Part shown: positions 1-64,000 of the stretch, in pieces
Layout: each line of letters opens with the position of its first letter
How positions within the stretch are numbered: the first letter of the stretch is position 1
From: a virus
Taxonomy: Duplodnaviria > Caudoviricetes
Strand: one strand, 5' to 3'
DNA length: 64,000 nt
Virus record (IMG/VR): IMGVR_UViG_3300028048_000075
Span: 65,606-129,605 of that record
Position numbers and translations under genes: made by a program
The notes under the pieces: generated by a model
Databases searched by the model: none
What the model was told of the DNA's origin: nothing
The model's input: the letters and a program-made list of their open reading frames with translations, nothing else

Positions 1-1268
1 CAGTTTCGGACCTTTTGTTTTATAGTGTAGAAATGCATACTAAACCTGATCGTATTCAGGCTCTTACAGGTTGGGATGACAAAACTATGGCTGAAACTAT
101 TCATATGGTTTCGGAACCTTGGTCAATTGTCGAAATCTATAACGATATTGCTAAATACGCTAAACAGAAACTTGCTCACAGAAAAGAACTTGAAGTTGAT
201 ACCGGAGTTAGAAATATTCTTGGCGAATCTATCAAGATTCTTCCAACAACTTATGTATTGATTGACTCTATTGCAGCTGTACGTACAAAGACAGAACTCG
301 AGTACGATAAAGACGGTAACGTTAAATCTACTGATTCTGTAGCTGGTGCATCAAATATGGATGCTATGCAGATTGCGAAAGATAACACATTGTTCATTAA
401 CGAAGTTAAGAAACTTTGTTCAGATGCGAAGATTTGTGTAGTAATGATCAATCACCTTGTTGAAGTTCCTGTGTTGGATCGTTACAATCCTCCAAAACCA
501 CAGCTTCCTGGTATGAAATTTAATCAGAAGGTTAAAGGTGGTTCAGAACTTCTTTATCAGTCATATTGTGTAGGTCAGTTGTCTATTCGTGAACGTATGT
601 TTAATGAAAAGCAACAGATTTATGGTCCAAATGTTCATGGACTTATCGCTTTTATGGATTGGTTGAAGAATAAGAATGGTCCTGAGGGTGTACGTTTCCC
701 AATGGTCTTTGATGGTAATACTGGTTATAAACCGGAGCTTACAGACTTTGAAATTCTTTATACTGAAGGATTGTATGGAGTAAAAGGTTCTCCTATGAAT
801 TATTATCTTTCCATACTTCCTGAAGTTACATTTACACGTAAGAATCTTCTTGATAAATGTCATGCTAATCCTCTTCTTGCTAGAGCTCTTAGTTTTACAA
901 CAAGACTTTTGTTGGTAAGTAAGATTATCAATCGTGAAACTCCTCCGGATATTTCAGATTTCGAATTGGCAGACTTTGATGAAAGAGTCTTTATGATTCT
1001 TTCACATTCTTGTGATTATCCTGGATATGTAAACTTTGGTTGGACTGTACCTTATGAGTATCAAAGAATAGCTGATGATTATAACTTTGCTATGAAACGT
1101 AGGGAAGGTCCAAACATTGGTCTTTCAGCTTCAGAAATGTTTATGTATAAAAACGATCTTATCAGTACACAGCAGGTCTTCACCGATTTTGATAAAACAA
1201 TAAAAATCGGAGATGAAGAATACTGTATTTCTGATGCGGATTCTGTAGCTAACTGGAAGAAGTCTTAA
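1..1268 (+). CDS. RecA/UvsX-like recombinase ATPase (5'-truncated by window edge)
   Basis: Walker B-like YVLIDSI, then KICVVMINHL, KGGSELLY and KNKNGP, in RecA-fold order; frame open from the window start; Walker A not in window. Confidence 0.6.
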   Translation, partial: VSDLLFYSVEMHTKPDRIQALTGWDDKTMAETIHMVSEPWSIVEIYNDIAKYAKQKLAHRKELEVDTGVRNILGESIKILPTTYVLIDSIAAVRTKTELEYDKDGNVKSTDSVAGASNMDAMQIAKDNTLFINEVKKLCSDAKICVVMINHLVEVPVLDRYNPPKPQLPGMKFNQKVKGGSELLYQSYCVGQLSIRERMFNEKQQIYGPNVHGLIAFMDWLKNKNGPEGVRFPMVFDGNTGYKPELTDFEILYTEGLYGVKGSPMNYYLSILPEVTFTRKNLLDKCHANPLLARALSFTTRLLLVSKIINRETPPDISDFELADFDERVFMILSHSCDYPGYVNFGWTVPYEYQRIADDYNFAMKRREGPNIGLSASEMFMYKNDLISTQQVFTDFDKTIKIGDEEYCISDADSVANWKKS

Positions 1269-1331
1269 TAAAAAAATATTAAGACTTAAACTAAGATATA
1301 TAAATCTTTAAAAGGATGGTGTAGAACAATT

Positions 1332-1511
1332 ATGGGAATCAAGTTCGATAATAAAGCACTTAACGAGAAAAACAAAGAAGCAATTAAAGAAAGCAGAAAA
1401 GCTGAAAGAAAAGAAAACGCTGAGAAGAAAGATGATTCGAAGCGTGACGATGGAACTTATACATGGAGACCTTTTGCTAATCTGAAAGCTATGATTGGCG
1501 AGAAAAAATAA
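1332..1511 (+). CDS. small charged hypothetical protein, 59 aa (MGIKFDNK...RPFANLKAMIGEKK)
   Basis: ORF read manually, below ORF-track cutoff; fills the intergenic gap; purine-rich leader upstream. Confidence 0.65.
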   Translation: MGIKFDNKALNEKNKEAIKESRKAERKENAEKKDDSKRDDGTYTWRPFANLKAMIGEKK

Positions 1512-1562
1512 TTACTGTTAAATAATACACATTTGAATGCTCGAGTAACGTCGAGCATTCAT

Positions 1563-1573
1563 TTATATATTAT
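1563..1573 (+). promoter_or_regulatory. early-type phage promoter TTATATATTAT
   Basis: Motif recurs upstream of many genes; resembles phiKZ TATATTAC and AR9 TATATTAT early promoters. Confidence 0.7.
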
Positions 1574-1613
1574 ATTCGCGATTATAATCTTTATTATATT
1601 TAGGAGAATAATA

Positions 1614-4199
1614 ATGAACAGTGCAGATCTATCCGAAGCAGAGATGCAATATCTCATCGACAAGTATTCAGGCGAAAATGCTAATAAGCTTTTTGCAACA
1701 GGCCTTTTAAGTCATCCTTATCAGTCAGCTGGTCCACGCCAGCACATGTTTTCAACACATTATGCACAGCATGTAATGCTTAAGAATCCTGAAACTCCTA
1801 GGAACTTTACAGGTTGGGAGAATCAGTTTGGAAAATATCTTAACTCTTTTTACAAATCAGATAAGAGTTGGGAAATAGTTGCTAAGATTGTAAGACATCA
1901 GTCATTTCCAGAAATCCAGTATTTGTTGGTAGTAAAAGAAGTCGGAACTAATAATTTTGACACAATAAAGGTTTCTCATTACGAGAAACTTTCCGATCAG
2001 CATGGTTATCTTCGTCCATTTACTAATATGGACAACAAATTGCCAGGAAACATTATAAGTAGAGGAGATTTTGTTTATAAAGCAAATTCTCTTGATGAAT
2101 TTGGCAATTACCGTTATGGTAGAAACTACAAAGTTGCATTTCTCTTGATACCAGAGGTAAAAGATGATGCAATTGTAATGTCTGAATCAGCTGCTAAGAA
2201 TACACAGTTTGATCTTATTACTAAGACTGAACTTGTAATCAATAAGAATGATGTTCTTCTTAACATTTATGGAGATCTTCAGAATTATAAATCTTTCCCA
2301 ATGGTTGGAGAGAATATTTCTGATAAGGGTATCCTTCTTGCTACAAGAAAAATGGAAAAGAAGAATTTATCTGCAGACTTTACTGACATGGCTTTGCAGA
2401 ATATTTATTATACTGATAATAAGTTTGGTGCTCATGGTAAGGTTGTTGATATTGATATAGCTGTTAATGATGTTGATGAATTGAATACCGATTTGCATCG
2501 TCAACAGTTAGCAGAAATCTATAATGATCAATTTAGGTATAACGAAGAAATTGTAAATATTCTTCAGCCTATTGTTGCTAACAAGAATAACAGAACTACC
2601 GACAGACTTGAAAACGAGTTGTTTAATGCAAGAAACTACATATCACCTAATATTAAGTATTCTTCTAATACAGGTAATTTTGAGTTCGCTCATATTACAA
2701 TTTACACTTGTGAGACTCAATGTCTTACACAGGCTATGAAGACTACTAATAGATGTGGTGGTAAAGCAGTTATATCACATATATGGCCAGATGAAATGAT
2801 GCCGGTTGATGCAAATGGAACAAGAGCAGAAGTTATTGCTTCCGCTAATGGTATCCCAGGTCGTGGTAATCCTGACCAGTTATTTGACCAACACATTAGT
2901 TATACTTCTGATGAAATTCTCAGACGTATGAAAAAGGCTAAGACACCAGAAGATGCTATAAAGATCCAAAACGATTATCTTAGTTATATGAGTCCTGAAT
3001 GGGGTGAATACAACAAAGAAGTCGACAAAACAAGAACTAAGAAAGAGAGAGAAGATTATCTCAAAGCTCTTTATGAATCAAGATTGGGTCTCTATATGTA
3101 TAATCCACCTATAGAAGGTGCTATTGGTTGGAGCAAACTTAAAGAAATTGGTCGAAAATACAATATCAAAGTTTCTAAAGTAAAGATGTCTAAGAAATAC
3201 ATTGTTCCTGAAGAAATCGCTGCTATGTATGACACAAAAGAAAATATCGATAAAGTCAAAGACTTTATGGAAAATTACACTTTTGATGCAACAAGTAAGA
3301 CTCTGAAAAAGAAAGATGGTAAGAAAACTATTACTGAAACTTCTTTCGATCAGAATGCTTATAGCTGTGAAGATATCGGTAAGAAAAATGCTTTGAAACT
3401 TAAGAAGAAAGAGTACGAAGAAAACAAATGGGTTGATGATTATGTTTGGTCTGATAATGATGTTGGACTCGAACATATGGAAGATCCTAATAACAACGAC
3501 ACAGCACTTGAAAATTATATTAATACTATTCAAGCACTTGAAGGTGAGTTCGAGAAAGATGATTTCATTCTTAATCAGACTAAGGATAAGTCTTCATTCG
3601 ATACAACAAAATCTAAAGTGTACAGAATAGATAAGAATACGATTGTAAGAGAATTTGTTAGTAAATATCCTGTAGTAATTGGCGATGTTTATCTAATGGT
3701 TCTCAAACAAATGGCTTCGGCAGCTTTCTCTGCAAGATCATTGGGTTCTATGACTCCATTAGGACTTCCTAATAAGAGCATGAAGAAATCTGAAATTGGT
3801 AAACCTTATGGTGATACTGCTAACCAGTTCTCTGAAATGGATAATACAGACTTAAAGAACCTAGTTGATCCAAAGAAGGTCTCTAGATTCTTTGCAGTAC
3901 AGTCAACTGATCCACAAATGAGATCTGAATGTGCAGAAATGCTGATGTTTGCAGATCCTACAAAATTGCATGATCTTCCATATACGGATGATGAAATTGC
4001 TTGTGATACTGTTCCTGCAAGACAGCTTGTAGCATATCTTTCATCAATAGGTCTTGAAATTGGTGATACTGATGAAGTTGACCCATATAAGTTCTTAGAT
4101 GGTGTAAAGTATAAGTCTATTCCTGAACTGATGAAGAAAGTAGGTATAGATGAAAATAATAACCCGTTTGTAAATATTAAAGGGTCCAGAAACAAATAA
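1614..4199 (+). CDS. multisubunit RNA polymerase beta subunit, C-terminal half (probably non-virion RNAP, phiKZ gp71-73-like)
   Basis: KDDAIVMSES, MKTTNRCGGKAVISHIWPDEMMP (GDK..RHG.KG equivalent), GIPGRGN, VIGDVYLMVLKQ; AGGAG RBS before ATG 1614; early-type promoter. Confidence 0.9.
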   Translation: MNSADLSEAEMQYLIDKYSGENANKLFATGLLSHPYQSAGPRQHMFSTHYAQHVMLKNPETPRNFTGWENQFGKYLNSFYKSDKSWEIVAKIVRHQSFPEIQYLLVVKEVGTNNFDTIKVSHYEKLSDQHGYLRPFTNMDNKLPGNIISRGDFVYKANSLDEFGNYRYGRNYKVAFLLIPEVKDDAIVMSESAAKNTQFDLITKTELVINKNDVLLNIYGDLQNYKSFPMVGENISDKGILLATRKMEKKNLSADFTDMALQNIYYTDNKFGAHGKVVDIDIAVNDVDELNTDLHRQQLAEIYNDQFRYNEEIVNILQPIVANKNNRTTDRLENELFNARNYISPNIKYSSNTGNFEFAHITIYTCETQCLTQAMKTTNRCGGKAVISHIWPDEMMPVDANGTRAEVIASANGIPGRGNPDQLFDQHISYTSDEILRRMKKAKTPEDAIKIQNDYLSYMSPEWGEYNKEVDKTRTKKEREDYLKALYESRLGLYMYNPPIEGAIGWSKLKEIGRKYNIKVSKVKMSKKYIVPEEIAAMYDTKENIDKVKDFMENYTFDATSKTLKKKDGKKTITETSFDQNAYSCEDIGKKNALKLKKKEYEENKWVDDYVWSDNDVGLEHMEDPNNNDTALENYINTIQALEGEFEKDDFILNQTKDKSSFDTTKSKVYRIDKNTIVREFVSKYPVVIGDVYLMVLKQMASAAFSARSLGSMTPLGLPNKSMKKSEIGKPYGDTANQFSEMDNTDLKNLVDPKKVSRFFAVQSTDPQMRSECAEMLMFADPTKLHDLPYTDDEIACDTVPARQLVAYLSSIGLEIGDTDEVDPYKFLDGVKYKSIPELMKKVGIDENNNPFVNIKGSRNK

Positions 4200-4210
4200 T
4201 TATATATTAT
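4200..4210 (+). promoter_or_regulatory. early-type promoter TTATATATTAT
   Basis: Exact motif followed by GGAGG RBS. Confidence 0.7.
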
Positions 4211-4230
4211 AATAATGGAGGTCGAAAGTA

Positions 4231-5040
4231 ATGTTCGAATATACTTTCTATAAGAATGCGACTCCTGCTGTGAAGGAGTCCAATGAAAAGGTGTTTGGTG
4301 AACTTGAACCGGTGTACAAAATGAAGCCAAATAGGTTTGAGCTCCCTATTACTTCAATTCGTCGCATTCTCGGTGACAACTTTTATAGGATGGAGGGGGC
4401 AGATGACATCCTTCACCTTATCGTCTTCGAGAAGGGTGGATTTAACAAAGATGATTTGAATGTCAATGTATCTAAGCTTGGAGAGAACGTTCAGTTCTTG
4501 AACTCTATCTTCCAGAGCTTCGTTGAGGTAAATTCAAATCAGCCTTTTACGAAGGAGTTTATGGAGCAACCGAAGAGTAAGCTTTGTATCACAACACCAA
4601 CAGGTTTGCAGTCTTTCGAGATTTGTCTTAAGGACTTGTCTCCAATCTGCACATTCGATAACGCAGGTGTTGTAAACGGAATGATCAACATGAAGGAAAT
4701 TGTTGATGTATCCGAACAGATCAACAAGGCTCAGCGTGACATCGCCAGTGTTCAGAAGACTGGAAATGTACAGGCTATCGAAGCTTTGCAGAAGACTCAT
4801 TCTGAATACGTTGAGCGCTACAAGACTCTGCAGCTTCAGGTTATTGAAAAGTGGCATGAAATCATCAAGGGTTATATCGAAGATGAAAACGTTACAGATG
4901 TTTTCGATGTATCTCTGATTTTCAGTGCACAGTTCACAAATCCAAAGAATAAGGAAACCATTAAGGCTACAAGCATTCTTAGCTATCATGATGGTGCTTC
5001 CGACAACGTGAACAAGCTCAAGAAGTTGTTCAACGTCTAA
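4231..5040 (+). CDS. hypothetical early protein, 269 aa
   Basis: GGAGG RBS; long ORF with C-ending codon bias. Confidence 0.8.
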   Translation: MFEYTFYKNATPAVKESNEKVFGELEPVYKMKPNRFELPITSIRRILGDNFYRMEGADDILHLIVFEKGGFNKDDLNVNVSKLGENVQFLNSIFQSFVEVNSNQPFTKEFMEQPKSKLCITTPTGLQSFEICLKDLSPICTFDNAGVVNGMINMKEIVDVSEQINKAQRDIASVQKTGNVQAIEALQKTHSEYVERYKTLQLQVIEKWHEIIKGYIEDENVTDVFDVSLIFSAQFTNPKNKETIKATSILSYHDGASDNVNKLKKLFNV

Positions 5041-5104
5041 AAATCTTAAAAGAGGGATGAAAAGGATGTCATCCCTCTTAGTTTCAAAAACATGGGAGGA
5101 TAGT

Positions 5105-5314
5105 ATGGGTGTTTTTGATTGTTTGTTAACGGTAATAGCATTGTATATACTACTATCGTATGCGTTGGGTTTCATTGCTGCAATTAGATATTTCTATTTG
5201 AAGAAATTGGAGAAATCTGGAAAAGATGTTCCAGTTCTTGAAAAAGAATATCTAAAGCATGAAATAAAAATATTCTTTACCTGTACATGGGTAATTGGAT
5301 TAGCTTATAATTAA
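5105..5314 (+). CDS. small membrane protein
   Basis: GGAGG RBS before ATG 5105; N-terminal hydrophobic helix. Confidence 0.7.
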   Translation: MGVFDCLLTVIALYILLSYALGFIAAIRYFYLKKLEKSGKDVPVLEKEYLKHEIKIFFTCTWVIGLAYN

Positions 5315-5329
5315 AAGGAGTGTTGTTCG

Positions 5330-5794
5330 ATGGAATTCGAAATGAACTCAGATGGAAGCATCAAGGTTGTTGGAGATACAAAGGATATCAAACAGCTTGA
5401 CAAGAATTCAATTTCAAGTCTGCAGGAATTGGCCGAGAAGTATTACGATACGACTAGGGCAAAAGCAGACGAATCCTTTAAGAAGAACATGGAGTCTTCC
5501 ATAACGATGATCAATAACCTTTCCGATGCGAAGGTAAGGATGATCGAAGCTGAAGGTGAAGCTATCAGGAATCGTCGTAAGAAGTCCTTCAAACAGCTTT
5601 TGGAATTTGGAACAGTCATTGGTGGAATCTATGCTGGAGTTAAGATTGCTTTGGCAATTAAATCTCATTTTAAGAAGGAAGATGATTCATTCGATCTTGG
5701 TATCAACAGTGAAGAATCTCCTATAGAAACACCAGAAGATGCTCCAAAAACCGTGCTCAAGCTTGTTGATACAAGCAAAAAGAGCAAGAAGTAA
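5330..5794 (+). CDS. hypothetical protein with one hydrophobic segment
   Basis: AAGGAG RBS; FGTVIGGIYAGVKIALAI. Confidence 0.75.
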   Translation: MEFEMNSDGSIKVVGDTKDIKQLDKNSISSLQELAEKYYDTTRAKADESFKKNMESSITMINNLSDAKVRMIEAEGEAIRNRRKKSFKQLLEFGTVIGGIYAGVKIALAIKSHFKKEDDSFDLGINSEESPIETPEDAPKTVLKLVDTSKKSKK

Positions 5795-5813
5795 GCAAAA
5801 AAAAAAACTTAAC

Positions 5814-5848
5814 AAAGAAAGGAGCTTCTAGCTCCTTTCTTTTTTTTT
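5814..5848 (+). terminator. rho-independent terminator
   Basis: AAAGGAGC-ttcta-GCTCCTTT followed by T-run. Confidence 0.8.
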
Positions 5849-5850
5849 AG

Positions 5851-5861
5851 TTACATATTAT
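5851..5861 (+). promoter_or_regulatory. early-type promoter TTACATATTAT
   Basis: Motif variant immediately after terminator. Confidence 0.65.
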
Positions 5862-5903
5862 ATTAATGAAAGGATTTATATAAAATTCAACAAGGAGGTT
5901 ATT

Positions 5904-6650
5904 GTGGTTGAAAATAAATATTATAAAGCGGTATACAATTTCGTACCGGTTTGCAAAAACAAATTATTTGAAATGGATGAAGGTCTAAGAAAGACCGACA
6001 GAGATTTCAAAACAATATTGGCCTATGCATCTAGGCCTACAGGATTGAAAACAAATGGTGGAAGGGATATAAAATTCTCTTATATTCCATGGCACAATGC
6101 ATTTTTGCAGTCTACTGACAATGAAGATGCAGATTACTTCCGTGATCTGTGTTGTCAGACAGGAGCTATGGCTTTCATAATGTTTAACAAAACCAAAAAC
6201 GAATATGATTATATAGTCGCTTTGAATAGCGATGTATATGAACGTGTTTGTTATCCATTGTATAGATTAACATTGGCCCATGAAATGGGTCATGCAATTT
6301 GCGATCATGCTTTCGTTGAAAACAATGATAAACGTAGCATCGATCGTGAATTAGAGGCGGATGATAATGGGTTTAAACTCATATCATCTTATTTTAAAGA
6401 TGATAAAAACATCTTTACACCAGATATGATTAGTTCGAAATCATTCACTTTCAAACATATCTTAGCTGGTGCATCTATGGCTTTCGGAGAAAAAGGTCTG
6501 GATCTTATCATGAAAGAATATGGTAAAAAGGATCACTTCGAATTGTGTAAGGAGATTTCTTCATATATGCTTAATTTGGATCCAGATTTGACAAAAATCG
6601 AAGATGGAGTCAGATCAAAGAATTTTGAAGAATGGTTAAAGGCATCATGA
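5904..6650 (+). CDS. HExxH zinc metallopeptidase (ImmA/IrrE/M48-like)
   Basis: LAHEMGH plus downstream RELEAD; AAGGAGG RBS with GTG start. Confidence 0.7.
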   Translation: MVENKYYKAVYNFVPVCKNKLFEMDEGLRKTDRDFKTILAYASRPTGLKTNGGRDIKFSYIPWHNAFLQSTDNEDADYFRDLCCQTGAMAFIMFNKTKNEYDYIVALNSDVYERVCYPLYRLTLAHEMGHAICDHAFVENNDKRSIDRELEADDNGFKLISSYFKDDKNIFTPDMISSKSFTFKHILAGASMAFGEKGLDLIMKEYGKKDHFELCKEISSYMLNLDPDLTKIEDGVRSKNFEEWLKAS

Positions 6651-6689
6651 TTTGAGGTTAACTGTAGAAACCTCAAGTCTGATCATATT

Positions 6690-6726
6690 AGAACGGGTTC
6701 AGTGGTAGAACCCGTTCTTTTTTTTT
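6690..6726 (+). terminator. rho-independent terminator
   Basis: AGAACGGGTTC/GAACCCGTTCT stem plus T-run. Confidence 0.8.
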
Positions 6727-6735
6727 ATCATCGTC

Positions 6736-6749
6736 GACATTTTTATATA
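6736..6749 (+). promoter_or_regulatory. late-type promoter GACA-N6-TATA
   Basis: Matches spacing of AR9 late consensus AACA-N6-TA; recurs before structural genes. Confidence 0.6.
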
Positions 6750-6766
6750 ACCTAAAGGAATGAAAA

Positions 6767-7489
6767 ATGCCTAAAACTAACGAAAAATCGGTGGCTGTAT
6801 CAGAGAAAATGGTCAATTTGGTATCAAAAACCACCAAAAATGGAAATATAGTAATATCTATGGAAGATTCAAAATACTATTATTTACCTTTTGATAAATC
6901 TCCTTTAGATATATCAGACCCTAAAATACGAAATTCTTTTATTAAATCCGTAGAGAAACTAGTAAGAACTAGTAAGTTATATAAAAAGTATATTAATTAT
7001 CTTAAAGCTGATGTTGGATTAACGCATTGTGCAATATTTGGTAATATCAAATCCGAAAAAGGTGATAAAACTAAAATTGAAATGCACCATGGTCCAATAT
7101 TCACATTGTATGACTACGTATCAATAGTTCTCGAAAAACATCTACGTGAAAATGCTAACGACTTAAATACTTTCGATATAGCTGCAGAGGTATTGGATTT
7201 GCATAAAAGACGACTGGTACAGACTGTGATGTTATCTGAATCTGTACATAAGTCTATGGATAACAAAAAACTTGCTCCATTCATTTCTCTTGATATGACA
7301 TTTGGAGATCTTAAAGGTTTTGTTATGGAATATGGTAAGTATTTCTCTCCACAAAATAGAGCAGATCTTAAAAATTACTTTGCACATTACAAGTTTAACC
7401 TAGAAAATAACAGGTTAAATATGTTTAAACCTATATTCACCAAATATGATATTAAAATGGTGAATAGCAAATATGAGGTTCCATCATGA
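6767..7489 (+). CDS. jumbo-phage protein, possible degenerate HNH fold
   Basis: CAIFG...IEMHHGP...LSESVH pattern; first gene of a late-type operon. Confidence 0.45.
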   Translation: MPKTNEKSVAVSEKMVNLVSKTTKNGNIVISMEDSKYYYLPFDKSPLDISDPKIRNSFIKSVEKLVRTSKLYKKYINYLKADVGLTHCAIFGNIKSEKGDKTKIEMHHGPIFTLYDYVSIVLEKHLRENANDLNTFDIAAEVLDLHKRRLVQTVMLSESVHKSMDNKKLAPFISLDMTFGDLKGFVMEYGKYFSPQNRADLKNYFAHYKFNLENNRLNMFKPIFTKYDIKMVNSKYEVPS

Positions 7490-10400
7490 GTTTTGAAGCA
7501 GTCTATAGATCTAGAGAAGGTGCTAGAGAAATAACAAAAATTGCCAATTTCATAGGCTCATTAGTTATAAAGAATGAATATGAGGCTCAAAGATATGAAA
7601 CTTCAGAATCTCTATCCTCATATATAAAATATCATGGAGCATATACTTCTACAGATGCGTTTGCTGATTACGATTTGGAATTTAGAAGAGGTCACAAAGA
7701 TGAAGCTATGCACATTATGAATGGTTTTATTAAGAACTATCATTTTGATATAGCAACATTGAATACTATGACTGAATCTCGAGTTAAATCGTTACAAGAA
7801 GGATATGACAAAAAGATTCCATTGTATCAGGATTATTTGAAAGCTCTTCGTATTGCTCGTGTAGCATATAGTGAAGAAATTAATCCTTATTATAGACAAT
7901 TTATGGGAAAGGCTCCAATAGGTGAAGAACCTGTCAAAATCATTAATAAAGATATGGATGATGACGGTTTTACACAAGTTACAGATTTGAGTCAATATCC
8001 AGATCCCAAATTGATCTATTATCGTAAAGAAATCGATGAAGCGGGTGATGTTCATTGGTATATTATTGGCTATTTAGCTGGATGGTATAAAGAAACTGAA
8101 GATGGTTCATTAGTACCTATAGCAGACAATTTCTATTATCTTAATACGATTTATGTCGATACATTGACTAAGACCAAATATCCCAAAACATTTAACTATT
8201 ATATTCTTCAGAATCATATTGCTGAAGTAATTGCTGCAAATCCAGATAAACATTATTTAAGGTTTGTTGGAGAATCTTTATCACCATTTTATTTGAGAAA
8301 CCTTGAGAATTATGGTATAATTAAGTATGACGATAAGATATTGAGTCCTACTGAGTTGCATTATTTCTTTAAGGCTTACGATAAAGCTAGAAAACAAGTT
8401 TTGCTTGATTATATAAATGGTTTCGATTCTAAACAACCTTTGTATAACCTCTTGATGATTCAGAATCTTCTGTATTATACTGTAATTAACTTTACTAGTA
8501 CATATATAGAACGTTATTCTCTTGGTATTTATACTGAAGAGAACATGAATGATATTCTTGAATCTTATGGATATAAGAGTCTTGTTCATATACAAGATTT
8601 GACTATTAAACAAAGAGTTGTTAAAAACCTTAATGAACTTATTGCAAATAAGGGTAACAACTACATTCTTGATATAATTCTTGAAAAGATTATTCAGGAC
8701 CCAGATACAGAATTAAAACGTTACTATCTGGAAAAGAAATATAGAACTAGTGAATACGATAATGAAATCGATATCAATACTTCTGCTGGTCTAGAAAATT
8801 CTATAGATCTTGTATTCCGTGAAGTTCCAGTTACAGAACTTGATACAACTTCAGTTACTGCTGATTCTTATAAGAATTATGATCAGTTTGTTGCTAGTGA
8901 TGATCTTTGGGGAGGTATAGAACCCGGTGATTCACAATCGATTAAAGAAAACAAGAAAGAGTATATTAAGAAGAAATTAATTTCTTCTAACTTTAACTCA
9001 ATTCTTGTAAAATACATAACTCTTACGAAATCTATAGATATCGTAAATGCTCAACGTCAACTACGTGATCTTGTATATCTTATGCTTTGTTATTTCCATG
9101 AGCATAAATCTGAAGAATTCTTTAATAAGAAAATCGATTTTGATAAATTCTCTGTAACTCCAGCTGCTTTATTTGGTGCTCTTTGTTGGTTACAGCAAAT
9201 GAAGTTTTCTAATGAAGTTGCTCCTATGGCTGATGAAGATAGACGTGATCCTGTAGTTAAAAGAACATTCTGTGACGATGCCGACATTATTCAATACGAC
9301 AAAACAGTTATTACAAGTTCTGTAGTATTTAGAAAAATGGGATCTTTGGCTGTCGATATGAATATTCTTCAGAATAATACATTCGTTATTGATGGTAAAC
9401 CAGTTGTTATATACGATATTTCCCCAGAAATTGGTTCTTGGAAAGTTATAGATTTCTTAAAAGAGAATCCAGATATGCTCGAAGGAATTAATATCGGATT
9501 GGATGGAAAACGTATAGAAACTACTAGACTTACTGACCAATACGATGAATATGGAAGACTCAAAGAAAAAGGTGTAATGTCTTATGGTATATCTGCTCCA
9601 GATGGCTATAAACATTTGAGCGCTTATCAAGAAGAGTTGGAAGATTTCTTAGTAAGATTCCGTTATTTTAAAAATGGAGTAGATCTAGGAGATGCAACAC
9701 TCGGAACAACATTCTCTGAATTAGTGGAAGACTATAAAACCCAATATCCTTCCTTGATTAATGCTATAACTGAGAAAATGAAAAAGTCTTATGATTATAG
9801 AGAATATCAAGCTTGGGTATATATGCTTGAGCAATCACAAAGAAATAATTCTATAGATTTTATCTTTAAGGGTTGTGAAAGATATACAGATTATCTCAAA
9901 CTTATGGAATCTGAAGGGTTAATAGATTACATTTACACAAATGTTAGAGTAAACAATAATAAACTTAGACTTGATGATGTATATGCTGTTCAGGAAACAA
10001 TCAACAATGCATTTAAGAGTTGGGTTTATAATAACTTCTCTAAACTCATTTACCAAGTAAATGATGGAAATAATGACGAATCATCTTCAGAAGCTTCTTA
10101 TGTAAATGACATGAAACTTTTGTTTGATGAATTTTTGTCAGTTTTCTCCCAGTTGTATACTGTAAACTACAAATATACTTTTGGTGATAAAGAAAAGAAT
10201 GCTGATCAAATTCAGTTATTCTATAATCCTGTAAACTATTGGTATAAGGACAAACTCGTCGATTACATCGGTGTAACAGACAAAATTTTCAAAACTCAGC
10301 TTAATGATAAGACTGAAGATAAATTGTGTCTTACATATCGGTATGGAATCGATGAGAAAGCCAAAATGTTTGATAACATCAATAACGATCTTATCATTAT

Positions 10401-10611
10401 TGATGATGGAGAAACAAAAAAATATATTCCTGAGGATCAATTTAAATATGAATTTGTTGGTTCTAGAGAAGTTAACAAGGCTTATGAGCATCTTGGTCTT
10501 ACTGAAAAATGTCTGAGATCTGAAGAAAGACACACTCTTTCGATGACACTCGGATTAAGAGATGCGTTTAAAATAATCTCGGATGAAGGAGAAAAAATTT
10601 ATTATGAATAA
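7486..10611 (+). CDS. large putative virion structural protein, 1041 aa
   Basis: Long ORF, ATGA-coupled to upstream gene, in late-type operon; function inferred from context only. Confidence 0.5.
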   Translation: MSFEAVYRSREGAREITKIANFIGSLVIKNEYEAQRYETSESLSSYIKYHGAYTSTDAFADYDLEFRRGHKDEAMHIMNGFIKNYHFDIATLNTMTESRVKSLQEGYDKKIPLYQDYLKALRIARVAYSEEINPYYRQFMGKAPIGEEPVKIINKDMDDDGFTQVTDLSQYPDPKLIYYRKEIDEAGDVHWYIIGYLAGWYKETEDGSLVPIADNFYYLNTIYVDTLTKTKYPKTFNYYILQNHIAEVIAANPDKHYLRFVGESLSPFYLRNLENYGIIKYDDKILSPTELHYFFKAYDKARKQVLLDYINGFDSKQPLYNLLMIQNLLYYTVINFTSTYIERYSLGIYTEENMNDILESYGYKSLVHIQDLTIKQRVVKNLNELIANKGNNYILDIILEKIIQDPDTELKRYYLEKKYRTSEYDNEIDINTSAGLENSIDLVFREVPVTELDTTSVTADSYKNYDQFVASDDLWGGIEPGDSQSIKENKKEYIKKKLISSNFNSILVKYITLTKSIDIVNAQRQLRDLVYLMLCYFHEHKSEEFFNKKIDFDKFSVTPAALFGALCWLQQMKFSNEVAPMADEDRRDPVVKRTFCDDADIIQYDKTVITSSVVFRKMGSLAVDMNILQNNTFVIDGKPVVIYDISPEIGSWKVIDFLKENPDMLEGINIGLDGKRIETTRLTDQYDEYGRLKEKGVMSYGISAPDGYKHLSAYQEELEDFLVRFRYFKNGVDLGDATLGTTFSELVEDYKTQYPSLINAITEKMKKSYDYREYQAWVYMLEQSQRNNSIDFIFKGCERYTDYLKLMESEGLIDYIYTNVRVNNNKLRLDDVYAVQETINNAFKSWVYNNFSKLIYQVNDGNNDESSSEASYVNDMKLLFDEFLSVFSQLYTVNYKYTFGDKEKNADQIQLFYNPVNYWYKDKLVDYIGVTDKIFKTQLNDKTEDKLCLTYRYGIDEKAKMFDNINNDLIIIDDGETKKYIPEDQFKYEFVGSREVNKAYEHLGLTEKCLRSEERHTLSMTLGLRDAFKIISDEGEKIYYE

Positions 10612-11632
10612 GAACGTTCATTTTTCTGATTCTATATATGTGAAAGATGTGGCTAATATGCCATCAACTCTTAACACAGAAGTTATCATTACAGCTAAGA
10701 ACTGTAAGTCTGAAGGTTCTGTAGAACGTCAGATTTATAAGAATAAAACTGCTCTTCCTGGCAGAACAAGTCTCTTGGAATCTGTATTCCCAGTATCTCC
10801 AAATATTAGAGATCAGCATATCTTTATTAATGATAACGTTCTTGGTGAAACAGATAATACTGGTGCTCCTATCGCTAATCCTCAGAAGATCATTCTTCCT
10901 ACAGGTGTAAACGAAGGAATGCTCCCTAGAAACAACATCAATCTCTTCCGTAGAAGACGTGTAGCATATTGGTGTGCAGGTGATGGTGCTATGAACAGAA
11001 CACTTATTAGTGAGTCATATCCAGCACATATCACAAACTCAAGACTATACCACATGATTCCTTTCCGTGTAACTGGAGATGGTGGAGATAATACTATCGA
11101 TGCCACAATGTACAAAGGAAAGGTTGTCTATAACACAAACCATCCATTGAGTGGTAGAACCGCAGCATATTTTAAGAAAATCGAATTCGATGGACTTGAA
11201 AGCGGTATCAAAATGCTTGTAGAAGGTACACCTTATACACCATCTTGGAGAGATACAGCTCCTGATCTTGATGCTGAAGATCCACAGGGTTACGTCAATA
11301 AATTCCGTGGAAATGCTAATCAGACTAACTATGTCGATATGGTTCTCAACATCAATGCTGAAGAATTTAAGTCATGGTTTAACCTTACTGAATCAACATT
11401 GGCTAATGCTACTATTAGTGAAATTGGTTTGGTTCTTGGATATGAAGGATATCTTGGTAATGGTTCTCTAAAAGCTGTAGAGGATCTAAATCCTGATGAT
11501 CCAGAATATACAAATTCTAAGAAGATCGCTGAAGTATTCGATGCCGAGCTTTTTGCTCATCTAACATTCGATCCTTATAGCGTATCTCGCGAAAACGCTT
11601 CAATCACGATTGAATATCGTGTATATGCATAA
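10604..11632 (+). CDS. putative baseplate/tail structural protein
   Basis: AAGGAG RBS; C-terminal ISEIGL...LFAHLTF...ITIEYRVY resembles tail-collar/baseplate proteins. Confidence 0.5.
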   Translation: MNKNVHFSDSIYVKDVANMPSTLNTEVIITAKNCKSEGSVERQIYKNKTALPGRTSLLESVFPVSPNIRDQHIFINDNVLGETDNTGAPIANPQKIILPTGVNEGMLPRNNINLFRRRRVAYWCAGDGAMNRTLISESYPAHITNSRLYHMIPFRVTGDGGDNTIDATMYKGKVVYNTNHPLSGRTAAYFKKIEFDGLESGIKMLVEGTPYTPSWRDTAPDLDAEDPQGYVNKFRGNANQTNYVDMVLNINAEEFKSWFNLTESTLANATISEIGLVLGYEGYLGNGSLKAVEDLNPDDPEYTNSKKIAEVFDAELFAHLTFDPYSVSRENASITIEYRVYA

Positions 11633-11713
11633 ATCATTTACTTCCTTTACTGGTCACGAATAATTTCATTGTTCGTTGTTGTCATAAAGTACTCCTTTTC
11701 ATAAAATCATGAG

Positions 11714-11747
11714 GCTGTGCGAGTTCTCTCGCACAGCAATTTTATTT
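11714..11747 (+). terminator. terminator hairpin
   Basis: GCTGTGCGAG-ttct-CTCGCACAGC followed by AT-rich/T tail. Confidence 0.7.
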
Positions 11748-11756
11748 GTCATCATC

Positions 11757-11770
11757 GACAAATGAATATA
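11757..11770 (+). promoter_or_regulatory. late-type promoter GACA-N6-TATA
   Basis: GACAAATGAATATA. Confidence 0.6.
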
Positions 11771-11793
11771 TTCGTTACTTATGGAGTTATCAT

Positions 11794-13077
11794 ATGAATG
11801 ACAATGATACTTTGAAATATAAAAAACTTAAATATGAGGATATAAAAGACGTTATTGAGAAACTCAAAGATCCTAATAACATAACACGAAGTTACCTTAC
11901 AGAATTGTTTTCAAATAGACAAGGTAAACGAGATGATAATGGTAAAATCGAAGTACTTCCAGCAAGATTTAGATGTACGGATTACTTTGATTTACCAGCT
12001 GGGGTTTTGGAAAATCAACCACAAGCTATTAAAGATACAACATTAGGCATCTTTATTTTCAATTCTCTTGTTATAAATAATGCTTTTCATGGTAAAGTAA
12101 GTTATCAAAATGCTCCTTTGAATGATGATAATCGAGATGATCTTATCGATAAAATTGGTTTGTTTATACTTAGAGATCAGATCAGTGTACAAGAGTTTGC
12201 AGTTTTCTGTAACGCTATCGTTTGGCTAGGATATCAGAACGAACTCTTTATGCCTGGAGTTTCTTTGGAATTGGTTATACCTAATAAAGAAATTGCTAAA
12301 CTTAAAGTTAAACTTCTTAATGAGCATAAACATCTAACAGAACGTAAAGTTATGTCTAATGTTGAAGTTGCTGAATATGCTGACAAAATTGAAAAACCTC
12401 TTATTGATAAAGCTAAAGAGTTGAGTGAAAACAATTATGCTGGAAAACTGTTTGATTTGGGTAAACCTACTATTAAAAACCAGTATAAAAACTCCAATAT
12501 TACCAATGGTCCTATTATGGATCCTACAACAGGTAAATACAAAATAAACGTAAATTCTTACAATGAAGGAATTAACGACTGGAACTTTGATGTTTTGGCA
12601 AATAAATCCGTAATTGCATCTTATTCTCGTGGCGTTAATACTCAAGTTGGTGGTACATATGCTAAATACGTTGGTATTTTGATGCAGACTGTTGTAGCTG
12701 GTCCTAAAGGTTCAGATTGCCATACTACAGGGTATTTGGATTTTCTTGTCACAAAATTCAATAAGAGCACAATAGAGTTTAATTATGCTATAACTCCAGA
12801 TAGTGGAGGTAAAGAGGTAGTTCTTACTGACACTATGCTAAATGGCTTAGTCGGAAAACGTATTAAAATGCGCTCTCCAATATTTTGTAAGAATCCTAAA
12901 TGTCTTTGTAATCATTGTATTGGTGATAGAACTTATGCTCTTGGTATTAAAAACATTGGTCTTACTGGAAATATTCCATTCGACTCTCAGAAGAATATCT
13001 CTATGAAAGCTGCTCACGATATTTCTGTAAAACCATACAATGCTAATGTAGAAGAATTTATCGCATTCGAAAAATAA
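11794..13077 (+). CDS. RNA polymerase beta' subunit, C-terminal half (probably virion RNAP, phiKZ gp80-like)
   Basis: RGVNTQVGGTYAK (bridge-helix-like), SDCHT, MRSPIFC..LCNHCIG zinc site, NIGL, SMKAAH trigger-loop-like; late-type promoter. Confidence 0.85.
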   Translation: MNDNDTLKYKKLKYEDIKDVIEKLKDPNNITRSYLTELFSNRQGKRDDNGKIEVLPARFRCTDYFDLPAGVLENQPQAIKDTTLGIFIFNSLVINNAFHGKVSYQNAPLNDDNRDDLIDKIGLFILRDQISVQEFAVFCNAIVWLGYQNELFMPGVSLELVIPNKEIAKLKVKLLNEHKHLTERKVMSNVEVAEYADKIEKPLIDKAKELSENNYAGKLFDLGKPTIKNQYKNSNITNGPIMDPTTGKYKINVNSYNEGINDWNFDVLANKSVIASYSRGVNTQVGGTYAKYVGILMQTVVAGPKGSDCHTTGYLDFLVTKFNKSTIEFNYAITPDSGGKEVVLTDTMLNGLVGKRIKMRSPIFCKNPKCLCNHCIGDRTYALGIKNIGLTGNIPFDSQKNISMKAAHDISVKPYNANVEEFIAFEK

Positions 13078-13083
13078 TAACAT

Positions 13084-13114
13084 AAGGTCCCTATATCAGG
13101 GACCTTAGTTTTTT
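13084..13114 (+). terminator. rho-independent terminator
   Basis: AAGGTCCCT/AGGGACCTT stem plus T-run. Confidence 0.75.
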
Positions 13115-13117
13115 ATC

Positions 13118-13156
13118 CTGTTAAGACCCCCCCCCACACTTATATATTATAATAAT
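13118..13156 (+). promoter_or_regulatory. early-type promoter with poly-C (C9) spacer
   Basis: CTGTT-aaga-C9-acac-TTATATATTATAATA. Confidence 0.7.
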
Positions 13157-13177
13157 GAAGGGTATAGGAGGAGTATT

Positions 13178-13825
13178 ATGCCTGAGAAAGAACTTAAAAT
13201 GATCGTTAGTAAGACGATCAATAGCAATCGTTTCATCGCATCGATTGCATACGGTCTCACTATGGGATTGTGGGGCCGTTATTATGCGGAGAATCTGAGT
13301 TTCGTGTGGACCCAGACTCAGATTCTTGTTATGTTTGTTGCTGGCTATATAGTTAACGATTTGGCTAGCAAGAAAATGACGTTCCGTAAGTCCATATTTT
13401 ACATGCGGAATGTTCTGGGCTTCATGGTCAGATTCATTGACCTGGTTACGGTTATATGGTTTACTGTAACTCATAGCCCAGCAGTACTTTTTATAGGAGA
13501 CATTGTCTCCTGTATATTCAGTGAAGTGGAGGCCATAGCCTGGACTGAAATGCACTCAGCCACTTTCACTGGCAATTTTAGGGCAGAGCACTCGGCCCGG
13601 AATCAAAAGGCCGGCAACCTCGGAAGCATAATAGCTTACGTAGCTGCTACATTGATTGCGTTTTTCATCGTTGGTGAAAAACCGATTAGTGAGGAAATAT
13701 TATTAGTGACACAATACATCATGGTCGTGGTGTGCTATGTCATTTATTTCCGCGGTCTTAAAATCTTCAAGCTCACAAGGCCTCTTGTTGAGGCCATGTG
13801 GGCTGAGAAGGAAAAAGAAGTGTAA
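13178..13825 (+). CDS. polytopic membrane protein, 215 aa (half-MFS-like topology)
   Basis: About 5-6 hydrophobic segments; AGGAGG RBS; higher GC than neighbours. Confidence 0.7.
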   Translation: MPEKELKMIVSKTINSNRFIASIAYGLTMGLWGRYYAENLSFVWTQTQILVMFVAGYIVNDLASKKMTFRKSIFYMRNVLGFMVRFIDLVTVIWFTVTHSPAVLFIGDIVSCIFSEVEAIAWTEMHSATFTGNFRAEHSARNQKAGNLGSIIAYVAATLIAFFIVGEKPISEEILLVTQYIMVVVCYVIYFRGLKIFKLTRPLVEAMWAEKEKEV

Positions 13826-13826
13826 G

Positions 13827-13857
13827 AAAGAAAGGGGCTTCGGCCCCTTCTTTTTTT
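13827..13857 (+). terminator. rho-independent terminator (UUCG loop)
   Basis: AAGGGGC-TTCG-GCCCCTT plus T-run. Confidence 0.85.
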
Positions 13858-13899
13858 ATTCTCTTTTGTACATACCCATATACATTTTTGAGGTGTTTT

Positions 13900-14193
13900 A
13901 TGAACGGATTTGTATCTATTTTACTTAAAATACTTGGTGTTATAATTGATGTACTTGGTGTATTTACTCTTGCTCTTATAATACTCGTAATACTTTATAA
14001 GATTTTTGAAAAAGGTATTATGAAAATGCGTGTTAAGAAGTATGCTAAAAAATTGACAGAAACAAACTTTATGCAAGATTTAATGGCTAAAATGACTGAT
14101 GAAGAACTTGAAAAGATCAAGAAAAACAATCATGCTGAGACAACCATAACATTGGATTTGACAAATATGGAAAAGAAATCCGAGACCAAATGA
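13900..14193 (+). CDS. small membrane protein
   Basis: GAGG RBS; long N-terminal hydrophobic stretch; TACA-N6-TATA at 13869. Confidence 0.7.
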   Translation: MNGFVSILLKILGVIIDVLGVFTLALIILVILYKIFEKGIMKMRVKKYAKKLTETNFMQDLMAKMTDEELEKIKKNNHAETTITLDLTNMEKKSETK

Positions 14194-14227
14194 CTTATAT
14201 ATTCTAATATTAATAAGGAGTAATATT

Positions 14228-16642
14228 ATGGCTAAACAAGAAAAGCAAAAATCTGAGTTTGCATTTAATATTCCTGATGACTTTGTAGAAAATTTTGATA
14301 ATTCAGAAATACATAGAACCATTAGGGATAACAAGAAGATTTATGCATTAACGACATTTGGTCGTGCTATACCATATTATAAAGATGGCCTGATTGAAGC
14401 TTACAGACGTGCTTTGTATGATATGATTGATAAGAATATTCGATTTAAGAATAAGACTGTAAAGTCTGCTCTTATTGTAGGTGATATTATTGGTCGTTTT
14501 CATCCTCATGGTGACGCTGCAGCATATCAGTCTATTGTAACATTGACACAACCTTGGACAAACAATTACCCGCTTATTTATGGTGGGGATAGTAACTTCG
14601 GTAATGTTTTGGGAAACCCAGCTGCTGCATACCGATATACAGAATGTAAAACTTCAGAATTCTTCGATGACGTTTGTGAAGAAATCAAAGAAGAATATGT
14701 GGACTTTATGCCTAACTTTGATGATAGTGCTAAAGAAATTTGTTACATTCCGTTTAAAGTCCCCGTATTATTGGTCAATGGTTCTTATGGTATTGCTGAC
14801 TCATATATGACATCAATCTTACCACATAATCTTAACGATGTTATCGATATCTGTGAAAAGTACATAGCTAATAAACAGATTAGAAACGAGATTCTTGTGG
14901 ATGGTTTCTATCCTGATTGTCCAAACTATGGAATAATCACCAATAGAAACGAGATTGAAAGATGCTATAAGCTTGGAACACCAGCAAATGTCAAAATGAA
15001 AGCAACTATGGAAGTCAATCGTGAGGAAAATAAGATTATTATCAAAGATCTTCCTTATGGTATGACTGAAGCGGATGTTATAACCACACTCAAAGGTTAT
15101 TATGAAAAGAATCATGCAGTTCTTAGCAAAGTTTTAAATATTATAGACATGAAAACTACCAGAAATGGTGAAATGTTTATTGAATTTGAAGTCTTGTTTG
15201 ATAAGAATGCGAACATCCTTGAAGTTGCTAAAGATCTTGAACGTTTCTGTTTGTCTAAAACTGTTCCTATCAGTATGATTAATTTTGATGGAAAATTCGT
15301 TAAACGAGTTTCTATTAAAGATTTGATTGCTAACTGGTATGATACATTATACACGACAAAACACAGAAAACTCGGATATCAAACATCGTTACTTGTTAAT
15401 GAAATCCATATTCTCGAAGGTAAGTTGAAGATCTACGATCATATCGATGAAATCATTGAGTATGCTAAGAAATCAAAGTCTGACAAAGAATTCATGGAAT
15501 ATCTTTCTAAGAAATACGGTCTGACATTGATACAATCTAAAGCAATCATCAATATGCGTATTCAGCAATTGAATGCAACATCTAAGGATGAAATTATTGC
15601 ACAAATTGCTGAGAACAGACGTAAGATCGATGAACTTGATGAAAGAGTTATGCATATCGATGATGAAATCGTTGCGGATCTCGAAAAGCTAAGAAAGAAG
15701 TATGGAAGACCAAGAAGAACAGTAGTACTTGAGGATTCAGAATCAAGTTCTAAGAATATAACTTCTATTCCTATGAGTAATGGAATGATTCTTTGGACGA
15801 ATAATCAATACGCTGTGTTCGATTTAAATGCTGTACTAAATGGTAAAAGTTTGATAAATGGTGTTAAGACTTGTAAAGTAAATGGTCGCAATGTAAAAGA
15901 AATTATTGGTGGTCACAATGTTTATAAGGATCTTATAGCCATTCTGATATTCAATAGAGATGGTACTGCTAAGAGAGTTAATGTCTCAGATTTGGTTGGT
16001 ATCAACAATTGGATTTCGGTATCAGACGAACCGATGATTGTGGGTGTAATTCCTATTTATTCTGAAGATGACAAGTTCATTTGTATATCTGATCAGAATA
16101 AAATAAAGATCTCATCTGTAGCAGATTTCAATAGTAAACAGTCAATAAAAGCTGGTGTTATGAAATGTGTACAGAGAGTAGATTCAACAAAGGATTCGTG
16201 TTTCATACTCTGTGAATCAGGAAGATATCATTATATTCATATAGCTGATATTCCTGAGTTAGGAAGAACAGCTTCAGGAGTTATTCTAAATATTCCTGAT
16301 AATGAAAATGTCTCGATGATACAGATGGAACAATTCACAGATGATATTGGTATAGCGTCTATCACAGATGCAGAAGGATACACATATATCATCAAAATCG
16401 AACAGGAATTACTCGAAGAAACCAATAGAGCGAACAAAGCTAAGAAATTGATGGATTTGAGTGATTATACGTTTACTAATATTTGTGAAGTGAATATTAA
16501 AGATAAAGATGCTAAATGCATTTTAATCGGAAAGAATTCTACATCACAAGTCAACATGAGTAACATTAGATCTGGAGATCTTGCAAGGATACCGAAGAAA
16601 GTTCCGATATCTATTGTTGGATTGGTCACTTACAAAATTTAA
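14228..16642 (+). CDS. gyrA: DNA gyrase / topoisomerase IV subunit A
   Basis: DGL...RR, KSALIVGDIIGRFHPHGD, AAAYRYTE catalytic Tyr, LLVNGSYGIA, PHNL, C-terminal pinwheel-like repeats (GRTASGV). Confidence 0.92.
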   Translation: MAKQEKQKSEFAFNIPDDFVENFDNSEIHRTIRDNKKIYALTTFGRAIPYYKDGLIEAYRRALYDMIDKNIRFKNKTVKSALIVGDIIGRFHPHGDAAAYQSIVTLTQPWTNNYPLIYGGDSNFGNVLGNPAAAYRYTECKTSEFFDDVCEEIKEEYVDFMPNFDDSAKEICYIPFKVPVLLVNGSYGIADSYMTSILPHNLNDVIDICEKYIANKQIRNEILVDGFYPDCPNYGIITNRNEIERCYKLGTPANVKMKATMEVNREENKIIIKDLPYGMTEADVITTLKGYYEKNHAVLSKVLNIIDMKTTRNGEMFIEFEVLFDKNANILEVAKDLERFCLSKTVPISMINFDGKFVKRVSIKDLIANWYDTLYTTKHRKLGYQTSLLVNEIHILEGKLKIYDHIDEIIEYAKKSKSDKEFMEYLSKKYGLTLIQSKAIINMRIQQLNATSKDEIIAQIAENRRKIDELDERVMHIDDEIVADLEKLRKKYGRPRRTVVLEDSESSSKNITSIPMSNGMILWTNNQYAVFDLNAVLNGKSLINGVKTCKVNGRNVKEIIGGHNVYKDLIAILIFNRDGTAKRVNVSDLVGINNWISVSDEPMIVGVIPIYSEDDKFICISDQNKIKISSVADFNSKQSIKAGVMKCVQRVDSTKDSCFILCESGRYHYIHIADIPELGRTASGVILNIPDNENVSMIQMEQFTDDIGIASITDAEGYTYIIKIEQELLEETNRANKAKKLMDLSDYTFTNICEVNIKDKDAKCILIGKNSTSQVNMSNIRSGDLARIPKKVPISIVGLVTYKI

Positions 16643-16701
16643 AATTATAAGGGTAGTCGATGACTACCCTTATTTCTATTCTACAGGAGGAAAAAGGAAT
16701 T

Positions 16702-17253
16702 ATGGATGTGAAACGCTTGATAATCGATCTTAACAACATGTTTTTGCGTATAAACTTTTGGGATGATGGAAACGTTATAGCTTTTAGCTTTAAATGCGAT
16801 TTCTTTGATAAAGCTTATATAGACAAAAATAACCGTATAAGGTTCAATATCAAAGAATGTAATAGTGGTGAGTTAATGTTGAACCTCTCCACAAGAAACG
16901 CAGAAAACGACAACAGCGAGTTCTTTGAGATTTCAAGAAAATACTTCAATGATAATCTTGCAAATCTCGTAAAAGATTCTCTTAGGCATATGCTCAATGG
17001 GGAACAGCTTATACCTAATCCGTCTGTTGAAGCTGCTTACAAGCTAAAGTCAAGACCTAAGAATAACAATCATACTCAGAGAGTTCGCAATCTCAATGTT
17101 GGTATTTATGGTCTAGATCCTGATGGATACAATATCTGGTGTCCTACTGGTGAAAACCTATTTGAAGAATTGGAAGATTTTATGGAAATCCCTAGTGGTG
17201 ATTTCATGGATCTTCCACAGAATGCTGTACAACTTGAGTTAGATCTCTTCTAA
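16702..17253 (+). CDS. hypothetical protein
   Basis: AGGAGG/AAGGA upstream of ATG 16702. Confidence 0.7.
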   Translation: MDVKRLIIDLNNMFLRINFWDDGNVIAFSFKCDFFDKAYIDKNNRIRFNIKECNSGELMLNLSTRNAENDNSEFFEISRKYFNDNLANLVKDSLRHMLNGEQLIPNPSVEAAYKLKSRPKNNNHTQRVRNLNVGIYGLDPDGYNIWCPTGENLFEELEDFMEIPSGDFMDLPQNAVQLELDLF

Positions 17254-17354
17254 AATTAAAAAATAAACGCTCGATTTGATATTGGGCGTTTATTTTTTGT
17301 TTATATATTTTACTAATAGCATCGAGACTAAGTATTATATAATAGGAGAATAAT

Positions 17355-18482
17355 ATGAGACTTAATTTTGGAACAGGAAGAAGTACGTTCGGCATGACTA
17401 CTAAAGATGTGCCAGGAATGTATAAATTACACAGATTTATAGTTCTTTCAGAGATTTCTTCAAACAGTGTACCGAATATCTTGGATATATTCTTCGGATT
17501 ATTTCCTGGAGGTATAGATTGCGTTGATGAATCTTCTAAGAAAACAAGAGTTATGGTAATTAATAACTCTGAAGTACATGGAACTTATTATGGATTGCGG
17601 GATTCTAGAACTAGAAACGTATTTATCCATCATGGAATGGCTGATTGTTCAGCAAATGAAATTCAAGGTGATACACCAATATTCTTCAAAGACGTTGACT
17701 GGAACGTTATTGTTGATAAACCAGATGAAATGGAAATGGCCGTTTCACAAAATAAATGCTTGTCAGCAATGGGTGAAGTAAATCTTTCTTATGATTCGGA
17801 AGTATCTGGAGATAATATCTTTAGACCAAACAGTGGTAGTAAGAAGATATTGATTCCTACACCGGAATTCTATGACGAAAAAGATATGGTTCTTGTAGGT
17901 AATCGTGAAGAAAACTACATGGATATGATATATGACGCAAAAGAGAAAATCTGGGAAACTCCGGATGATTCTAATATACTCAGCAATATGTATACTCTTA
18001 CATTGAATGATCTTATTGATGAAAATACTAAGATTTTCAGATTAAACATTAAGATCGAAAATTTATCGTCATTTAAAGAATTTGATGAAACTTCAGAAAC
18101 ATTCAATAGTTTTGTTGAAGAACTTTGTGCTAACACTAAATTCGCTCTTGAAAAATCAGGTTTCTCGTCAGCAGAGATTATTTATGACGGAAAGAATGGT
18201 TATAATGTAACTAATCTTAAAACGTATATGAATCTTACTGATATTGAGAAAAGAATCAATTACATGGGTTTGTGTTATGAACTCGATTCATTGAATGAAG
18301 CTGGTTTGTATGGTAGTAGAAATGATATTAGCATTATTATGACACTCAACTATAGTAATATTCACGTTAAAATAATCGATAAGATTATTGACAGAAGAAA
18401 TTCTGAAAATACTACAGATTCTGACGTATTAGGATTGTCTCAGATGTTAAGAGAAAGTACAGCGAATATGTACATGTCATAA
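17355..18482 (+). CDS. hypothetical protein, 375 aa
   Basis: AGGAG RBS; early-type motif near 17302. Confidence 0.8.
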   Translation: MRLNFGTGRSTFGMTTKDVPGMYKLHRFIVLSEISSNSVPNILDIFFGLFPGGIDCVDESSKKTRVMVINNSEVHGTYYGLRDSRTRNVFIHHGMADCSANEIQGDTPIFFKDVDWNVIVDKPDEMEMAVSQNKCLSAMGEVNLSYDSEVSGDNIFRPNSGSKKILIPTPEFYDEKDMVLVGNREENYMDMIYDAKEKIWETPDDSNILSNMYTLTLNDLIDENTKIFRLNIKIENLSSFKEFDETSETFNSFVEELCANTKFALEKSGFSSAEIIYDGKNGYNVTNLKTYMNLTDIEKRINYMGLCYELDSLNEAGLYGSRNDISIIMTLNYSNIHVKIIDKIIDRRNSENTTDSDVLGLSQMLRESTANMYMS

Positions 18483-18524
18483 ACGTTTCGCTTATATATT
18501 CTCTATATAATAAGGAGTGTTAGT

Positions 18525-19697
18525 ATGAATATAACTGCGAGAACTTGGCAAAAACCGAAAGAGTATGTAGAAGCTGGTAAAGGTTTTGCCGAAGCTGGCA
18601 TTTTAGATGCACACAGATTTTTCTATATATTCTTTTCGTATAATGACATCGATGACTTTAAAAATAACCGATTGGATCCAAAAGCAATATACTATGGAAA
18701 AGCAATTCAAATAAATCTTTCTATCTCTAGAGGTGGTAAAGATAATGTTGATGTAGCTCCATGGTTTAGAGGTTCAGATAATTCGACGTTCATGAGTATA
18801 GGAATGTACATTTATGACGTTATTTCTGAAGGTAGTATTACAGATCTTTCTGGAGCACAGTTCATTCTTAAAGAATCATTGGTGTCTTCAACAACAAATG
18901 ATTATGATTTGAAGAAATCTATGTTACTCGGAGCATCAATGTATTCTAAAGATCTTAGGGATAAACCTGAGAAATCGATATATTTGGCAAATAACATAAT
19001 GGAAGATCATCCACCAATTCCAGAACCAGAGTATTACACTATAAGACAACAAGAAGTTGAAAATGGTGATATATTCACAATATTGGATCTCGGAACTGTT
19101 ATAACTCGTTTAGGTCATGAAATATTTGATGAAAATACTACATTTTCGATAATGGATATGACCGAAATGAATGCTATGGAACCAATTCTCAAGAATAAAA
19201 TATATGAAGCGAGAAATACCAAACGAATGAGTGACTACAAAGCTTCTATATACGATTCTACAGAATTATCAGAATATACATTGTATGAAGATTTTGCAAG
19301 TATGCAACATGGTTATACTTACATTTATGATACAAATCTTGGTGTAAATATAATCAAAAACAACAAATCGTTTATGCCGTTTGTAAATCATCAATTCAAA
19401 GATAAACTTCAGGAAGATCTTGAAGGAACTTTGAGAAAAATTAAGATGTATGCTTCTGAAGTAGAAAAAGAACTTGGTCCTATGAGATTGATGTTTACTC
19501 CATTATATTATGGAGATAAAAGTAACGTCTATTTCAAAGATTGGAAAGCTGACAATCAACCGGTTGTTAAGGATTCTATTGGTCTTGATAGTGGTACTAA
19601 GTTGGAAAATGAAGTAGTTAATTGTTGCTCAGAAGAATATGACGGATGGGGAGCAAGAGATAAAATGGTTCCACCTGATGGTGGATTGTATGATTAA
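18525..19697 (+). CDS. hypothetical protein, 390 aa
   Basis: AAGGAG RBS; early-type motif near 18492. Confidence 0.8.
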   Translation: MNITARTWQKPKEYVEAGKGFAEAGILDAHRFFYIFFSYNDIDDFKNNRLDPKAIYYGKAIQINLSISRGGKDNVDVAPWFRGSDNSTFMSIGMYIYDVISEGSITDLSGAQFILKESLVSSTTNDYDLKKSMLLGASMYSKDLRDKPEKSIYLANNIMEDHPPIPEPEYYTIRQQEVENGDIFTILDLGTVITRLGHEIFDENTTFSIMDMTEMNAMEPILKNKIYEARNTKRMSDYKASIYDSTELSEYTLYEDFASMQHGYTYIYDTNLGVNIIKNNKSFMPFVNHQFKDKLQEDLEGTLRKIKMYASEVEKELGPMRLMFTPLYYGDKSNVYFKDWKADNQPVVKDSIGLDSGTKLENEVVNCCSEEYDGWGARDKMVPPDGGLYD

Positions 19698-19706
19698 GGA
19701 GGATTT

Positions 19707-20675
19707 ATGGCATACAGAACCAAACAATTTAACATCCTGTATAAGGAGTACTTGAAACCAGTTATGGATTTCGTGGGAATCACAACCTCTAATGACCCAG
19801 GTTGTGGTCTCATGAAATATATCGGTTGTGACAAAAAGAATCCAGAAGGAAAAGCTGTACCGACATATTTTGTCAATCAGTTTAATAACAACAAGATCTA
19901 TACGTTAGTCAGATCTCAAGACGAGTTCATTAACTATAGATCTCGTAAAGATGATTTGGAATACTTTAATCCATTTGTGAAGTACAAGAATGCATTATTG
20001 CTTTTGCTTATGACAACTCCTGTTATATACGAAAAGGTCGTAGACAGGAGTTTTTGCCAAAATGATGATGGTGTAGATCTCGATATCGTAAACGTAATTG
20101 TAGACGATGAACTTGCTATCACTCAGGAAGAAATTCTTAATCACGTTAGAATTCTTCAGTATCCGTTACGTAAAAATATGTATGACGAATCGATATATTC
20201 GTATGGTGTGGAGTTCTCTACAGATACAATGAGCTTATGCGATTCTGAGCTCATAGAAGGTATAACAAGTTCTGAAGACAGCAAAATATTGGCAGTATTC
20301 ATGTTGATCTTTAGGATTATGGCAAGATTTGAAGAGCCATTACCTATTCTTACAAAAGCTTGTGACGGTTCTTTTGAAAGACTTCGTGAGATGTTTGTTG
20401 ATACTCTTACAAAGTATGAGAAAGAACGTGAACTTAATAGAAAAGATATTAAGAAACTCAAGATCGAAACTGAAGTTGATGTATATCAGGGTGATGAACT
20501 TGAACTTCTTGATTCTAACGAATACGAATCTGTTTCAGATGCATTGGATAAATCTTCTTCTCCTGAAGATGAAGAGCTAACAAATGTTACTAATATTACA
20601 GACAAATACAAAGAAGTTATTCCTATCATCGATAAAGAAAGCGATGACGATATGCTAGAATTGGATTTCATCTAA
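19707..20675 (+). CDS. hypothetical protein with acidic C-terminus
   Basis: AAGGAGG RBS; long ORF. Confidence 0.8.
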   Translation: MAYRTKQFNILYKEYLKPVMDFVGITTSNDPGCGLMKYIGCDKKNPEGKAVPTYFVNQFNNNKIYTLVRSQDEFINYRSRKDDLEYFNPFVKYKNALLLLLMTTPVIYEKVVDRSFCQNDDGVDLDIVNVIVDDELAITQEEILNHVRILQYPLRKNMYDESIYSYGVEFSTDTMSLCDSELIEGITSSEDSKILAVFMLIFRIMARFEEPLPILTKACDGSFERLREMFVDTLTKYEKERELNRKDIKKLKIETEVDVYQGDELELLDSNEYESVSDALDKSSSPEDEELTNVTNITDKYKEVIPIIDKESDDDMLELDFI

Positions 20676-20679
20676 TACT

Positions 20680-20706
20680 AAAGAGGGCCTTGTGCCCTCT
20701 TTTTTT
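20680..20706 (+). terminator. rho-independent terminator
   Basis: AAGAGGGC/GCCCTCTT plus T-run. Confidence 0.8.
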
Positions 20707-20710
20707 GTTT

Positions 20711-20724
20711 GACAAACTAATATA
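20711..20724 (+). promoter_or_regulatory. late-type promoter GACA-N6-TATA
   Basis: GACAAACTAATATA, identical to the copy at 41916. Confidence 0.65.
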
Positions 20725-20759
20725 TCCTTATAGGATAAAAATAATAATAGGACTGTGTT

Positions 20760-21890
20760 ATGAACAAAAAACTTGCTATACTTATTACATCTTTGGTTTT
20801 GAGTTTTGTACCTATTGTGGGATATTCTGATCAACAACCTGGTAATAAAGATTACAATTCTACCGAGTATACAATGAATTACTACACGAATAACGCTGAA
20901 TATGGTGGAGCAGAAAAGGTTTATCAAGCCGATATATCTGGAGGAAATGTCCAATACATTAGACGTGATGAATCGTTATACGACTCCGTATTTGAGGTTT
21001 TGAAAAATAACCTTTGGTTCGTAGTGGTAGTTTGTGTATTGGTAATAGTTGTAATGTATTCGATTATTCTATTATTCGTTGGTATTTTTAAATGGTTAGG
21101 AAAACGATTTGAGCATACCGAATATTTAGAAATAGGAAAACTCAAAATAAAAAACAGGAATTATAAACCTGAGAATACAAATAGTCAAGACCAATCATTT
21201 AATGTTAGAACTTTTGTTACAATGCTTGATATAATTCTTTCAAATGAAATGAAATTGGCTATTACTAAAACTATGGATATCATGAATACTATTCATTCTA
21301 TTGAAAATATTTATGATTCTCAGTGTGAAAGTATATTTCGAAATACCTTCACTACACTTAAAAATGAATACCATGAACGATTAGTATCTTATGCTTCTGA
21401 GGTTACAGGATTCACAATGGATTCAATCCACAGAACTAGGGAATATTTTTTTATTTCTGATATGTTGCATTCTGCAGAAATATTCTGGATGGATCAGAGT
21501 AAAGATATTATTAGTCGTAATGGATTTGTTGAAATTGTAGATGATAAACGCAGATGTGGAGAATATATTAAAGAACTTGAAGATTGTATATGGAGATCTA
21601 TAGATATCCGTAAACTTGAAGCTACAGTTCTTAAAAAGAAAGATATTGACGAAATCTTGATTGATATCATGAGAACGACTTCTTCTCAGCTAGAGAATAT
21701 GTTTATGAGACTTGGTTCTCTTAAAAAGAGCATGTTGTCTAAGAAATCTGAGAAAATGTCTATCGTTGATAAAGCAATTTCCACTAGTGTAGATACGACT
21801 TTGAATAATATCAAATACAGATTCTTTGGTACAGGTTTGAATCCTGAGAACAATGAATCTGGAGAAGTCGCAAATACAGCAAATACATAA
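20760..21890 (+). CDS. membrane protein: signal peptide, one TM helix, large helical C-terminal domain
   Basis: MNKKLAILITSLVLSF signal; WFVVVVCVLVIVVMYSIILLFVGIF TM; late-type promoter. Confidence 0.7.
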   Translation: MNKKLAILITSLVLSFVPIVGYSDQQPGNKDYNSTEYTMNYYTNNAEYGGAEKVYQADISGGNVQYIRRDESLYDSVFEVLKNNLWFVVVVCVLVIVVMYSIILLFVGIFKWLGKRFEHTEYLEIGKLKIKNRNYKPENTNSQDQSFNVRTFVTMLDIILSNEMKLAITKTMDIMNTIHSIENIYDSQCESIFRNTFTTLKNEYHERLVSYASEVTGFTMDSIHRTREYFFISDMLHSAEIFWMDQSKDIISRNGFVEIVDDKRRCGEYIKELEDCIWRSIDIRKLEATVLKKKDIDEILIDIMRTTSSQLENMFMRLGSLKKSMLSKKSEKMSIVDKAISTSVDTTLNNIKYRFFGTGLNPENNESGEVANTANT

Positions 21891-21934
21891 TGACAAATGG
21901 GGTTTTATACCCCATTTGTATATTTTGGTCCATC

Positions 21935-21948
21935 GACAAAACTATATA
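21935..21948 (+). promoter_or_regulatory. late-type promoter GACA-N6-TATA
   Basis: GACAAAACTATATA. Confidence 0.6.
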
Positions 21949-21981
21949 CTTTTCGAAATGGTTATTACAAAGGAGTAAGTT

Positions 21982-24900
21982 ATGGGCGTTTATACACATA
22001 GCGCTTCGAGAGCAATATACGAACAAGAAATAAAAAAGGTTGGTAGTAACTTAACACATAGCGGTTCTAAAGCGATTTATCAACAAGAACTTGCAAAAGC
22101 TTCCAGCCAATATACACATAGCGCTTCAAAATCGGTATATGAACAAGAATTAGCCAAAGTTACTAATAAATATACACATTCTGCTTCAAAGTCAGTGTAT
22201 GAACAAGAATTGGCTAAGGCTACTAAAAATAACAGTACAGTTTCTAATGCTGCATCGACGTTTACTGGAGGTGGCGGATCATCGGGAACTTATTCGTCTG
22301 GTGGATCGTCTGGATCAAATCTTACCGCTAGTTCTTCTGACAATTCCAACTCTAATAATAGTAGTAGAAGTGGTTCAAAAGCTAGCGAAAGTGGTAATGG
22401 AGAAGCTAAACCTATAAATAACGTCTTATCAAATTATGATAATGAAGTAGTAGAAACTGAATCTGGATCTTCTGGTTTTGCATCAGGTTTATTGGAAACT
22501 TATAAAAATGGTGGAGCTCAAGGTCTCGTATCCAATCTTACAACTTCAGTAAGTTCATATCTGAATGATAAAATACAAAGTTTGAATAAACTTGCATCAG
22601 GATTTGCTTCTGGAATGCTCGATAAACTCGGGCTTTCTAAGTATCTTGACAAGTTTATGGAATTTGGAAACAAGTACTTCGGCGATGTAATGAAAATGTT
22701 GGGAGACATGAAAAATGATGCTCTTAGACAATTACAAAATGCCGCACTTAACTATATTTCTAACATAGTTGAAGATCTTACAGCTAACCTACTTTCAACA
22801 GTATATATTCCAGATTCTGTATTTAAACTGACTATCGAAGGATTATATAAAGCTGGTGCAGACCTTGCTTATAATAGTCATTATCTTCGCGATCATTGTC
22901 TTGCTAGAGACTGGAACGAAACGTTAAAATATGTTGATGAACAATATGGATTGGATTATTCTCCAGCTTATGACGAATTGATTGCTGATGTAGAAACATG
23001 TTCTCATGGTTCATGTTGGAAGAATCTTCATTATATTTTCGGCAAAATGTATGATCATTACAAATATATTGTAAAAGAAATTGGTAAGAATACTAGAGAA
23101 GTTGAAAAGATTATTGGTGGAGATATCTCCTCTCTTAATGAAATGACCGATGAAGAATTCAATACGAGATTTGATGATGTGACTATAGCTAAGATAGTTG
23201 CTTTACAAGGTATAATAGGAGATCTTACAAGAAATAAGACTCTTATCGAAGAAACTATGGTAAAAGGTCTTAAAGATCTTATTGTGTATTCATACACATA
23301 TGTAAGAGCATCTGATATTCGTAAATTCTTTACTGATTATCCAGAAATTTTGAAACCAATGTATTATGGTTCAACTGATAACAAATATAATCAAAGGTTT
23401 GCATTCACTGGTAGCGATATTGAAATAATGATGCCTATGCACGGTGATCATAAATTGACCGAAGCCGATGAGGCAATTTTGAATGATGTAAACTCTCATA
23501 TAAATGAATTAAGTGCTGCTGCAGATGAGGCTTCTAAAAATGCTACAGAATATGAACTTAGAGCTAAAGAAGCTGGTTTTTCTTTAGAAGATGGATACAC
23601 TATTGAAGGTGCTAAGAATAAAGCAGCTGCATCAATATCTACACTTAGAAAAAACGTCAATCAAAATCAGAAAGACAGATATGGAACTCTTAGTAGAACA
23701 GCATTAACTAAAGGTTCCAATGGTGTATATAAAGCTTCTATGGCAAGATACACGATGAAGAACTCTAAGAAAGACAAAGTCAAGTATCGTAGTAAGGATA
23801 TTGATGATGTACTTGAAGCTACAATGACTTATGATAACACTTGGGTAGATCTTAGAAATAAGAATATCAAGACAATTTATGTTTTGCTTGCTAATGAAAC
23901 TATTTTTGGTTCAGAAATGATGGTCAATAAAGCTTTTTATGACCGTTGTAAGATACCTACAGCCACAGTTCTCAAAACTAGTCTTGATAAAGCTAGAGGT
24001 ATTCTTGGAACTTCTATGCTAGTTCAATCAATGTTTGATCTTTCTGATGCAATTGATGGTTCGGCATATAACTACACCAAGAGTGTTGAAGATTATTTGT
24101 TTGATCCTTCTGTTAACCGTAGTGCAGATAGCTTAGCCGAAGTTTTTGGTGGTGCATGGAAACTTACTTTTGAAGAATTGAATGAACCTGATATAAAAGA
24201 TCTTAAAATCACAGGTGATTTGGTTGAAGGCGAGATTGTAAATCCTCAAGATGTTGCTTCAAATCATGTTGTAAATAACAATACTCTTGAAAAAATAAAT
24301 AAAATGCTCGATGCTAACTTGGTTGCTAAGAGAGCTATAGTTAATATCTTACGTTTTGCTTCAAATATTCCTATGCTTAATCGTAGAGATATAATTATAA
24401 AATGGCTCTATTTCTTTTATAATGCTATGGTTTCTAAAGGAATCGATCAGGCTATTAGACAAAGAACGTTATCATCATTGGTTTACTATGTATTTGGTAA
24501 GAAAGGTATTACCGATATAAGTGAAATCAACGGCATATTCGATTATGCTACTACAGAGTCATTGAATGATAATATTAAAGTTTTGGCAGCAATTAGTAAA
24601 CTTCAGCTATATGAAGAAGCTATGAGACTTGAAGAAACTGAGTTTAAGACAACTATTATTAAACTCTATAAGCTTGCTGTGGATATGATGGCTAGAGAAG
24701 TTGAAGACATAGGATTTATCAAATCTCTATTCAAATACGATAAAGAATATTTGAAAACGTTCTTTAAAGCATCTTTCTATAATGAAGTTGATTTCTTAAA
24801 GAGTATCAATTCTAGAGATAATCTCTTGTATGGCATTTTCTATCCACATAAAGATAATCTTACAGAACATTTCGACGGTTTTGATAGAACTGGTATTTTC

Positions 24901-27057
24901 GGTTATAGTGATTCTCTTAAAAGAATTCAATTCACAAATATCATTGATGGTGACTGGTTATCTATAGCTGTAACCTATAATGGTACTTTCTTTGGTGGTT
25001 CAGATTTTGCTGAAAAACACGGAATTAAGATTCTTGATGAGAGTACTGGAACTATTGTGGATACGAATATTACTACAGGTAACTGGGTAAGTATATTCGA
25101 ATATTTTAAGACTACATTCTTTATCAATTCTGATGATCAATTATATTATTGGAATGGATCGGATGTTGTATATACTGGTATAGATCATATTAGTGATTGG
25201 GAATTTAAAACCATTAAAGAAATAAGTTTGATTCTTCTTTGTAGTAAAAACAATAGTGGATTCAAATATTTCACTAATTCCAGATTTAATGACGGATCTA
25301 CTAGTGGTTCTGGATGGAAATGTCAAAAGATTCCTGGCGGACATATAGTTTATCCTACTAAGAATCCTGGATATCCATATGCTATAACTACTTCTAAAGC
25401 ATTCAAAATGCTTAATGGATTCGATACTTACACTCATTTTGCTAATATTACTCACACAATGAAACAAACTGTTAATCCTCCACAAGGTGCTACAAATCCT
25501 GATGGAACACCAGTTAAACCGACAGTAACTTATACATATACGTTATATTTGTTTGGTGGAACTAGAAACAATGGTATTCTTACTTATAAGAGTACATCGG
25601 GATCTAGCAATAAATTCCAGTTTGAAAAATCTAATCCTGAAACCAGATTCGTAGATGCTGTAGGTTCTTCAAGTCTTGCAATACCTATGAATCTTACTAA
25701 TACAACAATTTGTGTAGTTACTGATAATAAATTCGTAGATGTTGATTTTATTATAAGTCATGCTTCTGAATCTACTGGTGGAATAGCTCCTGTATACCCA
25801 TTGGATGAAGATGATTCTTCCACATTACGTCAATTTACATCGATTACAAAGTATCAAACTTGTAAATCAAAAGTTTTCTTTACAGATTCTACAGGATCTG
25901 GAAACCAGAATTATTATATCGATTTTGGTACATCTACTGTAAATGATCTTGATGATTCTATAGATTTGAATTCTGGTGTATTCTATGAGTTTGATCCTAA
26001 TGATACTTTGTATTGGAAACGTAATGATGGAAAAGGTGTATATAAATTTACAAATAATTCTGTTGTAGCTATGATTGATGGTGCAGACAATGATCTTACC
26101 GGATGGGAATTAACCTATGCCGGTGGAAGATTGTATGCTACAAATACATTAACCGGAAAAGGTGTTAGAACTATTTCTGGAAACAAATTGGTTACAACAA
26201 ATATCGATTCTGGATTCTGGAAAGTTGGAGCTAGCGATGCGAAAGTTTTTGCAATGTCGTATAATAACACTAATAAAGGTATTAGATATTGTAATAGACT
26301 TGCTCCTACTATAGAATTTATCGAAATACCTGCAGAATGCACTAAATATGGTGATATTGGCGGATTCGCATATAACAGTAGTAGAGGAATAATGTACTTC
26401 GGAGAAAACCGTTCTGCACTCATTCTTAACGTTGGTTCTATACCATATGACGTTGACGGATTTATATTCCCTCTATATGAGTATGAATTACAGAAACGAC
26501 TTTCTGAAATCATCAGCAATAAGCTTGTAATTTTCTCTAATATTATTCTATCATTACTTGAAACAAATGCTTTGTTAGACGATATCTTGAATATTCTTAA
26601 TCCTATTATGGACGATATGGACGACTTCTATACATCTATGCTAGTTTCATCAAATCTCTTCAGTAATCTTTTGTCTTATGCAGAAGCTAGATCTGAATTC
26701 GATATCGATGATCCGTATGCATTGGATGGTATCTTAACAGATTTCATACTAAACTACTCTTATAATAAGAATAGAAATGATACTACAGCATCTTTCTATG
26801 CTTCATTAGTTGATAGACATGGTGTTTCTGGTTCAGGTCCTACAAATAGTAGTCTTGAAGAAATTATGGCTAGATTTAATGCTGGTCTTATTAACATCAA
26901 AGTCTTCTCTAATGTAACAATGGCTGAAAAAGATGGTAAAATGCAAGAAGTTTCGTTGTTAGACTCTGTTGGTGGAGACACTACAGAATTTAATAAAAAA
27001 TACAATTGGAGAACTCTTGAGTTCATGAATTGTGACGAAAACGGAGATATCTATTAA
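21982..27057 (+). CDS. large putative virion protein, 1691 aa (N-terminal repeats, G/S linker, helical region, beta-rich region)
   Basis: AAGGAG RBS; late-type promoter; repeated TNI..G.W beta-rich blocks. Confidence 0.6.
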   Translation: MGVYTHSASRAIYEQEIKKVGSNLTHSGSKAIYQQELAKASSQYTHSASKSVYEQELAKVTNKYTHSASKSVYEQELAKATKNNSTVSNAASTFTGGGGSSGTYSSGGSSGSNLTASSSDNSNSNNSSRSGSKASESGNGEAKPINNVLSNYDNEVVETESGSSGFASGLLETYKNGGAQGLVSNLTTSVSSYLNDKIQSLNKLASGFASGMLDKLGLSKYLDKFMEFGNKYFGDVMKMLGDMKNDALRQLQNAALNYISNIVEDLTANLLSTVYIPDSVFKLTIEGLYKAGADLAYNSHYLRDHCLARDWNETLKYVDEQYGLDYSPAYDELIADVETCSHGSCWKNLHYIFGKMYDHYKYIVKEIGKNTREVEKIIGGDISSLNEMTDEEFNTRFDDVTIAKIVALQGIIGDLTRNKTLIEETMVKGLKDLIVYSYTYVRASDIRKFFTDYPEILKPMYYGSTDNKYNQRFAFTGSDIEIMMPMHGDHKLTEADEAILNDVNSHINELSAAADEASKNATEYELRAKEAGFSLEDGYTIEGAKNKAAASISTLRKNVNQNQKDRYGTLSRTALTKGSNGVYKASMARYTMKNSKKDKVKYRSKDIDDVLEATMTYDNTWVDLRNKNIKTIYVLLANETIFGSEMMVNKAFYDRCKIPTATVLKTSLDKARGILGTSMLVQSMFDLSDAIDGSAYNYTKSVEDYLFDPSVNRSADSLAEVFGGAWKLTFEELNEPDIKDLKITGDLVEGEIVNPQDVASNHVVNNNTLEKINKMLDANLVAKRAIVNILRFASNIPMLNRRDIIIKWLYFFYNAMVSKGIDQAIRQRTLSSLVYYVFGKKGITDISEINGIFDYATTESLNDNIKVLAAISKLQLYEEAMRLEETEFKTTIIKLYKLAVDMMAREVEDIGFIKSLFKYDKEYLKTFFKASFYNEVDFLKSINSRDNLLYGIFYPHKDNLTEHFDGFDRTGIFGYSDSLKRIQFTNIIDGDWLSIAVTYNGTFFGGSDFAEKHGIKILDESTGTIVDTNITTGNWVSIFEYFKTTFFINSDDQLYYWNGSDVVYTGIDHISDWEFKTIKEISLILLCSKNNSGFKYFTNSRFNDGSTSGSGWKCQKIPGGHIVYPTKNPGYPYAITTSKAFKMLNGFDTYTHFANITHTMKQTVNPPQGATNPDGTPVKPTVTYTYTLYLFGGTRNNGILTYKSTSGSSNKFQFEKSNPETRFVDAVGSSSLAIPMNLTNTTICVVTDNKFVDVDFIISHASESTGGIAPVYPLDEDDSSTLRQFTSITKYQTCKSKVFFTDSTGSGNQNYYIDFGTSTVNDLDDSIDLNSGVFYEFDPNDTLYWKRNDGKGVYKFTNNSVVAMIDGADNDLTGWELTYAGGRLYATNTLTGKGVRTISGNKLVTTNIDSGFWKVGASDAKVFAMSYNNTNKGIRYCNRLAPTIEFIEIPAECTKYGDIGGFAYNSSRGIMYFGENRSALILNVGSIPYDVDGFIFPLYEYELQKRLSEIISNKLVIFSNIILSLLETNALLDDILNILNPIMDDMDDFYTSMLVSSNLFSNLLSYAEARSEFDIDDPYALDGILTDFILNYSYNKNRNDTTASFYASLVDRHGVSGSGPTNSSLEEIMARFNAGLINIKVFSNVTMAEKDGKMQEVSLLDSVGGDTTEFNKKYNWRTLEFMNCDENGDIY
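21991..22220 (+). repeat. four in-frame 60-bp tandem repeats (YTHSASKSVYEQELAK-type)
   Basis: ACACAT...AACAAGAA recurs at exact 60-nt period. Confidence 0.9.
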
Positions 27058-27061
27058 AATA

Positions 27062-27095
27062 TAATAAGGGTGGCTCAATGCCACCCTTATTTTTA
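27062..27095. terminator. bidirectional terminator between convergent genes
   Basis: ATAAGGGTGGC-tcaat-GCCACCCTTAT, flanked by A- and T-runs. Confidence 0.8.
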
Positions 27096-28028
27096 TTCGA
27101 TAAATGGATCTGCTGTAATAACAACAGCATCTTTATATTTACCAATAACATGCAAGAAGTTTTCAATTTCAGCAACTGTGAATGTTCTTTCTGTGAAATA
27201 ACGTTTCCAGTCTGTGTAATTGATTCTCCAAGTTTCGGTATTCTTTTCTTCTGAATGGTAAAGTTCAATAAGTTTTTCGATATCAGCAAGATCGTTAACA
27301 ACAAATATCTTATTCTTAATCTTCTTGTTATCTGGATTGAACGTTGTAATTCTTCCAGGATTAAATACATCGTTGACAATCTCAGTAACAACGTTGATGT
27401 ATTTTTCATAAGTCTTAAGATATTCGTTGTATACAGCATTCTTAAACAACAATGGCCAGTCATTAACGCCTTTATTCTTAATAACGCTTGTGAATTTGAC
27501 AATAGCAGAACGATAATCTCCAGCAGTAGCATATGAGAATACACTTTGGTGTAATTCGTAAAGAATACCAAGCATATCTTTTTCTGTAAGTTTTTCGTAC
27601 TTTGTGTAGGTATCGAAAATGTCTTCAAGTTCGTCAGGATCATAAGAACCAATCTGAACATCAATAATGCTATCAACATTTACGACATGTGTCGAAATTG
27701 AAGACATTGCGCTTTTAAGCTGAGTTCCATCATAAATCATTCCAGGGAAACCGGAAATATCCCAACCTACAAAAGCCCAAGTGTTTTCTGAGATTTCATA
27801 AGCTTTCAATACAGAAATGTGTCTAGCTTCACCAATTCCGACACTATATGGAAGACGCTTATTATAAGCGAGTTCATTATCATCGTTATATTTTTCGATC
27901 TTTCTAACAAGATCAAGTGGTGAAGAAATACCTTGAAGTAGCGTTTTTACAATTTCTGGATTGTAGGTGTTGATTTTAGTGGAATCAAGTTCCACGATGT
28001 CATTGATAGTATAATATCCATTATGCAT
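27093..28028 (-). CDS. hypothetical protein, the only long minus-strand gene
   Basis: AGGAG RBS on the minus strand before ATG at 28028; GACA-N6-TATA on the minus strand at 28053-28066; occupies the gap between plus-strand genes. Confidence 0.8.
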   Translation of the reverse strand: MHNGYYTINDIVELDSTKINTYNPEIVKTLLQGISSPLDLVRKIEKYNDDNELAYNKRLPYSVGIGEARHISVLKAYEISENTWAFVGWDISGFPGMIYDGTQLKSAMSSISTHVVNVDSIIDVQIGSYDPDELEDIFDTYTKYEKLTEKDMLGILYELHQSVFSYATAGDYRSAIVKFTSVIKNKGVNDWPLLFKNAVYNEYLKTYEKYINVVTEIVNDVFNPGRITTFNPDNKKIKNKIFVVNDLADIEKLIELYHSEEKNTETWRINYTDWKRYFTERTFTVAEIENFLHVIGKYKDAVVITADPFIE

Positions 28029-28052
28029 AATGTGCACTCCTAATCTATTGAT

Positions 28053-28121
28053 TATATTAAAATGTCTTGGCTAACCAATCACATAAATTTTTAACTAAAA
28101 TTTAAACCACACAACTATATA
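28053..28121. promoter_or_regulatory. divergent pair of late-type promoters
   Basis: Minus strand GACATTTTAATATA (28053-28066); plus strand CACAACTATATA (28110-28121). Confidence 0.55.
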
Positions 28122-28144
28122 ATTTGTATTATATAGGAGAAATT

Positions 28145-28960
28145 ATGTTATGGATAAAGAATTCAAAATTACGAAAAAGCATATTATTGCTTGTTGTATT
28201 ACTATCGTTCTTTGTATCGGGTCTTTCTGCGCAGGCAGGTTCCTCAGATTTAGAGGAATTTCAGGAACTAGCCAGCAGCTTATCGACGGAGTCGTACTTA
28301 GCAGAGAAACAGCAGATAAACTTGCTGATGAGCTTAATATTGCAAGAGCTTCACTCAGCTCCTCAGAAAACTATGGACAAACAATCCTTGAAGGAATTGG
28401 AGAATTACGAAAAGCTAGTGAAGTCGGAAGATTATGCTCAGATGCCATTAAGTTATCAATTGAAAGAGATGCGGAAAACAATGAAAATCTACTCAAAGCT
28501 CGAGGAGACTATTTCGAATCAGTCGACTACGCTATCGAATTGGCAACTCAACGTGCTGAACTATATGAGCAAATTGTTCGAACATATGAACAGGCTGTCT
28601 TTTATAATGGAAAAAATAGTAACGAGTCAGAACCAGGACATGGGGTTGGCAATTAACGAATTAAACAAAGCGTTATCAGATGTAGATTTTTTACAAACAC
28701 ATCTTGCTAGTATGGAAATATTAGCAAGAAAACAAGCTGAAGAAATTGCTGCGTTAAATAACCGATATAAAGGATTAAAACGAGTTAGAATTGGAAGTCT
28801 TTGTATTGGTGGTGCTAGTTTGTTTATCGGTGTCACCGGTTATTTTGTACATAAGACTGATAGTTCTGAAGAACTCGGTAAAATGATGATGTATGCTGGT
28901 GCTACAGCTTTAGGATGTAGTGCAGCAACATTTGGATTAAGTTTTAGCATACCTTTTTAA
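28145..28960 (+). CDS. signal-peptide, coiled-coil protein with C-terminal hydrophobic segments (spanin-like candidate)
   Basis: KLRKSILLLVVLLSFFVSGLSA signal; coiled coil; C-terminal IGSLCIGGASLFIGVTG and ATFGLSFSIPF. Confidence 0.65.
   Translation: MLWIKNSKLRKSILLLVVLLSFFVSGLSAQAGSSDLEEFQELASSLSTESYLAEKQQINLLMSLILQELHSAPQKTMDKQSLKELENYEKLVKSEDYAQMPLSYQLKEMRKTMKIYSKLEETISNQSTTLSNWQLNVLNYMSKLFEHMNRLSFIMEKIVTSQNQDMGLAINELNKALSDVDFLQTHLASMEILARKQAEEIAALNNRYKGLKRVRIGSLCIGGASLFIGVTGYFVHKTDSSEELGKMMMYAGATALGCSAATFGLSFSIPF
28150..28656 (+). CDS. N-terminal TM, coiled-coil protein nested in another frame (i-spanin-like candidate)
   Basis: KKHIIACCITIVLCIGSFCAGRF anchor then heptad-rich helix; normal phage codon usage; shares RBS with 28145. 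Confidence 0.65.
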   Translation: MDKEFKITKKHIIACCITIVLCIGSFCAGRFLRFRGISGTSQQLIDGVVLSRETADKLADELNIARASLSSSENYGQTILEGIGELRKASEVGRLCSDAIKLSIERDAENNENLLKARGDYFESVDYAIELATQRAELYEQIVRTYEQAVFYNGKNSNESEPGHGVGN

Positions 28961-28997
28961 AGATACTTATATATTATATTACTGTAGGGAGGATTCT

Positions 28998-29159
28998 ATG
29001 GATGCAGTGTACCTAGAAGATATTTTGTCAGCAAAACGTGGATCTGAAGAAAGAAAACATGCTATTAACAGAGCTAGAGCTTATGTTAATGAAAAGTATG
29101 GAATAGATCTAAAAGATCCTACGAAGTTTCTTATTCAAAATATCGAAGAATCTAAATGA
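28998..29159 (+). CDS. small hypothetical protein, 53 aa
   Basis: GGAGG RBS; early-type motif near 28967; read manually. Confidence 0.7.
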   Translation: MDAVYLEDILSAKRGSEERKHAINRARAYVNEKYGIDLKDPTKFLIQNIEESK

Positions 29160-29162
29160 TGG

Positions 29163-29192
29163 TAATGGTGGAGAGTTTTCTCTCCACCATTA
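29163..29192 (+). other. strong intergenic hairpin
   Basis: TAATGGTGGAGAG-tttt-CTCTCCACCATTA. Confidence 0.75.
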
Positions 29193-29221
29193 ATATTTGT
29201 TTTCATATTAAGGAGTATAAT

Positions 29222-29743
29222 ATGAGAAACCGATGTGACTGGAACGCAGTCATCGAGGACATTAAAGCAAATGCTGGAAAATATTCTCGAATGGATATTT
29301 GCGAAAAATATAACATGACTTATTGGGCTTGTACACAATATTTTCATCATCATGAAAATTATGCTAAGCTCTTAAGACATGTTGACAATATCAAGGTGGA
29401 TCGCAAACGATTTAAAGAAATCGTTGAGCAGAATCCTAACAAATATTCTGTTGACGATCTCGCAGAAATGTTTTCTGTATCAAGATCTGCAATTTTCAAT
29501 TTGATACGCAATGACCCACAGATTACAAAATTGAAAGGTTTGATATGTATATCGTATAGTCATCCAAAGTTCGATTGGGAAACTATCGATAAACGTGTTT
29601 TGCCAATAATTTCGCATTTGAGGGTTACGGATGTCGCGGATTATTATAACATCCAGTTTGCTACAGTTCACAAGCATTACGAAATGCTCAATGTGATTGA
29701 CAAATTTGGAACGGATATTATCAATCCGCTGAATTACTTGTAG
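29222..29743 (+). CDS. tandem HTH-repeat protein (3 repeats)
   Basis: AAGGAG RBS; DW..(V/I)..DI...GKYS..DI..KY repeats; paralog of the next gene. Confidence 0.75.
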   Translation: MRNRCDWNAVIEDIKANAGKYSRMDICEKYNMTYWACTQYFHHHENYAKLLRHVDNIKVDRKRFKEIVEQNPNKYSVDDLAEMFSVSRSAIFNLIRNDPQITKLKGLICISYSHPKFDWETIDKRVLPIISHLRVTDVADYYNIQFATVHKHYEMLNVIDKFGTDIINPLNYL

Positions 29744-29774
29744 TGTAATGATAATAATACTGTAAGGAGGTATT

Positions 29775-31175
29775 ATGGAAAAACAAAAACGTGATTGGAA
29801 AACCATTGAGGATGATATTAGAAATCATCCCGGTGTTTATTCCAAAGCTGATATTACTCGTAAATATCAGTTAAGGAAATTCGAATGTCAAGTACATTTC
29901 AGATATCGTCTTGAGTTCGAAGATCTGTTTCGCAACGGGTACGAAAAGTATGACTGGAAAACTGTCGAAGAAGACATTAGACAGAATCCAGGCGTATATT
30001 CTCGAATGGATATTTGTGAAAAATACAACATTTGTAGAACAGCAGCCATATCCCATTTTAAAAAGAATAAGGAATTCAAACCTTTGCTTTGTGTCAAAAA
30101 TCGTAAAGATCTTAGATATGATTGGCAAAGCATAGAGCAAGATGTTAGAGACAATCCTAACAAATACTCTTTTGCAATTATAACTAAGAAATACGGCATG
30201 ACATTTTCAGCTTGTATAAATCACTTTAAACATTGTCCAGAATTAAAAGAATTGATTTTGGACGATTCGACGTTCCGAAAGTACAATTGGAAAATCATCG
30301 AAGATGACATTAAAAGTTGTCCTCGTGGTGAATATTCGATTACCGACATTTGTAAAAAATACGGAACAACGATTACAGCGTGTTTATCACGTTTCAGGAA
30401 ATCAAAGATGATGTCATATCTTCGACCTGGTAATTGGAAGTACAACTGGATACCTGTTTATGAAGACATCAAACAGAATCCAGGGAAATACACTACAGAC
30501 ATGATTTCCAAAAAGTATAATATTCCTCAAGTTGTTGTACAATCAATGCTAGGTCATCATCCTGAACTGAAAAGTTTAGTGATATCGTTGAAAGCCCATG
30601 TTGATTGGGAAATCATCGAGGAAGATATTAGAAATCATCCAGGTGAATATACTCAAGCTGATATTATTCGAAAGTACGATCTTCACGATTTTTCGGTAGT
30701 CAGTAGGCATTTCAAGAGGCATCCGGAAAGCAAAAAGTTTCTTCGTGATGGTTCTGGACAAGGTAGACCAAAATTGGTGAATGTGCCAGAAACTCGAAGA
30801 AAATTTAGCGTTTCTGAACAAAGGTGCAGAATGATTAAAGAATTTCTTACTTTACATCGAAAAGAATATACTAAAAAAGAAGTTCTGAAAATTCTTAATA
30901 TCACTGATATACCACTTAGAAACTTCTTGAAGTTATTTCCTGAGTATGAAGTATGTTTAAAGGCTTCGGAAGATAATCGTGGACGTGGAAGAAAACTTGA
31001 TTGGAAGCATATCGATGAGAAAATTGTTCCAATCATTGAGAAGCTTACTGTGGATAATATTTGCAAGCATTTTAGTATCTGCAAAAGTTCGGTTAGGGCA
31101 CATTTGAAAGAACTTGGTCTTTTAAATAAGATCGGGACTAATATTCCTAATCCGTTGGATCCACAGTATGACTAA
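29775..31175 (+). CDS. tandem HTH-repeat protein (about 8 repeats of about 53 aa)
   Basis: AAGGAGG RBS; repeats (Y/V)DW..IE.DI..NPG.YS..DI..KY; GRPK and RGRGRK linkers. Confidence 0.8.
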   Translation: MEKQKRDWKTIEDDIRNHPGVYSKADITRKYQLRKFECQVHFRYRLEFEDLFRNGYEKYDWKTVEEDIRQNPGVYSRMDICEKYNICRTAAISHFKKNKEFKPLLCVKNRKDLRYDWQSIEQDVRDNPNKYSFAIITKKYGMTFSACINHFKHCPELKELILDDSTFRKYNWKIIEDDIKSCPRGEYSITDICKKYGTTITACLSRFRKSKMMSYLRPGNWKYNWIPVYEDIKQNPGKYTTDMISKKYNIPQVVVQSMLGHHPELKSLVISLKAHVDWEIIEEDIRNHPGEYTQADIIRKYDLHDFSVVSRHFKRHPESKKFLRDGSGQGRPKLVNVPETRRKFSVSEQRCRMIKEFLTLHRKEYTKKEVLKILNITDIPLRNFLKLFPEYEVCLKASEDNRGRGRKLDWKHIDEKIVPIIEKLTVDNICKHFSICKSSVRAHLKELGLLNKIGTNIPNPLDPQYD

Positions 31176-31179
31176 TCTA

Positions 31180-31207
31180 AAGAAGGGCTTCGGCCCTTCT
31201 TTTTTTT
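31180..31207 (+). terminator. rho-independent terminator (UUCG loop)
   Basis: AGAAGGGC-TTCG-GCCCTTCT plus T-run. Confidence 0.85.
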
Positions 31208-31235
31208 GTTAAACTGTATCGTACATATACTGTAT

Positions 31236-31541
31236 ATGATTGTAACACGTACTGAAGATGGTTCATTTAAATATACTTTATCCTCAGAAGAATTAACAAT
31301 GGATCCTAAGAATTTTGCTAAATTTATCGATTTTGCTATTGAGGAATCAAGAAAGAAATATGATTTATGTATGCAGTTATCAGAAAAATTGGCTAACGAT
31401 ATAGAACGTAGATCTAATGAATCTATAGCTGCAATAAATAGAGAAAAACGTTTGTTAGATGAAACTCATAAAGAACTAAAAAATGGGTTAATTAATATTT
31501 TTAAAGAATGTTTGGAGCCACAAGAATACAAGCCAAAATAA
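31236..31541 (+). CDS. small coiled-coil hypothetical protein
   Basis: ORF fills the gap; no clear RBS, so start uncertain. Confidence 0.6.
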   Translation: MIVTRTEDGSFKYTLSSEELTMDPKNFAKFIDFAIEESRKKYDLCMQLSEKLANDIERRSNESIAAINREKRLLDETHKELKNGLINIFKECLEPQEYKPK

Positions 31542-31583
31542 TTTAATTACATATTATAATAGTAGAAATAGGAGGTGTTTCAT

Positions 31584-32882
31584 ATGTCGACTGATGAAAC
31601 CACAACAACAAATGAGAAGCCTGTAGTGGCCAAAAAGGCTTCTAAGAACAAAGTCCGCTTTGTCATTCTTACCAATGGACAGGGTGGAGCCCGTATTGGT
31701 GCACTGCTTGCAGCAAGTCTTCCAAATAACCCCTATATGATCGCAATTAACACAAGCGATCAGGACCTGGAAAGAACTAAGTTGCCTGATGCACAATGCT
31801 TTAAAATCGGTGGTGAAAATGCCGATGGAGCTGGAAAGAACAGAAATCGTGCAAAGACGTATTTCAAGAAGTTCAGTTCCACAACAGCCGATGGAAAGAA
31901 AATGGATGCGATCCAGACAATCATTGGGTACTATGAAGAAGTATTCTTCCACCCAACAGACCAGACGATCATCATTTCCGTTTTCTCATCTGACGGTGGT
32001 ACGGGTTCAGGACTTGGACCAATGCTTACAGCATCTTTGACAAACTACGTAAACTCTGTAAAGAGTTTCCACATTGGTAACAATGAGTTTGTTATTGACG
32101 ATGTAACAAATGAAGTTCCAAGACCAGTTGTAATCGGTTTGACACCACGCTGCTCAGTAGCATCTGGTGCTACGAACCTCCAAAACACCATTGAGTGTTT
32201 CCTTGATATCCAAAGAACGATCGATGCTGGTATTGGTCACTTCTTCATCGCCGACAATAATTTGCCGGAAGGTGTGAAGTATACCAACACGGAAGAGTTC
32301 TACAACATCGTAAACGCAAGAATTGTCGCACCGTTTGTGAAATTCTTTGGCGTTGAGATGAATTCCGACATCAAGTGTATGGACCTTCAGGACAAGATCA
32401 ATACGCTTAGAATGTCTGGTTGTAGCGCATTTACTACAGTTACAAATGTCAACCAGTTCAATTTCGCTGTACCTAAGGGTCAGTCTGTCCTAAGGACAGT
32501 TCAGATGCTTAGACACGATGTTGAAGATCTGACAGCTGAGGAAAATGCCGCAAAAGCACTCGTAAAGAAATTGGATATCATGAGTGTTGATACTACTTCG
32601 GTATTCTTTAATGTTGCTGATTCCGGTATCACAACAGATAAGGTAGCACAGGACCTTATCAGTGCATCCATGATTGGCTTCTTTGGTTTCAAGTCACTCA
32701 ATGCGATTGTTGAAGATTTGAGAGACAATCTCCATCGCACTCAGGTGGCTAATGACAAGAAGTACAATGTCGTTCAGGAACATTCTACAGGTTTCACATC
32801 AGTTAAGTCTGATGCTGAAGAACTTGCAGACAAATTTGGTTCCAAGACAATGGATCAGTCAAGTCTGTTAGACTTGTTCTAA
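31584..32882 (+). CDS. tubulin/FtsZ-family GTPase (PhuZ/TubZ-like)
   Basis: GQGGARIG, AINTSDQDL, DGAGKNR, signature GGTGSG, ADNN, MDLQD (T7-like); AGGAGG RBS; early-type promoter near 31547. Confidence 0.9.
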   Translation: MSTDETTTTNEKPVVAKKASKNKVRFVILTNGQGGARIGALLAASLPNNPYMIAINTSDQDLERTKLPDAQCFKIGGENADGAGKNRNRAKTYFKKFSSTTADGKKMDAIQTIIGYYEEVFFHPTDQTIIISVFSSDGGTGSGLGPMLTASLTNYVNSVKSFHIGNNEFVIDDVTNEVPRPVVIGLTPRCSVASGATNLQNTIECFLDIQRTIDAGIGHFFIADNNLPEGVKYTNTEEFYNIVNARIVAPFVKFFGVEMNSDIKCMDLQDKINTLRMSGCSAFTTVTNVNQFNFAVPKGQSVLRTVQMLRHDVEDLTAEENAAKALVKKLDIMSVDTTSVFFNVADSGITTDKVAQDLISASMIGFFGFKSLNAIVEDLRDNLHRTQVANDKKYNVVQEHSTGFTSVKSDAEELADKFGSKTMDQSSLLDLF

Positions 32883-32904
32883 TAAGACTATGTAGCCTTG
32901 TGTA

Positions 32905-32939
32905 AAAGGGCCCCGGAGTTTCCGGGGTTCTTTTTTTTT
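32905..32939 (+). terminator. rho-independent terminator
   Basis: GGCCCCGGA/TCCGGGGTT stem plus T-run. Confidence 0.8.
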
Positions 32940-32956
32940 ATTAAAAAGCGCCCGAA

Positions 32957-32970
32957 AACATTTAAATATA
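32957..32970 (+). promoter_or_regulatory. late-type promoter AACA-N6-TATA
   Basis: AACATTTAAATATA. Confidence 0.65.
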
Positions 32971-33002
32971 TTGGATATTCTCTTTATAATGGAGTATAAA
33001 TT

Positions 33003-35411
33003 ATGCAGAACGCGAATGTTACTATTTCCGAAGCAAGTGTTGAAGAACACGTGCTTGAAGGACTTTTTGTTATAAAAGGTTCAAAAGACTATCCAAGTGG
33101 TCAGTCTATTTCTGAACCATATGGATATGATAAGGATATTGAAACTCCTATTTTTAAATCATCTCTTAGAGATGTTTATGTTAGTGTACCTGACATTATT
33201 GAAGTAAGTAATGGATATTCTGGATATGAAGATTCTGAGAATAATATAGGAATTAATCCTAATGTTACACTTGATTCTCCAAGTCCACGTATGGATAGAA
33301 CAGATGACTTTGTTTCTACATTGCTCATCAAGAATGGATCTTCTGATGAAGCTTATAAGTATATCTATCCTAACTTTGAATTTGATCCTGATGCTGATGA
33401 TAATAGGTATGGATCTTTCCTTACAAATGCTACAACTAATCCTGGTGTAGTACTTGGTACAGAAGGTGCACAGTATAACGTCCGTACATGTGTATTCTGG
33501 CAGAAAATGTTCTCTATGATTGAATATATCAAGAAATGTGAGAAACAGATTTGTCAGTTGCATCTTGAAGGTCAGGAATATCCTGATACTTGGAATACAA
33601 AATACGTTAATACTAATTATTATGCCGATGGTGAGTTGACAAAGAATTACGTAAAGACTTTGAATCCTCTTGCCCAGATGTTGGCTATTTACAATCCACA
33701 TTCAACATCAGCTAACGATGATGCTATAGTACTTGCAGGTGAAGATAAAATAAATGGTGGTCTAATTAAGTATGACGTACCAAGAATGGAATTCATTGAT
33801 GGTACAGTAAATGAAACTTATACAATGAATCCTGCCACATTTGCTTCAGTATGCAAGAAAAATATTATTCTTGATCAGCTTGCTAACTTCTATACAACAG
33901 ATACCGGAAATACTGGAGAAGTCTTCGTATTTAATGGTATCGACCTCAAGTTTGAAGGATTCTCATCGATCGTTTGTACATATTCTTCTAACAAAGAAAG
34001 AATTACCAAAGTTTCTTTCCAGGTTTCATTTAGGGATATTGCTATTGGTGATGATGTTGCTACACATAGACAGAAGTGGTCATTCGTTATTTACTTTGAT
34101 CCTGATGCTTTTGTTAACTCCGTAACAGCAAGTTCATCAGAAAAGTTCCCAGTATGGACTTACAACGATAAAGATATCGATAATAGTCTTCGTGGTATTG
34201 ATCATCAGTACGATACAGCTAATCCAAAGTTCAATGTCTACGATAACGACTATTCAAACATGCTTGTTCCTGAAACTGACGATGATGGAAATCCGACTAT
34301 TCATGGTAAATTCGTTGCTAGTCAATCTGAAATTACTACTCAGATGGTTGGTGCAGTTGCTGAAAAGATTAAGAATGGTGGTTTCGATAAATTCGTAGAA
34401 CTTCCTGTTCGTCGTATTTCTCCATACATCGATGTATCCGGAGCTATCCCAACAGTTGCTTGGGCAACAGCTAAACCTGCTACACAAATCTTCTACATTT
34501 TCTATAAAAATGTGCCTCCTACAGAAGCAGAGCAGATAGAAGCTGTAAGAAGTTATCTTAATAAACTTCATAGCGATAGCACACATTGTACAGGTCAACA
34601 TTATATCAATGATGATGAATCCCAGGGTGTAGAATTTATTGGACATGATGCAGAATCTGAAGAAGACAGAATTCAGTTCTTGTCTAAGATGTATCCTGAT
34701 ATTTTCTCTCTTACTACAATCCACATCATTCCTGCAAAGTATGATCATTGTAGAGGAGATATTTCTTCTGCTGACATTTATGCTGATCCAAATAACTATT
34801 TCTCAACAACAACTCCTGAAAGATTGGTTGAATCCGTTGTAAATGGTTCTTCAAATACAGGAAACTTCACTTTGTCTGAAAATGGTTATGTTTCTGCATC
34901 TACTGGTCTTAATACAGCATATCCTGTAGAAATCTTTAAGATCGGTGCTATAAATGGTGATAATAACCAGGAAACTTCATTTAAGTATGATTTCCCATGG
35001 TACGCTGTTAATAAAGCAACAAATACTCCAAACTGTTTGACTTCTATTACTGGTATGGCAGAATACAAACAGAAGAACTTCCAGAATCATGAACCAACAA
35101 GTAATGCTGATAAATTCCAGTTTATCATGCTTGTTCTTGCAGGTTTGATGTTTGAGGAATCTACTGGTACATTCACAGCACATAGTAAAACAAAGAAGGC
35201 ATATAGTAGCATCTTGGGTATTTCAATTTCTTATGATTTTGATACTAAGATCGATCCTAACCTTCTTGAGAGTGGAGATGTTGGTGGACATCACTATAAC
35301 GTCGCTTCATTCACTATGAATGCTGTTAACTACATTGTATATGCTCAGCGTGGTAAGACATTCGGTTATTCTGGTGCAGGATTCAGAAATTATCAGCTGA
35401 TTGGTAGCTAA
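33003..35411 (+). CDS. putative virion structural protein, 802 aa
   Basis: GGAG RBS; late-type promoter; function inferred from context. Confidence 0.55.
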   Translation: MQNANVTISEASVEEHVLEGLFVIKGSKDYPSGQSISEPYGYDKDIETPIFKSSLRDVYVSVPDIIEVSNGYSGYEDSENNIGINPNVTLDSPSPRMDRTDDFVSTLLIKNGSSDEAYKYIYPNFEFDPDADDNRYGSFLTNATTNPGVVLGTEGAQYNVRTCVFWQKMFSMIEYIKKCEKQICQLHLEGQEYPDTWNTKYVNTNYYADGELTKNYVKTLNPLAQMLAIYNPHSTSANDDAIVLAGEDKINGGLIKYDVPRMEFIDGTVNETYTMNPATFASVCKKNIILDQLANFYTTDTGNTGEVFVFNGIDLKFEGFSSIVCTYSSNKERITKVSFQVSFRDIAIGDDVATHRQKWSFVIYFDPDAFVNSVTASSSEKFPVWTYNDKDIDNSLRGIDHQYDTANPKFNVYDNDYSNMLVPETDDDGNPTIHGKFVASQSEITTQMVGAVAEKIKNGGFDKFVELPVRRISPYIDVSGAIPTVAWATAKPATQIFYIFYKNVPPTEAEQIEAVRSYLNKLHSDSTHCTGQHYINDDESQGVEFIGHDAESEEDRIQFLSKMYPDIFSLTTIHIIPAKYDHCRGDISSADIYADPNNYFSTTTPERLVESVVNGSSNTGNFTLSENGYVSASTGLNTAYPVEIFKIGAINGDNNQETSFKYDFPWYAVNKATNTPNCLTSITGMAEYKQKNFQNHEPTSNADKFQFIMLVLAGLMFEESTGTFTAHSKTKKAYSSILGISISYDFDTKIDPNLLESGDVGGHHYNVASFTMNAVNYIVYAQRGKTFGYSGAGFRNYQLIGS

Positions 35412-35425
35412 TTGGGAGTTAAATA

Positions 35426-36160
35426 ATGATTACATCCATAGAATTTTCTAAACCGTATGCATTACGTTTGTCGGATATCTATGGAGGAACTAAGTATAAT
35501 TGTATCGTTATCGGTGTGACAAACATCGATAACGTTTCTCAAAACGCTGAGAAATACAATATATACGAAACATTCTTTGTTCCCATAGGATTAGGGCTTA
35601 CGTCTTATTACACAGCAGTGACAGCAAATACAAAGATTTATATATGTAAAGTAATTGGATCTTTGGAGCCATTTACGGTTACAGATGAAAAGGTATTTAT
35701 ACCAGAAACATTGATAAATCTCGAAACCAGTTCTGAATATGTGGAATGTACGAATTATAATTTCGAAATGTATCCAATTATCAGAAAGTTCAATTCTGAA
35801 TCAGAAAAGAACGATTATGAGAAAGAAATTCTTGAAAAGATTAAAGATAGATTGCATGGTCTTATAGATTTTGCTAATCTTGATAGTGAAGTTAGTCTAT
35901 CTTCTTCACAAATCTTTTTGGAAAAAGAAGATATTGTTGCAATCGAAAATAAACGTACAGAAGCATTTAAAGAATACACAGCTAGAAAATCTACAGCTAT
36001 ATTCACTCAACAGCAGAAAGAAAGTCAATACAACTCATTGTATAGTCAATTGGCTAAAGAGAAAGCTAGATATGCTACTCTTAATAAACAACTTGATGCC
36101 GCTAGAGCTAAAATGGAAGATGCTGCAGAAAGATACGAAGCTGCAATACGTGCATTGTAG
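35426..36160 (+). CDS. putative virion protein with C-terminal coiled coil
   Basis: GGGAG RBS; co-operonic with the upstream gene. Confidence 0.55.
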   Translation: MITSIEFSKPYALRLSDIYGGTKYNCIVIGVTNIDNVSQNAEKYNIYETFFVPIGLGLTSYYTAVTANTKIYICKVIGSLEPFTVTDEKVFIPETLINLETSSEYVECTNYNFEMYPIIRKFNSESEKNDYEKEILEKIKDRLHGLIDFANLDSEVSLSSSQIFLEKEDIVAIENKRTEAFKEYTARKSTAIFTQQQKESQYNSLYSQLAKEKARYATLNKQLDAARAKMEDAAERYEAAIRAL

Positions 36161-36168
36161 TTATTATA

Positions 36169-36196
36169 GAATAGTGGGATTTTCCCACTATTCTTT
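36169..36196 (+). terminator. hairpin AATAGTGGGA-tt-TTCCCACTATT, near-identical copy at 43450
   Basis: Inverted repeat right after the stop codon. Confidence 0.7.
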
Positions 36197-36258
36197 ATAT
36201 ATTTTTAATGATTTCTGTACATTTATGTATAATTTCCTATATAAAAGGAGTTTGTCTT

Positions 36259-38040
36259 ATGGATGAAGAAGTAAAAACTGAAATTCCTGTAGAAGAGACA
36301 ACTGTAGAACAGAAAGAAGTTGTTGAAGAAAAGGCAGCAACTGTCATGAAAGTTCCTGTTGATGAGAATAAGGAAGAAGAATCCGCTGAAGATCTTGCTA
36401 GCTATAAACTAAAAGATGTTGTTAACAGCGATGATGAAAAAGTAAAAAGCATTATCGATAAACAGAAAGAATATCTTTTGAATAAGGCTAAAGAAAGTGA
36501 TCTTGATTGGTCAACTGTTGAACTCGAAGAAGATGGATTGACTCCAAAGATTACAGAAGAAGATAAAGCGATTTATGCCGCAGCAACAGATGATGTTTTC
36601 GATGCAGATACATTGAATGTATTTATCTCTACAGCTAAGCAGAACATTGATTCTTATCTCGAAATGAAGTCAACTATCGATGCTGGTCTTGCTGATGAAG
36701 ACGATCTTGAATACTTTGAAGCATTGTCTAAAATGTCCGAAGATGCAAAAATCGTTTTGGCAATGATCCAGAAAGGTGCAAGAGATCTCATAAAAGACCT
36801 TAACGATAATAAAGTTACCGAAAGCGTTATCAAAGGAGCAACTCTTAAGACAATTCGTGACTTTATCGTCAGTAAGTATAAGCTTACTGGAGCACCAGAT
36901 CGTTTTGATATGAAAGAGATGTCAAAGTATGACAGAACAAGTGATATTGAATCTCGAATTCTCAAAAATCTCTTCCCATCTACAATGATTTACGAATCAA
37001 TACATAGAGATCGTGTATTCTTTACTAAAGAACCACGCAATTATTCTATATTCTCTAGAAATTACTTTGAAAATCATTCACAGTATTTCATTTATGGTTT
37101 GCAAACATATCTTAATGCGGTTTCCAAAGATAATCCTAATAATATCGATATGACTAAGATCATTTATCGTGATTTTAGGGTTCTCGATTTTGTAAATCCT
37201 TTGGTTACATACGGATTGGCTAAACTGAATCATCCTATCGGTGTTTCTATGAAATTTGAACAGAGTTCATTGGATTCTATGGAAAAAGTTCTCAATCCTT
37301 CTGGAATCTATGATACTGAAGTGAAGAAAGTCGTAGAAAAGGTCGATGAAGTAATCGCATCTTTCTCTGATCCAGATATCATTGAATGGAATGTAAATAA
37401 CGCTTTCGATATTGTTATTGCTGACAAAACTTGGTCAACATTCTCAGAAGAAGATAAAGCAAATGTTGACGATTATCAGAAGTTTATTTCTGCTTTGACA
37501 GGAAAATTCCCTGAAGTCGATGGTCTTCGCATTATTCCTTGGGGCAAGATTTATAGCTTCATGGAAAAATATCAGAACTATGCAGATTTCTTAAGCATTA
37601 AGAAGATTATCGAAGATTCTGAAATTCCTGTAGATCAGAAACGTGCTAAGATATTCGTTACTATTATGAATATCGCAAAACGCTTCTTTATTTGGAAGTA
37701 CGCTGATATTATCGATGATCTTTACATTGCAATTAAGGAAGCTGTACCAAAATCTACTAGGGATTTTATGTTCGGAGCAGTTGTAAACAACATCGCATTG
37801 CAGCATAATTTGGCATTCAAATCCGAATTTGATCCTGCGGTAAATGTCGCTGGTGAACAGCTTTACGAATTAGCAAAGAAGACATTCGGAAACGTCGATT
37901 ATCAAATTATGGTTGGTGACGAAAAGAACGATATTCTTCTTAAGAATGTAAATCTCGTAGATGCTAGACGCGTTTATTGGAATCTTACTGTGGATATTTT
38001 GGATTATATCAATGATTCATTAAAGATCTGTAAGATTTAA
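36259..38040 (+). CDS. hypothetical protein with acidic N-terminus
   Basis: AAGGAG RBS before ATG 36259; TACA-N6-TATA at 36218. Confidence 0.8.
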   Translation: MDEEVKTEIPVEETTVEQKEVVEEKAATVMKVPVDENKEEESAEDLASYKLKDVVNSDDEKVKSIIDKQKEYLLNKAKESDLDWSTVELEEDGLTPKITEEDKAIYAAATDDVFDADTLNVFISTAKQNIDSYLEMKSTIDAGLADEDDLEYFEALSKMSEDAKIVLAMIQKGARDLIKDLNDNKVTESVIKGATLKTIRDFIVSKYKLTGAPDRFDMKEMSKYDRTSDIESRILKNLFPSTMIYESIHRDRVFFTKEPRNYSIFSRNYFENHSQYFIYGLQTYLNAVSKDNPNNIDMTKIIYRDFRVLDFVNPLVTYGLAKLNHPIGVSMKFEQSSLDSMEKVLNPSGIYDTEVKKVVEKVDEVIASFSDPDIIEWNVNNAFDIVIADKTWSTFSEEDKANVDDYQKFISALTGKFPEVDGLRIIPWGKIYSFMEKYQNYADFLSIKKIIEDSEIPVDQKRAKIFVTIMNIAKRFFIWKYADIIDDLYIAIKEAVPKSTRDFMFGAVVNNIALQHNLAFKSEFDPAVNVAGEQLYELAKKTFGNVDYQIMVGDEKNDILLKNVNLVDARRVYWNLTVDILDYINDSLKICKI

Positions 38041-38117
38041 TTTTTTTAATAATTATATATTATATGATTGAGAGAATGTTAATGTCTCTCAATCACAAAC
38101 AACAGGAGGCCAGTATA

Positions 38118-39458
38118 ATGGCAAGTATTACAACTAATAGTTTGAGTGGTGGAGCTGTAAAGAAGGGTGCAGCTGGTGGGAAGAAAAGCAAGGTTATGCC
38201 TTTTCACACGAATGAAGCGAAGGAATTCATGGCAGACAAGCATGAATTCTTGGGTTTCACTTTCTTCAAGAAAGTAGAAATCAATGTTTTCATTCCGAAC
38301 GAGTGTTCTGAAGAGGCATTGGGTGTCGTTCATTCCACCATCATGAATGGAATCGACGGTATTTTCAATACTATGAAGGTTCCTGACATGATTGCATTCG
38401 AACTCAATCCTGATGAGTTCAAACTCGGCAAGGTAAACGCCGTGTTTACAGCGAATATTCCATTCTCTGGAAAGATGGATATCGTTATCCAGACAATCAA
38501 GAGAGTGGTAAACAATACCATAAAGCCTGGACTAGAATCCATGAACTTCGATCTCAGTTTGAGAATCAAAGACATGGTAAGAATTGGGGTAAACGCAGGT
38601 CTTGAACACCAGGCAAACTCCAAAATCTTCCTTAAGGGATTCACAGCAATCAGTCATGAGGATCCAAGAATCAATAGGGAAACTGGCGAACAGGTCGGAA
38701 ACCCTAAGGATTACATCAAGACCGGAATCTATGTTGCCGATTGGGCAGGTTGGAAATTGAGAGACGTTATTACGTTCAATCGTTTTAGCCTTAACATGGC
38801 AAAGATCATGGTTTCCAAAGCTGATGACACCGTTGAGCAGAGCTCATACGAGTATTGGATTCCTTACAAGAAGAACTTGAAGATTATTACATACCAGTTT
38901 GAATCTGGTGATGCTAAGAATCCAAAGTTCCTTGTACACACAACTACGCTGTCCATTAACGTGGTAAAGAATTCAATCATGAATGGGCAGAAGAAGATTC
39001 TTGCAGGAATTTCTTGTAATAGGAAGTTCTTCAACGGCTACGTAAGCGGTATCGAAGAAGCTATTACAAATCGTGACGGTGTAAACATTCTCACAATCGG
39101 TTCCGGTGCAGACGAAAAAGGTCGTGATATGGACACATACATGGCTGATGTCAACACTATCGATTCAGTATTGTTTGCCGGTATCACAAAGGTTCCTGAT
39201 GAAGAAGATGAAACTGTTGTAAAGGAAGAAGAAAAAGAACCAGCATTTAACGATGTTGGAACTTTGGCTGATGTCGTCTCCGATGAAGTAGCTGAAGATG
39301 AAGACACCGATGTTTCTGAAGAAGAAACTGAAGATGTTGACGTCGATGTCTGCGAAGATGAAGAAACGGACGAAGATCTTGATCCAGATCCTAACGAAAG
39401 TGAAGTTTCTGGAGATGAAACAGAAGATGTTGAACCATCAGTAACTGTTGAGCCATAA
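38118..39458 (+). CDS. early protein with long acidic C-terminal tail
   Basis: AGGAGG RBS; early-type promoter at 38053; D/E-rich last about 90 aa. Confidence 0.8.
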   Translation: MASITTNSLSGGAVKKGAAGGKKSKVMPFHTNEAKEFMADKHEFLGFTFFKKVEINVFIPNECSEEALGVVHSTIMNGIDGIFNTMKVPDMIAFELNPDEFKLGKVNAVFTANIPFSGKMDIVIQTIKRVVNNTIKPGLESMNFDLSLRIKDMVRIGVNAGLEHQANSKIFLKGFTAISHEDPRINRETGEQVGNPKDYIKTGIYVADWAGWKLRDVITFNRFSLNMAKIMVSKADDTVEQSSYEYWIPYKKNLKIITYQFESGDAKNPKFLVHTTTLSINVVKNSIMNGQKKILAGISCNRKFFNGYVSGIEEAITNRDGVNILTIGSGADEKGRDMDTYMADVNTIDSVLFAGITKVPDEEDETVVKEEEKEPAFNDVGTLADVVSDEVAEDEDTDVSEEETEDVDVDVCEDEETDEDLDPDPNESEVSGDETEDVEPSVTVEP

Positions 39459-39547
39459 ATCGTTCAGGCTTAAGTTGTAATTGGAATGCAGGGGAGAATC
39501 CATGATTCTCCCTTGTGTTTATTTATTATGTTTTGTGGAGGATGTAA

Positions 39548-40183
39548 TTGAATAGCGAAACTAAGGAAACTCTCGCTGGAATCGGAATCTGTGGACTGGT
39601 AATTGCGACATTTGGAGCAATAATTGTTGGTACCAGTACTGCTGAAAAGAAAAGAAATGCTGAGCGAAGAACTCGGTACAATGAGCATAACGATGCCATT
39701 GATGCCGAGATTTCAAGCATTGGTAATTTCTCCGTGAACGATCTTATCAACAGAATTGTAAGAAGTTCTTGGATTGATTCCGGTGTAAAGCGTTCAGCAG
39801 TCAATTCTATCAAGTCTGGTAGAAACAAGATCGATTCCGAAGCTGCTAAGCAGATTTACTCCATTGTCAACAATAACTTTATCGACGACTACGATAAGAG
39901 TGAAATTGTTTGGGGAATCTGCGATGGTCACGTAAAGACCAAAGAAGAACTCGAATTGGAAACACAGGAGAACTGTGCTAGATACGAGTATCTTAAGCAC
40001 AAGGAAAGTGAAGAAACTAAACGTCAAAAGGATCGCTGGAAGTATCGTGAATATGAGAAGGATCGTGAGAATTCTTTGAAGAAAACACGTATTATAGCTG
40101 ATGCTACACGTGAGGTTTTAACAAATGTAAATATCAACAAGCTCGGTGAAAAGTCCGAAGAAAAGGATAAGAAAAAGAAGTAA
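39548..40183 (+). CDS. N-terminally anchored hypothetical protein
   Basis: GGAGG RBS with TTG start; LAGIGICGLVIATFGAIIVG TM. Confidence 0.75.
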   Translation: MNSETKETLAGIGICGLVIATFGAIIVGTSTAEKKRNAERRTRYNEHNDAIDAEISSIGNFSVNDLINRIVRSSWIDSGVKRSAVNSIKSGRNKIDSEAAKQIYSIVNNNFIDDYDKSEIVWGICDGHVKTKEELELETQENCARYEYLKHKESEETKRQKDRWKYREYEKDRENSLKKTRIIADATREVLTNVNINKLGEKSEEKDKKKK

Positions 40184-40203
40184 TTGTTGATTTAACCTAA
40201 TAA

Positions 40204-40232
40204 GAGAGGGTCGTCATGACCCTCTTTTTTTT
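40204..40232 (+). terminator. rho-independent terminator
   Basis: AGAGGGTC/GACCCTCT plus T-run; same stem at 63838. Confidence 0.85.
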
Positions 40233-40235
40233 ATT

Positions 40236-40273
40236 CTGTTTAAACCCCCCCCCCACTTATATATTATAATAAT
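40236..40273 (+). promoter_or_regulatory. early-type promoter with poly-C (C10) spacer
   Basis: CTGTT-taaa-C10-ac-TTATATATTATAATA. Confidence 0.7.
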
Positions 40274-40322
40274 GAAGAAGGGAAAACAACCAAATCTAAA
40301 ACCCTCCTTCAAGAGGTATTAT

Positions 40323-40553
40323 ATGAAAAATAAAATTTACATGGCTCTTACAATTTTGACATTTGGTTGCTGGATAGGTGCCATTGTTACCACCATTTGC
40401 TGTATAGTCGATCCGACATCGTCCATTGCGGATAGTTGGTTCGGATGGGCTATCTATATGGTGGCTCAGATTGTAAGAGGAATAGTTGGAGGCGACTTCA
40501 AGGAGTACGCCTCCATAATGAAATTTCTGATCAGAAACGCAAACGCTCGCTGA
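40323..40553 (+). CDS. small two-TM membrane protein
   Basis: GAGG RBS before ATG 40323; two hydrophobic segments. Confidence 0.7.
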   Translation: MKNKIYMALTILTFGCWIGAIVTTICCIVDPTSSIADSWFGWAIYMVAQIVRGIVGGDFKEYASIMKFLIRNANAR

Positions 40554-40557
40554 TCAG

Positions 40558-40604
40558 AAGAAATCCGAAAGCACTGAAATGTGTGAGTAGGATTTCTTTT
40601 TTTT
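40558..40604 (+). ncRNA. structured 3' element copy 1 (GAAA/GAGUA internal loop plus U-tract)
   Basis: AAGAAATCC-GAAA-GCAC-tgaaat-GTGT-GAGTA-GGATTTCTT-T tract. Confidence 0.7.
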
Positions 40605-40669
40605 ATTTATATATTATATTAATGAGTGGATAAACAAAATTCAAAACCACTCATATAGGAGTATTAATT

Positions 40670-41854
40670 ATGAAAGACAAGATTGTTATCAATGAGGAAG
40701 AGTTGATGAAGTTGAATCGTCCTGTAACAAAGAATGACTTCACACCAACAAAATTGGATGTAAATATAGATTACAACTATCTTTACGATTTATTGACTTC
40801 AGATATGAACTTGATCACTCATCCTGGTCAGTTCCATGCCGATGAGGTTTTTGCTATTGCATTGATACTAATTGCACGTCAAGCAATAGTCAATGCATCT
40901 AAACCTGATCCTGCAGAAGGATTGAGACCAACTGTACCTTATATTAAGGCAGTCGTAAATCGTTTTAATATCGCAGGTCTTCGACCAGAAGAACTTCGTG
41001 ATTATTACTATTACGACTGTATTCTGGATTTGAAAAATGGTCATTTCGACCATCATCATGACAATCCAGAAGAACGTTGGTTTGCCGATGAAAAGTTTGG
41101 ATTTGAGCCATCCAAAGAACACAAAATGGATGCGATGGCAACCTTTGGATGTGTCTGGTATAAGATCGGAAAGATCTTTAACATCCAGGGCGTAGAAGGT
41201 TCCAAGAACGTCTACACGGAGCTCTACAAGAATTTTATTAGAGAAATCGATCAGATTGACAATAATGGTCCTAAGGTGGCTAAGTCACAGATCGGTAAAA
41301 TGATCTCTAATATGAATATGTGGACTCCGTATGAGTACACTAGACGTTATACTCCTAATGACTCTGATGCAGATCTTGGAACAACTCCAAACTTCATTGA
41401 GGCTGTGAGGTTAGCGATCAGCATCTTGCATGCTGAAATTGTTCAGACACAGAACATGTTTTCTGCTGTGGTGAACGTTCAGAAAAAGTGTAAGATCGAA
41501 AAGATCAATGACATCACATACGTAAAGATACCTCGTGTAGCTGATGATGAGGAAGAACCAAATGTTCCTCTTGAAGCTGCGGAGATGATCGGTGCTGATG
41601 TTCTAGTAAATTACAACCCGAGTGATCGTGACGGTTCATTCAGAATCGTCATGACAAATTCATCGAAATTGGCATTTGATCAGGAGTTGTTTAACATAAG
41701 AGAGCATATTGACGGTATGCTCTTCATGCATCCTGCTCGTTTCATAGCATCATTTGATTCTGTCGAACATTTGGACGAATTCATAAATCGTCTCAAACGC
41801 TACGATATTACAAATGGTGAAACTGGTGAGACAACAGGAACCGTCTCTTTCTAA
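40670..41854 (+). CDS. MYG1-family (UPF0160) metal-dependent nuclease
   Basis: THPGQFHADEV, GHFDHH, ATFGCVW, IDQIDN, FMHPARFIA. Confidence 0.85.
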   Translation: MKDKIVINEEELMKLNRPVTKNDFTPTKLDVNIDYNYLYDLLTSDMNLITHPGQFHADEVFAIALILIARQAIVNASKPDPAEGLRPTVPYIKAVVNRFNIAGLRPEELRDYYYYDCILDLKNGHFDHHHDNPEERWFADEKFGFEPSKEHKMDAMATFGCVWYKIGKIFNIQGVEGSKNVYTELYKNFIREIDQIDNNGPKVAKSQIGKMISNMNMWTPYEYTRRYTPNDSDADLGTTPNFIEAVRLAISILHAEIVQTQNMFSAVVNVQKKCKIEKINDITYVKIPRVADDEEEPNVPLEAAEMIGADVLVNYNPSDRDGSFRIVMTNSSKLAFDQELFNIREHIDGMLFMHPARFIASFDSVEHLDEFINRLKRYDITNGETGETTGTVSF

Positions 41855-41876
41855 AATAACGATTTAATAAATATAA

Positions 41877-41905
41877 AGAAGGGCTTCGGCCCTTCTTTTT
41901 TTTTT
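41877..41905 (+). terminator. rho-independent terminator (UUCG loop)
   Basis: AGAAGGGC-TTCG-GCCCTTCT plus T-run. Confidence 0.85.
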
Positions 41906-41915
41906 CTCTATTTTT

Positions 41916-41929
41916 GACAAACTAATATA
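41916..41929 (+). promoter_or_regulatory. late-type promoter GACA-N6-TATA
   Basis: GACAAACTAATATA. Confidence 0.65.
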
Positions 41930-41949
41930 ACTAAATAAGGATAACTATT

Positions 41950-42735
41950 ATGGATGATTCTAAGGCTTTATATAGAAAATATTTTAAAAGAATGCCTGAT
42001 GATTCAGTACATTTCTTTGGCGAAAAAATGATTATTCAAATACCAGAAATATTCATAGAACGCGGTATTACTAAGATCGTTCAAACTAATGTTAATACTA
42101 TTGGTATTTTTGAAGGTTATATTTTTGATAATTCTGATGAAGAAGATATATCAAAAGCCGATCATAAGTTTGTATTGAAATTACCATCAACAATATATTT
42201 ACAACCTTCACATATTGAAAAAACTACAAAAATGGTGGAAGATGTAGAAACAGATACTATGAAAAAAGAAAATTTCTACAATTTCATATTTACATATGAC
42301 GACGTATTTATGGTAACGTGTATTCTTGTTCAAGACTTCCATTGTGTTGATAGTTTCTGTGATATGCTTCTTAATGGTAAGATACCAGATATGATTCGGT
42401 ATGATGAAATGACCTCATTGTGGGCAAAATGTGCAGAAATTAACGGTTCTAAGAATCTTAAAACAGATTTCAATACACTTGCTATGATTGTTTCTAATCT
42501 TATTCGTGATCCTGAGAATTTTTCTGATCCATTCCGTTTGGTTTATGAAAAATATTATGCTAAAGGGATTTATAACGGTAAGCGTATTATGTATCGCGAT
42601 ATTCCTAGGTATATATCCAACTTCACGGCTATTACTGGTTCTGATCCTAGATTCGGAGTAACTGTATCAATGGAAAAGACAAAGGGTAGAAAGAAACCTG
42701 ATACTACGTCTCCTGTAGAGGAAATGATTAAATAG
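41950..42735 (+). CDS. jumbo-phage late protein, putative virion component
   Basis: Late-type promoter; C-terminal FTAITG...SPVEEMIK recalls conserved phiKZ/AR9-group proteins. Confidence 0.55.
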   Translation: MDDSKALYRKYFKRMPDDSVHFFGEKMIIQIPEIFIERGITKIVQTNVNTIGIFEGYIFDNSDEEDISKADHKFVLKLPSTIYLQPSHIEKTTKMVEDVETDTMKKENFYNFIFTYDDVFMVTCILVQDFHCVDSFCDMLLNGKIPDMIRYDEMTSLWAKCAEINGSKNLKTDFNTLAMIVSNLIRDPENFSDPFRLVYEKYYAKGIYNGKRIMYRDIPRYISNFTAITGSDPRFGVTVSMEKTKGRKKPDTTSPVEEMIK

Positions 42736-42743
42736 GAGAGTTT

Positions 42744-43442
42744 ATGGGAATATATGATTACGAAAACATGTTGAAGCATGAAATCTATTATAAAGATGGT
42801 AGAAAGAGTAATCTCATGGAAAGAACTAAAGAAAACATGCGTTTTATTATACATTACGCTAATTTTCTTGTTCCAAATAGTTTAGGAAGAGTAATTAATA
42901 CCCATGTTTTCAAATACACTAAACTTAGAGAAGAAATATATGCTTTGACTTGTAGATTATACGATGTACAAGACAAAACCGTTAAAGAAGCTTCACAATT
43001 TACATTTTATGTAAATGAAACATCGTTTTGGAATAGATTTCATATTTATACTAAAGATGGTATGCTTTTGAGTGCTAAACATGGTATAAGTGTTAATGAA
43101 ATGCTTAATATATGTGAGCATGATAAAGATAAGTTCGATAGAATAGATTTGAATCTTATTCCTGCTGAGAAAGATGAATTGCATAATTCTCCTATTCTTA
43201 TACAAGATGAAGCAGAGAGATTGCATATTTATGACGATAGTATAGTAGTTATAGATTCACACATTAATTATAACAAACGTGTTTGGTGCGAATTGTTTGA
43301 TCAACAGCTTATTATTCCTAGTGAAATAAAAGGTGGAGTTGAAGTAGTTACCCGTTTAGGCAATTATAAAACCCCTGGTACTATTCTGTATTATGATCCT
43401 AATGATCCTGAATATGAAAAATATTCTCCTTTATATCTTTAA
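42744..43442 (+). CDS. hypothetical protein
   Basis: AGGAG RBS; 232-aa ORF. Confidence 0.75.
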   Translation: MGIYDYENMLKHEIYYKDGRKSNLMERTKENMRFIIHYANFLVPNSLGRVINTHVFKYTKLREEIYALTCRLYDVQDKTVKEASQFTFYVNETSFWNRFHIYTKDGMLLSAKHGISVNEMLNICEHDKDKFDRIDLNLIPAEKDELHNSPILIQDEAERLHIYDDSIVVIDSHINYNKRVWCELFDQQLIIPSEIKGGVEVVTRLGNYKTPGTILYYDPNDPEYEKYSPLYL

Positions 43443-43488
43443 AATATTGAAATAGTGGGATTTTCCCACTATTTCATATACTACCAAA

Positions 43489-43502
43489 AACATTAGAATA
43501 TA
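43489..43502 (+). promoter_or_regulatory. late-type promoter AACA-N6-TATA
   Basis: AACATTAGAATATA. Confidence 0.65.
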
Positions 43503-43521
43503 CTTAAAAGAGGGTAAAACT

Positions 43522-45207
43522 ATGTCTAGTAGTATGGATTTGGACCTTCTTAATGTCAATAAAGACATAGAAATGAATGGGTGGTTGGAAGTTACATCAC
43601 CTAAATATTTTGTGTCAAATACGACTGAATTGGATCCAGAAGGTATATTTTCTATAGATATATTTGGAGAACCTGGTACCGAAGACAGAAAGCTTAAATG
43701 GGGATGGGTAAGATTGAATGATGTATTCATGAATCCTCATGCTTACTATGTATTATTCCGTCTTAAAAAGAATATTGCGGAAGATATGAAGACCGGTACA
43801 GGCAAATATTATGTTGATAAAACTGGAGAATTAGTTAAACTTGCTGCTGGAAAAACAGTTCCTGCAGATGCTGCATATAGTGTTCTTGGTAGTGGATTTG
43901 ATTGGTTAAAAGATGCTTGGCCTCATATAACTTGGAGAACTACCAAAGATATGTCTATGGCAGCTAAAACTCGAAGAAGATTCTTAAAAGCATTTGATAT
44001 AGATGCTATTTTCTGGGATAAATTTCCTATTTGTCCAGCATTCTATAGAGACGTTGATTATAAAACGTCTAAAAGGAATGTTATAAATAAAATGTATACC
44101 AAAATTATAAATCTTGCACAGATTTTGAAAAATACTAGCAATCTTGTATTTATTGATGATCCTGAAATACCATCTAAGAGCATTTCATATACTAAGATGC
44201 AGGATGCAATGAATGAAATTGCTGAATTTTTCTTTGGTAAAATTGGAGGAGCTGATGGATTTATTAATAAACATGTTGTTGGTAAATCTACTGACTATGG
44301 GGCTCGCCTTGTTATTTCGTGTCCTTCGTTCAATTATGAAAGGTATACAGATGTTGATGTAGACTTTTTCCATTCATCTGTACCTTTAGCTGTAGCTATA
44401 AACATTTTTGCACCATTCATGATATATGAAATCAAAAGGTGGATACTAGGTCATGTCTCTGGTAATAGATTTTTACGTTATTACGATTTCAATAAAAAGA
44501 AATTTATTGATGTAGAGGTATCTAAAGGATATATAGACGAGTTCTCTACTGATGAAATTCGTCGTTCATTGGATCTTTATAAAAAATCTAAGATCTATAG
44601 AGCAAAAACTGTTACTATTAGAGGAGAAAATGGTGAAAGAATACCTATTCAATTAACATTCTCTTATAATACACAGAACAATCAAATTATTCTTAGTACA
44701 GATAGAAATGACATAGAAAGTACGGATGATCCAGATAACTTTGTTCGTAACATAACGTATTGTGAATTGTACTACATTATCGCATATGAAGCATTGAAGA
44801 CTAAATGTGTTGATGTAACTCGTTATCCTATGGATGACTACTATCACATTTTCCCTTCTTTGATGAATATTATTCCTGCGGTAAAGACTAGACCTGTAGC
44901 TTTCAATGGTGTAGTATATCCTAGATATCCTATTCTACAACATAAAAATAAAAGTGAGCTTGAACATATGTTTATAGATTCACTAAAAATGTTCTCTATT
45001 AACCCGTCTGCACTTGGTGCTGACTTCGATGGAGACCAGGTTTCTTGCCAGAGTTTGTTTGCAGACGAATCTAACGAAGAAGCGATTCGTCAAATGAATG
45101 CAAAATCGAATATTCTTGGTATGAGTGGTAAAATATTCAAAGAGTTACCAAAAGTTGTACAACACGGACTCTATGGATGTACATTCATGAATAAGAAACC
45201 TGTATAA
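43522..45207 (+). CDS. RNA polymerase beta' subunit, N-terminal/catalytic half (probably virion RNAP, phiKZ gp180-like)
   Basis: DPEGIFSIDIFG, FPICPAFYRD, VVGKSTDYGARLVI, VTRYP, catalytic ALGADFDGDQ; late-type promoter. Confidence 0.92.
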   Translation: MSSSMDLDLLNVNKDIEMNGWLEVTSPKYFVSNTTELDPEGIFSIDIFGEPGTEDRKLKWGWVRLNDVFMNPHAYYVLFRLKKNIAEDMKTGTGKYYVDKTGELVKLAAGKTVPADAAYSVLGSGFDWLKDAWPHITWRTTKDMSMAAKTRRRFLKAFDIDAIFWDKFPICPAFYRDVDYKTSKRNVINKMYTKIINLAQILKNTSNLVFIDDPEIPSKSISYTKMQDAMNEIAEFFFGKIGGADGFINKHVVGKSTDYGARLVISCPSFNYERYTDVDVDFFHSSVPLAVAINIFAPFMIYEIKRWILGHVSGNRFLRYYDFNKKKFIDVEVSKGYIDEFSTDEIRRSLDLYKKSKIYRAKTVTIRGENGERIPIQLTFSYNTQNNQIILSTDRNDIESTDDPDNFVRNITYCELYYIIAYEALKTKCVDVTRYPMDDYYHIFPSLMNIIPAVKTRPVAFNGVVYPRYPILQHKNKSELEHMFIDSLKMFSINPSALGADFDGDQVSCQSLFADESNEEAIRQMNAKSNILGMSGKIFKELPKVVQHGLYGCTFMNKKPV

Positions 45208-45218
45208 GGAGTAGTATA

Positions 45219-48200
45219 ATGGCAAAAAATAAAAATGTGCCTAATCCACTTAATAACGAAACGAATCTTAGTATCTACGCAGATCATCTTGGTTTAACAC
45301 CAAATTTTATTAAACAACATCGCGATAAGCTGAATAAGATCGAAAAACAGGTAGAAAAAAGTCTAAAAGATACCAATAAAGATGATCCTAATACGATTTT
45401 TGACACAATGGGAGTTCTTAAGAAGCTTACTGAAATGACATACGTTTCAGATGCTTATGAGAATAACTTAAATGTCAATACATCTGATAGAGGTTCTCTC
45501 GATACTAAAGATGGTTTCCGTATGATTTATGGAGAAGCTGAGAATAGATACGATACTCAGATATTTAATTTTCATGCTTCTCTTTTCTCTAATTATCGTA
45601 ACCTTGTTTCTGAATATAGAAATATTTCTCGTCTTATTCAGGAAGTAGATAGATGTGCTGATATGAAATCTAGAGATATCTTGGCAATCAACGAAATTAC
45701 TAAGAGATCTATTACGAATATTTATCAGCCAGAATCAAAAGATCCTGATGCATTCTTGCCATCAAATTTGGTAATGAATCCTATCAATAAATCTATTCAG
45801 GAAAAAATTCTTGATAGATATGAAGTGGAAGAAAAACTTCCAAGATACATTAAACTTGCTCTTATTGAAGGTGCTAGGCCAGTAGTAGTATATCCATTTA
45901 AAGATATTATCGAAATGGCTAATTATAACGTTACTCTCTATAGACGTAAGTTCGTAGATTTCAATATGAAATATGAACAGAACAGTAGTTCTACTGAGAG
46001 TTTTCATGATTTCTTGTTAGGATATCACAACAAGAATCAACGTATAGTACCTGATGAAATGACCAAACGGGTTTATACATTTGGTCAAGAAGATGTGTCT
46101 CAAACTACAGAAGAAGACTTTAGAGCAAAACGTGATGCAATAATTAAACGTTATGTATCTGATGATGAACTTAATGAGTACTTTGTAAAAGGTTGTGAAG
46201 ACATTTCTAATAATCTTGATATTGCTGAACGTAAACGTTTATTGGAAATTTATGGTTCTAATGTTATAGACAAAACTTCAGAAATTGAAGAAACTAAGAG
46301 TAATTTCCAGGATCTTCATGCTAAAGTTAAAATAGATGGTTCTTTGTCAGAACATTTCAAGAATCAGATTTTCAATGCAATCAAGACATTGGATTCCAAT
46401 ATCGAATTCTTTGATCAGTCTGAAGCTCCTATGAGTTTTGCTATAAATAACTTTAGACGATTAATGCAATTTGCTTCATATCACGAAGATCCTTCTTCAG
46501 GATTGATAGCATATGACGCTAGACAGCAACCTTCTAAGAAACTCAGCGAAAAAATTCCTAAATATTTCCAAGATGATCCAATGTATCGTTTGGATAATAA
46601 AAATCGTTCGAATGAACCTAAATCTATTCTTGATGAGTTCGAAGATTTTAATGACGAAACAAATAACGTTCTTAACGATTGTTTGATTAAGGAATATGAT
46701 GCTGAAGACATGATTCCTATTGTAATTGCTGGTAAACATGTTGGTTATTATGCATTGGAAATGTCTCCATATACAGGAAATGCTGAGTCTATTAATAAAC
46801 GTAACTGTAACTTTACAGATATGTTTATAAATCTTGGTATTAATAACGATCTTCCATTATCACCATCTCCTTCTACTACTGGTTCATTCTCAGCTGGTGT
46901 ACAAACAATGCCTCTTGGAGGTGTTGGTCCTACTTCTGAGATTAGTTCTATTGGTATAACTGGTGCAGGTACTACTGCTATGGCTGGTGGTCTTGATATT
47001 GCAGGTTTTGATATCACTCCTATGGGTGATGATGCTTTACATCGCAATAACATCATGAAGAAGATCATTTTTAACGTATTGAAAGATAAGTTAAAAAGAA
47101 AGGATATCGATGACGATGAATTTTTCACTGACACCATTATGGCACTTATTAGAGACGGTGCTATTATTCAGAATAAGATCAAAGTTATCTATATTCCTTC
47201 AAAATACGTTTGTTATTTCTCACCAGAGATTGATGGCAACGGTATTCCTCAGTCATTTATGAAAAACTGCTTGTTTACTTGTTACGAAAAGATTCTTGTC
47301 AATATGAATAACATTATGACAAGATTGACTCGTACAGGAACAAGAGATAAGATTACCGTAAACATTGGTAAAGCTAAAAATATGGGATTTTCTATTAGAT
47401 CTATTGAGAATGCTCTTTCTACAAGACGTCTTAATGTAGAATCTCCATTTACTTCACTTTCTAGAGTTCTTAAATCTGCTTCATTGTCAGAAACAATCAT
47501 TGTTCCTGTATTTGAAGGAGAAAAACTCTTTGAATATGAAGATTTGACGAGATCTAATGAAGTACAACCTCAGGATGATCTTGAGCAAAAGCTTTCTAAT
47601 GAAATTGTTACATCTCTTAAGTGTCCAATTACTATTACCAATCCATATCAAGAAGAAGACTTTGCTTCATTAGCTGCTTCTAGAAATGCTGAATATCGTT
47701 TTGATATCATTAAGCAACAAAAAGTATTTACAAAAACTATCGAAAAGTTCTTGAAATTGCTTTTTGTAGGATCTGGTTTGTATGCGGAATTAAAAGAAGG
47801 TAATCCTGATCTTTCTCTTAAGAATATTAAAGTCACATTGTCTGCTCCAGAGACATTGAACATGAAGAATGCTAATGAAACATTTGGTACTGTTCAGTCT
47901 TATGTTGAAAACCTTCTCGGTATTATTGTTAACCCAGATGATTCATCTGAAGTGACAAATATGCTGCGATGGATATTGAAAAAGCGACTATATCAGAGAT
48001 ACATGCCTGGTGTTGATTTCGATACACTTCTTAATGAAGTCGATCGTCTTAGAGATACTGCACGTAAAGAAGTTATCAATCAGAAGAAAGACGATTCTAT
48101 TAACAATGAAATTGTTAATACATCATTTGAACCTGTTGAGGTTGATAATTCTGGTGATGCTGTTGTTCGTGGAGATTCCAATAAAGATGTTGGTCTTGGA

Positions 48201-48263
48201 AACGGTGACAGTGGCGATAACGAATCTGATGATAGTGGTGGTGGCGACGATATGTCATGGTAA
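45219..48263 (+). CDS. portal protein (phiKZ gp129-like, T4-portal-related)
   Basis: MIPIVIAGKHVGYY, IYIPSKYVCYF..GNGIPQS, DFASLAASRN, acidic/Gly C-terminal tail; size and late context. Confidence 0.65.
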   Translation: MAKNKNVPNPLNNETNLSIYADHLGLTPNFIKQHRDKLNKIEKQVEKSLKDTNKDDPNTIFDTMGVLKKLTEMTYVSDAYENNLNVNTSDRGSLDTKDGFRMIYGEAENRYDTQIFNFHASLFSNYRNLVSEYRNISRLIQEVDRCADMKSRDILAINEITKRSITNIYQPESKDPDAFLPSNLVMNPINKSIQEKILDRYEVEEKLPRYIKLALIEGARPVVVYPFKDIIEMANYNVTLYRRKFVDFNMKYEQNSSSTESFHDFLLGYHNKNQRIVPDEMTKRVYTFGQEDVSQTTEEDFRAKRDAIIKRYVSDDELNEYFVKGCEDISNNLDIAERKRLLEIYGSNVIDKTSEIEETKSNFQDLHAKVKIDGSLSEHFKNQIFNAIKTLDSNIEFFDQSEAPMSFAINNFRRLMQFASYHEDPSSGLIAYDARQQPSKKLSEKIPKYFQDDPMYRLDNKNRSNEPKSILDEFEDFNDETNNVLNDCLIKEYDAEDMIPIVIAGKHVGYYALEMSPYTGNAESINKRNCNFTDMFINLGINNDLPLSPSPSTTGSFSAGVQTMPLGGVGPTSEISSIGITGAGTTAMAGGLDIAGFDITPMGDDALHRNNIMKKIIFNVLKDKLKRKDIDDDEFFTDTIMALIRDGAIIQNKIKVIYIPSKYVCYFSPEIDGNGIPQSFMKNCLFTCYEKILVNMNNIMTRLTRTGTRDKITVNIGKAKNMGFSIRSIENALSTRRLNVESPFTSLSRVLKSASLSETIIVPVFEGEKLFEYEDLTRSNEVQPQDDLEQKLSNEIVTSLKCPITITNPYQEEDFASLAASRNAEYRFDIIKQQKVFTKTIEKFLKLLFVGSGLYAELKEGNPDLSLKNIKVTLSAPETLNMKNANETFGTVQSYVENLLGIIVNPDDSSEVTNMLRWILKKRLYQRYMPGVDFDTLLNEVDRLRDTARKEVINQKKDDSINNEIVNTSFEPVEVDNSGDAVVRGDSNKDVGLGNGDSGDNESDDSGGGDDMSW

Positions 48264-48269
48264 ATTAAT

Positions 48270-48300
48270 AATCAGAGAGGGTTTGTCCCTCTCTGATTTT
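48270..48300 (+). terminator. rho-independent terminator
   Basis: AATCAGAGAGGG/CCCTCTCTGATT plus T's. Confidence 0.8.
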
Positions 48301-48327
48301 ATATTTCTGGTGAACTTAAAGGTATAA

Positions 48328-48338
48328 TTATATATTAT
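48328..48338 (+). promoter_or_regulatory. early-type promoter
   Basis: TTATATATTAT with CTGGT 16 nt upstream. Confidence 0.7.
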
Positions 48339-48383
48339 AATATTGAGTAGGATAAAAATCCGTCCTACTTAAGGAGTATTATA

Positions 48384-48608
48384 ATGGGATTTAATGAAAA
48401 CGAATTCTTTTCTCAAGAAGAATTCGAAAAGGTCTCCCGTGAGACCTTGGCCTACTGGAGCGATAGTGTTCCAGTATTAAACAGCGGATATGATCAGGAG
48501 CACATCATTGCTCCTTTCGAACTTGAGAACAGCTCAAATGTTCTTGGGCTCGAAAAAGACTATGATAGAGAAGGTCGTCTTCTTGGTATAGACGGCCTTC
48601 CAGTCTAG
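48384..48608 (+). CDS. small acidic early protein, 74 aa
   Basis: AAGGAG RBS; 16 D/E versus 5 K/R. Confidence 0.75.
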   Translation: MGFNENEFFSQEEFEKVSRETLAYWSDSVPVLNSGYDQEHIIAPFELENSSNVLGLEKDYDREGRLLGIDGLPV

Positions 48609-48611
48609 TCA

Positions 48612-48673
48612 TTCCCTGAAAGCAGCCGCCTACTACCGGGGCGGCTGTGAGTAAGGGAAGTTTCTTTTTTTTT
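48612..48673 (+). ncRNA. structured 3' element copy 2 (GAAA/GAGUA internal loop plus U-tract)
   Basis: TTCCCT-GAAA-GCAGCCGCC-loop-GGCGGCTGT-GAGTA-AGGGAA then T tract. Confidence 0.7.
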
Positions 48674-48738
48674 ATTTATATATTATATTTATGAAAGAAC
48701 TCGTATGAGTTTTTAATTTATATTCTAAGGAGAATATT

Positions 48739-49746
48739 ATGGATATGGAGAAACACATTACAAATTCATTAATAGTTAGGTTTTATAACTATTTAGTGAA
48801 AAATCCAAAGTTCAAAAGAGCTGAGAAACTTTCGGACATTACGGAAGTCGGTATAGGGGGACCAATCTGTGCCTTTGAAGCTTTAATTGCAGTTTGCATT
48901 TATGGAATAATAATGAGTGTAAACAATATGAATCCATTTGATGAAAAACATCTGCCAGCAGCGCTTTTGATAATGACTACAACGGTCGCATCAATTGGAG
49001 TTATTCTCCAGCTTATACGAATGGAGATGGTAGATCACATCGATCCTTTTGGTAGTTACAAAGACATAGTTCAGCTAAAAAATGAGCTAGAAGAAGTCAT
49101 ATATAAGATAATCACCAAAGAATACAAAAACGGTATAGTGCTCATGAAAACCTGCGATTTCTCAAGAAATATTGATGCAATCGCTGCGATTTTATACACT
49201 ATATCTATAAAACAAGATCGTTTCGAATTTTATGAAATTTCTCAAGCTATTAGAAAATTTATAAAACTCAATGGTGAAGATGTTGAAGAAACTTTTGTTT
49301 CTGACAATATACTTATACCAAACCTGGAAAATTACAAGAAGTTTGTGACATTCTTGATTTTCAGTGATATCGATCGAATTGATACAAAAGATTTGCAAAA
49401 CACATTGCTCGAAAGAAACATCACGCATAGAAATTATGAGAATTCAGAAATTTCTGCAGCGATAGCTGTTCTTTTGGATTGTGCTAGAATCGTTGAAAAT
49501 TCACCAAGATTAAAAGCCAATTGTATTAGAAAGTTGGTTAGTAAAAGTGATTTGGAAATCAATATCACAGATTATACTAAGCCGGAAGACATTATTGGTA
49601 AAACAAACATCATCTTGAATAGTCCACAAATGTTGACGTTTGCTGGAATTACAGGAAATGATATCAAATCCAGGGTAAAAGAAATCATAAAAGATTTCAA
49701 TAAACGCCAGAAGAAAGAAAAGAATAGCGATTATTACTGGTTGTAA
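48739..49746 (+). CDS. hypothetical protein with N-terminal hydrophobic segments
   Basis: AAGGAG RBS; early-type promoter near 48676. Confidence 0.75.
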   Translation: MDMEKHITNSLIVRFYNYLVKNPKFKRAEKLSDITEVGIGGPICAFEALIAVCIYGIIMSVNNMNPFDEKHLPAALLIMTTTVASIGVILQLIRMEMVDHIDPFGSYKDIVQLKNELEEVIYKIITKEYKNGIVLMKTCDFSRNIDAIAAILYTISIKQDRFEFYEISQAIRKFIKLNGEDVEETFVSDNILIPNLENYKKFVTFLIFSDIDRIDTKDLQNTLLERNITHRNYENSEISAAIAVLLDCARIVENSPRLKANCIRKLVSKSDLEINITDYTKPEDIIGKTNIILNSPQMLTFAGITGNDIKSRVKEIIKDFNKRQKKEKNSDYYWL

Positions 49747-49765
49747 TATTAATGTGATGTTCGAA

Positions 49766-49811
49766 AAATCCGAAAGCACCGAAAGGTGTGAGTAGGATTT
49801 CTTTTTTTTTT
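49766..49811 (+). ncRNA. structured 3' element copy 3 (GAAA/GAGUA internal loop plus U-tract)
   Basis: AAATCC-GAAA-GCACC-gaaa-GGTGT-GAGTA-GGATTT-c-T tract. Confidence 0.7.
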
Positions 49812-49874
49812 GTAATTTATTTACTTATATATTATGATTTAGACGAAAACAAGATATTATATGTGAGGTGTTAT

Positions 49875-51962
49875 ATGGCACAAACGCTGATTGATATGTA
49901 TAAAAGCAAAATGAAATCAGTTATCATGACTACGTATAATGGTCAAATAAATGAAAAGTTCGTTGATGATTATCTTGAAAAGATTGTTTCTCCATCTAGA
50001 AACAAAAAGATTATTGCAAATGTTAGAAACTTGTATAAGTATATCTATCATGCACAAATCGAGGTTAATGACATTTTGGAAGATGTTGAAGATGAGAATC
50101 TTAATATCTTATCAAATGGTTTGTTTACAACTAATGAAAAACCAGTAAACTACTTTATCATTGATGAACAAATGGCTAACCGTGCACATTATAAGAAATT
50201 GATGCTTAAAGCCAAAGAGAATAACGATGATGATAATTTCATCTATTACAATAACATGCAGAATAAAGTAAAAGCTGATACAAACTCAATTTATGGAGCA
50301 GCAACAATGCCTAGAGGCTTTATATCTAACGTTGATATGGGTAGTGCAATTACAGCACAAGCTAGAAACTTCATATCAGAAATGGTATGGAATATCGAAC
50401 GTTTCTTAGGTGGTAATTATACTTTTGAAGATATTGACGAAATCTATTCGTGGTTTGATGAACTATTCAAAATGAAAGCTTCGTTGGATTATGATAAAGG
50501 ACTTGATTCTTATATAACGTACATTCCAACAGCGGATGATTGTAGAAAGAAGTTTATCTATTCTACAAGAGATGTTATTGGCATTCGTAAAGATATAAAA
50601 GAAATGAATAGAACAAATTTCATGTTTTTCGAAATGATGCCAGATTGGAAAAGAATTTTCTATTATTATTCTTATAATCCTTTAGCTTTGATTCAGAAAA
50701 ATAGAAAGATTGCTGAAATAATGTACAAAATCATTAATTCAAAATACAAATACATAAATCCATATGTATTTGATAAACTTTCTGAACATGCTACGTTCGA
50801 TGAAGTTAAAGAACACTTTATTAAACAGGAATACTCCGTAGAGGATGCAACAGACATAGCAGAGTTCTTTATGGATCTTTCAATACTTAGAAAATTGATG
50901 AAAGTATTCTGTTTTGCGACGATTTGTATATCAAATCGTGTAGTCAAATACGAAAATCGTAAACGTAAAGTCTGTGTTATTGGAGATACTGATTCAACAA
51001 TGCCATCATTCTATGAAATAGTTTACGAGACATTGAAAATGTTTAATATGGAAGATGCGTTTGAAAACAATGATATTCAAATTCGTCTTACTATGGCTTA
51101 TGTAACGATAGTATCAGATCTTATGTCTGAAGCATGTCTTACATTTGTCAAAAACTGTAATCAGTATAATCCTGACGATACGTTCTATATGTTTATGAAA
51201 AACGAATTCTTCTTCCCCATTGTATTGCTTTATAATGTTAAGAAGAATTATATCGGTATTCAAACTATTCAGGAAGGAAAAATGCTTCCACCTGAGAAAC
51301 AACTAGCTATTACAGGTAGATCATTGGGTTCATCTGGACTTAATGAATATGTTTCTGGAGAAATTCTGAAGATTATAAGTGAAGAAGTTCTTAGATCTAA
51401 AGAATATAATCCATTGACAGTTTATAAACGAGTTATGGATATTCGTAAACACATTGCAGAAGAAATTCGTAATGGTGATTTTACATTTGGCGTATATGCA
51501 ACTTATAATGGTGCAGACAATATTAAAGATCCAGAAACAACATCTAATGTTAGAGCAGCTTTAATATGGAATGAACTTTATCCTGAAGATTATATATCTC
51601 CAGGTGACAAGATTTATGTGTTTGATACTTCTTTGGTATCAGAAAGCGATCTTGATCGTATTCCTGATAATACCGAGGAAAATATAGAAATTAAAAGGAG
51701 GCTTAGAGAAGTAGTATTTAAACCACATGGTAAATATGATTTTTCTAGATTTGGGTGTAAATCATTTGCAATGCCTGCTTACGGAGACACTAGAAAGATC
51801 CCAGATTGGATTTTACCATTCATTATTGTCGACAACTTGTGTGAAAAGCATTTACAACCTGTAATTGCATTATTTCCATCATTGTTGTTGTCTCCAGCTT
51901 CATATGTGAATGCTGGTAGTAGCACTAAGAAACTTGGGGTATCATCTTTGATACAATTCTAA
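49875..51962 (+). CDS. family B DNA polymerase, polymerase-domain subunit of a split enzyme (phiKZ gp50-like)
   Basis: Motif B QNKVKADTNSIYG, AITAQAR, motif C IGDTDS, KNEF, KKNY; GAGG RBS; early-type promoter near 49825. Confidence 0.9.
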   Translation: MAQTLIDMYKSKMKSVIMTTYNGQINEKFVDDYLEKIVSPSRNKKIIANVRNLYKYIYHAQIEVNDILEDVEDENLNILSNGLFTTNEKPVNYFIIDEQMANRAHYKKLMLKAKENNDDDNFIYYNNMQNKVKADTNSIYGAATMPRGFISNVDMGSAITAQARNFISEMVWNIERFLGGNYTFEDIDEIYSWFDELFKMKASLDYDKGLDSYITYIPTADDCRKKFIYSTRDVIGIRKDIKEMNRTNFMFFEMMPDWKRIFYYYSYNPLALIQKNRKIAEIMYKIINSKYKYINPYVFDKLSEHATFDEVKEHFIKQEYSVEDATDIAEFFMDLSILRKLMKVFCFATICISNRVVKYENRKRKVCVIGDTDSTMPSFYEIVYETLKMFNMEDAFENNDIQIRLTMAYVTIVSDLMSEACLTFVKNCNQYNPDDTFYMFMKNEFFFPIVLLYNVKKNYIGIQTIQEGKMLPPEKQLAITGRSLGSSGLNEYVSGEILKIISEEVLRSKEYNPLTVYKRVMDIRKHIAEEIRNGDFTFGVYATYNGADNIKDPETTSNVRAALIWNELYPEDYISPGDKIYVFDTSLVSESDLDRIPDNTEENIEIKRRLREVVFKPHGKYDFSRFGCKSFAMPAYGDTRKIPDWILPFIIVDNLCEKHLQPVIALFPSLLLSPASYVNAGSSTKKLGVSSLIQF

Positions 51963-51978
51963 GGGAGGTTAACAGAAT

Positions 51979-52938
51979 ATGGGTCAACACAGTAATCCAT
52001 CTAGTCGATATAAGAATCGCAGAAATCAGTCTAAGAAAAACGAAGAAATGATGTATTCTAGACAAAAGAAACGTAAAGAACTGGAAAAACAGAAGAAGAA
52101 AACCGAACGAAAGTTCGAGAAAAAGAAAATTACACCTAGTTTTCCTGAAGAATTTAACATCGTTAATACGACTTCTACAGATTGTTTGTATCTGAGAATT
52201 CCTGTTAAATGGAGTCTTTTCGGTAAACTTAAAGACAGAAGTCAAATACTTTTCAACAATGTTCTTACAAAGAACTTTACTTATATCGGTGGTTGTAAAA
52301 CTATCGAGAAAATATATGAAGCGGACTTTGATTTGAATCATGTAAGACGTAAGGATTTGCTATTGGATTTTAGTAAGAAATCTAAACATATTATATCAAA
52401 CATGGCAGCTCCAACCGCTTACGCAAAAAATAATCTTAAAGCTTTCACATACAAACATGGAAAGACTTGGTATATTTATTTCCCATTGAGATTGGAGAAA
52501 CTATTTATAACAAATCTTTCTTGGTATAATGCAATCACAAATTACATTGAACTCAAGACTCATGTCTATGATCAATATAGTACTAAAAAGTACAAGATTA
52601 AAGGACATGATCGACGATGTCATTTGGATCTGGCATTGGTATATAACATTGGAGATATTAAACGTGGACCATCCGTCTATCACTTAGACAATATTTATCC
52701 GAAAGTTATCAAAAGTGAAGATGACAAACGTGATATAAATTGTATATACAGAATATACACTTATGAGGAACATGATCTTGCAGATCCTGAAATGAGTGCT
52801 CTGAAAGACAAATCTGGTTATTCATCAAACATTAAACCAAATATACCAGAAAGACTTTATGTATATGCTATCCCGAATGTAGTTCGGTATAAAAGACCGT
52901 TCAATAGGGATAAGCTACCAAAAGAATTGCGTAAGTAA
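51979..52938 (+). CDS. basic hypothetical protein
   Basis: GGAGG RBS; K/R-rich N-terminus. Confidence 0.75.
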   Translation: MGQHSNPSSRYKNRRNQSKKNEEMMYSRQKKRKELEKQKKKTERKFEKKKITPSFPEEFNIVNTTSTDCLYLRIPVKWSLFGKLKDRSQILFNNVLTKNFTYIGGCKTIEKIYEADFDLNHVRRKDLLLDFSKKSKHIISNMAAPTAYAKNNLKAFTYKHGKTWYIYFPLRLEKLFITNLSWYNAITNYIELKTHVYDQYSTKKYKIKGHDRRCHLDLALVYNIGDIKRGPSVYHLDNIYPKVIKSEDDKRDINCIYRIYTYEEHDLADPEMSALKDKSGYSSNIKPNIPERLYVYAIPNVVRYKRPFNRDKLPKELRK

Positions 52939-53011
52939 TGTTTGATAATACCAGGATGTGTTTTCATCCTGGTATTTTTGTTTATATATTCTCATAGTGG
53001 AGGAGAAAAGC

Positions 53012-54340
53012 ATGAACATTACTTCTTATTTTGCTAATAGGGGTGAATTTAACCCAGATAGCCTTAAAGTTCTTAACGAACAATTAAAAAGCATTGGATA
53101 CGAAAGTGTTAATCGTGAAATGAATCTTTTCGTAAAAGAGATGCAAGATGTTCACGGTATAAAAGGGAATAACGTTATTACTAAAGTAGGTTCTCTTATA
53201 ACAAACTATTCGATTTATAGAACACACAAAAATTACAGAGTTTTTGATAAAACGGTATATTTGTGTGATATAGAATTCCCGAATGCGTTTTCAACAGACA
53301 TTATAAAGAAGTCTATAGAACCATTTCTACAAGTTTCTACATTAAAACCAAATTATGCATTTGCTGTAAGACATGTTGAAACTGAAGATGGCAATGCGTT
53401 TGATTTAGGATTGACGATGGTCGATCTATCAATAAATAATGATGGTTTGGGTATATTGAATTTCTCAAATGCTAATGAAACACATTCTTTAGATAGTAAA
53501 ATAGCTAAAGAAATAGTATTTGAAAATTTGTATAATCCGAAACATTATTCTGTAAAAGAATCAAAACTGAGATGGAATATTGAAAAAGAATCTAGAGAAG
53601 GACCATTGTGTGATTTTGTAGATGATACAACAAAAATCATTTACAATAAACTCGGTTATATGTCTTTGGAAAACTTTTTCAATGATAAAAAAGATGATGG
53701 AATTATAGTTGATAAACGAACTGTAGCTATCGGAGATTATATGAGCTCGTTCTTTAATAAGTTCTTGTTCTTAGAATTCGACAACATCGAGTTTGTTTAT
53801 AATACTAGTATTTCGTCACCGTTAAATATAACAAAGCTTAAAACATTTGCTAAGTTCAACGACGAAATCAACGATTGGTACATTGAAAACTTACTGTCCG
53901 ATATTCATTCTTGTGTAAACAATTTGAAGAATGCGTTAAATGAAGACTTTTATATTATAACAAACATTACAAAACAATTTATTTATGTTACGATAACATT
54001 CTTTAAGGATAAAAGAGAAATACGTATAACGAAACCATTATCGATGATGTATGCTGAATTTGCATTAGATTGCGAAATGTTTGCAGATGATGTAGATGCA
54101 CATGCAGAAATCGTTAAGAATGATATGATTGAACAGTCATGTAGAGGAGCTTTGGAGAACTTAGAGTTTGCAAGAAACATAAGTTCAGCTATTCAGTTAG
54201 TAGATCAAGCTACTCAGAAAATCAAGATGAAGATGTTGGAGAATCAAGCAAATGTGGAAAGATTGTTGGATAAAAGATTAGAAAGAGGTAAACTAGATTG
54301 GGACGACCGAGAAAGATACCTAAACAGTCCAAAGCCTTAA
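53012..54340 (+). CDS. hypothetical protein
   Basis: GGAGG RBS; early-type motif at 52982. Confidence 0.8.
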   Translation: MNITSYFANRGEFNPDSLKVLNEQLKSIGYESVNREMNLFVKEMQDVHGIKGNNVITKVGSLITNYSIYRTHKNYRVFDKTVYLCDIEFPNAFSTDIIKKSIEPFLQVSTLKPNYAFAVRHVETEDGNAFDLGLTMVDLSINNDGLGILNFSNANETHSLDSKIAKEIVFENLYNPKHYSVKESKLRWNIEKESREGPLCDFVDDTTKIIYNKLGYMSLENFFNDKKDDGIIVDKRTVAIGDYMSSFFNKFLFLEFDNIEFVYNTSISSPLNITKLKTFAKFNDEINDWYIENLLSDIHSCVNNLKNALNEDFYIITNITKQFIYVTITFFKDKREIRITKPLSMMYAEFALDCEMFADDVDAHAEIVKNDMIEQSCRGALENLEFARNISSAIQLVDQATQKIKMKMLENQANVERLLDKRLERGKLDWDDRERYLNSPKP

Positions 54341-54684
54341 AATATTTCTACTTGTTTGAAGTGAATTTTAAAGGAAACCCTACACTGAAATTCGGAATTT
54401 CAAATAACGTCTACCGTAGAGCTAGAGAATACAATAACTCTACTACGGTAGGTTATCTGAGGAATATACTTACGGTATATAAGTGTTCTAATCCAAAACG
54501 TTTGGAAACAATACTTAAATACTATATGCCTCAGGTAACCAAAGACGTTTATAAACAAGAATATTACGATTTGAAATATTATGACTTTATTAAGAATAAA
54601 GTCAACGAATTGGCAAAACAGTTCGGTTATAATTTGCAAGAAATAGATTTTTATGCTGAACGTGAGCGATTAATAAAAAAATAA
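54298..54684 (+). CDS. T5orf172 / GIY-YIG-like nuclease domain protein
   Basis: YFYLF...LKFGIS..VYRRAREY...LETILK...EYY; TTG start overlapping the upstream gene. Confidence 0.7.
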   Translation: MGRPRKIPKQSKALKYFYLFEVNFKGNPTLKFGISNNVYRRAREYNNSTTVGYLRNILTVYKCSNPKRLETILKYYMPQVTKDVYKQEYYDLKYYDFIKNKVNELAKQFGYNLQEIDFYAERERLIKK

Positions 54685-54729
54685 AATAGGGCTCATAATA
54701 TTATATAGAAGATATTTGGAGGTATCTTT

Positions 54730-54921
54730 ATGCTTGAAAACAAAGAAAACTATGAAACCATTGCTAGAAGCAATGAATCTATTAGAGATAGAATGGATGG
54801 AACTCTTCAGGAGCCTCAGAAAGTTTGTTCTACAGAGAATAAACCATGTGACGGATCTTGCGGATGTGGTGGAAATAATTATCAGAGATCTTCAGAAGAT
54901 CATAGCATGTCGAGAGGTTAA
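54730..54921 (+). CDS. small Cys-rich protein, 63 aa
   Basis: GGAGG RBS; VC....KPCDGSCGCGG. Confidence 0.7.
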   Translation: MLENKENYETIARSNESIRDRMDGTLQEPQKVCSTENKPCDGSCGCGGNNYQRSSEDHSMSRG

Positions 54922-54925
54922 TTAA

Positions 54926-55504
54926 ATGATAGAATGTTGTGAAGAAGCAGATGATGAAATGCGCGAAATGCCTGAAATGACTGATGAAGAAGTAATCGAA
55001 GAAAGAGTTAAACATTATAAAAAACGTTTAACTAAATGTTTGGAAACTAAAAAACGTGCAGAATTAATCAAAATTGCACAGCAAAAATTTATTGACGAAA
55101 ATAAAGATTTGATCAAAGAATGTGATGAAAAAGGTGTATCATTACCATTCGATTTACGTTTTATTTATCCTGAAGAAGTAATCGACGAAGATGAAGATCC
55201 CAAAAGTGCAGATGATCGTTTACACGATTTATGGGAAGAAAAATACACGTGGTTAACAGATGAAGAAATCGAATCAATGAAACAGCAGGTTTTTAAATAT
55301 CATGAACGTCAGAAAGAAATCATTAATGAACACTTCTGTCATGTAAATGATAAAAAATATCTACCTGGACAGTTAAATGCATTGATTGATGAATATGCAT
55401 CTATCGAAAAATTAAAACTTGTTCTTGTTGATAGAATTCGTAGTAATGTTATGAAACGAGACATCAAACTTTCTCATCAACAGTTTGCATTATCAAATAA
55501 CTAA
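54926..55504 (+). CDS. hypothetical acidic protein
   Basis: GAGG RBS; 192-aa ORF. Confidence 0.75.
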   Translation: MIECCEEADDEMREMPEMTDEEVIEERVKHYKKRLTKCLETKKRAELIKIAQQKFIDENKDLIKECDEKGVSLPFDLRFIYPEEVIDEDEDPKSADDRLHDLWEEKYTWLTDEEIESMKQQVFKYHERQKEIINEHFCHVNDKKYLPGQLNALIDEYASIEKLKLVLVDRIRSNVMKRDIKLSHQQFALSNN

Positions 55505-55516
55505 AGGAGCAAATAA

Positions 55517-56236
55517 ATGGCAGAAGAGAAGAAGAAGTACAATGATTATCATCTGAATGTACAGATGAGCAGAACGTTCTTTTCGTACAAGAAACCTGGC
55601 GATGGTGGAGCATATGCTCTAATGTACGTTACTTATTACAATGGAATGATTTCACTTCATTTCAAACGTGGTATAACATCAGAAAACGTTTTGGATCTCA
55701 ACTGTTATTTGAACGATGGCAAGGCTTATGACCTTTCAAGACTTCTTGAAGGAATTATGGGTAGACGTCGTGTCGCATATGAAAATGGTCAGATGTATGA
55801 CGCAGATGATGTTATCCGTGTTCCAACAACATCTTTCAGAGATGGAAAAGAAGTTGCTACTGGAGTTCTTGTAATTGATACAGAAATGTATGACGGAATT
55901 CCTAGAATTCGTGTTTCTTACACAGATTCTGAAAAGAACGAAACTATCGAAATTGTATTCAATTCAAGGGTTCCAAGTGGTCCAATTGAGGCTAAATGTA
56001 AGGCAAATATGATCGATTATGCTGATATTCAAGCATTCGAATTCGTAAACGTTCTTAAAGAGCTTCAGAATCCTATGGTACCGATTATGTATCGTATCCA
56101 GGATGCAGCAGTTGGAAGTCTTTCAAGATTTATTAAATCTTGTCTTGGTGGTGGAAACAGAAACAACTCTAATCCTACCTACAATCAGAATGTTGGCCCT
56201 CAGACCCAGTCATGGGAAACTGATGAGCCATTCTAA
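55517..56236 (+). CDS. putative ssDNA-binding protein
   Basis: AAGGAG RBS; beta-rich core, G/N/Q linker and SSB-like C-terminal ETDEPF. Confidence 0.5.
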   Translation: MAEEKKKYNDYHLNVQMSRTFFSYKKPGDGGAYALMYVTYYNGMISLHFKRGITSENVLDLNCYLNDGKAYDLSRLLEGIMGRRRVAYENGQMYDADDVIRVPTTSFRDGKEVATGVLVIDTEMYDGIPRIRVSYTDSEKNETIEIVFNSRVPSGPIEAKCKANMIDYADIQAFEFVNVLKELQNPMVPIMYRIQDAAVGSLSRFIKSCLGGGNRNNSNPTYNQNVGPQTQSWETDEPF

Positions 56237-56303
56237 CCAATAACTTAAACATCCCAGACCACAATTAGCAATAGTTGTGGTCTTTTTTTTTGGAGATTAA
56301 TAA

Positions 56304-58433
56304 ATGGCTGAAATTGAAAATCCTAATCAGGCATCGGATGACGATTTTTTGAGAATGATGGGTGGTTCTATAGCAAATGCTATGACCTCAGAAGAAGAAA
56401 AACGTCAAATGTTAAAAGGTCAGTTGGCTTTAAAACAAAGAGAAGAACAAGAAGCTAACGCTAAAGAAGAAAAACAAAATAACATTGAAAATAAACCTGA
56501 AGAAAAATTTGCTGATTCTATGGAATCCAATATGGCTACAGGTACAAATATATCCGAAGAAACACCAAAAGTTGAAGATAAACCTGTGAAAGAAGTTAAA
56601 ATAGAAGACATCGGCATTAGTAGCATTCAGGTTGTTGACAACTCTATTGCTACCGTTGCTGCTACAACCGCTCATAACATTCTTCCTTCACTTCATCCTG
56701 TTTTCTCATCCGACGGTAAAGAATCTCTTCCAGAAGAACCAGAACCTGGAGTTAAAGAAGAAACTGTTCCTGAACCTGAACCACAGGTAGAAGAAAAACC
56801 TAAGAAAACTTCTAATAAATCAAAGAAGAATTCATCTAAAGAAAAAACTGTTGAAATCGTTTCTCCTGAAGCTGCAGCAGAAATTAAAGCTAAGCAGTCT
56901 AAGCCTAAAACTGTAATTCCTAAGAGTGTCGACATTGTAGACGATTTTGATGCAAAAGTTCGCCAATCAAATAGGGCTTATAGTGATGAAGAACTTGTTA
57001 ATCAGGCTCAGGAAGATTCAGGTTACATTTCGGATGATGAAGTAAATAAAATTATTGATGATTCATACGACATGGATGAAACCGTCGATGTAAGTGACAT
57101 TAATGTTACTGTAGTAGACGATGTTGCTTCTGAAAAACCTGAAGAAACTAAAACTGAAACAACGGAAAAGAAAACCACTAAGAAGCCTACTAAGAAACAG
57201 GTTACTTATTATGGTGGAGATGGTAAACAGAGCGCATTCAAAGTAAGAACTGCTAAGATTTCTAATGTATTGAGAAACATCAAGATAAATAATACAGAAG
57301 AAATCAATTCTACAAGTATCGAATCAAAAAATACAAAAGATAGACAAGATATCTATCTTAAAACAGTTCTTCCAACACTACAACCATCAATTTCTGTAGT
57401 TCCTATGATTATTTCTGGTGTTGTCATTAGTATGACAGCATTTACATGGCCGGATATTCGTGAAATTATTCTTATCGAAGACAAGATCGAAGATCTTGAT
57501 CCAGATTCCAATGATTATATTTACGATAAAAACAAATACTTTATTGATAAACGTCGTAAGGAACTTGAATTGCTTTATAAGCATATCAATAGTGTATCTG
57601 GTTATGCTATTAAACCTTCTTTTGATGATCTTTTTGGTAAGATTCTTAAATTCCCTGATTTCCAGCAGCTATTCTTTGCAGCTTATTCAGCAAGCTTCTT
57701 GAAACCATATAACTTCAATATCACTTGTGGAACTTGTGGTACTGATAATGAAAAGATGGTTAATTCTAAAGATCTTTGCTTCTTGCTCAATAGCAATATC
57801 AACATTAATCAGTTGAATTATTATATTGAGAAAGGTGCTGTTATGGATAACAGTGTATCCGGAAAAGTTTATGCTGATTTCCAGAAAGAAAAACTTGTAG
57901 AAATGGCAAATTCTGTTTATAGAACTAAACAGAAACTTCCTGTTTCTTCATTTATTTTCGACCTTAAGATTCCTACTATACTTGAAGCTCTCGATACTAT
58001 GGCTGAGATTATTGAAGTATTCCGTGATAAAGATCTGTCATTTACTGATAGAAATACAGGAAACTCAGTATTTGTAGATAGTTCATTTGGTCTTACAGAA
58101 GATCTTATGAATCTCCGCAAGTATCTTTACATTCATAAGCTTATTGTTGCTCAAGTTGTTGATGAAAACAAAGAAGAAAAGACTGCTAAAGTCACATTTG
58201 TAGACTTCGAAGAAAAACAGGCAATTATCAACACGATTTATAGCTTGTCTCCAGAAGATTACGTAACTCTTATGAATGATGAAAATCTTAAGAAGCTTGT
58301 ACATGTATCAGGTATTCGTCACGCTATTAATGGCGGAAAATGTGGAGAACCTACATGTGGAGCCGAATTAGGAAATATCCCAGTAGAACCAGAGATGCTT
58401 TTTTTTACGATCGCGCGGCGAGAATACGTATAG
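56304..58433 (+). CDS. putative tail/baseplate assembly chaperone with acidic disordered N-half and Cys pairs
   Basis: GGAG RBS; CGTC and CGEPTC; ends just after a T8 slippery site (EMLFF). Confidence 0.55.
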   Translation: MAEIENPNQASDDDFLRMMGGSIANAMTSEEEKRQMLKGQLALKQREEQEANAKEEKQNNIENKPEEKFADSMESNMATGTNISEETPKVEDKPVKEVKIEDIGISSIQVVDNSIATVAATTAHNILPSLHPVFSSDGKESLPEEPEPGVKEETVPEPEPQVEEKPKKTSNKSKKNSSKEKTVEIVSPEAAAEIKAKQSKPKTVIPKSVDIVDDFDAKVRQSNRAYSDEELVNQAQEDSGYISDDEVNKIIDDSYDMDETVDVSDINVTVVDDVASEKPEETKTETTEKKTTKKPTKKQVTYYGGDGKQSAFKVRTAKISNVLRNIKINNTEEINSTSIESKNTKDRQDIYLKTVLPTLQPSISVVPMIISGVVISMTAFTWPDIREIILIEDKIEDLDPDSNDYIYDKNKYFIDKRRKELELLYKHINSVSGYAIKPSFDDLFGKILKFPDFQQLFFAAYSASFLKPYNFNITCGTCGTDNEKMVNSKDLCFLLNSNININQLNYYIEKGAVMDNSVSGKVYADFQKEKLVEMANSVYRTKQKLPVSSFIFDLKIPTILEALDTMAEIIEVFRDKDLSFTDRNTGNSVFVDSSFGLTEDLMNLRKYLYIHKLIVAQVVDENKEEKTAKVTFVDFEEKQAIINTIYSLSPEDYVTLMNDENLKKLVHVSGIRHAINGGKCGEPTCGAELGNIPVEPEMLFFTIARREYV

Positions 58434-58454
58434 CAGAACGTGAATTAGCTGCGC
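58400..58454 (+). promoter_or_regulatory. -1 programmed ribosomal frameshift signal (T TTT TTT plus downstream stem-loop)
   Basis: Heptamer in phase with the upstream ORF; 6-nt spacer; GCGCGGC/GCTGCGC stem. Confidence 0.75.
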
Positions 58455-58849
58455 AAAAACGAAAATTAACGAATAATACAGAATCGGAACCAACTAAACA
58501 GTCCGTTGAAGATGTACCGTTTAAGGAGAACGGTCTCTTCAAAAGGACTAGTAATACAAGTAGTTCTAAAACTGAAGCTGTAGAACGTACTGCTATGGAT
58601 AGACAATCCGACAAAATTATGCAAAACATTCTCAATGCTTCTAAACTACTTGAAGGACGATTTACATTTGAACAATTGATAACTCTAGATATACCTACGT
58701 TTGAAAATATAGTAAACAATGAAATGGCTAATGTTGATATATCGTATAAGAACTTTAAAGAACGTGGAACTGTAAATGCTTATACAAAGAATGAACTAGA
58801 ACATCTTGATGAAAAATTTATAAAAGATCTGAATAAAAAGATCGAGTAA
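58406..58849 (+). CDS. -1 frame extension (gpT/gpE'-like) of the 56304 gene
   Basis: Open -1 frame overlapping the upstream stop; no RBS for its own ATGs. Confidence 0.65.
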   Translation, partial: YDRAARIRIAERELAAQKRKLTNNTESEPTKQSVEDVPFKENGLFKRTSNTSSSKTEAVERTAMDRQSDKIMQNILNASKLLEGRFTFEQLITLDIPTFENIVNNEMANVDISYKNFKERGTVNAYTKNELEHLDEKFIKDLNKKIE

Positions 58850-58900
58850 TCTATTGTTTGTTACAAAATGTAAATACTATGAGTATAAATTATAAGGAAC

Positions 58901-59281
58901 TTGAAAGTTAAGATGGAAGGGCCTATTTCGCTTTTCGATTTTATTGTTAGCTTAGCGGAATCTGTATTTTCACCAAATGGAAAACAAGAATCTCCGTATG
59001 ACGTTAACTTTACAAATCACTATACAAGACTCTACGATCTAGAAGAGACTTGTAGAAATGATTTTGACCAAGAGCTTAATATAACACAGATCGAACAGGA
59101 CAAAAAGACCAAGTCCATCAACGTTCGACTTAATTCAAGTCTTAATAAAAAGACTGAAGATAAATTTAAAGAATACTGCAATACACATAATGTTGAATAC
59201 AACATTTCAAAAGGAAAACTCAAAGATATAACAATCACCAAAAATACCAAAGGTGTAATGGAGGAACGTAAATGGAAATGA
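58901..59281 (+). CDS. hypothetical protein
   Basis: AAGGA upstream of TTG start; overlaps chaperonin start. Confidence 0.65.
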   Translation: MKVKMEGPISLFDFIVSLAESVFSPNGKQESPYDVNFTNHYTRLYDLEETCRNDFDQELNITQIEQDKKTKSINVRLNSSLNKKTEDKFKEYCNTHNVEYNISKGKLKDITITKNTKGVMEERKWK

Positions 59282-61359
59282 TGGATACATCAGAATTTGA
59301 TGAATGTGTAAGTAAATCTAAGTTTATGGACGCGGATTTTACTGATATGCGTGTTTCAGAAGTAGGATATGGTAGAGACGAATACCAGACTTCAAAGCCA
59401 AACATTTTGCGTAATGATGCTATTATTGCTGAAATAATGAAAGTGTCCGCTGCTGCTGAAACTGCTATTGGCCACACTATTGGCCCTTATGCAGATGCTA
59501 CTCTTGTACAGACATTTGCTGATCGTGAAGTTCCTATTTATAACACTAGGGATGGTTTCACTATTCTTCAGAATATGAAGTATACTCAACCAATTCCTAA
59601 TGGTATTTTTAAGATGATTCGTGAAGCATCTGAATATATGCAGACTGAAGTTGGTGACTCAACTTCTTCTGGTATTCCTATTCAGAACGCATTGCTTAAA
59701 GCATATGTTGAAATCTTTAATGATCAAACTGCCGGAAAATGGAAGTATTCCCCAGTTGGTATCAAAAACATTACAGAAATCTGTGTTGAAGAGATTATTA
59801 AAGGTATCAACAATAATCCAGTTTACCATAAGGAATTCCCTAAACCAGATGAAAATGGTAAATATACAAAAGAACAGGAAGACGAAATCATTAAGTGGTT
59901 GAGCAAAGTTGCTACAATTTCTGCAAACAACGACTACAGAATTGGTGCAACTATGGCTGAACTCTATCGTGATAAACTCGATGGTAGAGGTCATGTTCTT
60001 ACAACCGTTTCTAAGACAGAAGAAGAATACTGGGAAAATACTGATGCATTCAGAGTTCCTGTAGGTCCTATTGATGAAAACCGTATGAATAATTCTTCAG
60101 ATGGATTCACATGGGAAGCAGATAATCCTGCAGTTGTAATGTTCGATGGTTCTCTTCTTGAAACAGATCTTCCTGCTCTTAAACAGATCATTGAAACAAT
60201 TTCGTTCGACGATCCTGAGAATCTTTATAGACCAATTATGCTTGTTGCAAGCAATTTCGATTGGCATATTGCTCAGTATCTTCGTGAATGTATCGATGGT
60301 ACATATTACAACGAACTTGGTCAGTGTATTAAGGATGAAGGAGCAAATCCTGCAGCAAAGACTAAAGCTCTGACTATTTGTGGTATCATTCTTAAGAATA
60401 AGGAAATTGCTGAACAGTTCAGGTTTAATGATCTTAAACTTATGACAGGTTCAAGAGCATTTAGTACAGAACTCACAAAGATGTCTGAACTATCTCCTGA
60501 AAAAGAACTCAGATTGCAGCAGGTAAACAATCTGATTGGTACTTGTAAACATATTTCTTCTGGTAGAGCAGAAACAAACTTTGTTGGCTGTGAACCAAAT
60601 AAAGAAGAATTCGATGCTCTTATTGCAGATCTTAAATCTCAGGCAGAAAAACTTAAGAGAGTTAAGTTCCATATGACAGATTATAGTGCTGATGATCTTT
60701 ATGGTCGTATCGATAATCTTCAGGCAAGAACTACTTTCTTCTACTGTGGTGGTAGATCAGCAAAGGCAAAATATTCCAGAAAACTTATTATCGAAGATGC
60801 TTCAGCTGCTGTAGAAGCTGCTATTAAGAGTGGTGGTGTTTCTATCGGTGGTAACATGGCTATTTGTCATTACATTGAGCATAATTTCGACACAATCGTA
60901 GAAAATGTGCTCAATACCATTGGCAATGTCCGCATCAACATTACAGCTGCAGAAAACTTTAACACATTGAAAGACATTATCGAGCTTATTCTCGAATCCA
61001 TTAAGTATTCATTTGGTAATGCTTACAGATATGCTCTTTACAATATGTATCGTGATCCTGAACAGTGTATGAAAACTTGGACAAGGTGTCTCAAATCCGA
61101 AGTTCCAACGATTTATAACATTATGACAAATGCTGATGAAACTTTCGATTCTACAGATTCTCAGAAGTGTACAACAATAATCGTACCTAAAAATACTGAT
61201 ATTTGTCTATTGCACATTGTAACTGAGACTGTATCTGAATTGATCAACATTGGCAACATGATTACTGTTATGTCTCCTGGAATTGACCTTGAAACGTTGC
61301 AATTGAAGCAGCTCGCTTCTGGTGCAGCATATATGGCAAGTTCAAGCATGTACAGATAA
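59272..61359 (+). CDS. groEL: GroEL-like phage chaperonin
   Basis: TIGPY, TRDGFTIL, EVGDSTSS, VATISAN, IEDASAAVEAAIKSGGVSIGG. Confidence 0.88.
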   Translation: MEMMDTSEFDECVSKSKFMDADFTDMRVSEVGYGRDEYQTSKPNILRNDAIIAEIMKVSAAAETAIGHTIGPYADATLVQTFADREVPIYNTRDGFTILQNMKYTQPIPNGIFKMIREASEYMQTEVGDSTSSGIPIQNALLKAYVEIFNDQTAGKWKYSPVGIKNITEICVEEIIKGINNNPVYHKEFPKPDENGKYTKEQEDEIIKWLSKVATISANNDYRIGATMAELYRDKLDGRGHVLTTVSKTEEEYWENTDAFRVPVGPIDENRMNNSSDGFTWEADNPAVVMFDGSLLETDLPALKQIIETISFDDPENLYRPIMLVASNFDWHIAQYLRECIDGTYYNELGQCIKDEGANPAAKTKALTICGIILKNKEIAEQFRFNDLKLMTGSRAFSTELTKMSELSPEKELRLQQVNNLIGTCKHISSGRAETNFVGCEPNKEEFDALIADLKSQAEKLKRVKFHMTDYSADDLYGRIDNLQARTTFFYCGGRSAKAKYSRKLIIEDASAAVEAAIKSGGVSIGGNMAICHYIEHNFDTIVENVLNTIGNVRINITAAENFNTLKDIIELILESIKYSFGNAYRYALYNMYRDPEQCMKTWTRCLKSEVPTIYNIMTNADETFDSTDSQKCTTIIVPKNTDICLLHIVTETVSELINIGNMITVMSPGIDLETLQLKQLASGAAYMASSSMYR

Positions 61360-61360
61360 T

Positions 61361-61392
61361 CTGTTCAACCCAAAGTTAAAATTACATATTAT
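61361..61392 (+). promoter_or_regulatory. early-type promoter CTGTT-N16-TTACATATTAT
   Basis: Same architecture as the poly-C promoters but with a mixed-sequence spacer. Confidence 0.65.
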
Positions 61393-61445
61393 AATTTTGA
61401 GAGAGCATAAATTCTATATCACGCTCTCTCAAAAGGAGTATGATA

Positions 61446-61751
61446 ATGAAAGGGAAGAACCCATTTCTCATGCAGAGAAACTGGGTAGGAGCACGACCCG
61501 CAAATGAAGGGTCTAGACCGTCACCATCTAGGTCTAGAAGGGATAGTGCTCCTGCCCCTAGAATGGAAAGAAGCAGACCTATAAGAAGATCTGTTTCTTC
61601 ATATTGTAGTTCTTCTGGTTGTGAAACGAGATCGTCAAGGCGATCTCAACCAGAGGGAAGGGACCCTAATAGTATCAAACCTGAAGAGGTTATCTGCCAT
61701 GGAATGCAGGTAACCAATGTAGATAACTACATTGCTAACCTCTTTAGATGA
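61446..61751 (+). CDS. small basic Arg/Ser-rich protein
   Basis: AAGGAG RBS; RS-rich low-complexity core. Confidence 0.7.
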   Translation: MKGKNPFLMQRNWVGARPANEGSRPSPSRSRRDSAPAPRMERSRPIRRSVSSYCSSSGCETRSSRRSQPEGRDPNSIKPEEVICHGMQVTNVDNYIANLFR

Positions 61752-61755
61752 GTTG

Positions 61756-61798
61756 GATCCAGGGGAGAGTAATCTCTCCTCTGGATGTATTTTTTTTT
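61756..61798 (+). terminator. rho-independent terminator
   Basis: ATCCAGGGGAGAG/CTCTCCTCTGGAT plus T-run. Confidence 0.8.
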
Positions 61799-61815
61799 CA
61801 GAAGGGTAATAGATT

Positions 61816-62625
61816 ATGGCAAAATCTAAGGACGTGACTGATACTAAGAATGAAACAATTCGTAAAAACGTTGCTAATAAAAAAGAAAACGAATTGAAGA
61901 TCTATAAAAATATACTTGAGAAGTCTTATACTCTTAAAAATAAATTTGAGAAATTTTACATAACAACTATCAAAAATGTCGAAATATCGGATTCAATGAC
62001 AGATTATAACGTAGTTGAAATGATAAAGAGTCTCATATTTGGTGTGGATGATACAAATGTTGCTAAGGTTGATATTGGTAAAAATAGAAATCTAATTAAA
62101 CAGATGCTATTAAATTTACCAAGTCTTTACAAAGTAGCATGTTTATATAAAGAACTTCTTATACAGTTTGAAGAATATCTGAACTACATTGATTCAGAAA
62201 TTGAATCTATACCTATTAAAGAAGTACAACTTCTTAATGAATATACATTCGAGAAGTTTAAGGATCTTGTATATTCTTTCTCTTGGGAAGCTACTTATAT
62301 GAGATCTCATGCATCGACATTTAAGACACTCATTTATAATTCCGGAAGTATTAATTTTGAAAAACCTCATAATATTAATGGACAAGATGAGGTTGTTGGA
62401 GCAAAGAAAGATACTTTAAAACGTTATTATTTTGGCGATTGCTATGATATTAAAAACGGTTTTAAGTATTTTGATAATTCCAAGATGATATTCGGTGAAA
62501 CTAATGCTATCATGAGAGTTTTTAATAGAATTTCCGATTATTTATTCAAAGATTTTATTACTGTGTATAATACAATAGTGCTTAATATTGAAGAGATTTT
62601 GAAGCATTCTGGATCTACAAAATAA
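61816..62625 (+). CDS. hypothetical protein
   Basis: 269-aa ORF. Confidence 0.75.
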   Translation: MAKSKDVTDTKNETIRKNVANKKENELKIYKNILEKSYTLKNKFEKFYITTIKNVEISDSMTDYNVVEMIKSLIFGVDDTNVAKVDIGKNRNLIKQMLLNLPSLYKVACLYKELLIQFEEYLNYIDSEIESIPIKEVQLLNEYTFEKFKDLVYSFSWEATYMRSHASTFKTLIYNSGSINFEKPHNINGQDEVVGAKKDTLKRYYFGDCYDIKNGFKYFDNSKMIFGETNAIMRVFNRISDYLFKDFITVYNTIVLNIEEILKHSGSTK

Positions 62626-62652
62626 TATAAACTCTTTTGGAGGGCATGAATA

Positions 62653-63828
62653 ATGCGTATTGTTACTAGTAGAGAAGATTATCTTGAAAAATATTTTGCT
62701 ATGCATCAGCAGCGAATTGTAAGATGCTACGAAAAAGAGTGGTCTAGATATGTTGAATTGTGTAAAAGGTTTATGCGAGAAAGCCCTATACAAAAAGTTA
62801 AATTTTTACTTTTGGACCATATAGAGTCTATACCTTCCAATCTTACAGACAAATTGACTATGGATGGTCGTATAGAATTCTCTTCTTTTTTGTTCAAATC
62901 TCTAATCATGTGTGTCATGGATACAGAAAATGCTAAACCTGGTGTAAAGATCTCACATCATTTGCCACTATCGTTTAGAATATTCTTGGATCCTAATAGG
63001 GTTAAAGAATTTAAACTCGTTGATCCTAGAGAGGCTAATGCTCAATTTAATAAAATAGTAAATATTAGTGAGAAAGCTATAAAGAATTATTTAAAACCAT
63101 TCGATTTTAGCTGTAGTGTTACTGATACTGCTATTACTTGTAGTCCTAGTGAAAGATACAGCTATTTCACTATCAATATCATTATGAATCGTTATATTAA
63201 TAAATCCGAATTACTTATAGCTGGCAGACGTAGTATAGAAACCCTTATGCTAGCATATAAACTCAATAATGTAAACGATTTCAGTCGTGAAGATGGTGAA
63301 AAAGTTCTTACACCTGGAGCATATTTTGTACAGAAGCACACAGAAACTCCTTTGTTAGAGTTTGTGAAAACTGAGCATATAGGTGTCATTGACGATTGGC
63401 TTAGAAAAGTCCGTGAAGAAGCAGATATATTTAAAGCTAAATGTGAAGAGATTCTTAGACCATATCTTACTCCTAATGATGAAGTATGTGTTGATTTAGC
63501 TTTAAATGTAAATCCTAAAGATACTTATAAGCTTTATGTCACTATTTGTACAAGAGTTCCATCAAGCGTATATACAGATAATCCTGATGAAGATGGAATA
63601 AATGTTATTCGTTTTGATAGGAAACCTGAAGAACTTCAAAAAGCTATGTACGAAATAATGAATTCGCTGCGTAATACAACATTGGAACATTCTGGAATTC
63701 AGATTATGGACCCAGATTTCCCTGAAATGAAATGCGTTACAGAAAATGATCAAACTGCGTGTACTGTATCATTCGATATTCGTTATCCAGATTATATACA
63801 AGCAGTTCTTGATGCTGATGAAGTATAA
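62653..63828 (+). CDS. hypothetical protein
   Basis: GGAGG RBS; 391-aa ORF. Confidence 0.8.
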   Translation: MRIVTSREDYLEKYFAMHQQRIVRCYEKEWSRYVELCKRFMRESPIQKVKFLLLDHIESIPSNLTDKLTMDGRIEFSSFLFKSLIMCVMDTENAKPGVKISHHLPLSFRIFLDPNRVKEFKLVDPREANAQFNKIVNISEKAIKNYLKPFDFSCSVTDTAITCSPSERYSYFTINIIMNRYINKSELLIAGRRSIETLMLAYKLNNVNDFSREDGEKVLTPGAYFVQKHTETPLLEFVKTEHIGVIDDWLRKVREEADIFKAKCEEILRPYLTPNDEVCVDLALNVNPKDTYKLYVTICTRVPSSVYTDNPDEDGINVIRFDRKPEELQKAMYEIMNSLRNTTLEHSGIQIMDPDFPEMKCVTENDQTACTVSFDIRYPDYIQAVLDADEV

Positions 63829-63834
63829 AATTAT

Positions 63835-63862
63835 AAAAGAGGGTCTATATGACCCTCTTTTT
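63835..63862 (+). terminator. rho-independent terminator
   Basis: AAGAGGGTC-tatat-GACCCTCTT plus T's. Confidence 0.85.
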
Positions 63863-63866
63863 ATTT

Positions 63867-63905
63867 CTGTTCAACCCCCCCCCCCCGATTATATATTATA
63901 ATATT
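63867..63905 (+). promoter_or_regulatory. early-type promoter with poly-C (C12) spacer
   Basis: CTGTT-caa-C12-ga-TTATATATTATAATA. Confidence 0.7.
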
Positions 63906-64000
63906 GAGGAAGTGGAAATGAGTGTTGGAAGATCAGGTCTGGAGTTGCTCGTATGAGCGATGACCACCGTACGGTTGACCATATACAATAAGTTCCACAA
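63905..64000 (+). ncRNA. candidate structured RNA or long structured leader (truncated by window edge)
   Basis: GC-rich; no ORF with RBS beyond 12 codons; GTGGAA/TTCCAC, GGTC/GACC and TTGCTC-gtat-GAGCGA pairings. Confidence 0.4.

Follow-up and report, generated by a model that had tools for sequence, protein, structure and literature searches.

The phage and its RNA polymerase genes

The window analysed here, a stretch of 64,000 nucleotides, is part of a 129,605-bp contig (G000) of an uncultured AR9-like giant phage from the rumen, which is probably a jumbo phage of ~280 kb. The genome has a GC content of 33%, and its closest cultured relatives are the Bacillus phages AR9 and PBS1, with the best RNA polymerase (RNAP) subunit matches at 31% identity. 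The window had no match at the DNA level among GenBank phages, no tRNAs were found in it, and Rfam gave no matches in the window, the leader of the third site described below included. AR9-like split RNAP beta-like subunits are encoded in the genome (PHROG 3295, PHROG 2962, Pfam RNA_pol_Rpb2_6); this is the split beta/beta' multisubunit RNAP, virion subunits included, that an AR9-type promoter calls for. The gene of the virion RNAP (vRNAP) beta C-terminal subunit occupies positions 11746-13077, directly upstream of the first of the sites treated here. Its product has 31% identity to AR9 g264, which carries the annotation of a virion RNAP subunit; in AR9, too, an early promoter has been annotated behind this gene.

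Three poly-C tracts between promoter elements

At three places in the window a poly-C tract lies between a CTGTT motif and an AT-rich box, directly after a terminator-like hairpin with a T-tail (the features of these sites, and of the units and promoters given below, are all on the + strand). At site 1, the hairpin (13083..13107) ends the vRNAP beta C-terminal subunit gene and is followed by CTGTT (13118..13122, about -39 to -35), by a C9 tract (13127..13135, about -30 to -22) in a 17-nt spacer, and by the core (13141..13157), in which the box TATATATTAT at 13141-13150 is separated by 6 nt from the predicted start G 13157. Site 2 presents the hairpin at 40202..40228, CTGTT at 40236..40240, a C10 tract (40245..40254) in a 16-nt spacer and the core at 40258..40274 (box 40258-40267, predicted start G 40274), with a leader hairpin that starts at +1. 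In site 3, the hairpin (63835..63861) and CTGTT (63867..63871) are followed by a C12 tract (63875..63886) in a 17-nt spacer and by the core at 63890..63906 (box 63890-63899, predicted start G 63906). The tract positions and spacers, as well as the placement directly after a terminator, had been given in a preliminary description of the window and proved correct on direct reading. It had also called the tracts the only long C runs noticed in the window; the count of runs agrees and goes further, since apart from C9, C10 and C12 the window has no C or G run of at least 6, and the 129,605-bp contig as a whole has no other above 6, with 0.004 C runs of 9 or more expected under a first-order Markov model. 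All tracts are intergenic, located between terminator and promoter core, and all are pure homopolymers; mixed G/C blocks were never seen.

Wherever a gene can be seen downstream of a tract promoter in the window, it is a single small one, and the two complete units are both bracketed by terminators. The sole gene of site 1 (13178..13825, GC 0.43) encodes a 215-aa multi-pass membrane protein, and the unit is closed by a terminator at 13832..13849. By its atlas structure this protein may be half-MFS-like, which we take as a lead only. It is also present on near-identical contigs of 279,053, 93,844 and 9,837 bp, and variants with 79-85% identity are found on contigs of 267,420 and 271,852 bp. The sole gene of site 2 (40323..40553, GC 0.42) encodes a small membrane protein of 76 aa and is closed by a terminator hairpin at 40558..40604, after which a separate box of the T-run class (40608-40617) serves a MYG1/UPF0160-like gene (40670-41854). 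Site 3 is followed by a structured 5' leader of ~95 nt (63906..64000, z = -2.7), cut by the contig end. The same leader is conserved in the related contig G001, where it precedes a 129-aa ORF, which makes a 5' UTR more likely than a free RNA. Of the downstream content first described, the two membrane proteins stand, while the structured RNA is better read as a leader. No tract-driven gene had a match in Pfam, PHROGs or PADLOC.

An AR9-type early promoter core

The early promoter consensus of AR9, which was mapped experimentally, is AAATATATATTAT-(6N)-G+1, with the AT-rich part centred near -10 (PMC5312081), and early transcription in this phage proceeds without new protein synthesis and has been attributed to the injected virion RNAP (PMC5312081; reviewed in PMC7598289). 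The form observed here has TATATATTAT at -16 to -7, followed by six nucleotides and by G at the predicted +1. Among 50 aligned boxes, 42 have G at the predicted start and 45 have T at -1, and the positions conserved outside the search pattern were T-20, A-19, T-17, A-6, T-4, T-1, G+1 and A+2. Leader hairpins begin exactly at the predicted +1 in three of five cases. With the looser form TAYATATTAT the window has 14 boxes, seven of which carry the full 13-mer.

With AR9 and other phiKZ-related jumbo phages this phage shares the core, the 6 nt between core and conserved start G, split RNAP genes of the same kind, and the location of the promoters in front of early genes, one such location being the slot that follows the vRNAP beta C-terminal gene. 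Consensus and synteny together show the identity of these predicted promoters, and support the view that the AT-rich box is an early promoter of a phage-encoded virion RNAP of the AR9 type. Two differences with respect to AR9 should be noted. No upstream CTGTT element has been described for its early promoters (PMC5312081) or is present in it, whereas about a quarter of the early promoters here form a bipartite subclass with this element. Furthermore, there are no C8 or G8 runs in the 251 kb of AR9, and no homopolymer tracts have been described there.

The upstream element and its spacing

The second element can be written (T)TCTGTT and is located at about -39 to -35. Of 57 boxes, 14 have a CTGKY motif 16-17 nt upstream, where 0.3 would be expected; the spacing is 16 nt at 11 of these sites and 17 nt at three. 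In L086 and L087, which are more distantly related, YTGKT is likewise found at 16 nt. Since CTGTT occurs with or without a terminator in front, it can be regarded as part of the promoter and not of the preceding hairpin, and the data support a real upstream promoter element at a constrained distance of 16-17 nt.

Two promoters of the same class in the window have no tract. One of them (61361..61399) consists of CTGTT, a 16-nt spacer starting with CAACCC, the box TACATATTAT and the predicted start G 61399, and has its upstream flank in common with site 3; the other (48307..48345) has CTGGT, a 16-nt spacer, the box and the predicted start G 48345. The preliminary description had ascribed these promoters to a phage RNAP and, from these two non-C spacers, had supposed that spacer length is constrained. 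The first proposal is in line with the AR9 consensus match and the split RNAP subunits; as for the second, both 16-nt spacers were found as described, and the enrichment given above points the same way, as does the length of the spacers without a run, which is 16 nt in six of six sites. Because the spacers of the non-tract members are AT-rich, a GC block is not required in this position.

The spacers with a tract are more variable: 16 nt at three sites, 17 nt at four, and at least 18 nt at a C13 site of G001, a length that rests on the contig end. The restriction of this scatter to tract sites gave a Fisher p of 0.028, which is no more than indicative, given that the paralogues among these sites are not independent. 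A spacing of 17 nt, and not the canonical 16 nt, is thus found at half of the tract sites. Either 17 nt is also functional, and a change of one nucleotide has a weak effect, or the consensus state of these sites is the low state.

Tracts in related genomes

The related contig G001 carries C10, C13 and G10 tracts, as well as an interrupted C5TC5, at the same promoter position. The latter is the orthologue of the C12 of the window and is likewise in a 17-nt spacer; the contig ends 3 nt past the C13. The one strain pair compared, G001 and G007 (~96% identical), has G10 in both members, on contigs that come from two different samples and with SNPs around the tract. The same pair also has a degenerate C-rich spacer in which three neighbouring positions differ while the length is unchanged. 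The C's are usually on the sense strand, with G once, and because this poly-G version exists, the strand that carries the C's is not what matters.

Long runs were located in this spacer in all cases, that is, 3/3 in G000, 3/3 in G001, 1/1 in G007 and 1/1 in L080, and no such run was found elsewhere in these four sequences (about 255 kb together). Tracts are absent from ~1.26 Mb of related genomes, including more distant and cultured relatives. Alignment searches with the RNAP subunits returned relatives at 30-58% identity only, and in those the slot orthologous to site 1 has a box without a tract (L071) or a different promoter. Searches of IMG/VR with three single flanking proteins found no orthologous promoters. 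When IMG/VR was scanned for the shared leader and for a C or G tract combined with a TAT or TAC box, only G001, G007 and chance matches were returned; two scans of genome collections found nothing. At the sequence level, this comparison shows tracts exclusively in this spacer, scatter in spacer length only where there is a tract, and rapid turnover between relatives. The spacers of 16, 17 and at least 18 nt, the pair C12 and C5TC5, and the break of a contig at C13 are indirect signs that suggest length instability.

A model of slippage-prone spacers

The best reading of these observations, to which we give an even chance of being correct, is that the tracts are slippage-prone spacers that tune the promoters in which they lie. 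In this model, early genes are preceded by an AR9-type promoter of the injected virion RNAP, and in the bipartite subclass an ordinary spacer sequence between CTGTT and the core always measures 16 nt. Within one sub-lineage, several of these promoters have had their spacer turned into a pure G:C homopolymer of 9-13 bp. Runs of this length would slip in replication, so that each burst would contain genomes one base longer or shorter in the spacer. As the spacing is constrained, such a change should alter transcription, and the gene behind the promoter would go up or down; where it is visible, this target would be one small uncharacterised gene per tract promoter. Slippage in this phage, its effect on transcription and a bet-hedging benefit are what we infer from the arrangement. 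A more tentative extension, which we consider possible but clearly less probable than the tuning itself, is that the G:C runs act as heritable random dials, so that the virions of a burst would differ in which small early accessory genes they express, or in how strongly. Membrane proteins that trigger or block host defences might be among the targets of such dials.

Phase variation by homopolymers in promoter spacers is known from Neisseria meningitidis, with poly-G in porA and poly-C in opc. In porA and opc, as in the promoters described here, two elements at a constrained distance are separated by a G:C homopolymer of ~9-13 bp, in which slippage alters the spacing, and C9, C10 and C12 are each a run of at least 8 bp between two promoter elements. 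However, the elements of porA and opc are -35 and -10, whereas here the predicted elements are CTGTT and the AT-rich core of a sigma-less phage virion RNAP. Moreover, the phage is lytic, and the state would be set a single time for each genome that infects.

Slippage-prone repeats are not new to virulent phages. Poly-G tracts of Campylobacter phages were reportedly described by Sorensen et al. in 2021. In T-even phages, hypermutable repeats (contingency loci) have been found in coding regions, and promoters are not mentioned (preprint 10.1101/2025.10.21.683753). Both cases share with ours slippage-prone homopolymers in a virulent phage and a proposed diversity within the burst, but they act by frameshift of a coding sequence, while the tracts of this phage are intergenic and inside a promoter. 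A further likeness is found in the PeSL (promoter-early stem-loop) cassettes of T4-like phages, units of a terminator hairpin, an early promoter and a small gene. They are similar in being short, in carrying an uncharacterised small gene and in differing between related genomes, but have no homopolymer. Shared leaders with differing flanks suggest that cassettes could also be mobile in this phage.

Alternative explanations

The strongest competitor, although clearly less probable than tuning by slippage, takes the G:C homopolymer for a fixed element, structural or protein-binding, of a subset of the early promoters, its length selected and with no switch involved. The run might form a stiff block, hard to melt, at the edge of the AT-rich core, or might be the site of a regulator. 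The unchanged G10 of the two strains agrees with this, as does a total spacer within 16-17 nt at seven of the eight tract sites. C and G versions are both present, as expected of a property of the duplex, and the majority promoter class has an oligo-T run in the same interval, -20 to -30. However, promoters of the same class with ordinary AT-rich spacers indicate that the block is not needed, and pure runs and their decay products are seen, but never a mixed G/C block. Orthologous positions differ as well, both in C12 against C5TC5 and in the slot after the vRNAP gene, with a tract or none, and the ~1.26 Mb of related genomes have no tracts.

Slightly less probable, in our judgement, is that the tracts are a neutral by-product. 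Only the length of the spacer would be constrained, and a C-rich seed such as CAACCC would have been expanded by slippage and tolerated without being used. In favour of this, the promoter at 61361 has the flank of site 3 with only CCC, degenerate C-rich spacers do exist, and the tracts are confined to a narrow lineage. Against it, a genome of 33% GC should soon lose neutral runs of 9-13, and the eight tracts over four sequences occupy one promoter position, with none in other intergenic DNA. In addition, expansion would need offsetting deletions to hold the 16-17 nt.

Ordinary host sigma-70/sigma-A promoters with the tract in the -35/-10 spacer, as in porA, are very improbable. Candidate elements can be written at site 1 (TTAAGA-16-TATATT) and site 2 (TTTAAA-17-TATTAT), each with 9 of 12 positions, but such matches are no commoner than in shuffled sequence (30 vs 27.7; 33 vs 47.3). 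The conserved upstream letters are CTGTT and not TTGACA, and the conserved positions (-20 to -7, -6, -4, -1 and +1) fit the AR9 virion-RNAP promoter and not a -10/-35 pair. Early transcription in AR9, moreover, does not depend on newly made proteins and has been assigned to the injected virion RNAP (PMC5312081).

Sequencing or assembly artefacts, for example poly-G reads from dark cycles, are the least credible source of the runs: one tract, the C13, is at a contig end, but the other seven are internal with conserved promoter parts flanking them in exact register, the tracts occur in four independent assemblies, and G10 was recovered from two samples.

Other roles were also considered for the tracts. 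A Rho-loading site on read-through RNA is ruled out by the poly-G version at the same position, an i-motif or G-quadruplex by the presence of a single run, and pairing of the tract with the terminator stem by the lack of a complementary G run. An antisense late promoter of the AR9 type (AACA-N6-TW) opposite CTGTT was discarded, as the required T and purine are missing at sites 1 and 2.

Implications

If the reading as heritable random dials is true, this phage would provide the first description of transcriptional phase variation with a virus-encoded multisubunit RNAP, and would reveal an upstream element and a spacing rule for the virion enzyme. A second element at a fixed 16 nt, together with natural spacer variants, offers a testable handle on promoter recognition without sigma. 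The small insulated early genes behind the tracts are likely players in the conflict between phage and host. Should the tracts slip and change the output, phase variation through promoter spacers, so far a matter of bacterial pathogens, would reach lytic phages and an RNAP that works without sigma, and a transcriptional mode would stand beside the contingency loci in coding regions recently reported in phages.

Results

The three C tracts given in the preliminary description, with their spacers of 17, 16 and 17 nt between a CTGTT element and an AT-rich box, were all confirmed by direct reading. At site 1, CTGTT (13118-13122) is followed by C9 (13127-13135) and by the box TATATATTAT (13141-13150), with a spacer of 17 nt; at site 2, CTGTT (40236-40240), C10 (40245-40254) and TATATATTAT (40258-40267) leave a spacer of 16 nt; and at site 3, CTGTT (63867-63871), C12 (63875-63886) and TATATATTAT (63890-63899) leave one of 17 nt. 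As had been proposed, a terminator-like hairpin with its T-tail precedes each site, and the run-free copies at 61361 and 48307 both present a 16-nt spacer. The tracts are also the only long C runs of the window, which holds no further C or G run of at least 6; in the whole 129,605-bp contig there are, besides them, one C6 and one G6 only, and about 0.004 C runs of 9 or more would be expected. Since the predicted transcription starts are 13157 (site 1), 40274 (site 2) and 63906 (site 3), the tracts cover approximately -31 to -20, adjoining the conserved core. This anatomy is real, statistically strong and recurrent among relatives.

The window is the final 64 kb of an IMG/VR virus contig whose completeness is rated at about 46%. 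It has a GC content of 34% (the genome is also given as 33%), and its + strand holds nearly all the long ORFs. It encodes split RNA-polymerase beta-like subunits (PHROG 3295, 2962), a divergent family-B DNA polymerase and a topoisomerase II subunit, and the GenBank phages searched at the DNA level gave no match to it. The nearest cultured phages for the subunit at 11746-13077 are the Bacillus phages AR9 and PBS1 (31% identity), and g264, its homologue in AR9, carries the annotation of C-terminal part of the virion RNA polymerase (vRNAP) beta subunit. The sequence AAATATATATTAT-(6N)-G+1 is common to 41 early start sites mapped in AR9 (PMC5312081), and the early promoters tested are transcribed without new protein synthesis (PMC5312081; review PMC7598289); therefore, AR9 early transcription was assigned to the injected virion RNA polymerase (PMC5312081; PMC7598289). 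The window box has the same layout, TATATATTAT, six bases and a G. An alignment of 50 boxes from the G000 contig, to which the window belongs, and one relative showed conservation beyond the search pattern at T-20, A-19, T-17, A-6, T-4 and A+2, with T-1 in 45 of the 50 and G+1 in 42. The boxes are oriented as the genes downstream, and three leaders out of five have a hairpin whose first base is the predicted +1. AR9 has an annotated early promoter directly 3' of the homologous vRNAP gene, that is, in the slot of site 1; this order of gene and promoter is common to window 11746-13160 and AR9 KU878088.1 220773-222044. The identification of the box as an AR9-type early promoter is thus well supported at the sequence level.

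The upstream element was counted at 57 boxes from three related contigs, with the distance measured to the T preceding the box. CTGKY lies 16 nt upstream at 11 boxes and 17 nt upstream at three, and at any other distance in one or two cases each. This concentration (14/57 against about 0.3 expected from background frequency) bears out the proposal that spacer length is constrained. Because CTGTT occurs both with and without a preceding terminator, it is part of the promoter and not of the terminator. L086 and L087, relatives whose RNAP identity is only 45-49%, likewise have YTGKT at 16 nt. At the remaining boxes, which make up a second class, the upstream terminator's T-tail leads straight into the core. 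No upstream element has been described for AR9 early promoters (PMC5312081), and it was absent from the one AR9 early promoter read. Judged from its recurrence and position, CTGTT is a genuine upstream promoter element with constrained spacing.

The related contig G001 (IMGVR_UViG_3300028048_000112; 88,955 bp) carries 22 boxes, which share one strand, and no more than three long homopolymers, each at the same spacer position as the window tracts: C10 and sense-strand G10, both with a spacer of 16, and C13, where the contig stops 3 nt past the run and the spacer, provided that the upstream element exists there, would be 18 nt or longer. The break at this C13 (L062:8940-8952; G001:C1:88940-88952) is as expected if run length is heterogeneous in the sample. 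At two further G001 sites the spacer holds, in one, a C run interrupted as C5TC5 (17 nt) and, in the other, a degenerate C-rich sequence (16 nt). G007, a contig of another sample with about 96% identity to G001 over 30 kb, has the same G10; at the degenerate site three adjacent bases are substituted in it, and the spacer length stays at 16. The leader after C5TC5 matches that after the window C12 (85% over 41 nt), and the two promoters are therefore orthologous, with an equal 17-nt spacer and different tracts. L080, whose RNAP is about 50% identical, has TTGTT, C10 and the box TACATATTAT, with a 17-nt spacer. C8/G8 runs were found neither in a 276-kb, 99%-complete relative and four other related contigs nor in AR9, BpSp and MarsHill, and in L071 the slot orthologous to site 1 has the box and lacks the run. 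So the bipartite class is old and the tracts are a recent overlay in one lineage only.

Other features of these contigs should be mentioned. The 96%-identical G007 lacks a stretch of about 110 bp of G001 (reverse complement, 71157-71266) that comprises a whole CTGTT-class promoter and the beginning of a 55-codon ORF. In L074, from a lineage at 54% RNAP identity, an intergenic G10 on the gene-sense strand (184-193) is followed by a hairpin, with no canonical box, an arrangement unlike that of the tract promoters. A leader GARGAAGGG-A(3-5)-CAACCAAA, right after +1, is common to four or five cassettes of three contigs (window 40274-40300; L028, L016 and L138 in G001; L132 in G007); in IMG/VR it was found behind a box in no contigs beyond those three, which may indicate a promoter-leader module that was duplicated or is mobile.

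Regarding the genes served, two membrane proteins and a structured RNA had been described. Both membrane proteins stand: a 215-aa multi-pass protein at site 1 (13178-13825), closed by a terminator at 13832-13849, and a 76-aa protein, alone at site 2 and closed by a hairpin at 40558-40604, past which a T-run-class box at 40608 serves a MYG1/UPF0160-like gene. The site-3 RNA is a structured leader of about 95 nt (63906-64000; MFE -28 kcal/mol, z = -2.7), probably a 5' UTR rather than a free RNA and cut off by the contig end; it is kept in G001 (about L060:8306-8424, minus strand), where a 129-aa ORF comes next. Rfam gave no match to this leader, even with the threshold relaxed to E = 1, and the tract-driven genes of the window and G001 had none in Pfam, PHROGs or PADLOC. 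Structural comparison in the atlas likens the 215-aa protein to half of an MFS transporter (TM 0.66-0.76) and places it in a cluster with viral proteins, which gives no more than a lead. An identical protein is encoded on a 279,053-bp contig, close variants on several further contigs, and relatives at 58-95% identity in many metagenomes. Among the relatives, presumably rumen phages, each lineage has a different, unrelated small membrane-protein gene in the slot after the vRNAP gene.

Discussion

We consider that the tracts have about an even chance of being slippage-prone spacers that tune these promoters. Length instability is hinted at by the spacers: the spacer was 16 nt in all six run-free sites; among tract sites it was 16 nt at three, 17 nt at four and at least 18 nt at one (Fisher p = 0.028, indicative only, as sites are related and one value comes from a contig end). 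That the tract is a fixed structural element is unlikely: G10 is of equal length in G001 and G007, but a GC block is not required, because run-free members of the class carry AT-rich spacers, and the tracts are pure runs or evident decay products, mixed G/C blocks being never seen. A neutral by-product of slippage is about as unlikely; the runs recur at one promoter position. The existence of both C and G versions speaks against readings that depend on one strand, for example a C-rich signal in the RNA. A host-type promoter is very improbable, and the earlier proposal of an early promoter for a phage RNAP is upheld by the AR9-type consensus, the conserved G+1, the AR9-like split RNAP genes and the vRNAP-gene synteny. 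It is hardly credible that the runs are an artefact; G10 is kept in both G001 and G007, contigs of different samples.

Genes lying first after a CTGTT-class promoter are short, and their GC content exceeds that of the first genes after other boxes (mean 0.427 vs 0.355; Mann-Whitney p = 7e-5; G000 and G001), as if they formed a distinct early-gene set, perhaps recently acquired. Behind a run-free CTGTT promoter, a 103-codon ORF (61440-61751) with an odd Arg/Ser/Pro-rich product has 45-52% GC against 33% for the genome; possible explanations are foreign origin, a wrong reading frame or an RNA at this place.

Homopolymers in promoter spacers are a classic device of bacterial phase variation, as in Neisseria porA and opc. 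Our full-text literature search found no homopolymer in a jumbo-phage RNAP promoter, although absence is not proven thereby. Phage hypermutable repeats have been reported in coding regions, among them the contingency loci of T-even phages, in the description of which promoters are never mentioned (preprint 10.1101/2025.10.21.683753). The window tracts occupy promoter spacers, where we infer that they may act as a phase-variation switch.

Follow-up and report, generated by a model that had tools for sequence, protein, structure and literature searches.

Two tandem helix-turn-helix array proteins of a rumen jumbo phage as candidate early DNA binders

Two adjacent genes of a tailed-phage genome, here termed A and B, encode paralogous proteins built as strings of three and eight helix-turn-helix (HTH) modules, respectively. 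They are probably lineage-specific, early-expressed, multi-HTH DNA binders of the homeodomain-like (Psq/IS630-transposase) type, in which independently folded modules are joined by short flexible linkers. The window analyzed is a 64,000-nucleotide stretch (positions 65,606 to 129,605) of the 129.6-kb contig IMGVR_UViG_3300028048_000075, and the locus within it is arranged as follows.

28968..28984, + strand: AR9-type early (virion-RNAP) promoter-like element TATATATTAT-N6-G, an exact match to TATATATTAT-6N-G
28998..29159, + strand: g53, a 53-aa ORF without family, first gene of the g53-A-B unit
29163..29192, + strand: hairpin separating g53 from gene A (13 pairs, weak T tail)
29222..29743, + strand: gene A, 173 aa, 3 HTH modules, tail FGTDIINPLNYL
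29225-29389, 29390-29560, and 29561-29740, + strand: gene A modules A1, A2, and cap A3 (ending in FGTDIINPLNYL)
29281..29316, + strand: patch in A1 (loop and helix 2, encoding YSRMDICEKYN), partner of 29996-30031
29775..31175, + strand: gene B, 466 aa, pI 9.3, 8 HTH modules, tail IGTNIPNPLDPQYD
29781-29945, 29940-30113, 30108-30278, and 30273-30431, + strand: gene B modules B1, B2, B3, and B4
30432-30596, 30591-30764, 30792-30980, and 30987-31172, + strand: gene B modules B5, B6, B7, and cap B8 (IGTNIPNPLDPQYD)
29996..30031, + strand: partner patch in B2, 34/36 nt identical to 29281-29316
30750..30809, + strand: basic linker GSGQGRPKLVNVPETRRKFS before B7, net charge +4
31179..31202, + strand: intrinsic terminator (10-pair GC-rich stem, then T8) closing the g53-A-B unit
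31236..31541, + strand: g101, 101 aa, without family, directly 5′ of the tubulin gene and outside the HTH unit
31584..32882, + strand: divergent tubulin/PhuZ-like GTPase, context outside the HTH unit, with its own terminator at 32904-32934

The source is an uncultured giant (jumbo) phage of the cattle gut/rumen; PHROG scans of the contig gave no named match to chimallin, and the phage is therefore not called nucleus-forming here. Three observations support the start of gene A at 29222: an AAGGAG ribosome-binding site (29211-29216), the upstream hairpin at 29163-29192, and the N-termini of database variants, which are 172-173 aa long and begin with MRNRCDW or MGRCNW. Good ribosome-binding sites are present on both gene A and gene B. 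The gene g53 is absent from a DNA variant in sequencing run X4, in which 28989 is joined to 29160, suggesting that it is dispensable. The product of 31584-32882 is a divergent tubulin (PHROG PhuZ, E 6e-6; Pfam Tubulin, E 2e-3), and B does lie two genes upstream of it, with g101 between, as the first-pass annotation of this DNA had noted.

Anchors of the D/N-W type recur every 53-56 residues in both proteins. Protein A comprises three modules of about 53 aa (canonical A1, the W-less A2, and the cap A3), while B comprises six canonical modules (B1-B6), then B7, which is divergent and lacks the DW anchor, and finally the cap B8. Both ORFs and the module counts thus confirm the earlier description of three-repeat and approximately eight-repeat paralogues with a common scaffold, and the six variable segments quoted there were all found as written in A or B. 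In the seven canonical modules, column entropy is lower in helix 1 (1.17 bits), the NPG.YS loop (0.83), and helix 2 (1.11) than in the turn (1.97) and helix 3 (1.84). Most variability falls in these last two elements, with helix 3 the most variable of the helices, in agreement with the proposed variable recognition helices. In the relative P0165, which shows the same pattern, five modules share a mean identity of 54%; helix 2 is invariant among them and helix 3 varies. The cap modules A3 and B8 are 36% identical to each other, whereas caps and other modules share 7-24%; both proteins terminate in [FI]GT.I.NPL, so the common capping repeat reported earlier is upheld. In a six-frame translation of the 129.6-kb contig, this tail motif is confined to the C-termini of A and B.

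Structure prediction returned HTH folds for the repeats, as the first-pass annotation had expected. In the AF2 model of A (mean pLDDT 84.7, above 90 in most 10-residue blocks within modules), each module has three helices of 10-14, 7, and 10 residues, and the model of B contains eight three-helix modules separated by low-confidence linkers (pLDDT 66.8, pTM 0.23); no beta wing is predicted in either. As modeled, each module is a three-helix HTH bead on floppy linkers. Single modules superpose (VIA-align) on Mos1, SETMAR, FapR, NolR, and MarR with Z scores of 5.0-5.5 and rmsd of 1.6-2.7 Å (Mos1, Z 5.3; FapR, 5.5; NolR, 5.2; the SETMAR HTH, 5.0, with 1.6 Å over 42 residues and 21% identity), a module-level Z of about 5 being in the range where perhaps just a common helical arrangement is shared. 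The top VIA row was tied by 8ohd, a UFM1 E3 complex (Z 5.5). Foldseek found nothing in the PDB at E≤1e-3 for the whole A model, and its top rows (E 0.1-0.4) were SelB and UFL1/DDRGK1, tandem winged-helix arrays whose ligands are RNA or proteins. Searches of PDB sequences with the module profile and with B yielded nothing significant, the best matches being a designed thioredoxin (E 0.011) and IclR (E 0.014), both non-significant. Structural neighbors in BFVD numbered seven at E≤1e-3, with an HTH psq-type domain-containing protein and endonucleases among the lower rows, and Atlas neighbors were multi-HTH_23/HTH_7/Sigma70_r4_2 proteins of Bacteroidota and Uroviricota. Two of the BFVD neighbors, A0A141HSI2 and A0A141HSI3 (230 and 447 aa), have consecutive accession numbers.

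On sequence profiles, Pfam groups the predicted modules with homeodomain-like HTH domains of the Psq and IS630 type. The strongest Pfam match, that of B to HTH_Tnp_IS630, scored 50.6 bits against a cut-off of 21.3, a score summed over repeats, of which one stretch alone passes; matches of A to HTH_23, HTH_11, and HTH_17 were below threshold. Neither A nor B matches HTH_psq at threshold; three of nine closer relatives scanned pass its cut-off of 20.4 bits (P0004, 31.3; P0007, 36.2; P0009, 25.1). Residues 350-377 of B matched the resolvase-type HTH_7 at 22.2 bits, just below the 23.8-bit cut-off. Scans with NCBIfam and PADLOC gave noise only, and no nuclease or transposase domain was found in A, B, g53, or g101 by Pfam, PHROGs, NCBIfam, or PADLOC. 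The match of A to phrog_59 is weak (E 0.0047) and lies outside the profile stretch matched by the contig's HNH gene.

Protein B is strongly basic (pI 9.3, net charge +24), and A is near neutral (pI 8.3). Within modules, helix 1 is acidic and helices 2 and 3 are basic, as are the linkers; three modules (B3, B6, and A3) are acidic. A second basic stretch, RGRGRK, sits before B8; this stretch and the GRPK of the GSGQGRPKLVNVPETRRKFS linker look like minor-groove arms, and RGRP-type linkers also occur between HTH modules in more distant family members (P0020). The basic helices and linkers are compatible with putative DNA binding through helix 3, and the near-neutral A and the acidic modules speak against it. 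In such binding, each module would place its third helix into the DNA major groove and the GRPK and RGRGRK linkers of B may contribute minor-groove or backbone contacts. Because the third helices differ between modules, we infer as DNA targets either a long composite site (tens of bp) or several dispersed sites per chain, with A (three modules) and B (eight modules) expected to have different DNA addresses. The common cap and [FI]GT.I.NPL tail would probably serve one common function, for example as a docking site. A search of the 129.6-kb contig found no target motif for A or B.

The closest described architecture is that of Drosophila Psq, which carries four such repeats in tandem. According to PMC11178893, Psq contains a conserved 51-aa sequence that is needed for DNA binding and most closely resembles CENP-B and transposases. 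Like A and B, the Psq/CENP-B/pogo-Tc1-IS630 group uses three-helix, DNA-binding-type modules of about 50 aa. In contrast to the one to four modules of that group, A and B have three and eight, are phage-borne, lack BTB and transposase domains, and bear a signature of their own (D/N-W anchor, NPG.YS loop, cap module, and NPL tail). Module B7, which is preceded by GRPK and is the site of the near-threshold HTH_7 match, resembles the Hin/resolvase HTH_7 family, although A and B lack a recombinase catalytic domain. Hin itself has an N-terminal GRPR minor-groove arm, to which the B linker is likened by analogy. Tandem-HTH regions of phage homing endonucleases and the uncharacterized multi-HTH proteins of phages and Bacteroidota are similar arrays, but A and B have no catalytic or sigma domain. 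TALE-like arrays consist of near-identical repeats that differ at few specificity residues. Such an organization was rejected for A and B, whose canonical modules are only 25-47% identical and whose variability, while peaking in helix 3, is module-wide.

Near-identity between 29281-29316 and 29996-30031 had earlier been taken as a sign of recent module duplication or conversion between the genes. The difference of 2 in 36 nt was confirmed, and the identical run of 11 residues in A1/B2 exceeds the longest run (seven) in the other 20 module pairs. Once the peptide is identical, however, codon bias largely explains the DNA identity: 9 of 11 codons are identical, compared with 6.8 expected given the same peptide and phage codon usage (P about 0.12 at the codon level and 0.08 at the nucleotide level). 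Amino acid identity among canonical modules (41% between A1 and B2) suggests that the modules are old duplicates, and a recent duplication or conversion is only weakly indicated.

The transcription signals of the locus set g53, A, and B apart as a unit. The early-promoter consensus of phage AR9 (PMC5312081) is AAATATATATTAT-(6N)-G+1. The element at 28968-28984 predicts a start at the G at 28984, 14 nt 5′ of g53, and by this consensus an early-promoter element precedes g53-A-B, while none precedes g101 or the tubulin gene. Matches with at most one mismatch on the contig number 37 (21 on the + strand and 16 on the − strand), compared with 8.6 per strand in shuffles, and most are located 13-60 nt upstream of co-oriented genes. 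The phage RNAP subunit is only about 30% identical to its AR9 counterpart. By analogy with AR9, A and B are likely to be expressed early. The terminator that closes the unit is 97% identical to one at 41870-41903. In two studies, RNA libraries yielded contigs that cover A and B, including an X2 contig that spans 28140-31182 with zero differences and ends inside the 31179-31202 terminator, although contigs cannot reveal transcript starts and RNA libraries may contain DNA. Contig breaks near 28972-28992 in RNA runs were rejected as transcript-start evidence because they coincide with the g53 insertion/deletion polymorphism. In the proposed mechanism, an AR9-type early promoter would drive the A/B pair, their own terminator would end transcription, and the products would most plausibly act as early-infection transcription or host-takeover regulators.

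The distribution of the family is narrow. Among 1.84 billion representatives, 180 proteins matched a module profile at E≤1e-3, with 1-16 matched stretches each; many of the matches scanned are plain multi-HTH_23/28/7 arrays, and the more distant relatives are canonical HTH_23/HTH_7/sigma-r4 arrays. The D/N-W subfamily itself is a small group of about 10 clusters, with P0004, P0007, P0009/P0010, P0016, and P0053 among its more distant members. Searches by tblastn of 50,697 phage records with B, the tubulin, P0004, and P0007 gave no match; IMG/VR queries with B, P0004, P0007, and P0010 gave no relatives; and nothing was found in scans of JGI metagenomes (queries B and alignment A5) or in 185,579 GTDB species genomes with alignment A5. 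Related phages lack g53, A, B, and g101 between the conserved genes that flank them here; the block is inserted between genes whose synteny is kept in three of six related loci (L010-L012), and g101 has no homologue in the six loci. The A/B pair is accessory and narrowly distributed, and probably lineage-specific.

Gene A is under clear purifying selection across 13 database variants, in which all third helices are unchanged except in module A2 of two (P0162 and P0163), and B is conserved at 84-98% in two relatives. The contigs of four sequencing runs (three studies) are colinear, and none has a joint within the arrays. These observations do not support the earlier notion of a re-shufflable array at population level. 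One difference in repeat number was seen, at the protein level, in the 414-aa relative P0002 of B, which begins at module 2; there was no other count difference. P0002 is encoded on a 108.6-kb contig, and the relative P0155 on one of 279 kb. Between B and P0002 (84% identity), substitutions affect 17 of 70 helix-3 positions compared with 50 of 341 elsewhere (one-sided P 0.039). Diversifying selection on helix 3 is not claimed, since the signal comes from module B2 alone and P rises to 0.34 without it.

Several other interpretations of the arrays must be weighed against early DNA binding. Tandem helical or winged-helix-like modules could instead form a scaffold for RNA or proteins, for example to organize an early phage complex. 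The SelB and UFL1/DDRGK1 rows at the top of the whole-model Foldseek search, the tie of 8ohd for the top VIA row, the three acidic modules, and the failure to find a DNA target are in keeping with such a role, but every profile match is to a DNA-binding HTH family, the models show no beta wing, the basic helices 2 and 3 are accompanied by GRP and RGR motifs in the linkers, and the distant relatives are canonical HTH arrays, making a non-DNA function unlikely. A and B could also be what is left of a mobile cassette, or its cargo: DNA-binding parts that derive from homing endonucleases or transposases, have lost the catalytic domain, and persist as accessory DNA of a selfish or neutral kind. The insertion of g53-A-B-g101 between syntenic genes with its own promoter and terminator, the run X4 variants (one without g53 and others with different DNA at 31174-31207), the transposase HTH as top Pfam match, and the presence among BFVD neighbors (E 5e-3 to 2.4e-2) of phage endonucleases of the LAGLIDADG, HNH, and Vsr types that carry tandem HTH parts all point in that direction. 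Against a mere cassette stand the lack of any nuclease or transposase domain in the four genes, the clear purifying selection on A, the conservation of B, the good ribosome-binding sites on both genes, and the RNA-library contigs of two studies, and this reading is improbable. A nucleoid-type role, with weakly specific HTH beads coating, bridging, or compacting phage or host DNA, would suit the high positive charge and multivalency of B, its flexible linkers, and the lack of a discrete target motif. However, the third helix differs from module to module yet is kept across variants, which favors specific recognition over generic coating; close relatives, which would need the same architecture, lack A and B; and RNA word depth, a weak hint, is modest compared with the tubulin unit. 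We regard this architectural role as quite unlikely.

The first-pass annotation had also raised a TubR-like adaptor role, in which A and/or B would bind a centromere-like phage site and couple it to the neighboring tubulin filament. TubR of the TubZRC systems (Bacillus plasmids and Clostridium phage c-st) is, like A and B, HTH-type and encoded near a phage tubulin-family gene. It is a winged-helix dimer of about 100 aa, co-transcribed directly upstream of tubZ, beside iterated tubC sites. B ends 408 nt before the tubulin start, and the shared C-terminal tail could serve as a docking peptide. In contrast to TubR, however, A and B are multi-module monomers in a separately terminated unit, with the strong terminator at 31179-31202 and g101 intervening before the tubulin gene and the early-promoter element serving g53-A-B alone. 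The two units also form separate RNA-library contigs, and RNA word depth is about 10-fold higher on the tubulin unit (126 versus 12.5, 29.3 versus 4.6-7.3, and 161.7 versus 17.8), both weak hints, while DNA-run word depth is flat (9.4 for the tubulin unit versus 12.9 for the HTH unit). No iterons or non-coding tandem or phased repeats were found at the locus or in the 129.6-kb contig, which is about half of the genome. Of the 61 relatives of the tubulin (23-96% identity), 60 share 45% or more, and no module ORF was found within 7 kb of the tubulin in any of five related loci, nor any module at E≤0.01 in five related phage records (two of them 94% and 99% complete), with a module query that recovered 11 of 11 modules in its own contig. 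A complex prediction for the tubulin (alignment A4) with protein A (alignment A3) scored 0.00 against a mark of 0.32 and carries no weight either way. A TubR-like role is thus very improbable; most plausibly, A and B act independently of the neighboring tubulin, and the tempting link between them is set aside as unsupported.

As early DNA binders, A and B would be of interest beyond their own lineage. Single chains with eight different HTH modules have rarely been described, and our literature search found no paper on poly-HTH arrays in phages. If each bead reads a few base pairs, specificity for a long site would be built from the simplest DNA-binding fold, and the arrays could provide a framework for engineering DNA readers. 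In the context of jumbo phages, they represent a candidate early regulator or host-takeover factor in a rumen lineage with promoters that resemble AR9-type early elements. A more speculative extension, to which we give a low probability, is that A and B are two address readers of one early system, recognizing different addresses (about 40-80 bp) in host chromosomal or phage DNA, with the cap and tail recruiting a common effector (e.g., phage RNA polymerase, a nuclease, or the tubulin). If so, they would constitute a natural, modular, single-chain DNA-targeting platform of HTH beads that evolves by module duplication and helix 3 divergence.

Run X4 contains further structural variants of the region. 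In some, other DNA abuts 31174-31207, and one unexplained link joins 28159 to 30454 through 24 foreign letters.

Genes A and B, adjacent paralogues built of HTH modules of ~53 aa (A1–A3 and B1–B8, with A3 and B8 as caps), are fairly likely to be an early-expressed pair of single-chain poly-HTH proteins, putative DNA binders that would target different DNA addresses, have a cap and tail in common, and act as regulators or host-takeover factors.

Features of the A–B region (g53, small ORF ahead of A; g101, ORF between B and the tubulin gene)
28968–28984, + strand: perfect early-promoter-like copy, 14 nt before g53
29222–29743, + strand: gene A, 173 aa, three modules, good ribosome-binding site
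29775–31175, + strand: gene B, 466 aa, good ribosome-binding site, adjoining A
31179–31202, + strand: strong terminator, ending the g53–A–B unit
32904–32934, + strand: the g101–tubulin unit's own terminator

The D/N-W anchors of A and B are spaced 53–56 residues apart, and B comprises six canonical modules (B1–B6), a basic linker, a divergent B7, and cap B8. Over the seven canonical modules, the NPG.YS loop has a column entropy of 0.83 bits, helix 2 of 1.11, and helix 1 of 1.17, whereas values reach 1.84 bits for helix 3 and 1.97 for the turn; therefore, the constant scaffold with a variable third helix described in the first-pass annotation is quantitatively true, and every variable segment it listed is present. 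The same capping repeat does end both proteins: A3 and B8 share 36% identity (7–24% to the remaining modules) and terminate in [FI]GT.I.NPL, a motif without further occurrence when the contig is translated in all six frames. Of all the proteins retrieved, only family members (A and B variants, P0004, and P0016) carry it, 3–8 residues before the C-terminus.

AlphaFold2 models, built from a 15-sequence alignment for A and only 3 sequences for B, bore out the proposed repeat fold, with each module predicted to be tri-helical and HTH-like. The A model (mean pLDDT 84.7, >90 in most within-module 10-residue blocks) has three tri-helical units, and its low pTM of 0.41 indicates beads without fixed mutual orientation; the B model has eight such units and linkers with pLDDT <50. 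In structural alignments against 48,161 PDB representatives, single modules matched the SETMAR DNA-binding domain (Z 5.0, 1.6 Å over 42 residues, 21% identity), Mos1 transposase (Z 5.3), FapR (Z 5.5), NolR (Z 5.2), and MarR-type and IclR-type HTH domains, Z values that are modest, as expected at 50 residues, and alone would indicate only a common arrangement. These matches agree with the sequence evidence for HTH modules: B scores 50.6 bits against Pfam HTH_Tnp_IS630 (cut-off 21.3), A has sub-threshold matches to HTH_23, HTH_11, and HTH_17, and three closer relatives score above the HTH_psq cut-off. With a pI of 9.3 and a net charge of +24, B is basic; its modules combine an acidic helix 1 with basic helices 2 and 3, and further basic stretches lie ahead of B7 (GRPK) and B8 (RGRGRK). 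Resolvase/Hin-type HTH_7 domains, which B7 resembles at 22.2 bits, just below the cut-off, contact the minor groove with a GRPR arm.

The source is an uncultured AR9/phiKZ-like jumbo phage of a rumen anaerobe, given its gene content, closest phage matches, and occurrence. The 129.6-kb IMG/VR contig (estimated completeness 46%, G+C ~33%), of which the window covers bases 65606–129605, encodes at least five split multisubunit RNA-polymerase beta/beta'-type genes, two topoisomerase II genes, UvsX, DNA polymerases, a GroEL-like gene, and an anaerobic ribonucleotide reductase. Among cultured phages, its RNAP subunit best matches those of the Bacillus phages AR9 and PBS1 (~30% identity), the stretch occurs in bovine-gut metagenomes from 15 studies, and a database variant of gene A lies on a 279-kb contig. 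The chaperonin gene is located at 59272–61359 (phrog_5725, E 1.6e-43). The reductase gene, nrdD, is split into two parts (profile positions 3–227 and 270–712; L004, contig bases 5925–9093, minus strand) flanking an HNH endonuclease gene, resembling an intron- or intein-type homing insertion.

A strongly conserved element of this contig, TTATATATTATA(A/T)TAATG, occurs with ≤1 mismatch in 21 copies on the plus and 16 on the minus strand, compared with 8.6 per strand in shuffles; most copies lie 13–60 nt upstream of co-oriented genes, often directly after terminators. It fits the consensus for the AR9 early virion-RNAP promoter, AAATATATATTAT-(6N)-G+1 (PMC5312081), and probably marks the phage's virion-RNAP early regulon. 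The copy at 28968–28984 is followed by g53, a hairpin, A, and B. Predicted +1 G positions of the window copies are 1580, 4217, 5868, 13157, 28984, 38070, 40274, 40624, 48345, 48693, 49842, and 63906, and the rest of the contig holds further copies; the many genes with the element upstream include an RNAP subunit gene and a DNA polymerase gene. Runs of 9–12 C (repeat family D9) separate a terminator T-run from three promoter copies, at approximately 13128–13136, 40245–40254, and 63875–63886. A second motif, [AT]TACTGTA, occurs at 28979, 29757, and 31227, just upstream of the starts of g53, B, and g101; three copies within 2.3 kb, with 13 per 129.6 kb on this strand (Poisson P ~0.002), may represent a local operator, a translation signal, or chance.

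One metatranscriptome run yielded a contig spanning 28140–31182 without differences, followed by a contig at 31305–32908. Word depth in three RNA runs from two studies was ~10-fold higher over the tubulin unit than over the A–B unit, while a DNA run was flat. Contig depth and ends are weak evidence, and RNA libraries may contain DNA; the pattern does fit two separate units and transcription of A and B. The intrinsic terminator at 31174–31207 is 97% identical over 34 nt to that at 41870–41903 and 74% identical to each of those at 13824–13857 and 20675–20708; the phage thus reuses one terminator module. In DNA sequencing run X4, a variant (95–99% identity) joins 28989 to 29160, without g53; contigs of that run have unrelated DNA abutting 31174–31207, making this terminator a cassette boundary.

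The neighboring tubulin has 61 relatives at 23–96% identity (60 at ≥45%). Among six IMG/VR loci with tubulin homologues (60–68% identity), three have flanks syntenic with the window, in the order 1691-aa gene, minus-strand 311-aa gene, secreted coiled-coil protein, tubulin, g802, g244, g610; none of these syntenic loci contains g53, A, B, or g101. The module profile, which recovers 11 of 11 modules in its own contig, had no match in the five parent records (two of them 94% and 99% complete). Thus, A and B form an accessory cassette specific to this lineage, which adjoins a conserved tubulin by chance. The 1691-aa protein, conserved in related phages, carries four tandem 60-nt (20-aa) repeats (YTHSASK.VYEQELAKA...) at its N-terminus (21991–22231).

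These absences weigh against the TubR-like adaptor role that the first-pass annotation drew from proximity to the tubulin gene, which we now consider very improbable. The terminator at 31179–31202 separates the A–B unit from the g101–tubulin unit, the early-promoter-like element precedes g53–A–B and none precedes g101–tubulin, and iteron arrays are absent both from the locus and from the 129.6-kb contig; none of the testable features bears out the TubR analogy. Among the other alternatives, a non-DNA scaffold or RNA-binding protein is unlikely, mobile-element cargo or a remnant is equally so, and an architectural DNA coat is marginally less probable than either; a pair of early poly-HTH DNA binders is the preferred reading.

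Nor does the array appear "re-shufflable," as had been suggested. Among 13 database variants of A (>90% identical), A1 and A3 keep the same third helix in all 13 and that of A2 differs in two, and contigs of four public runs (three studies, 95–100% identity) are colinear over the arrays, without joints inside them; thus, purifying selection acts on the arrays, and no reshuffling is taking place on the sampled timescale. A word-based search of B across 5.8 billion proteins found only two relatives, 98% and 84% identical. The 84% relative (P0002, 414 aa) begins at module 2. Compared with P0002, substitutions in B are slightly enriched in helix 3 (17/70 versus 50/341, P 0.039), an effect traced to module B2 alone.

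The near-identity of 29281–29316 and 29996–30031, initially attributed to recent duplication or conversion, was reproduced (34 of 36 positions agree), but the modules, at 25–47% amino-acid identity, are old duplicates despite this patch. The shared 11-residue run is unusual, the longest in the other 20 module pairs being 7; beneath it, 9 of 11 codons are identical, near the 6.8 predicted from phage codon usage (P ~0.1). An E/K polymorphism at one patch position, common to A and B variants, is compatible with, although no proof of, occasional conversion.

Searching 1.84 billion representatives with a profile built from the 11 modules gave 180 matching proteins at E ≤ 1e-3, 29 of them at E ≤ 1e-10. 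Approximately 10 clusters carry the D/N-W signature and a 52–55-aa period (P0002–4, 6, 7, 9, 10, 16, 21, and 53), and many other scanned matches are generic HTH_23/28/7 or sigma-region-4 arrays (P0008, P0011, P0012, P0015, P0019, P0020, and P0022). Matched stretches number up to 16 per protein, in P0045, a near-perfect simple repeat. The five modules of P0165 have a mean identity of 54%, and among them helix 2 is invariant and helix 3 variable; the family therefore grows via tandem duplication followed by helix 3 divergence. P0173 and P0175, two different three-module members for each of which the longest contig listed is 47,923 bases, may lie on one contig, in which case paralogue pairs recur. 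Structural neighbors of A and B in the ESM Atlas and BFVD are uncharacterised multi-HTH proteins from Bacteroidota and tailed phages, including a viral protein labelled "HTH psq-type" and the HTH regions of homing endonucleases. Among the best neighbors of A are BFVD A0A141HSI2 and A0A141HSI3 (adjacent accessions, 230 and 447 aa) and two further proteins of the same accession series; the former two may represent a comparable pairing of a short and a long poly-HTH protein in another virus.

Follow-up and report, generated by a model that had tools for sequence, protein, structure and literature searches.

A bulged-G hairpin module at the end of early transcription units in an AR9-like giant rumen phage, and its wide distribution among phages

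A small RNA module, in which an internal loop of 5'-GAAA-3' opposite 5'-GAGUA-3' is held between two helices, is widespread, almost phage-restricted and uncatalogued. In the 64,000-nucleotide stretch of DNA analysed here (the window), which belongs to an AR9-like giant phage of the bovine rumen, the module is built into three elements that look like intrinsic-type terminators, each closing a short early unit. The module is an autonomous structural unit; its putative function, to which we assign a probability of roughly 0.4, is that of a self-folding S-turn that gives the 3' end of an mRNA a rigid docking or stability structure.

All three hairpins lie on the + strand where the first-pass annotation had placed them, and each runs from an outer stem through GAAA, GCA, an inner hairpin, UGU and GAGUA back into the outer stem and on to a U tract. 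Terminator 1 (40558..40604) starts about 5 nt past the stop codon of a 93-aa gene; its outer stem, which reaches ~11 bp if extended, encloses GAAA (40567-40570), a GCAC/GUGU inner hairpin with a U-U mismatch and GAGUA (40585-40589), and ends on a T8 run. Terminator 2 (48612..48673), 3 nt past the stop codon of a 74-aa gene, consists of an outer stem UUCCCU/AGGGAA, GAAA (48618-48621), a 10-bp inner stem, GAGUA (48649-48653) and a tail of GUUUC followed by T9 (U9 in the transcript). Terminator 3 (49766..49811) starts 19 nt past the stop codon of a 335-aa gene and combines an outer stem AAAUCC/GGAUUU, GAAA (49772-49775), an inner stem GCACC/GGUGU capped by a GAAA tetraloop, GAGUA (49790-49794) and T10. 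Pattern match, RNAfold and a covariance model all recover the three copies; the model scores them at 41.2, 33.1 and 43 bits, respectively (a range of 33-43 bits, while no other site in the window exceeds 12 bits), and RNAfold predicts a two-helix structure with a 4x5 internal loop in each, at -17.8, -29.1 and -13.9 kcal/mol (z-scores -4.3, -3.9 and -2.4). The layout is that of an intrinsic terminator, a stable hairpin with a U tract directly 3' of the outer stem, with GUUUC intervening in copy 2.

The loop is rare within this phage. The pattern GAAAGCA-N(3-30)-TGTGAGTA has three matches in the window versus none in 100 shuffles, and a scan of the whole 129.6-kb phage record returned only those three. 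As had been claimed, the other terminators are plain: the loop is present in only 3 of the ~17 + strand sites at which a hairpin precedes a T run (copy 2 was counted among them by eye, because TTTC parts its stem from the T run), and the ~14 others are perfect hairpins. RNA-library contigs break at every loop-E intergenic cassette and one DNA contig spans them, which is a weak hint, as repeats also break assemblies.

As far as sequence can show, an early promoter of the form TTATATATTAT-N6-G follows within 2-13 nt of each copy, in line with the first-pass annotation. The boxes behind the three terminators match the early (virion RNA polymerase) promoter consensus of phage AR9, defined by experiment as AAATATATATTAT-(6N)-G+1 (PMC5312081). 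The box after terminator 1 (40606..40624, + strand; TTTATATATTAT-N6-G(+1)) is predicted to give a transcript that opens with a 5'-terminal hairpin, GAGUGG..CCACUC; the box after terminator 2 (48675..48693, + strand) drives the 335-aa gene, and the box after terminator 3 (49824..49842, + strand) drives a divergent family B DNA polymerase gene. The unit closed by terminator 1 (40256..40553, + strand) comprises a promoter box at 40256-40267, situated after a C10 tract, and the 93-aa gene (40272-40553), which encodes a predicted membrane protein; the unit closed by terminator 2 (48327..48608, + strand) comprises a box at 48327-48338 and the 74-aa gene (48384-48608). Between terminators 2 and 3 lies the 335-aa gene (48739..49746, + strand), which is hypervariable between strains and for whose product only five homologues were found, all from close strains. 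Every unit ended by a loop-E terminator is monocistronic. Other early units of the same phage close with plain hairpins, so any special fate would be limited to a few messages.

The loop fits the bulged-G (sarcin-ricin/loop-E) consensus of 5'-GAA-3' opposite 5'-AGUA-3', as the first reading had it. In all copies the register sets the G of GAA against the last A of AGUA, a G-U pair is the usual closing pair, and regular helices flank the loop according to RNAfold, RNAalifold and pair counts, much of the set having been preselected for outer pairing. A kink-turn was considered and rejected: GAAA and GAGUA lack, in either register, the 3-nt bulge plus GA/GA arrangement. Comparison with Rfam 15 gave no family match; the window held none at the gathering threshold, the surroundings of copy 1 none at E values up to 10, and the family loci none except Intron_gpI around copies in AR9 and unrelated tRNAs. 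A group I intron was likewise rejected for the window, where Intron_gpI has no match; the intron core was found for the AR9 copies only.

Covariation supports the two-helix fold. Across 23 non-redundant copies 91% of cells pair, versus 61% in shuffles, a count that is partly circular because much of the set was gathered with filters or patterns that demanded outer pairing. Nine of the ten pairs have changed on both sides in these copies, slid controls collapse, and RNAalifold independently arrives at the same structure. The single unbiased sample shows a modest enrichment, with six matches having at least five outer pairs, where six slid controls gave 0-3 each. The window itself contributes only two independent outer stems, as AAATCC/GGATTT is common to copies 1 and 3. 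GAAA and GAGUA are invariant in 23/23 aligned copies, and AAGUA occurs in one orthologous variant. The initial description of stems that vary yet pair around fixed loop bases thus holds in that the hairpin family is real and covarying, but the GCA/UGU segment does vary: orthologous copies in lake phages replace it by GUG/CAC, GC/GC or a bare C-GCAA-G.

Two further expectations, that the family is specific to this phage and that it is tied to terminators, have to be abandoned. At least 15 unrelated phage contexts contain the same loop between covarying stems, and about half of the independent lineages are intercistronic hairpins without a U tract, which begin 3-30 nt after stop codons, those of SSB and exonuclease genes among them. 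The settings include terminators of other AT-rich large phages, hairpins behind stop codons in freshwater phages (where no promoters adjoin) and introns of AR9. One stem version, GGGGAAAGCA..TGTGAGTACCC, is present at 76 viral-contig loci, while CCGAAAGCA..TGTGAGTAGG is found at eight and adds five outer stems; 596 Gb of bacterial genomes yielded two matches, one apparently coding. An identical 23-nt core, GAAAGCACCGAAAGGTGTGAGTA, sits within different outer stems in different phages, and the minimal form found is GGGG-GAAA-C GCAA G-GAGUA-CCCC.

A search of the relatives of this phage also brought up further copies. Terminator 2 is identical in strains L197-L201, and the elements are kept in strains in which the flanking 335-aa protein is just 75-79% identical. 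Where strains do differ, the few changes (A-U to G-U, C-G to U-G and U-U to U-G) maintain pairing of the + strand through G-U. A relative whose PolB is 58% identical (G001) carries the same core within an outer stem AACCC/GGGUU at a different locus. At 50% PolB identity, relatives carry plain hairpins without the loop at the corresponding position, the PolB site, and a 276-kb relative that is 99% complete has no copy. Since close relatives manage without it, the loop appears dispensable for termination.

The genes ended by loop-E terminators are the three most divergent in a 21-kb overlap between strains, at 66-84% nucleotide identity and with dS values that start at 0.45 and exceed 1, versus 94-99% identity and dS of 0.04-0.30 for their neighbours. 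The 93-aa gene retains 65.6% nucleotide and 54.5% amino acid identity, the 74-aa gene 79-84% nucleotide identity (dS 0.9-1.05) and the 335-aa gene 82.5-83.6% (dS 0.45-0.60; dN/dS 0.20-0.32); the intergenic cassettes are 89-100% identical. Strain L200 has gained an extra, whole promoter-ORF-terminator cassette, inserted exactly at the terminator at 41875; this insert and two other variable segments end in plain hairpins. The raised dS together with the sharp drops in identity suggests cassette recombination.

In the reading that we favour, the outer stem and U tract would release the transcript, after which the hairpin would remain at the 3' end of the mRNA. There the rigid S-turn could serve as a platform on which a protein or a second RNA docks, or hold back 3' exonucleases, and it would thereby determine how stable the upstream message is or how it is processed, instead of switching termination on and off. 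A bolder version, possible if somewhat doubtful, sees in the GAAA/GAGUA hairpin an RNA tag that is used across phages and placed just behind selected genes. A single conserved factor, of host or phage origin, would read the tag, or the tag would block a conserved RNase or immune sensor of the host; either way it would decide what becomes of the tagged messages, which in this phage would be those of fast-evolving early genes for takeover or anti-defence. The hairpin would then represent a new class of cis-acting RNA element with a broad distribution among phages.

The strain comparison also lends itself to an explanation at the level of DNA, which we consider unlikely as a full account: the terminator-promoter cassettes could be linkers of the kind described as PeSL in T4-type phages (PMC2839356, PMC4122927), homology anchors for swapping early accessory genes between co-circulating phages, with the loop-E core mostly a passenger that spread with the cassettes and no regulator of RNA fate. 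Hypervariable genes between well-conserved cassettes, the precise placement of the L200 insertion and the recurrence of the core GAAAGCACCGAAAGGTGTGAGTA in varied outer stems are what such exchange would leave behind. A fixed loop within covarying stems, together with wobble-keeping changes on one strand, points instead to selection on an RNA fold rather than on DNA homology; the freshwater copies have no joined promoters, and the L200 insert and the two further variable segments make do with plain hairpins. The linker explanation and the favoured docking or stability function are not exclusive. Proteins are known to bind loop-E motifs, for instance that of 5S rRNA, and recognition of the S-turn by a protein of phage or host origin might stabilise the hairpin or melt it, and thereby adjust read-through from the early units into the next gene. 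A loop in mid-stem is where binding could alter hairpin formation, and its restriction to 3 of ~17 terminators, all of them closing units of one promoter class, would suit such control. We nevertheless regard it as improbable, because around half of the family lineages lack any U tract and the loop occurs in introns too, so that termination is not the common denominator; moreover, read-through control would add little where each terminator is directly followed by its own promoter, and no candidate factor or binding partner was found.

It had further been suggested that the hairpins act as a decoy for ribotoxins, and more broadly they might mimic the ribosomal sarcin-ricin loop (SRL) or 5S loop E and soak up VapC-type SRL nucleases, translation GTPases or a ribosomal protein. 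The match to the GAA/AGUA consensus, a phage-restricted distribution that would suit counter-defence, and a likeness between the 3' strand of the loop, GUGAGUAGG, and GAGAGUAGG in 5S rRNA (a lead only) speak in its favour. In the 23S SRL, AGUA is the 5' strand, and the sheared G.A end carries a GAGA tetraloop as its cap. In the phage element the order is GAA-hairpin-AGUA, the caps vary (GAAA, seven nucleotides or long inserts) and the sheared G.A end faces the outer stem; this topology, read from the sequence, is the reverse of that in the SRL and makes a ribotoxin decoy unlikely. In the swapped, SRL-like order the words GGGGAAAGCA and TGTGAGTACCC have no match among viral loci, a decoy dose of three copies per half genome, carried by ordinary mRNAs, would be poor, and the half-complete phage record contains no gene for an L25-like protein, so that mimicry in general appears highly improbable. 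A ligand or ion sensor, finally, would resemble the terminator-embedded HMP-PP aptamer (thiS motif), in which conserved internal-loop bases likewise lie within a terminator stem. Such a tiny riboswitch is the least plausible reading: Rfam has no match, the loop is a textbook self-structured motif with no obvious pocket, the elements sit behind genes and not ahead of them, and many copies are devoid of a U tract.

Catalogued phage RNA elements are few and mostly confined to one lineage. The present module of ~30-50 nt, with a textbook tertiary motif at its centre, is found in giant rumen phages, small freshwater phages and phage introns. Should a conserved factor recognise it, it would point to a general way for phages to mark or protect chosen messages, and it would also supply engineers with a small, transferable part for controlling RNA stability or termination. 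The module also flags the three fastest-diverging early genes, which are natural candidates for host takeover or counter-defence, and the same data point to a probable T4-PeSL-like exchange of cassettes in an AR9-like giant phage.

Among known RNA structures, the closest likeness is to the sarcin-ricin/loop-E module of the 23S SRL, eukaryal 5S loop E and T-box Stem I, with which the phage element shares GAA opposite AGUA, Watson-Crick flanks, an invariant loop and covarying stems. It differs from this module in being a free-standing hairpin on phage mRNAs, and in that the predicted S-turn has one more layer, A.G, and is closed by a G-U or G-C pair; from the SRL it differs in its reversed topology, with a variable cap and no GAGA tetraloop. 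Identical loop words, CGAAAGCA..UGUGAGUAG, surround a short hairpin in a peripheral insertion at the P7.1/P7.2 place of group I introns in the Bacillus phage AR9, a cultured relative of this phage's lineage, with three copies in three introns; there the loop abuts a multi-helix junction, has one outer pair only and is part of a ribozyme, whereas the window copies are simple U-tract hairpins. With canonical intrinsic (Rho-independent) terminators the elements have in common a stable hairpin followed by 8-10 U just past a stop codon, but a 4x5 non-Watson-Crick loop breaks their stem. Like REP-type and RNase III-generated 3' stabilisers (E. coli malE-malF REP, T7 early mRNAs), members of the family form structured hairpins that sit tightly in the gap from a stop codon to the following ribosome-binding site, in many cases after strongly expressed genes such as SSB; the sequences are unrelated, and the functional likeness is speculative. 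The T4-type PeSL (PMC2839356, PMC4122927) resemble the present cassettes in uniting a hairpin with an early promoter, in flanking small variable ORFans from an intergenic position, and in cassette insertion and allele replacement between close strains. PeSL, however, have sigma-70-like promoters and plain G/C-rich stems, in contrast with the AR9 virion-polymerase promoter and the three stems with a conserved, predicted S-turn described here, where strain differences suggest recombination at the cassettes.

All three hairpins that the first-pass annotation had singled out on the + strand, at 40558-40604 (element 1), 48612-48673 (element 2) and 49766-49811 (element 3), have the anatomy it gave them: the 5′ arm of an outer stem is followed by GAAA and GCA, then by a variable inner hairpin, and TGT and GAGTA lead on to the 3′ arm and a tract of 8-10 T residues. 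For each copy RNAfold predicts two coaxial helices with a 4x5 internal loop between them, the loop-E module. The loop pattern matches the window three times, against none in 100 shuffles; a covariance model scores the copies at 33-43 bits and the next best window site at 12 bits, and a scan of the entire 129.6-kb virus record confines the copies to these three sites. The outer stem is common to elements 1 and 3, so that the window holds only two independent outer stems. The other terminators had been described as plain, and this holds: all but the three loop-E copies among about 17 + strand sites with a hairpin and T run are perfect hairpins. Two identical copies of one plain terminator, AAGAAGGGCTTCGGCCCTTCTT, capped by a UUCG tetraloop, lie at 31180-31201 and 41876-41897, with a near copy at 13828-13852. 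The loop-E module matches no Rfam family, and a literature search found no description of the element. Inspection of the sequence ruled out readings as a kink-turn, hammerhead, tetraloop receptor or CRISPR-repeat mimic, and stimulation of stop-codon read-through or frameshifting was dropped because in-frame stops can be read within a few codons downstream in the window.

Among the products encoded in the window are a fragment of a phiKZ-type RNA polymerase beta subunit and a family B DNA polymerase (PolB) of divergent sequence, whose closest cultured relatives, at 22-25% identity, are found in Staphylococcus phage SA1 and Bacillus phages AR9 and PBS1. Metagenomes from bovine gut and rumen contain the phage; no close DNA relative was found among cultured phages. 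The box TTATATATTAT is present at 16 sites within 1562-63899, all on the + strand, versus 3.5 expected (examples are 38052, 40256, 40606, 48327, 48675 and 49824), and a G follows six bases downstream in each of the 11 copies checked out of the 16. Since this corresponds to the experimentally defined early promoter of the AR9 virion RNA polymerase, AAATATATATTAT-(6N)-G+1 (PMC5312081), the 'early promoter' label previously attached to these sites is reasonable, and the match places the uncultured rumen phage in a putative AR9-like transcription scheme. Each loop-E hairpin closes one monocistronic unit (encoding 93, 74 or 335 aa) that begins at a box, and the next box then follows. The predicted early transcripts start at +1 with a hairpin directly ahead of the ribosome-binding site (GAGUGG..CCACUC at 40624-40652, GAGUAGGA..UCCUACU at 48345-48370 and GAGAGA..UCUCUC at 38070-38092); these may be 5′-terminal stabiliser stem-loops. 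Runs of 9-12 C lie between a plain terminator and an early promoter box at 13127-13135, 40245-40254 and 63875-63886, and two extra C at 40244 in one strain suggest that the length of such runs is variable.

Five strain-level contigs (L197-L201), obtained through the 335-aa protein, retain all three elements. No change is seen in element 2, and the only stem changes in elements 1 and 3 (A-U to G-U, C-G to U-G and U-U to U-G) all maintain or improve pairing, on the + strand only. A hairpin acting at the DNA level, such as an attC-like or nuclease site, appears less likely because the loop is identical with an RNA consensus, the copies run in the direction of the genes and the strain changes keep G-U pairs on the sense strand only. 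In a relative at 58% PolB identity the same core is found elsewhere in the genome, with the outer stem AACCC/GGGUU and a U tract. Because the hairpins ahead of PolB are plain in relatives at 50% PolB identity, and a 276-kb relative that is 99% complete has no loop-E copy, the loop is sporadic and apparently dispensable for termination as such. Collecting clade members without bias through TGTGAGTA-N(10-30)-TATATATTAT yielded one true member, our own record being excluded.

The family had been proposed to be specific to this phage, and it proves to be broader, as the same loop occurs in unrelated phages in at least 15 independent contexts, judged from flanking sequence. Matches to the bare loop words in IMG/VR are mostly due to chance; those with paired flanks are intergenic and come from unrelated phages. 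GGG/CCC flanks return 76 viral loci, versus 0 with the order of the two words swapped, and CC/GG flanks return 8 loci with five further outer stems; bacterial genomes (596 Gb) gave 2 matches, one apparently coding. Another contig, of 195 kb, carries two terminator copies. Among 23 non-redundant copies neither GAAA nor GAGUA varies, RNAalifold recovers the same fold, 91% of stem cells are paired versus 61% in shuffles, and 9 of 10 pairs show changes on both sides while slid controls collapse, pairing statistics that are limited by the patterns and filters demanding outer pairing with which most copies were gathered. One unbiased sample gave a modest enrichment, with 6 matches having at least 5 outer pairs versus 0-3 in six slid controls. 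A blastn search of cultured phages with the 35-nt element found only chance matches in coding regions (primase/helicase and exonuclease genes), and a 21.5-bit model match in Staphylococcus phage SA1 lies inside an HNH endonuclease gene and was taken as chance. Terminase and exonuclease protein searches from the freshwater-phage carriers gave no cultured relative near enough for a link to a host or the literature.

Family copies begin 3-30 nt past a stop codon and are co-oriented with their flanking genes, with one exception; four lineages have SSB as the upstream gene, and one has a Cas4-like exonuclease. A U tract is present in about half of the lineages, and in the other half, which lack it, the copies are often squeezed about 20 nt before the next start codon. 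The covariance model also matches Bacillus phage AR9 three times, at CGAAAGCAAUC..GAUUGUGAGUAG, in all three cases inside Rfam group I intron matches. Here the GAAAGCA/UGUGAGUA loop (NC_031039.1 63848-63874, 150756-150782 and 174853-174879) lies in a peripheral insertion after P7, which separates the 5′ strand of P7 from P3′ at the position of P7.1/P7.2 in subgroup IA introns. The AR9 introns and the U-tract-less lineages thus speak against terminators as a family trait, as first assumed; the loop is a building block of RNA in its own right and is not peculiar to terminators. Five further viral contigs (L005, L018, L040, L041 and L070) have the same loop on a 10-bp inner stem, without a simple outer stem and in a further conserved context whose flanks, ..CCGGCUCAACA..CACAAGGAGUGG, are reminiscent of the flank in the AR9 introns; Intron_gpI stayed below threshold on the two searched (L005 and L018). 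In many freshwater-phage copies (e.g. L010, L129, L136, L153, L137 and L281), A-C or A-C-U (ACC, AAC, CACC) very often follows the outer stem on its 3′ side.

The orthologous lake-phage site behind the Cas4-like exonuclease gene was gathered through the exonuclease protein, independently of the motif. Its closing pairs vary (GUG/CAC, GC/GC and a minimal C-GCAA-G), AAGUA appears in one copy, and many loci carry a different structured element in place of the loop-E hairpin; ACC likewise follows this alternative. The gene is followed by an ORF-free stretch of about 170 nt, at L218:1140-1310 and in about 80 related loci (L218-L297), that contains a small hairpin (GUUCC-UUCACG-GGAAC), then the loop-E hairpin or the alternative three-way element (GGGCGGCAGG..CUGCCGACCC), and after these a conserved segment, GGGCGUUAAGCCGCC..GCGGCUUUC..CUGCCCUG, whose end is a U run. 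Rfam has no match for it, and it probably represents an uncatalogued small RNA of phages.

The three genes ended by loop-E terminators (40272-40553, 48384-48608 and 48739-49746) are early genes that are hypervariable among strains otherwise 95-99% identical. Over the 21-kb overlap with strain contig L197 they have 66-84% nucleotide identity, dS from 0.45 to saturated and dN/dS of 0.12-0.32, and core genes have 94-99%, 0.04-0.30 and 0.01-0.16, respectively; the intergenic cassettes are 89-100% identical. Only two other segments are of low identity, an indel in the 709-aa gene (judged by the shorter L197 gene) and a segment near 39156-39556. The raised synonymous divergence suggests that the three genes may have undergone allele exchange with more distant phages. 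Searches of PHROGs, Pfam and a protein atlas returned nothing for their products, and no relationship was found between the 93-aa protein, a predicted membrane protein, and the 74-aa protein.

The finding is real, broader than first thought and uncatalogued: the structural motif itself was already known, and what is new is that it recurs, restricted to phages and to one orientation, as a hairpin standing alone behind genes. Our tentative preferred reading (probability about 0.4) joins two functions. The outer stem and U tract would terminate transcription, leaving the S-turn hairpin at the mRNA 3′ end or, in U-tract-less phages, at an intercistronic position; the retained S-turn could then offer a rigid docking site or resist exonucleases, and so determine what becomes of the message upstream. 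A terminator controlled by a factor is rather unlikely. Mimicry of rRNA, including the ribotoxin decoy once proposed, is very improbable. The 23S sarcin-ricin loop (SRL) runs AGUA, GAGA-capped stem, GAA, and the phage module reverses this to GAA(A), hairpin, (G)AGUA, such that its sheared G.A end is predicted to stack on the outer stem, with the variable cap at the other side; this reversed topology argues against a decoy of the ribotoxin or GTPase-centre type. Moreover, the same words do not occur in SRL-like order anywhere in the viral collection, and no L25-like protein was found in the half-complete record searched. A sensor embedded in the terminator seems more improbable still.

Of greater weight, though still unlikely, is a recombination linker resembling the promoter-early stem-loop (PeSL) cassettes of T4-type phages, on which the loop would ride as a passenger; this is compatible with the docking or protective role that we prefer. 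In one strain contig an extra cassette (L200:1300-1660, corresponding to window 41900) is inserted exactly at or behind the terminator at 41875; it consists of an early promoter, a roughly 50-codon ORF and a plain terminator, and amounts to a moron-like cassette indel. Sequence comparison points to cassette exchange in the rumen-phage clade, and loop-E terminators are not its sole sites. Cassette behaviour of this kind has been described for PeSL of T4-type phages (PMC2839356, PMC4122927), which the rumen-phage strains resemble both in varying at the genes between conserved cassettes and in the cassette insertion in L200.
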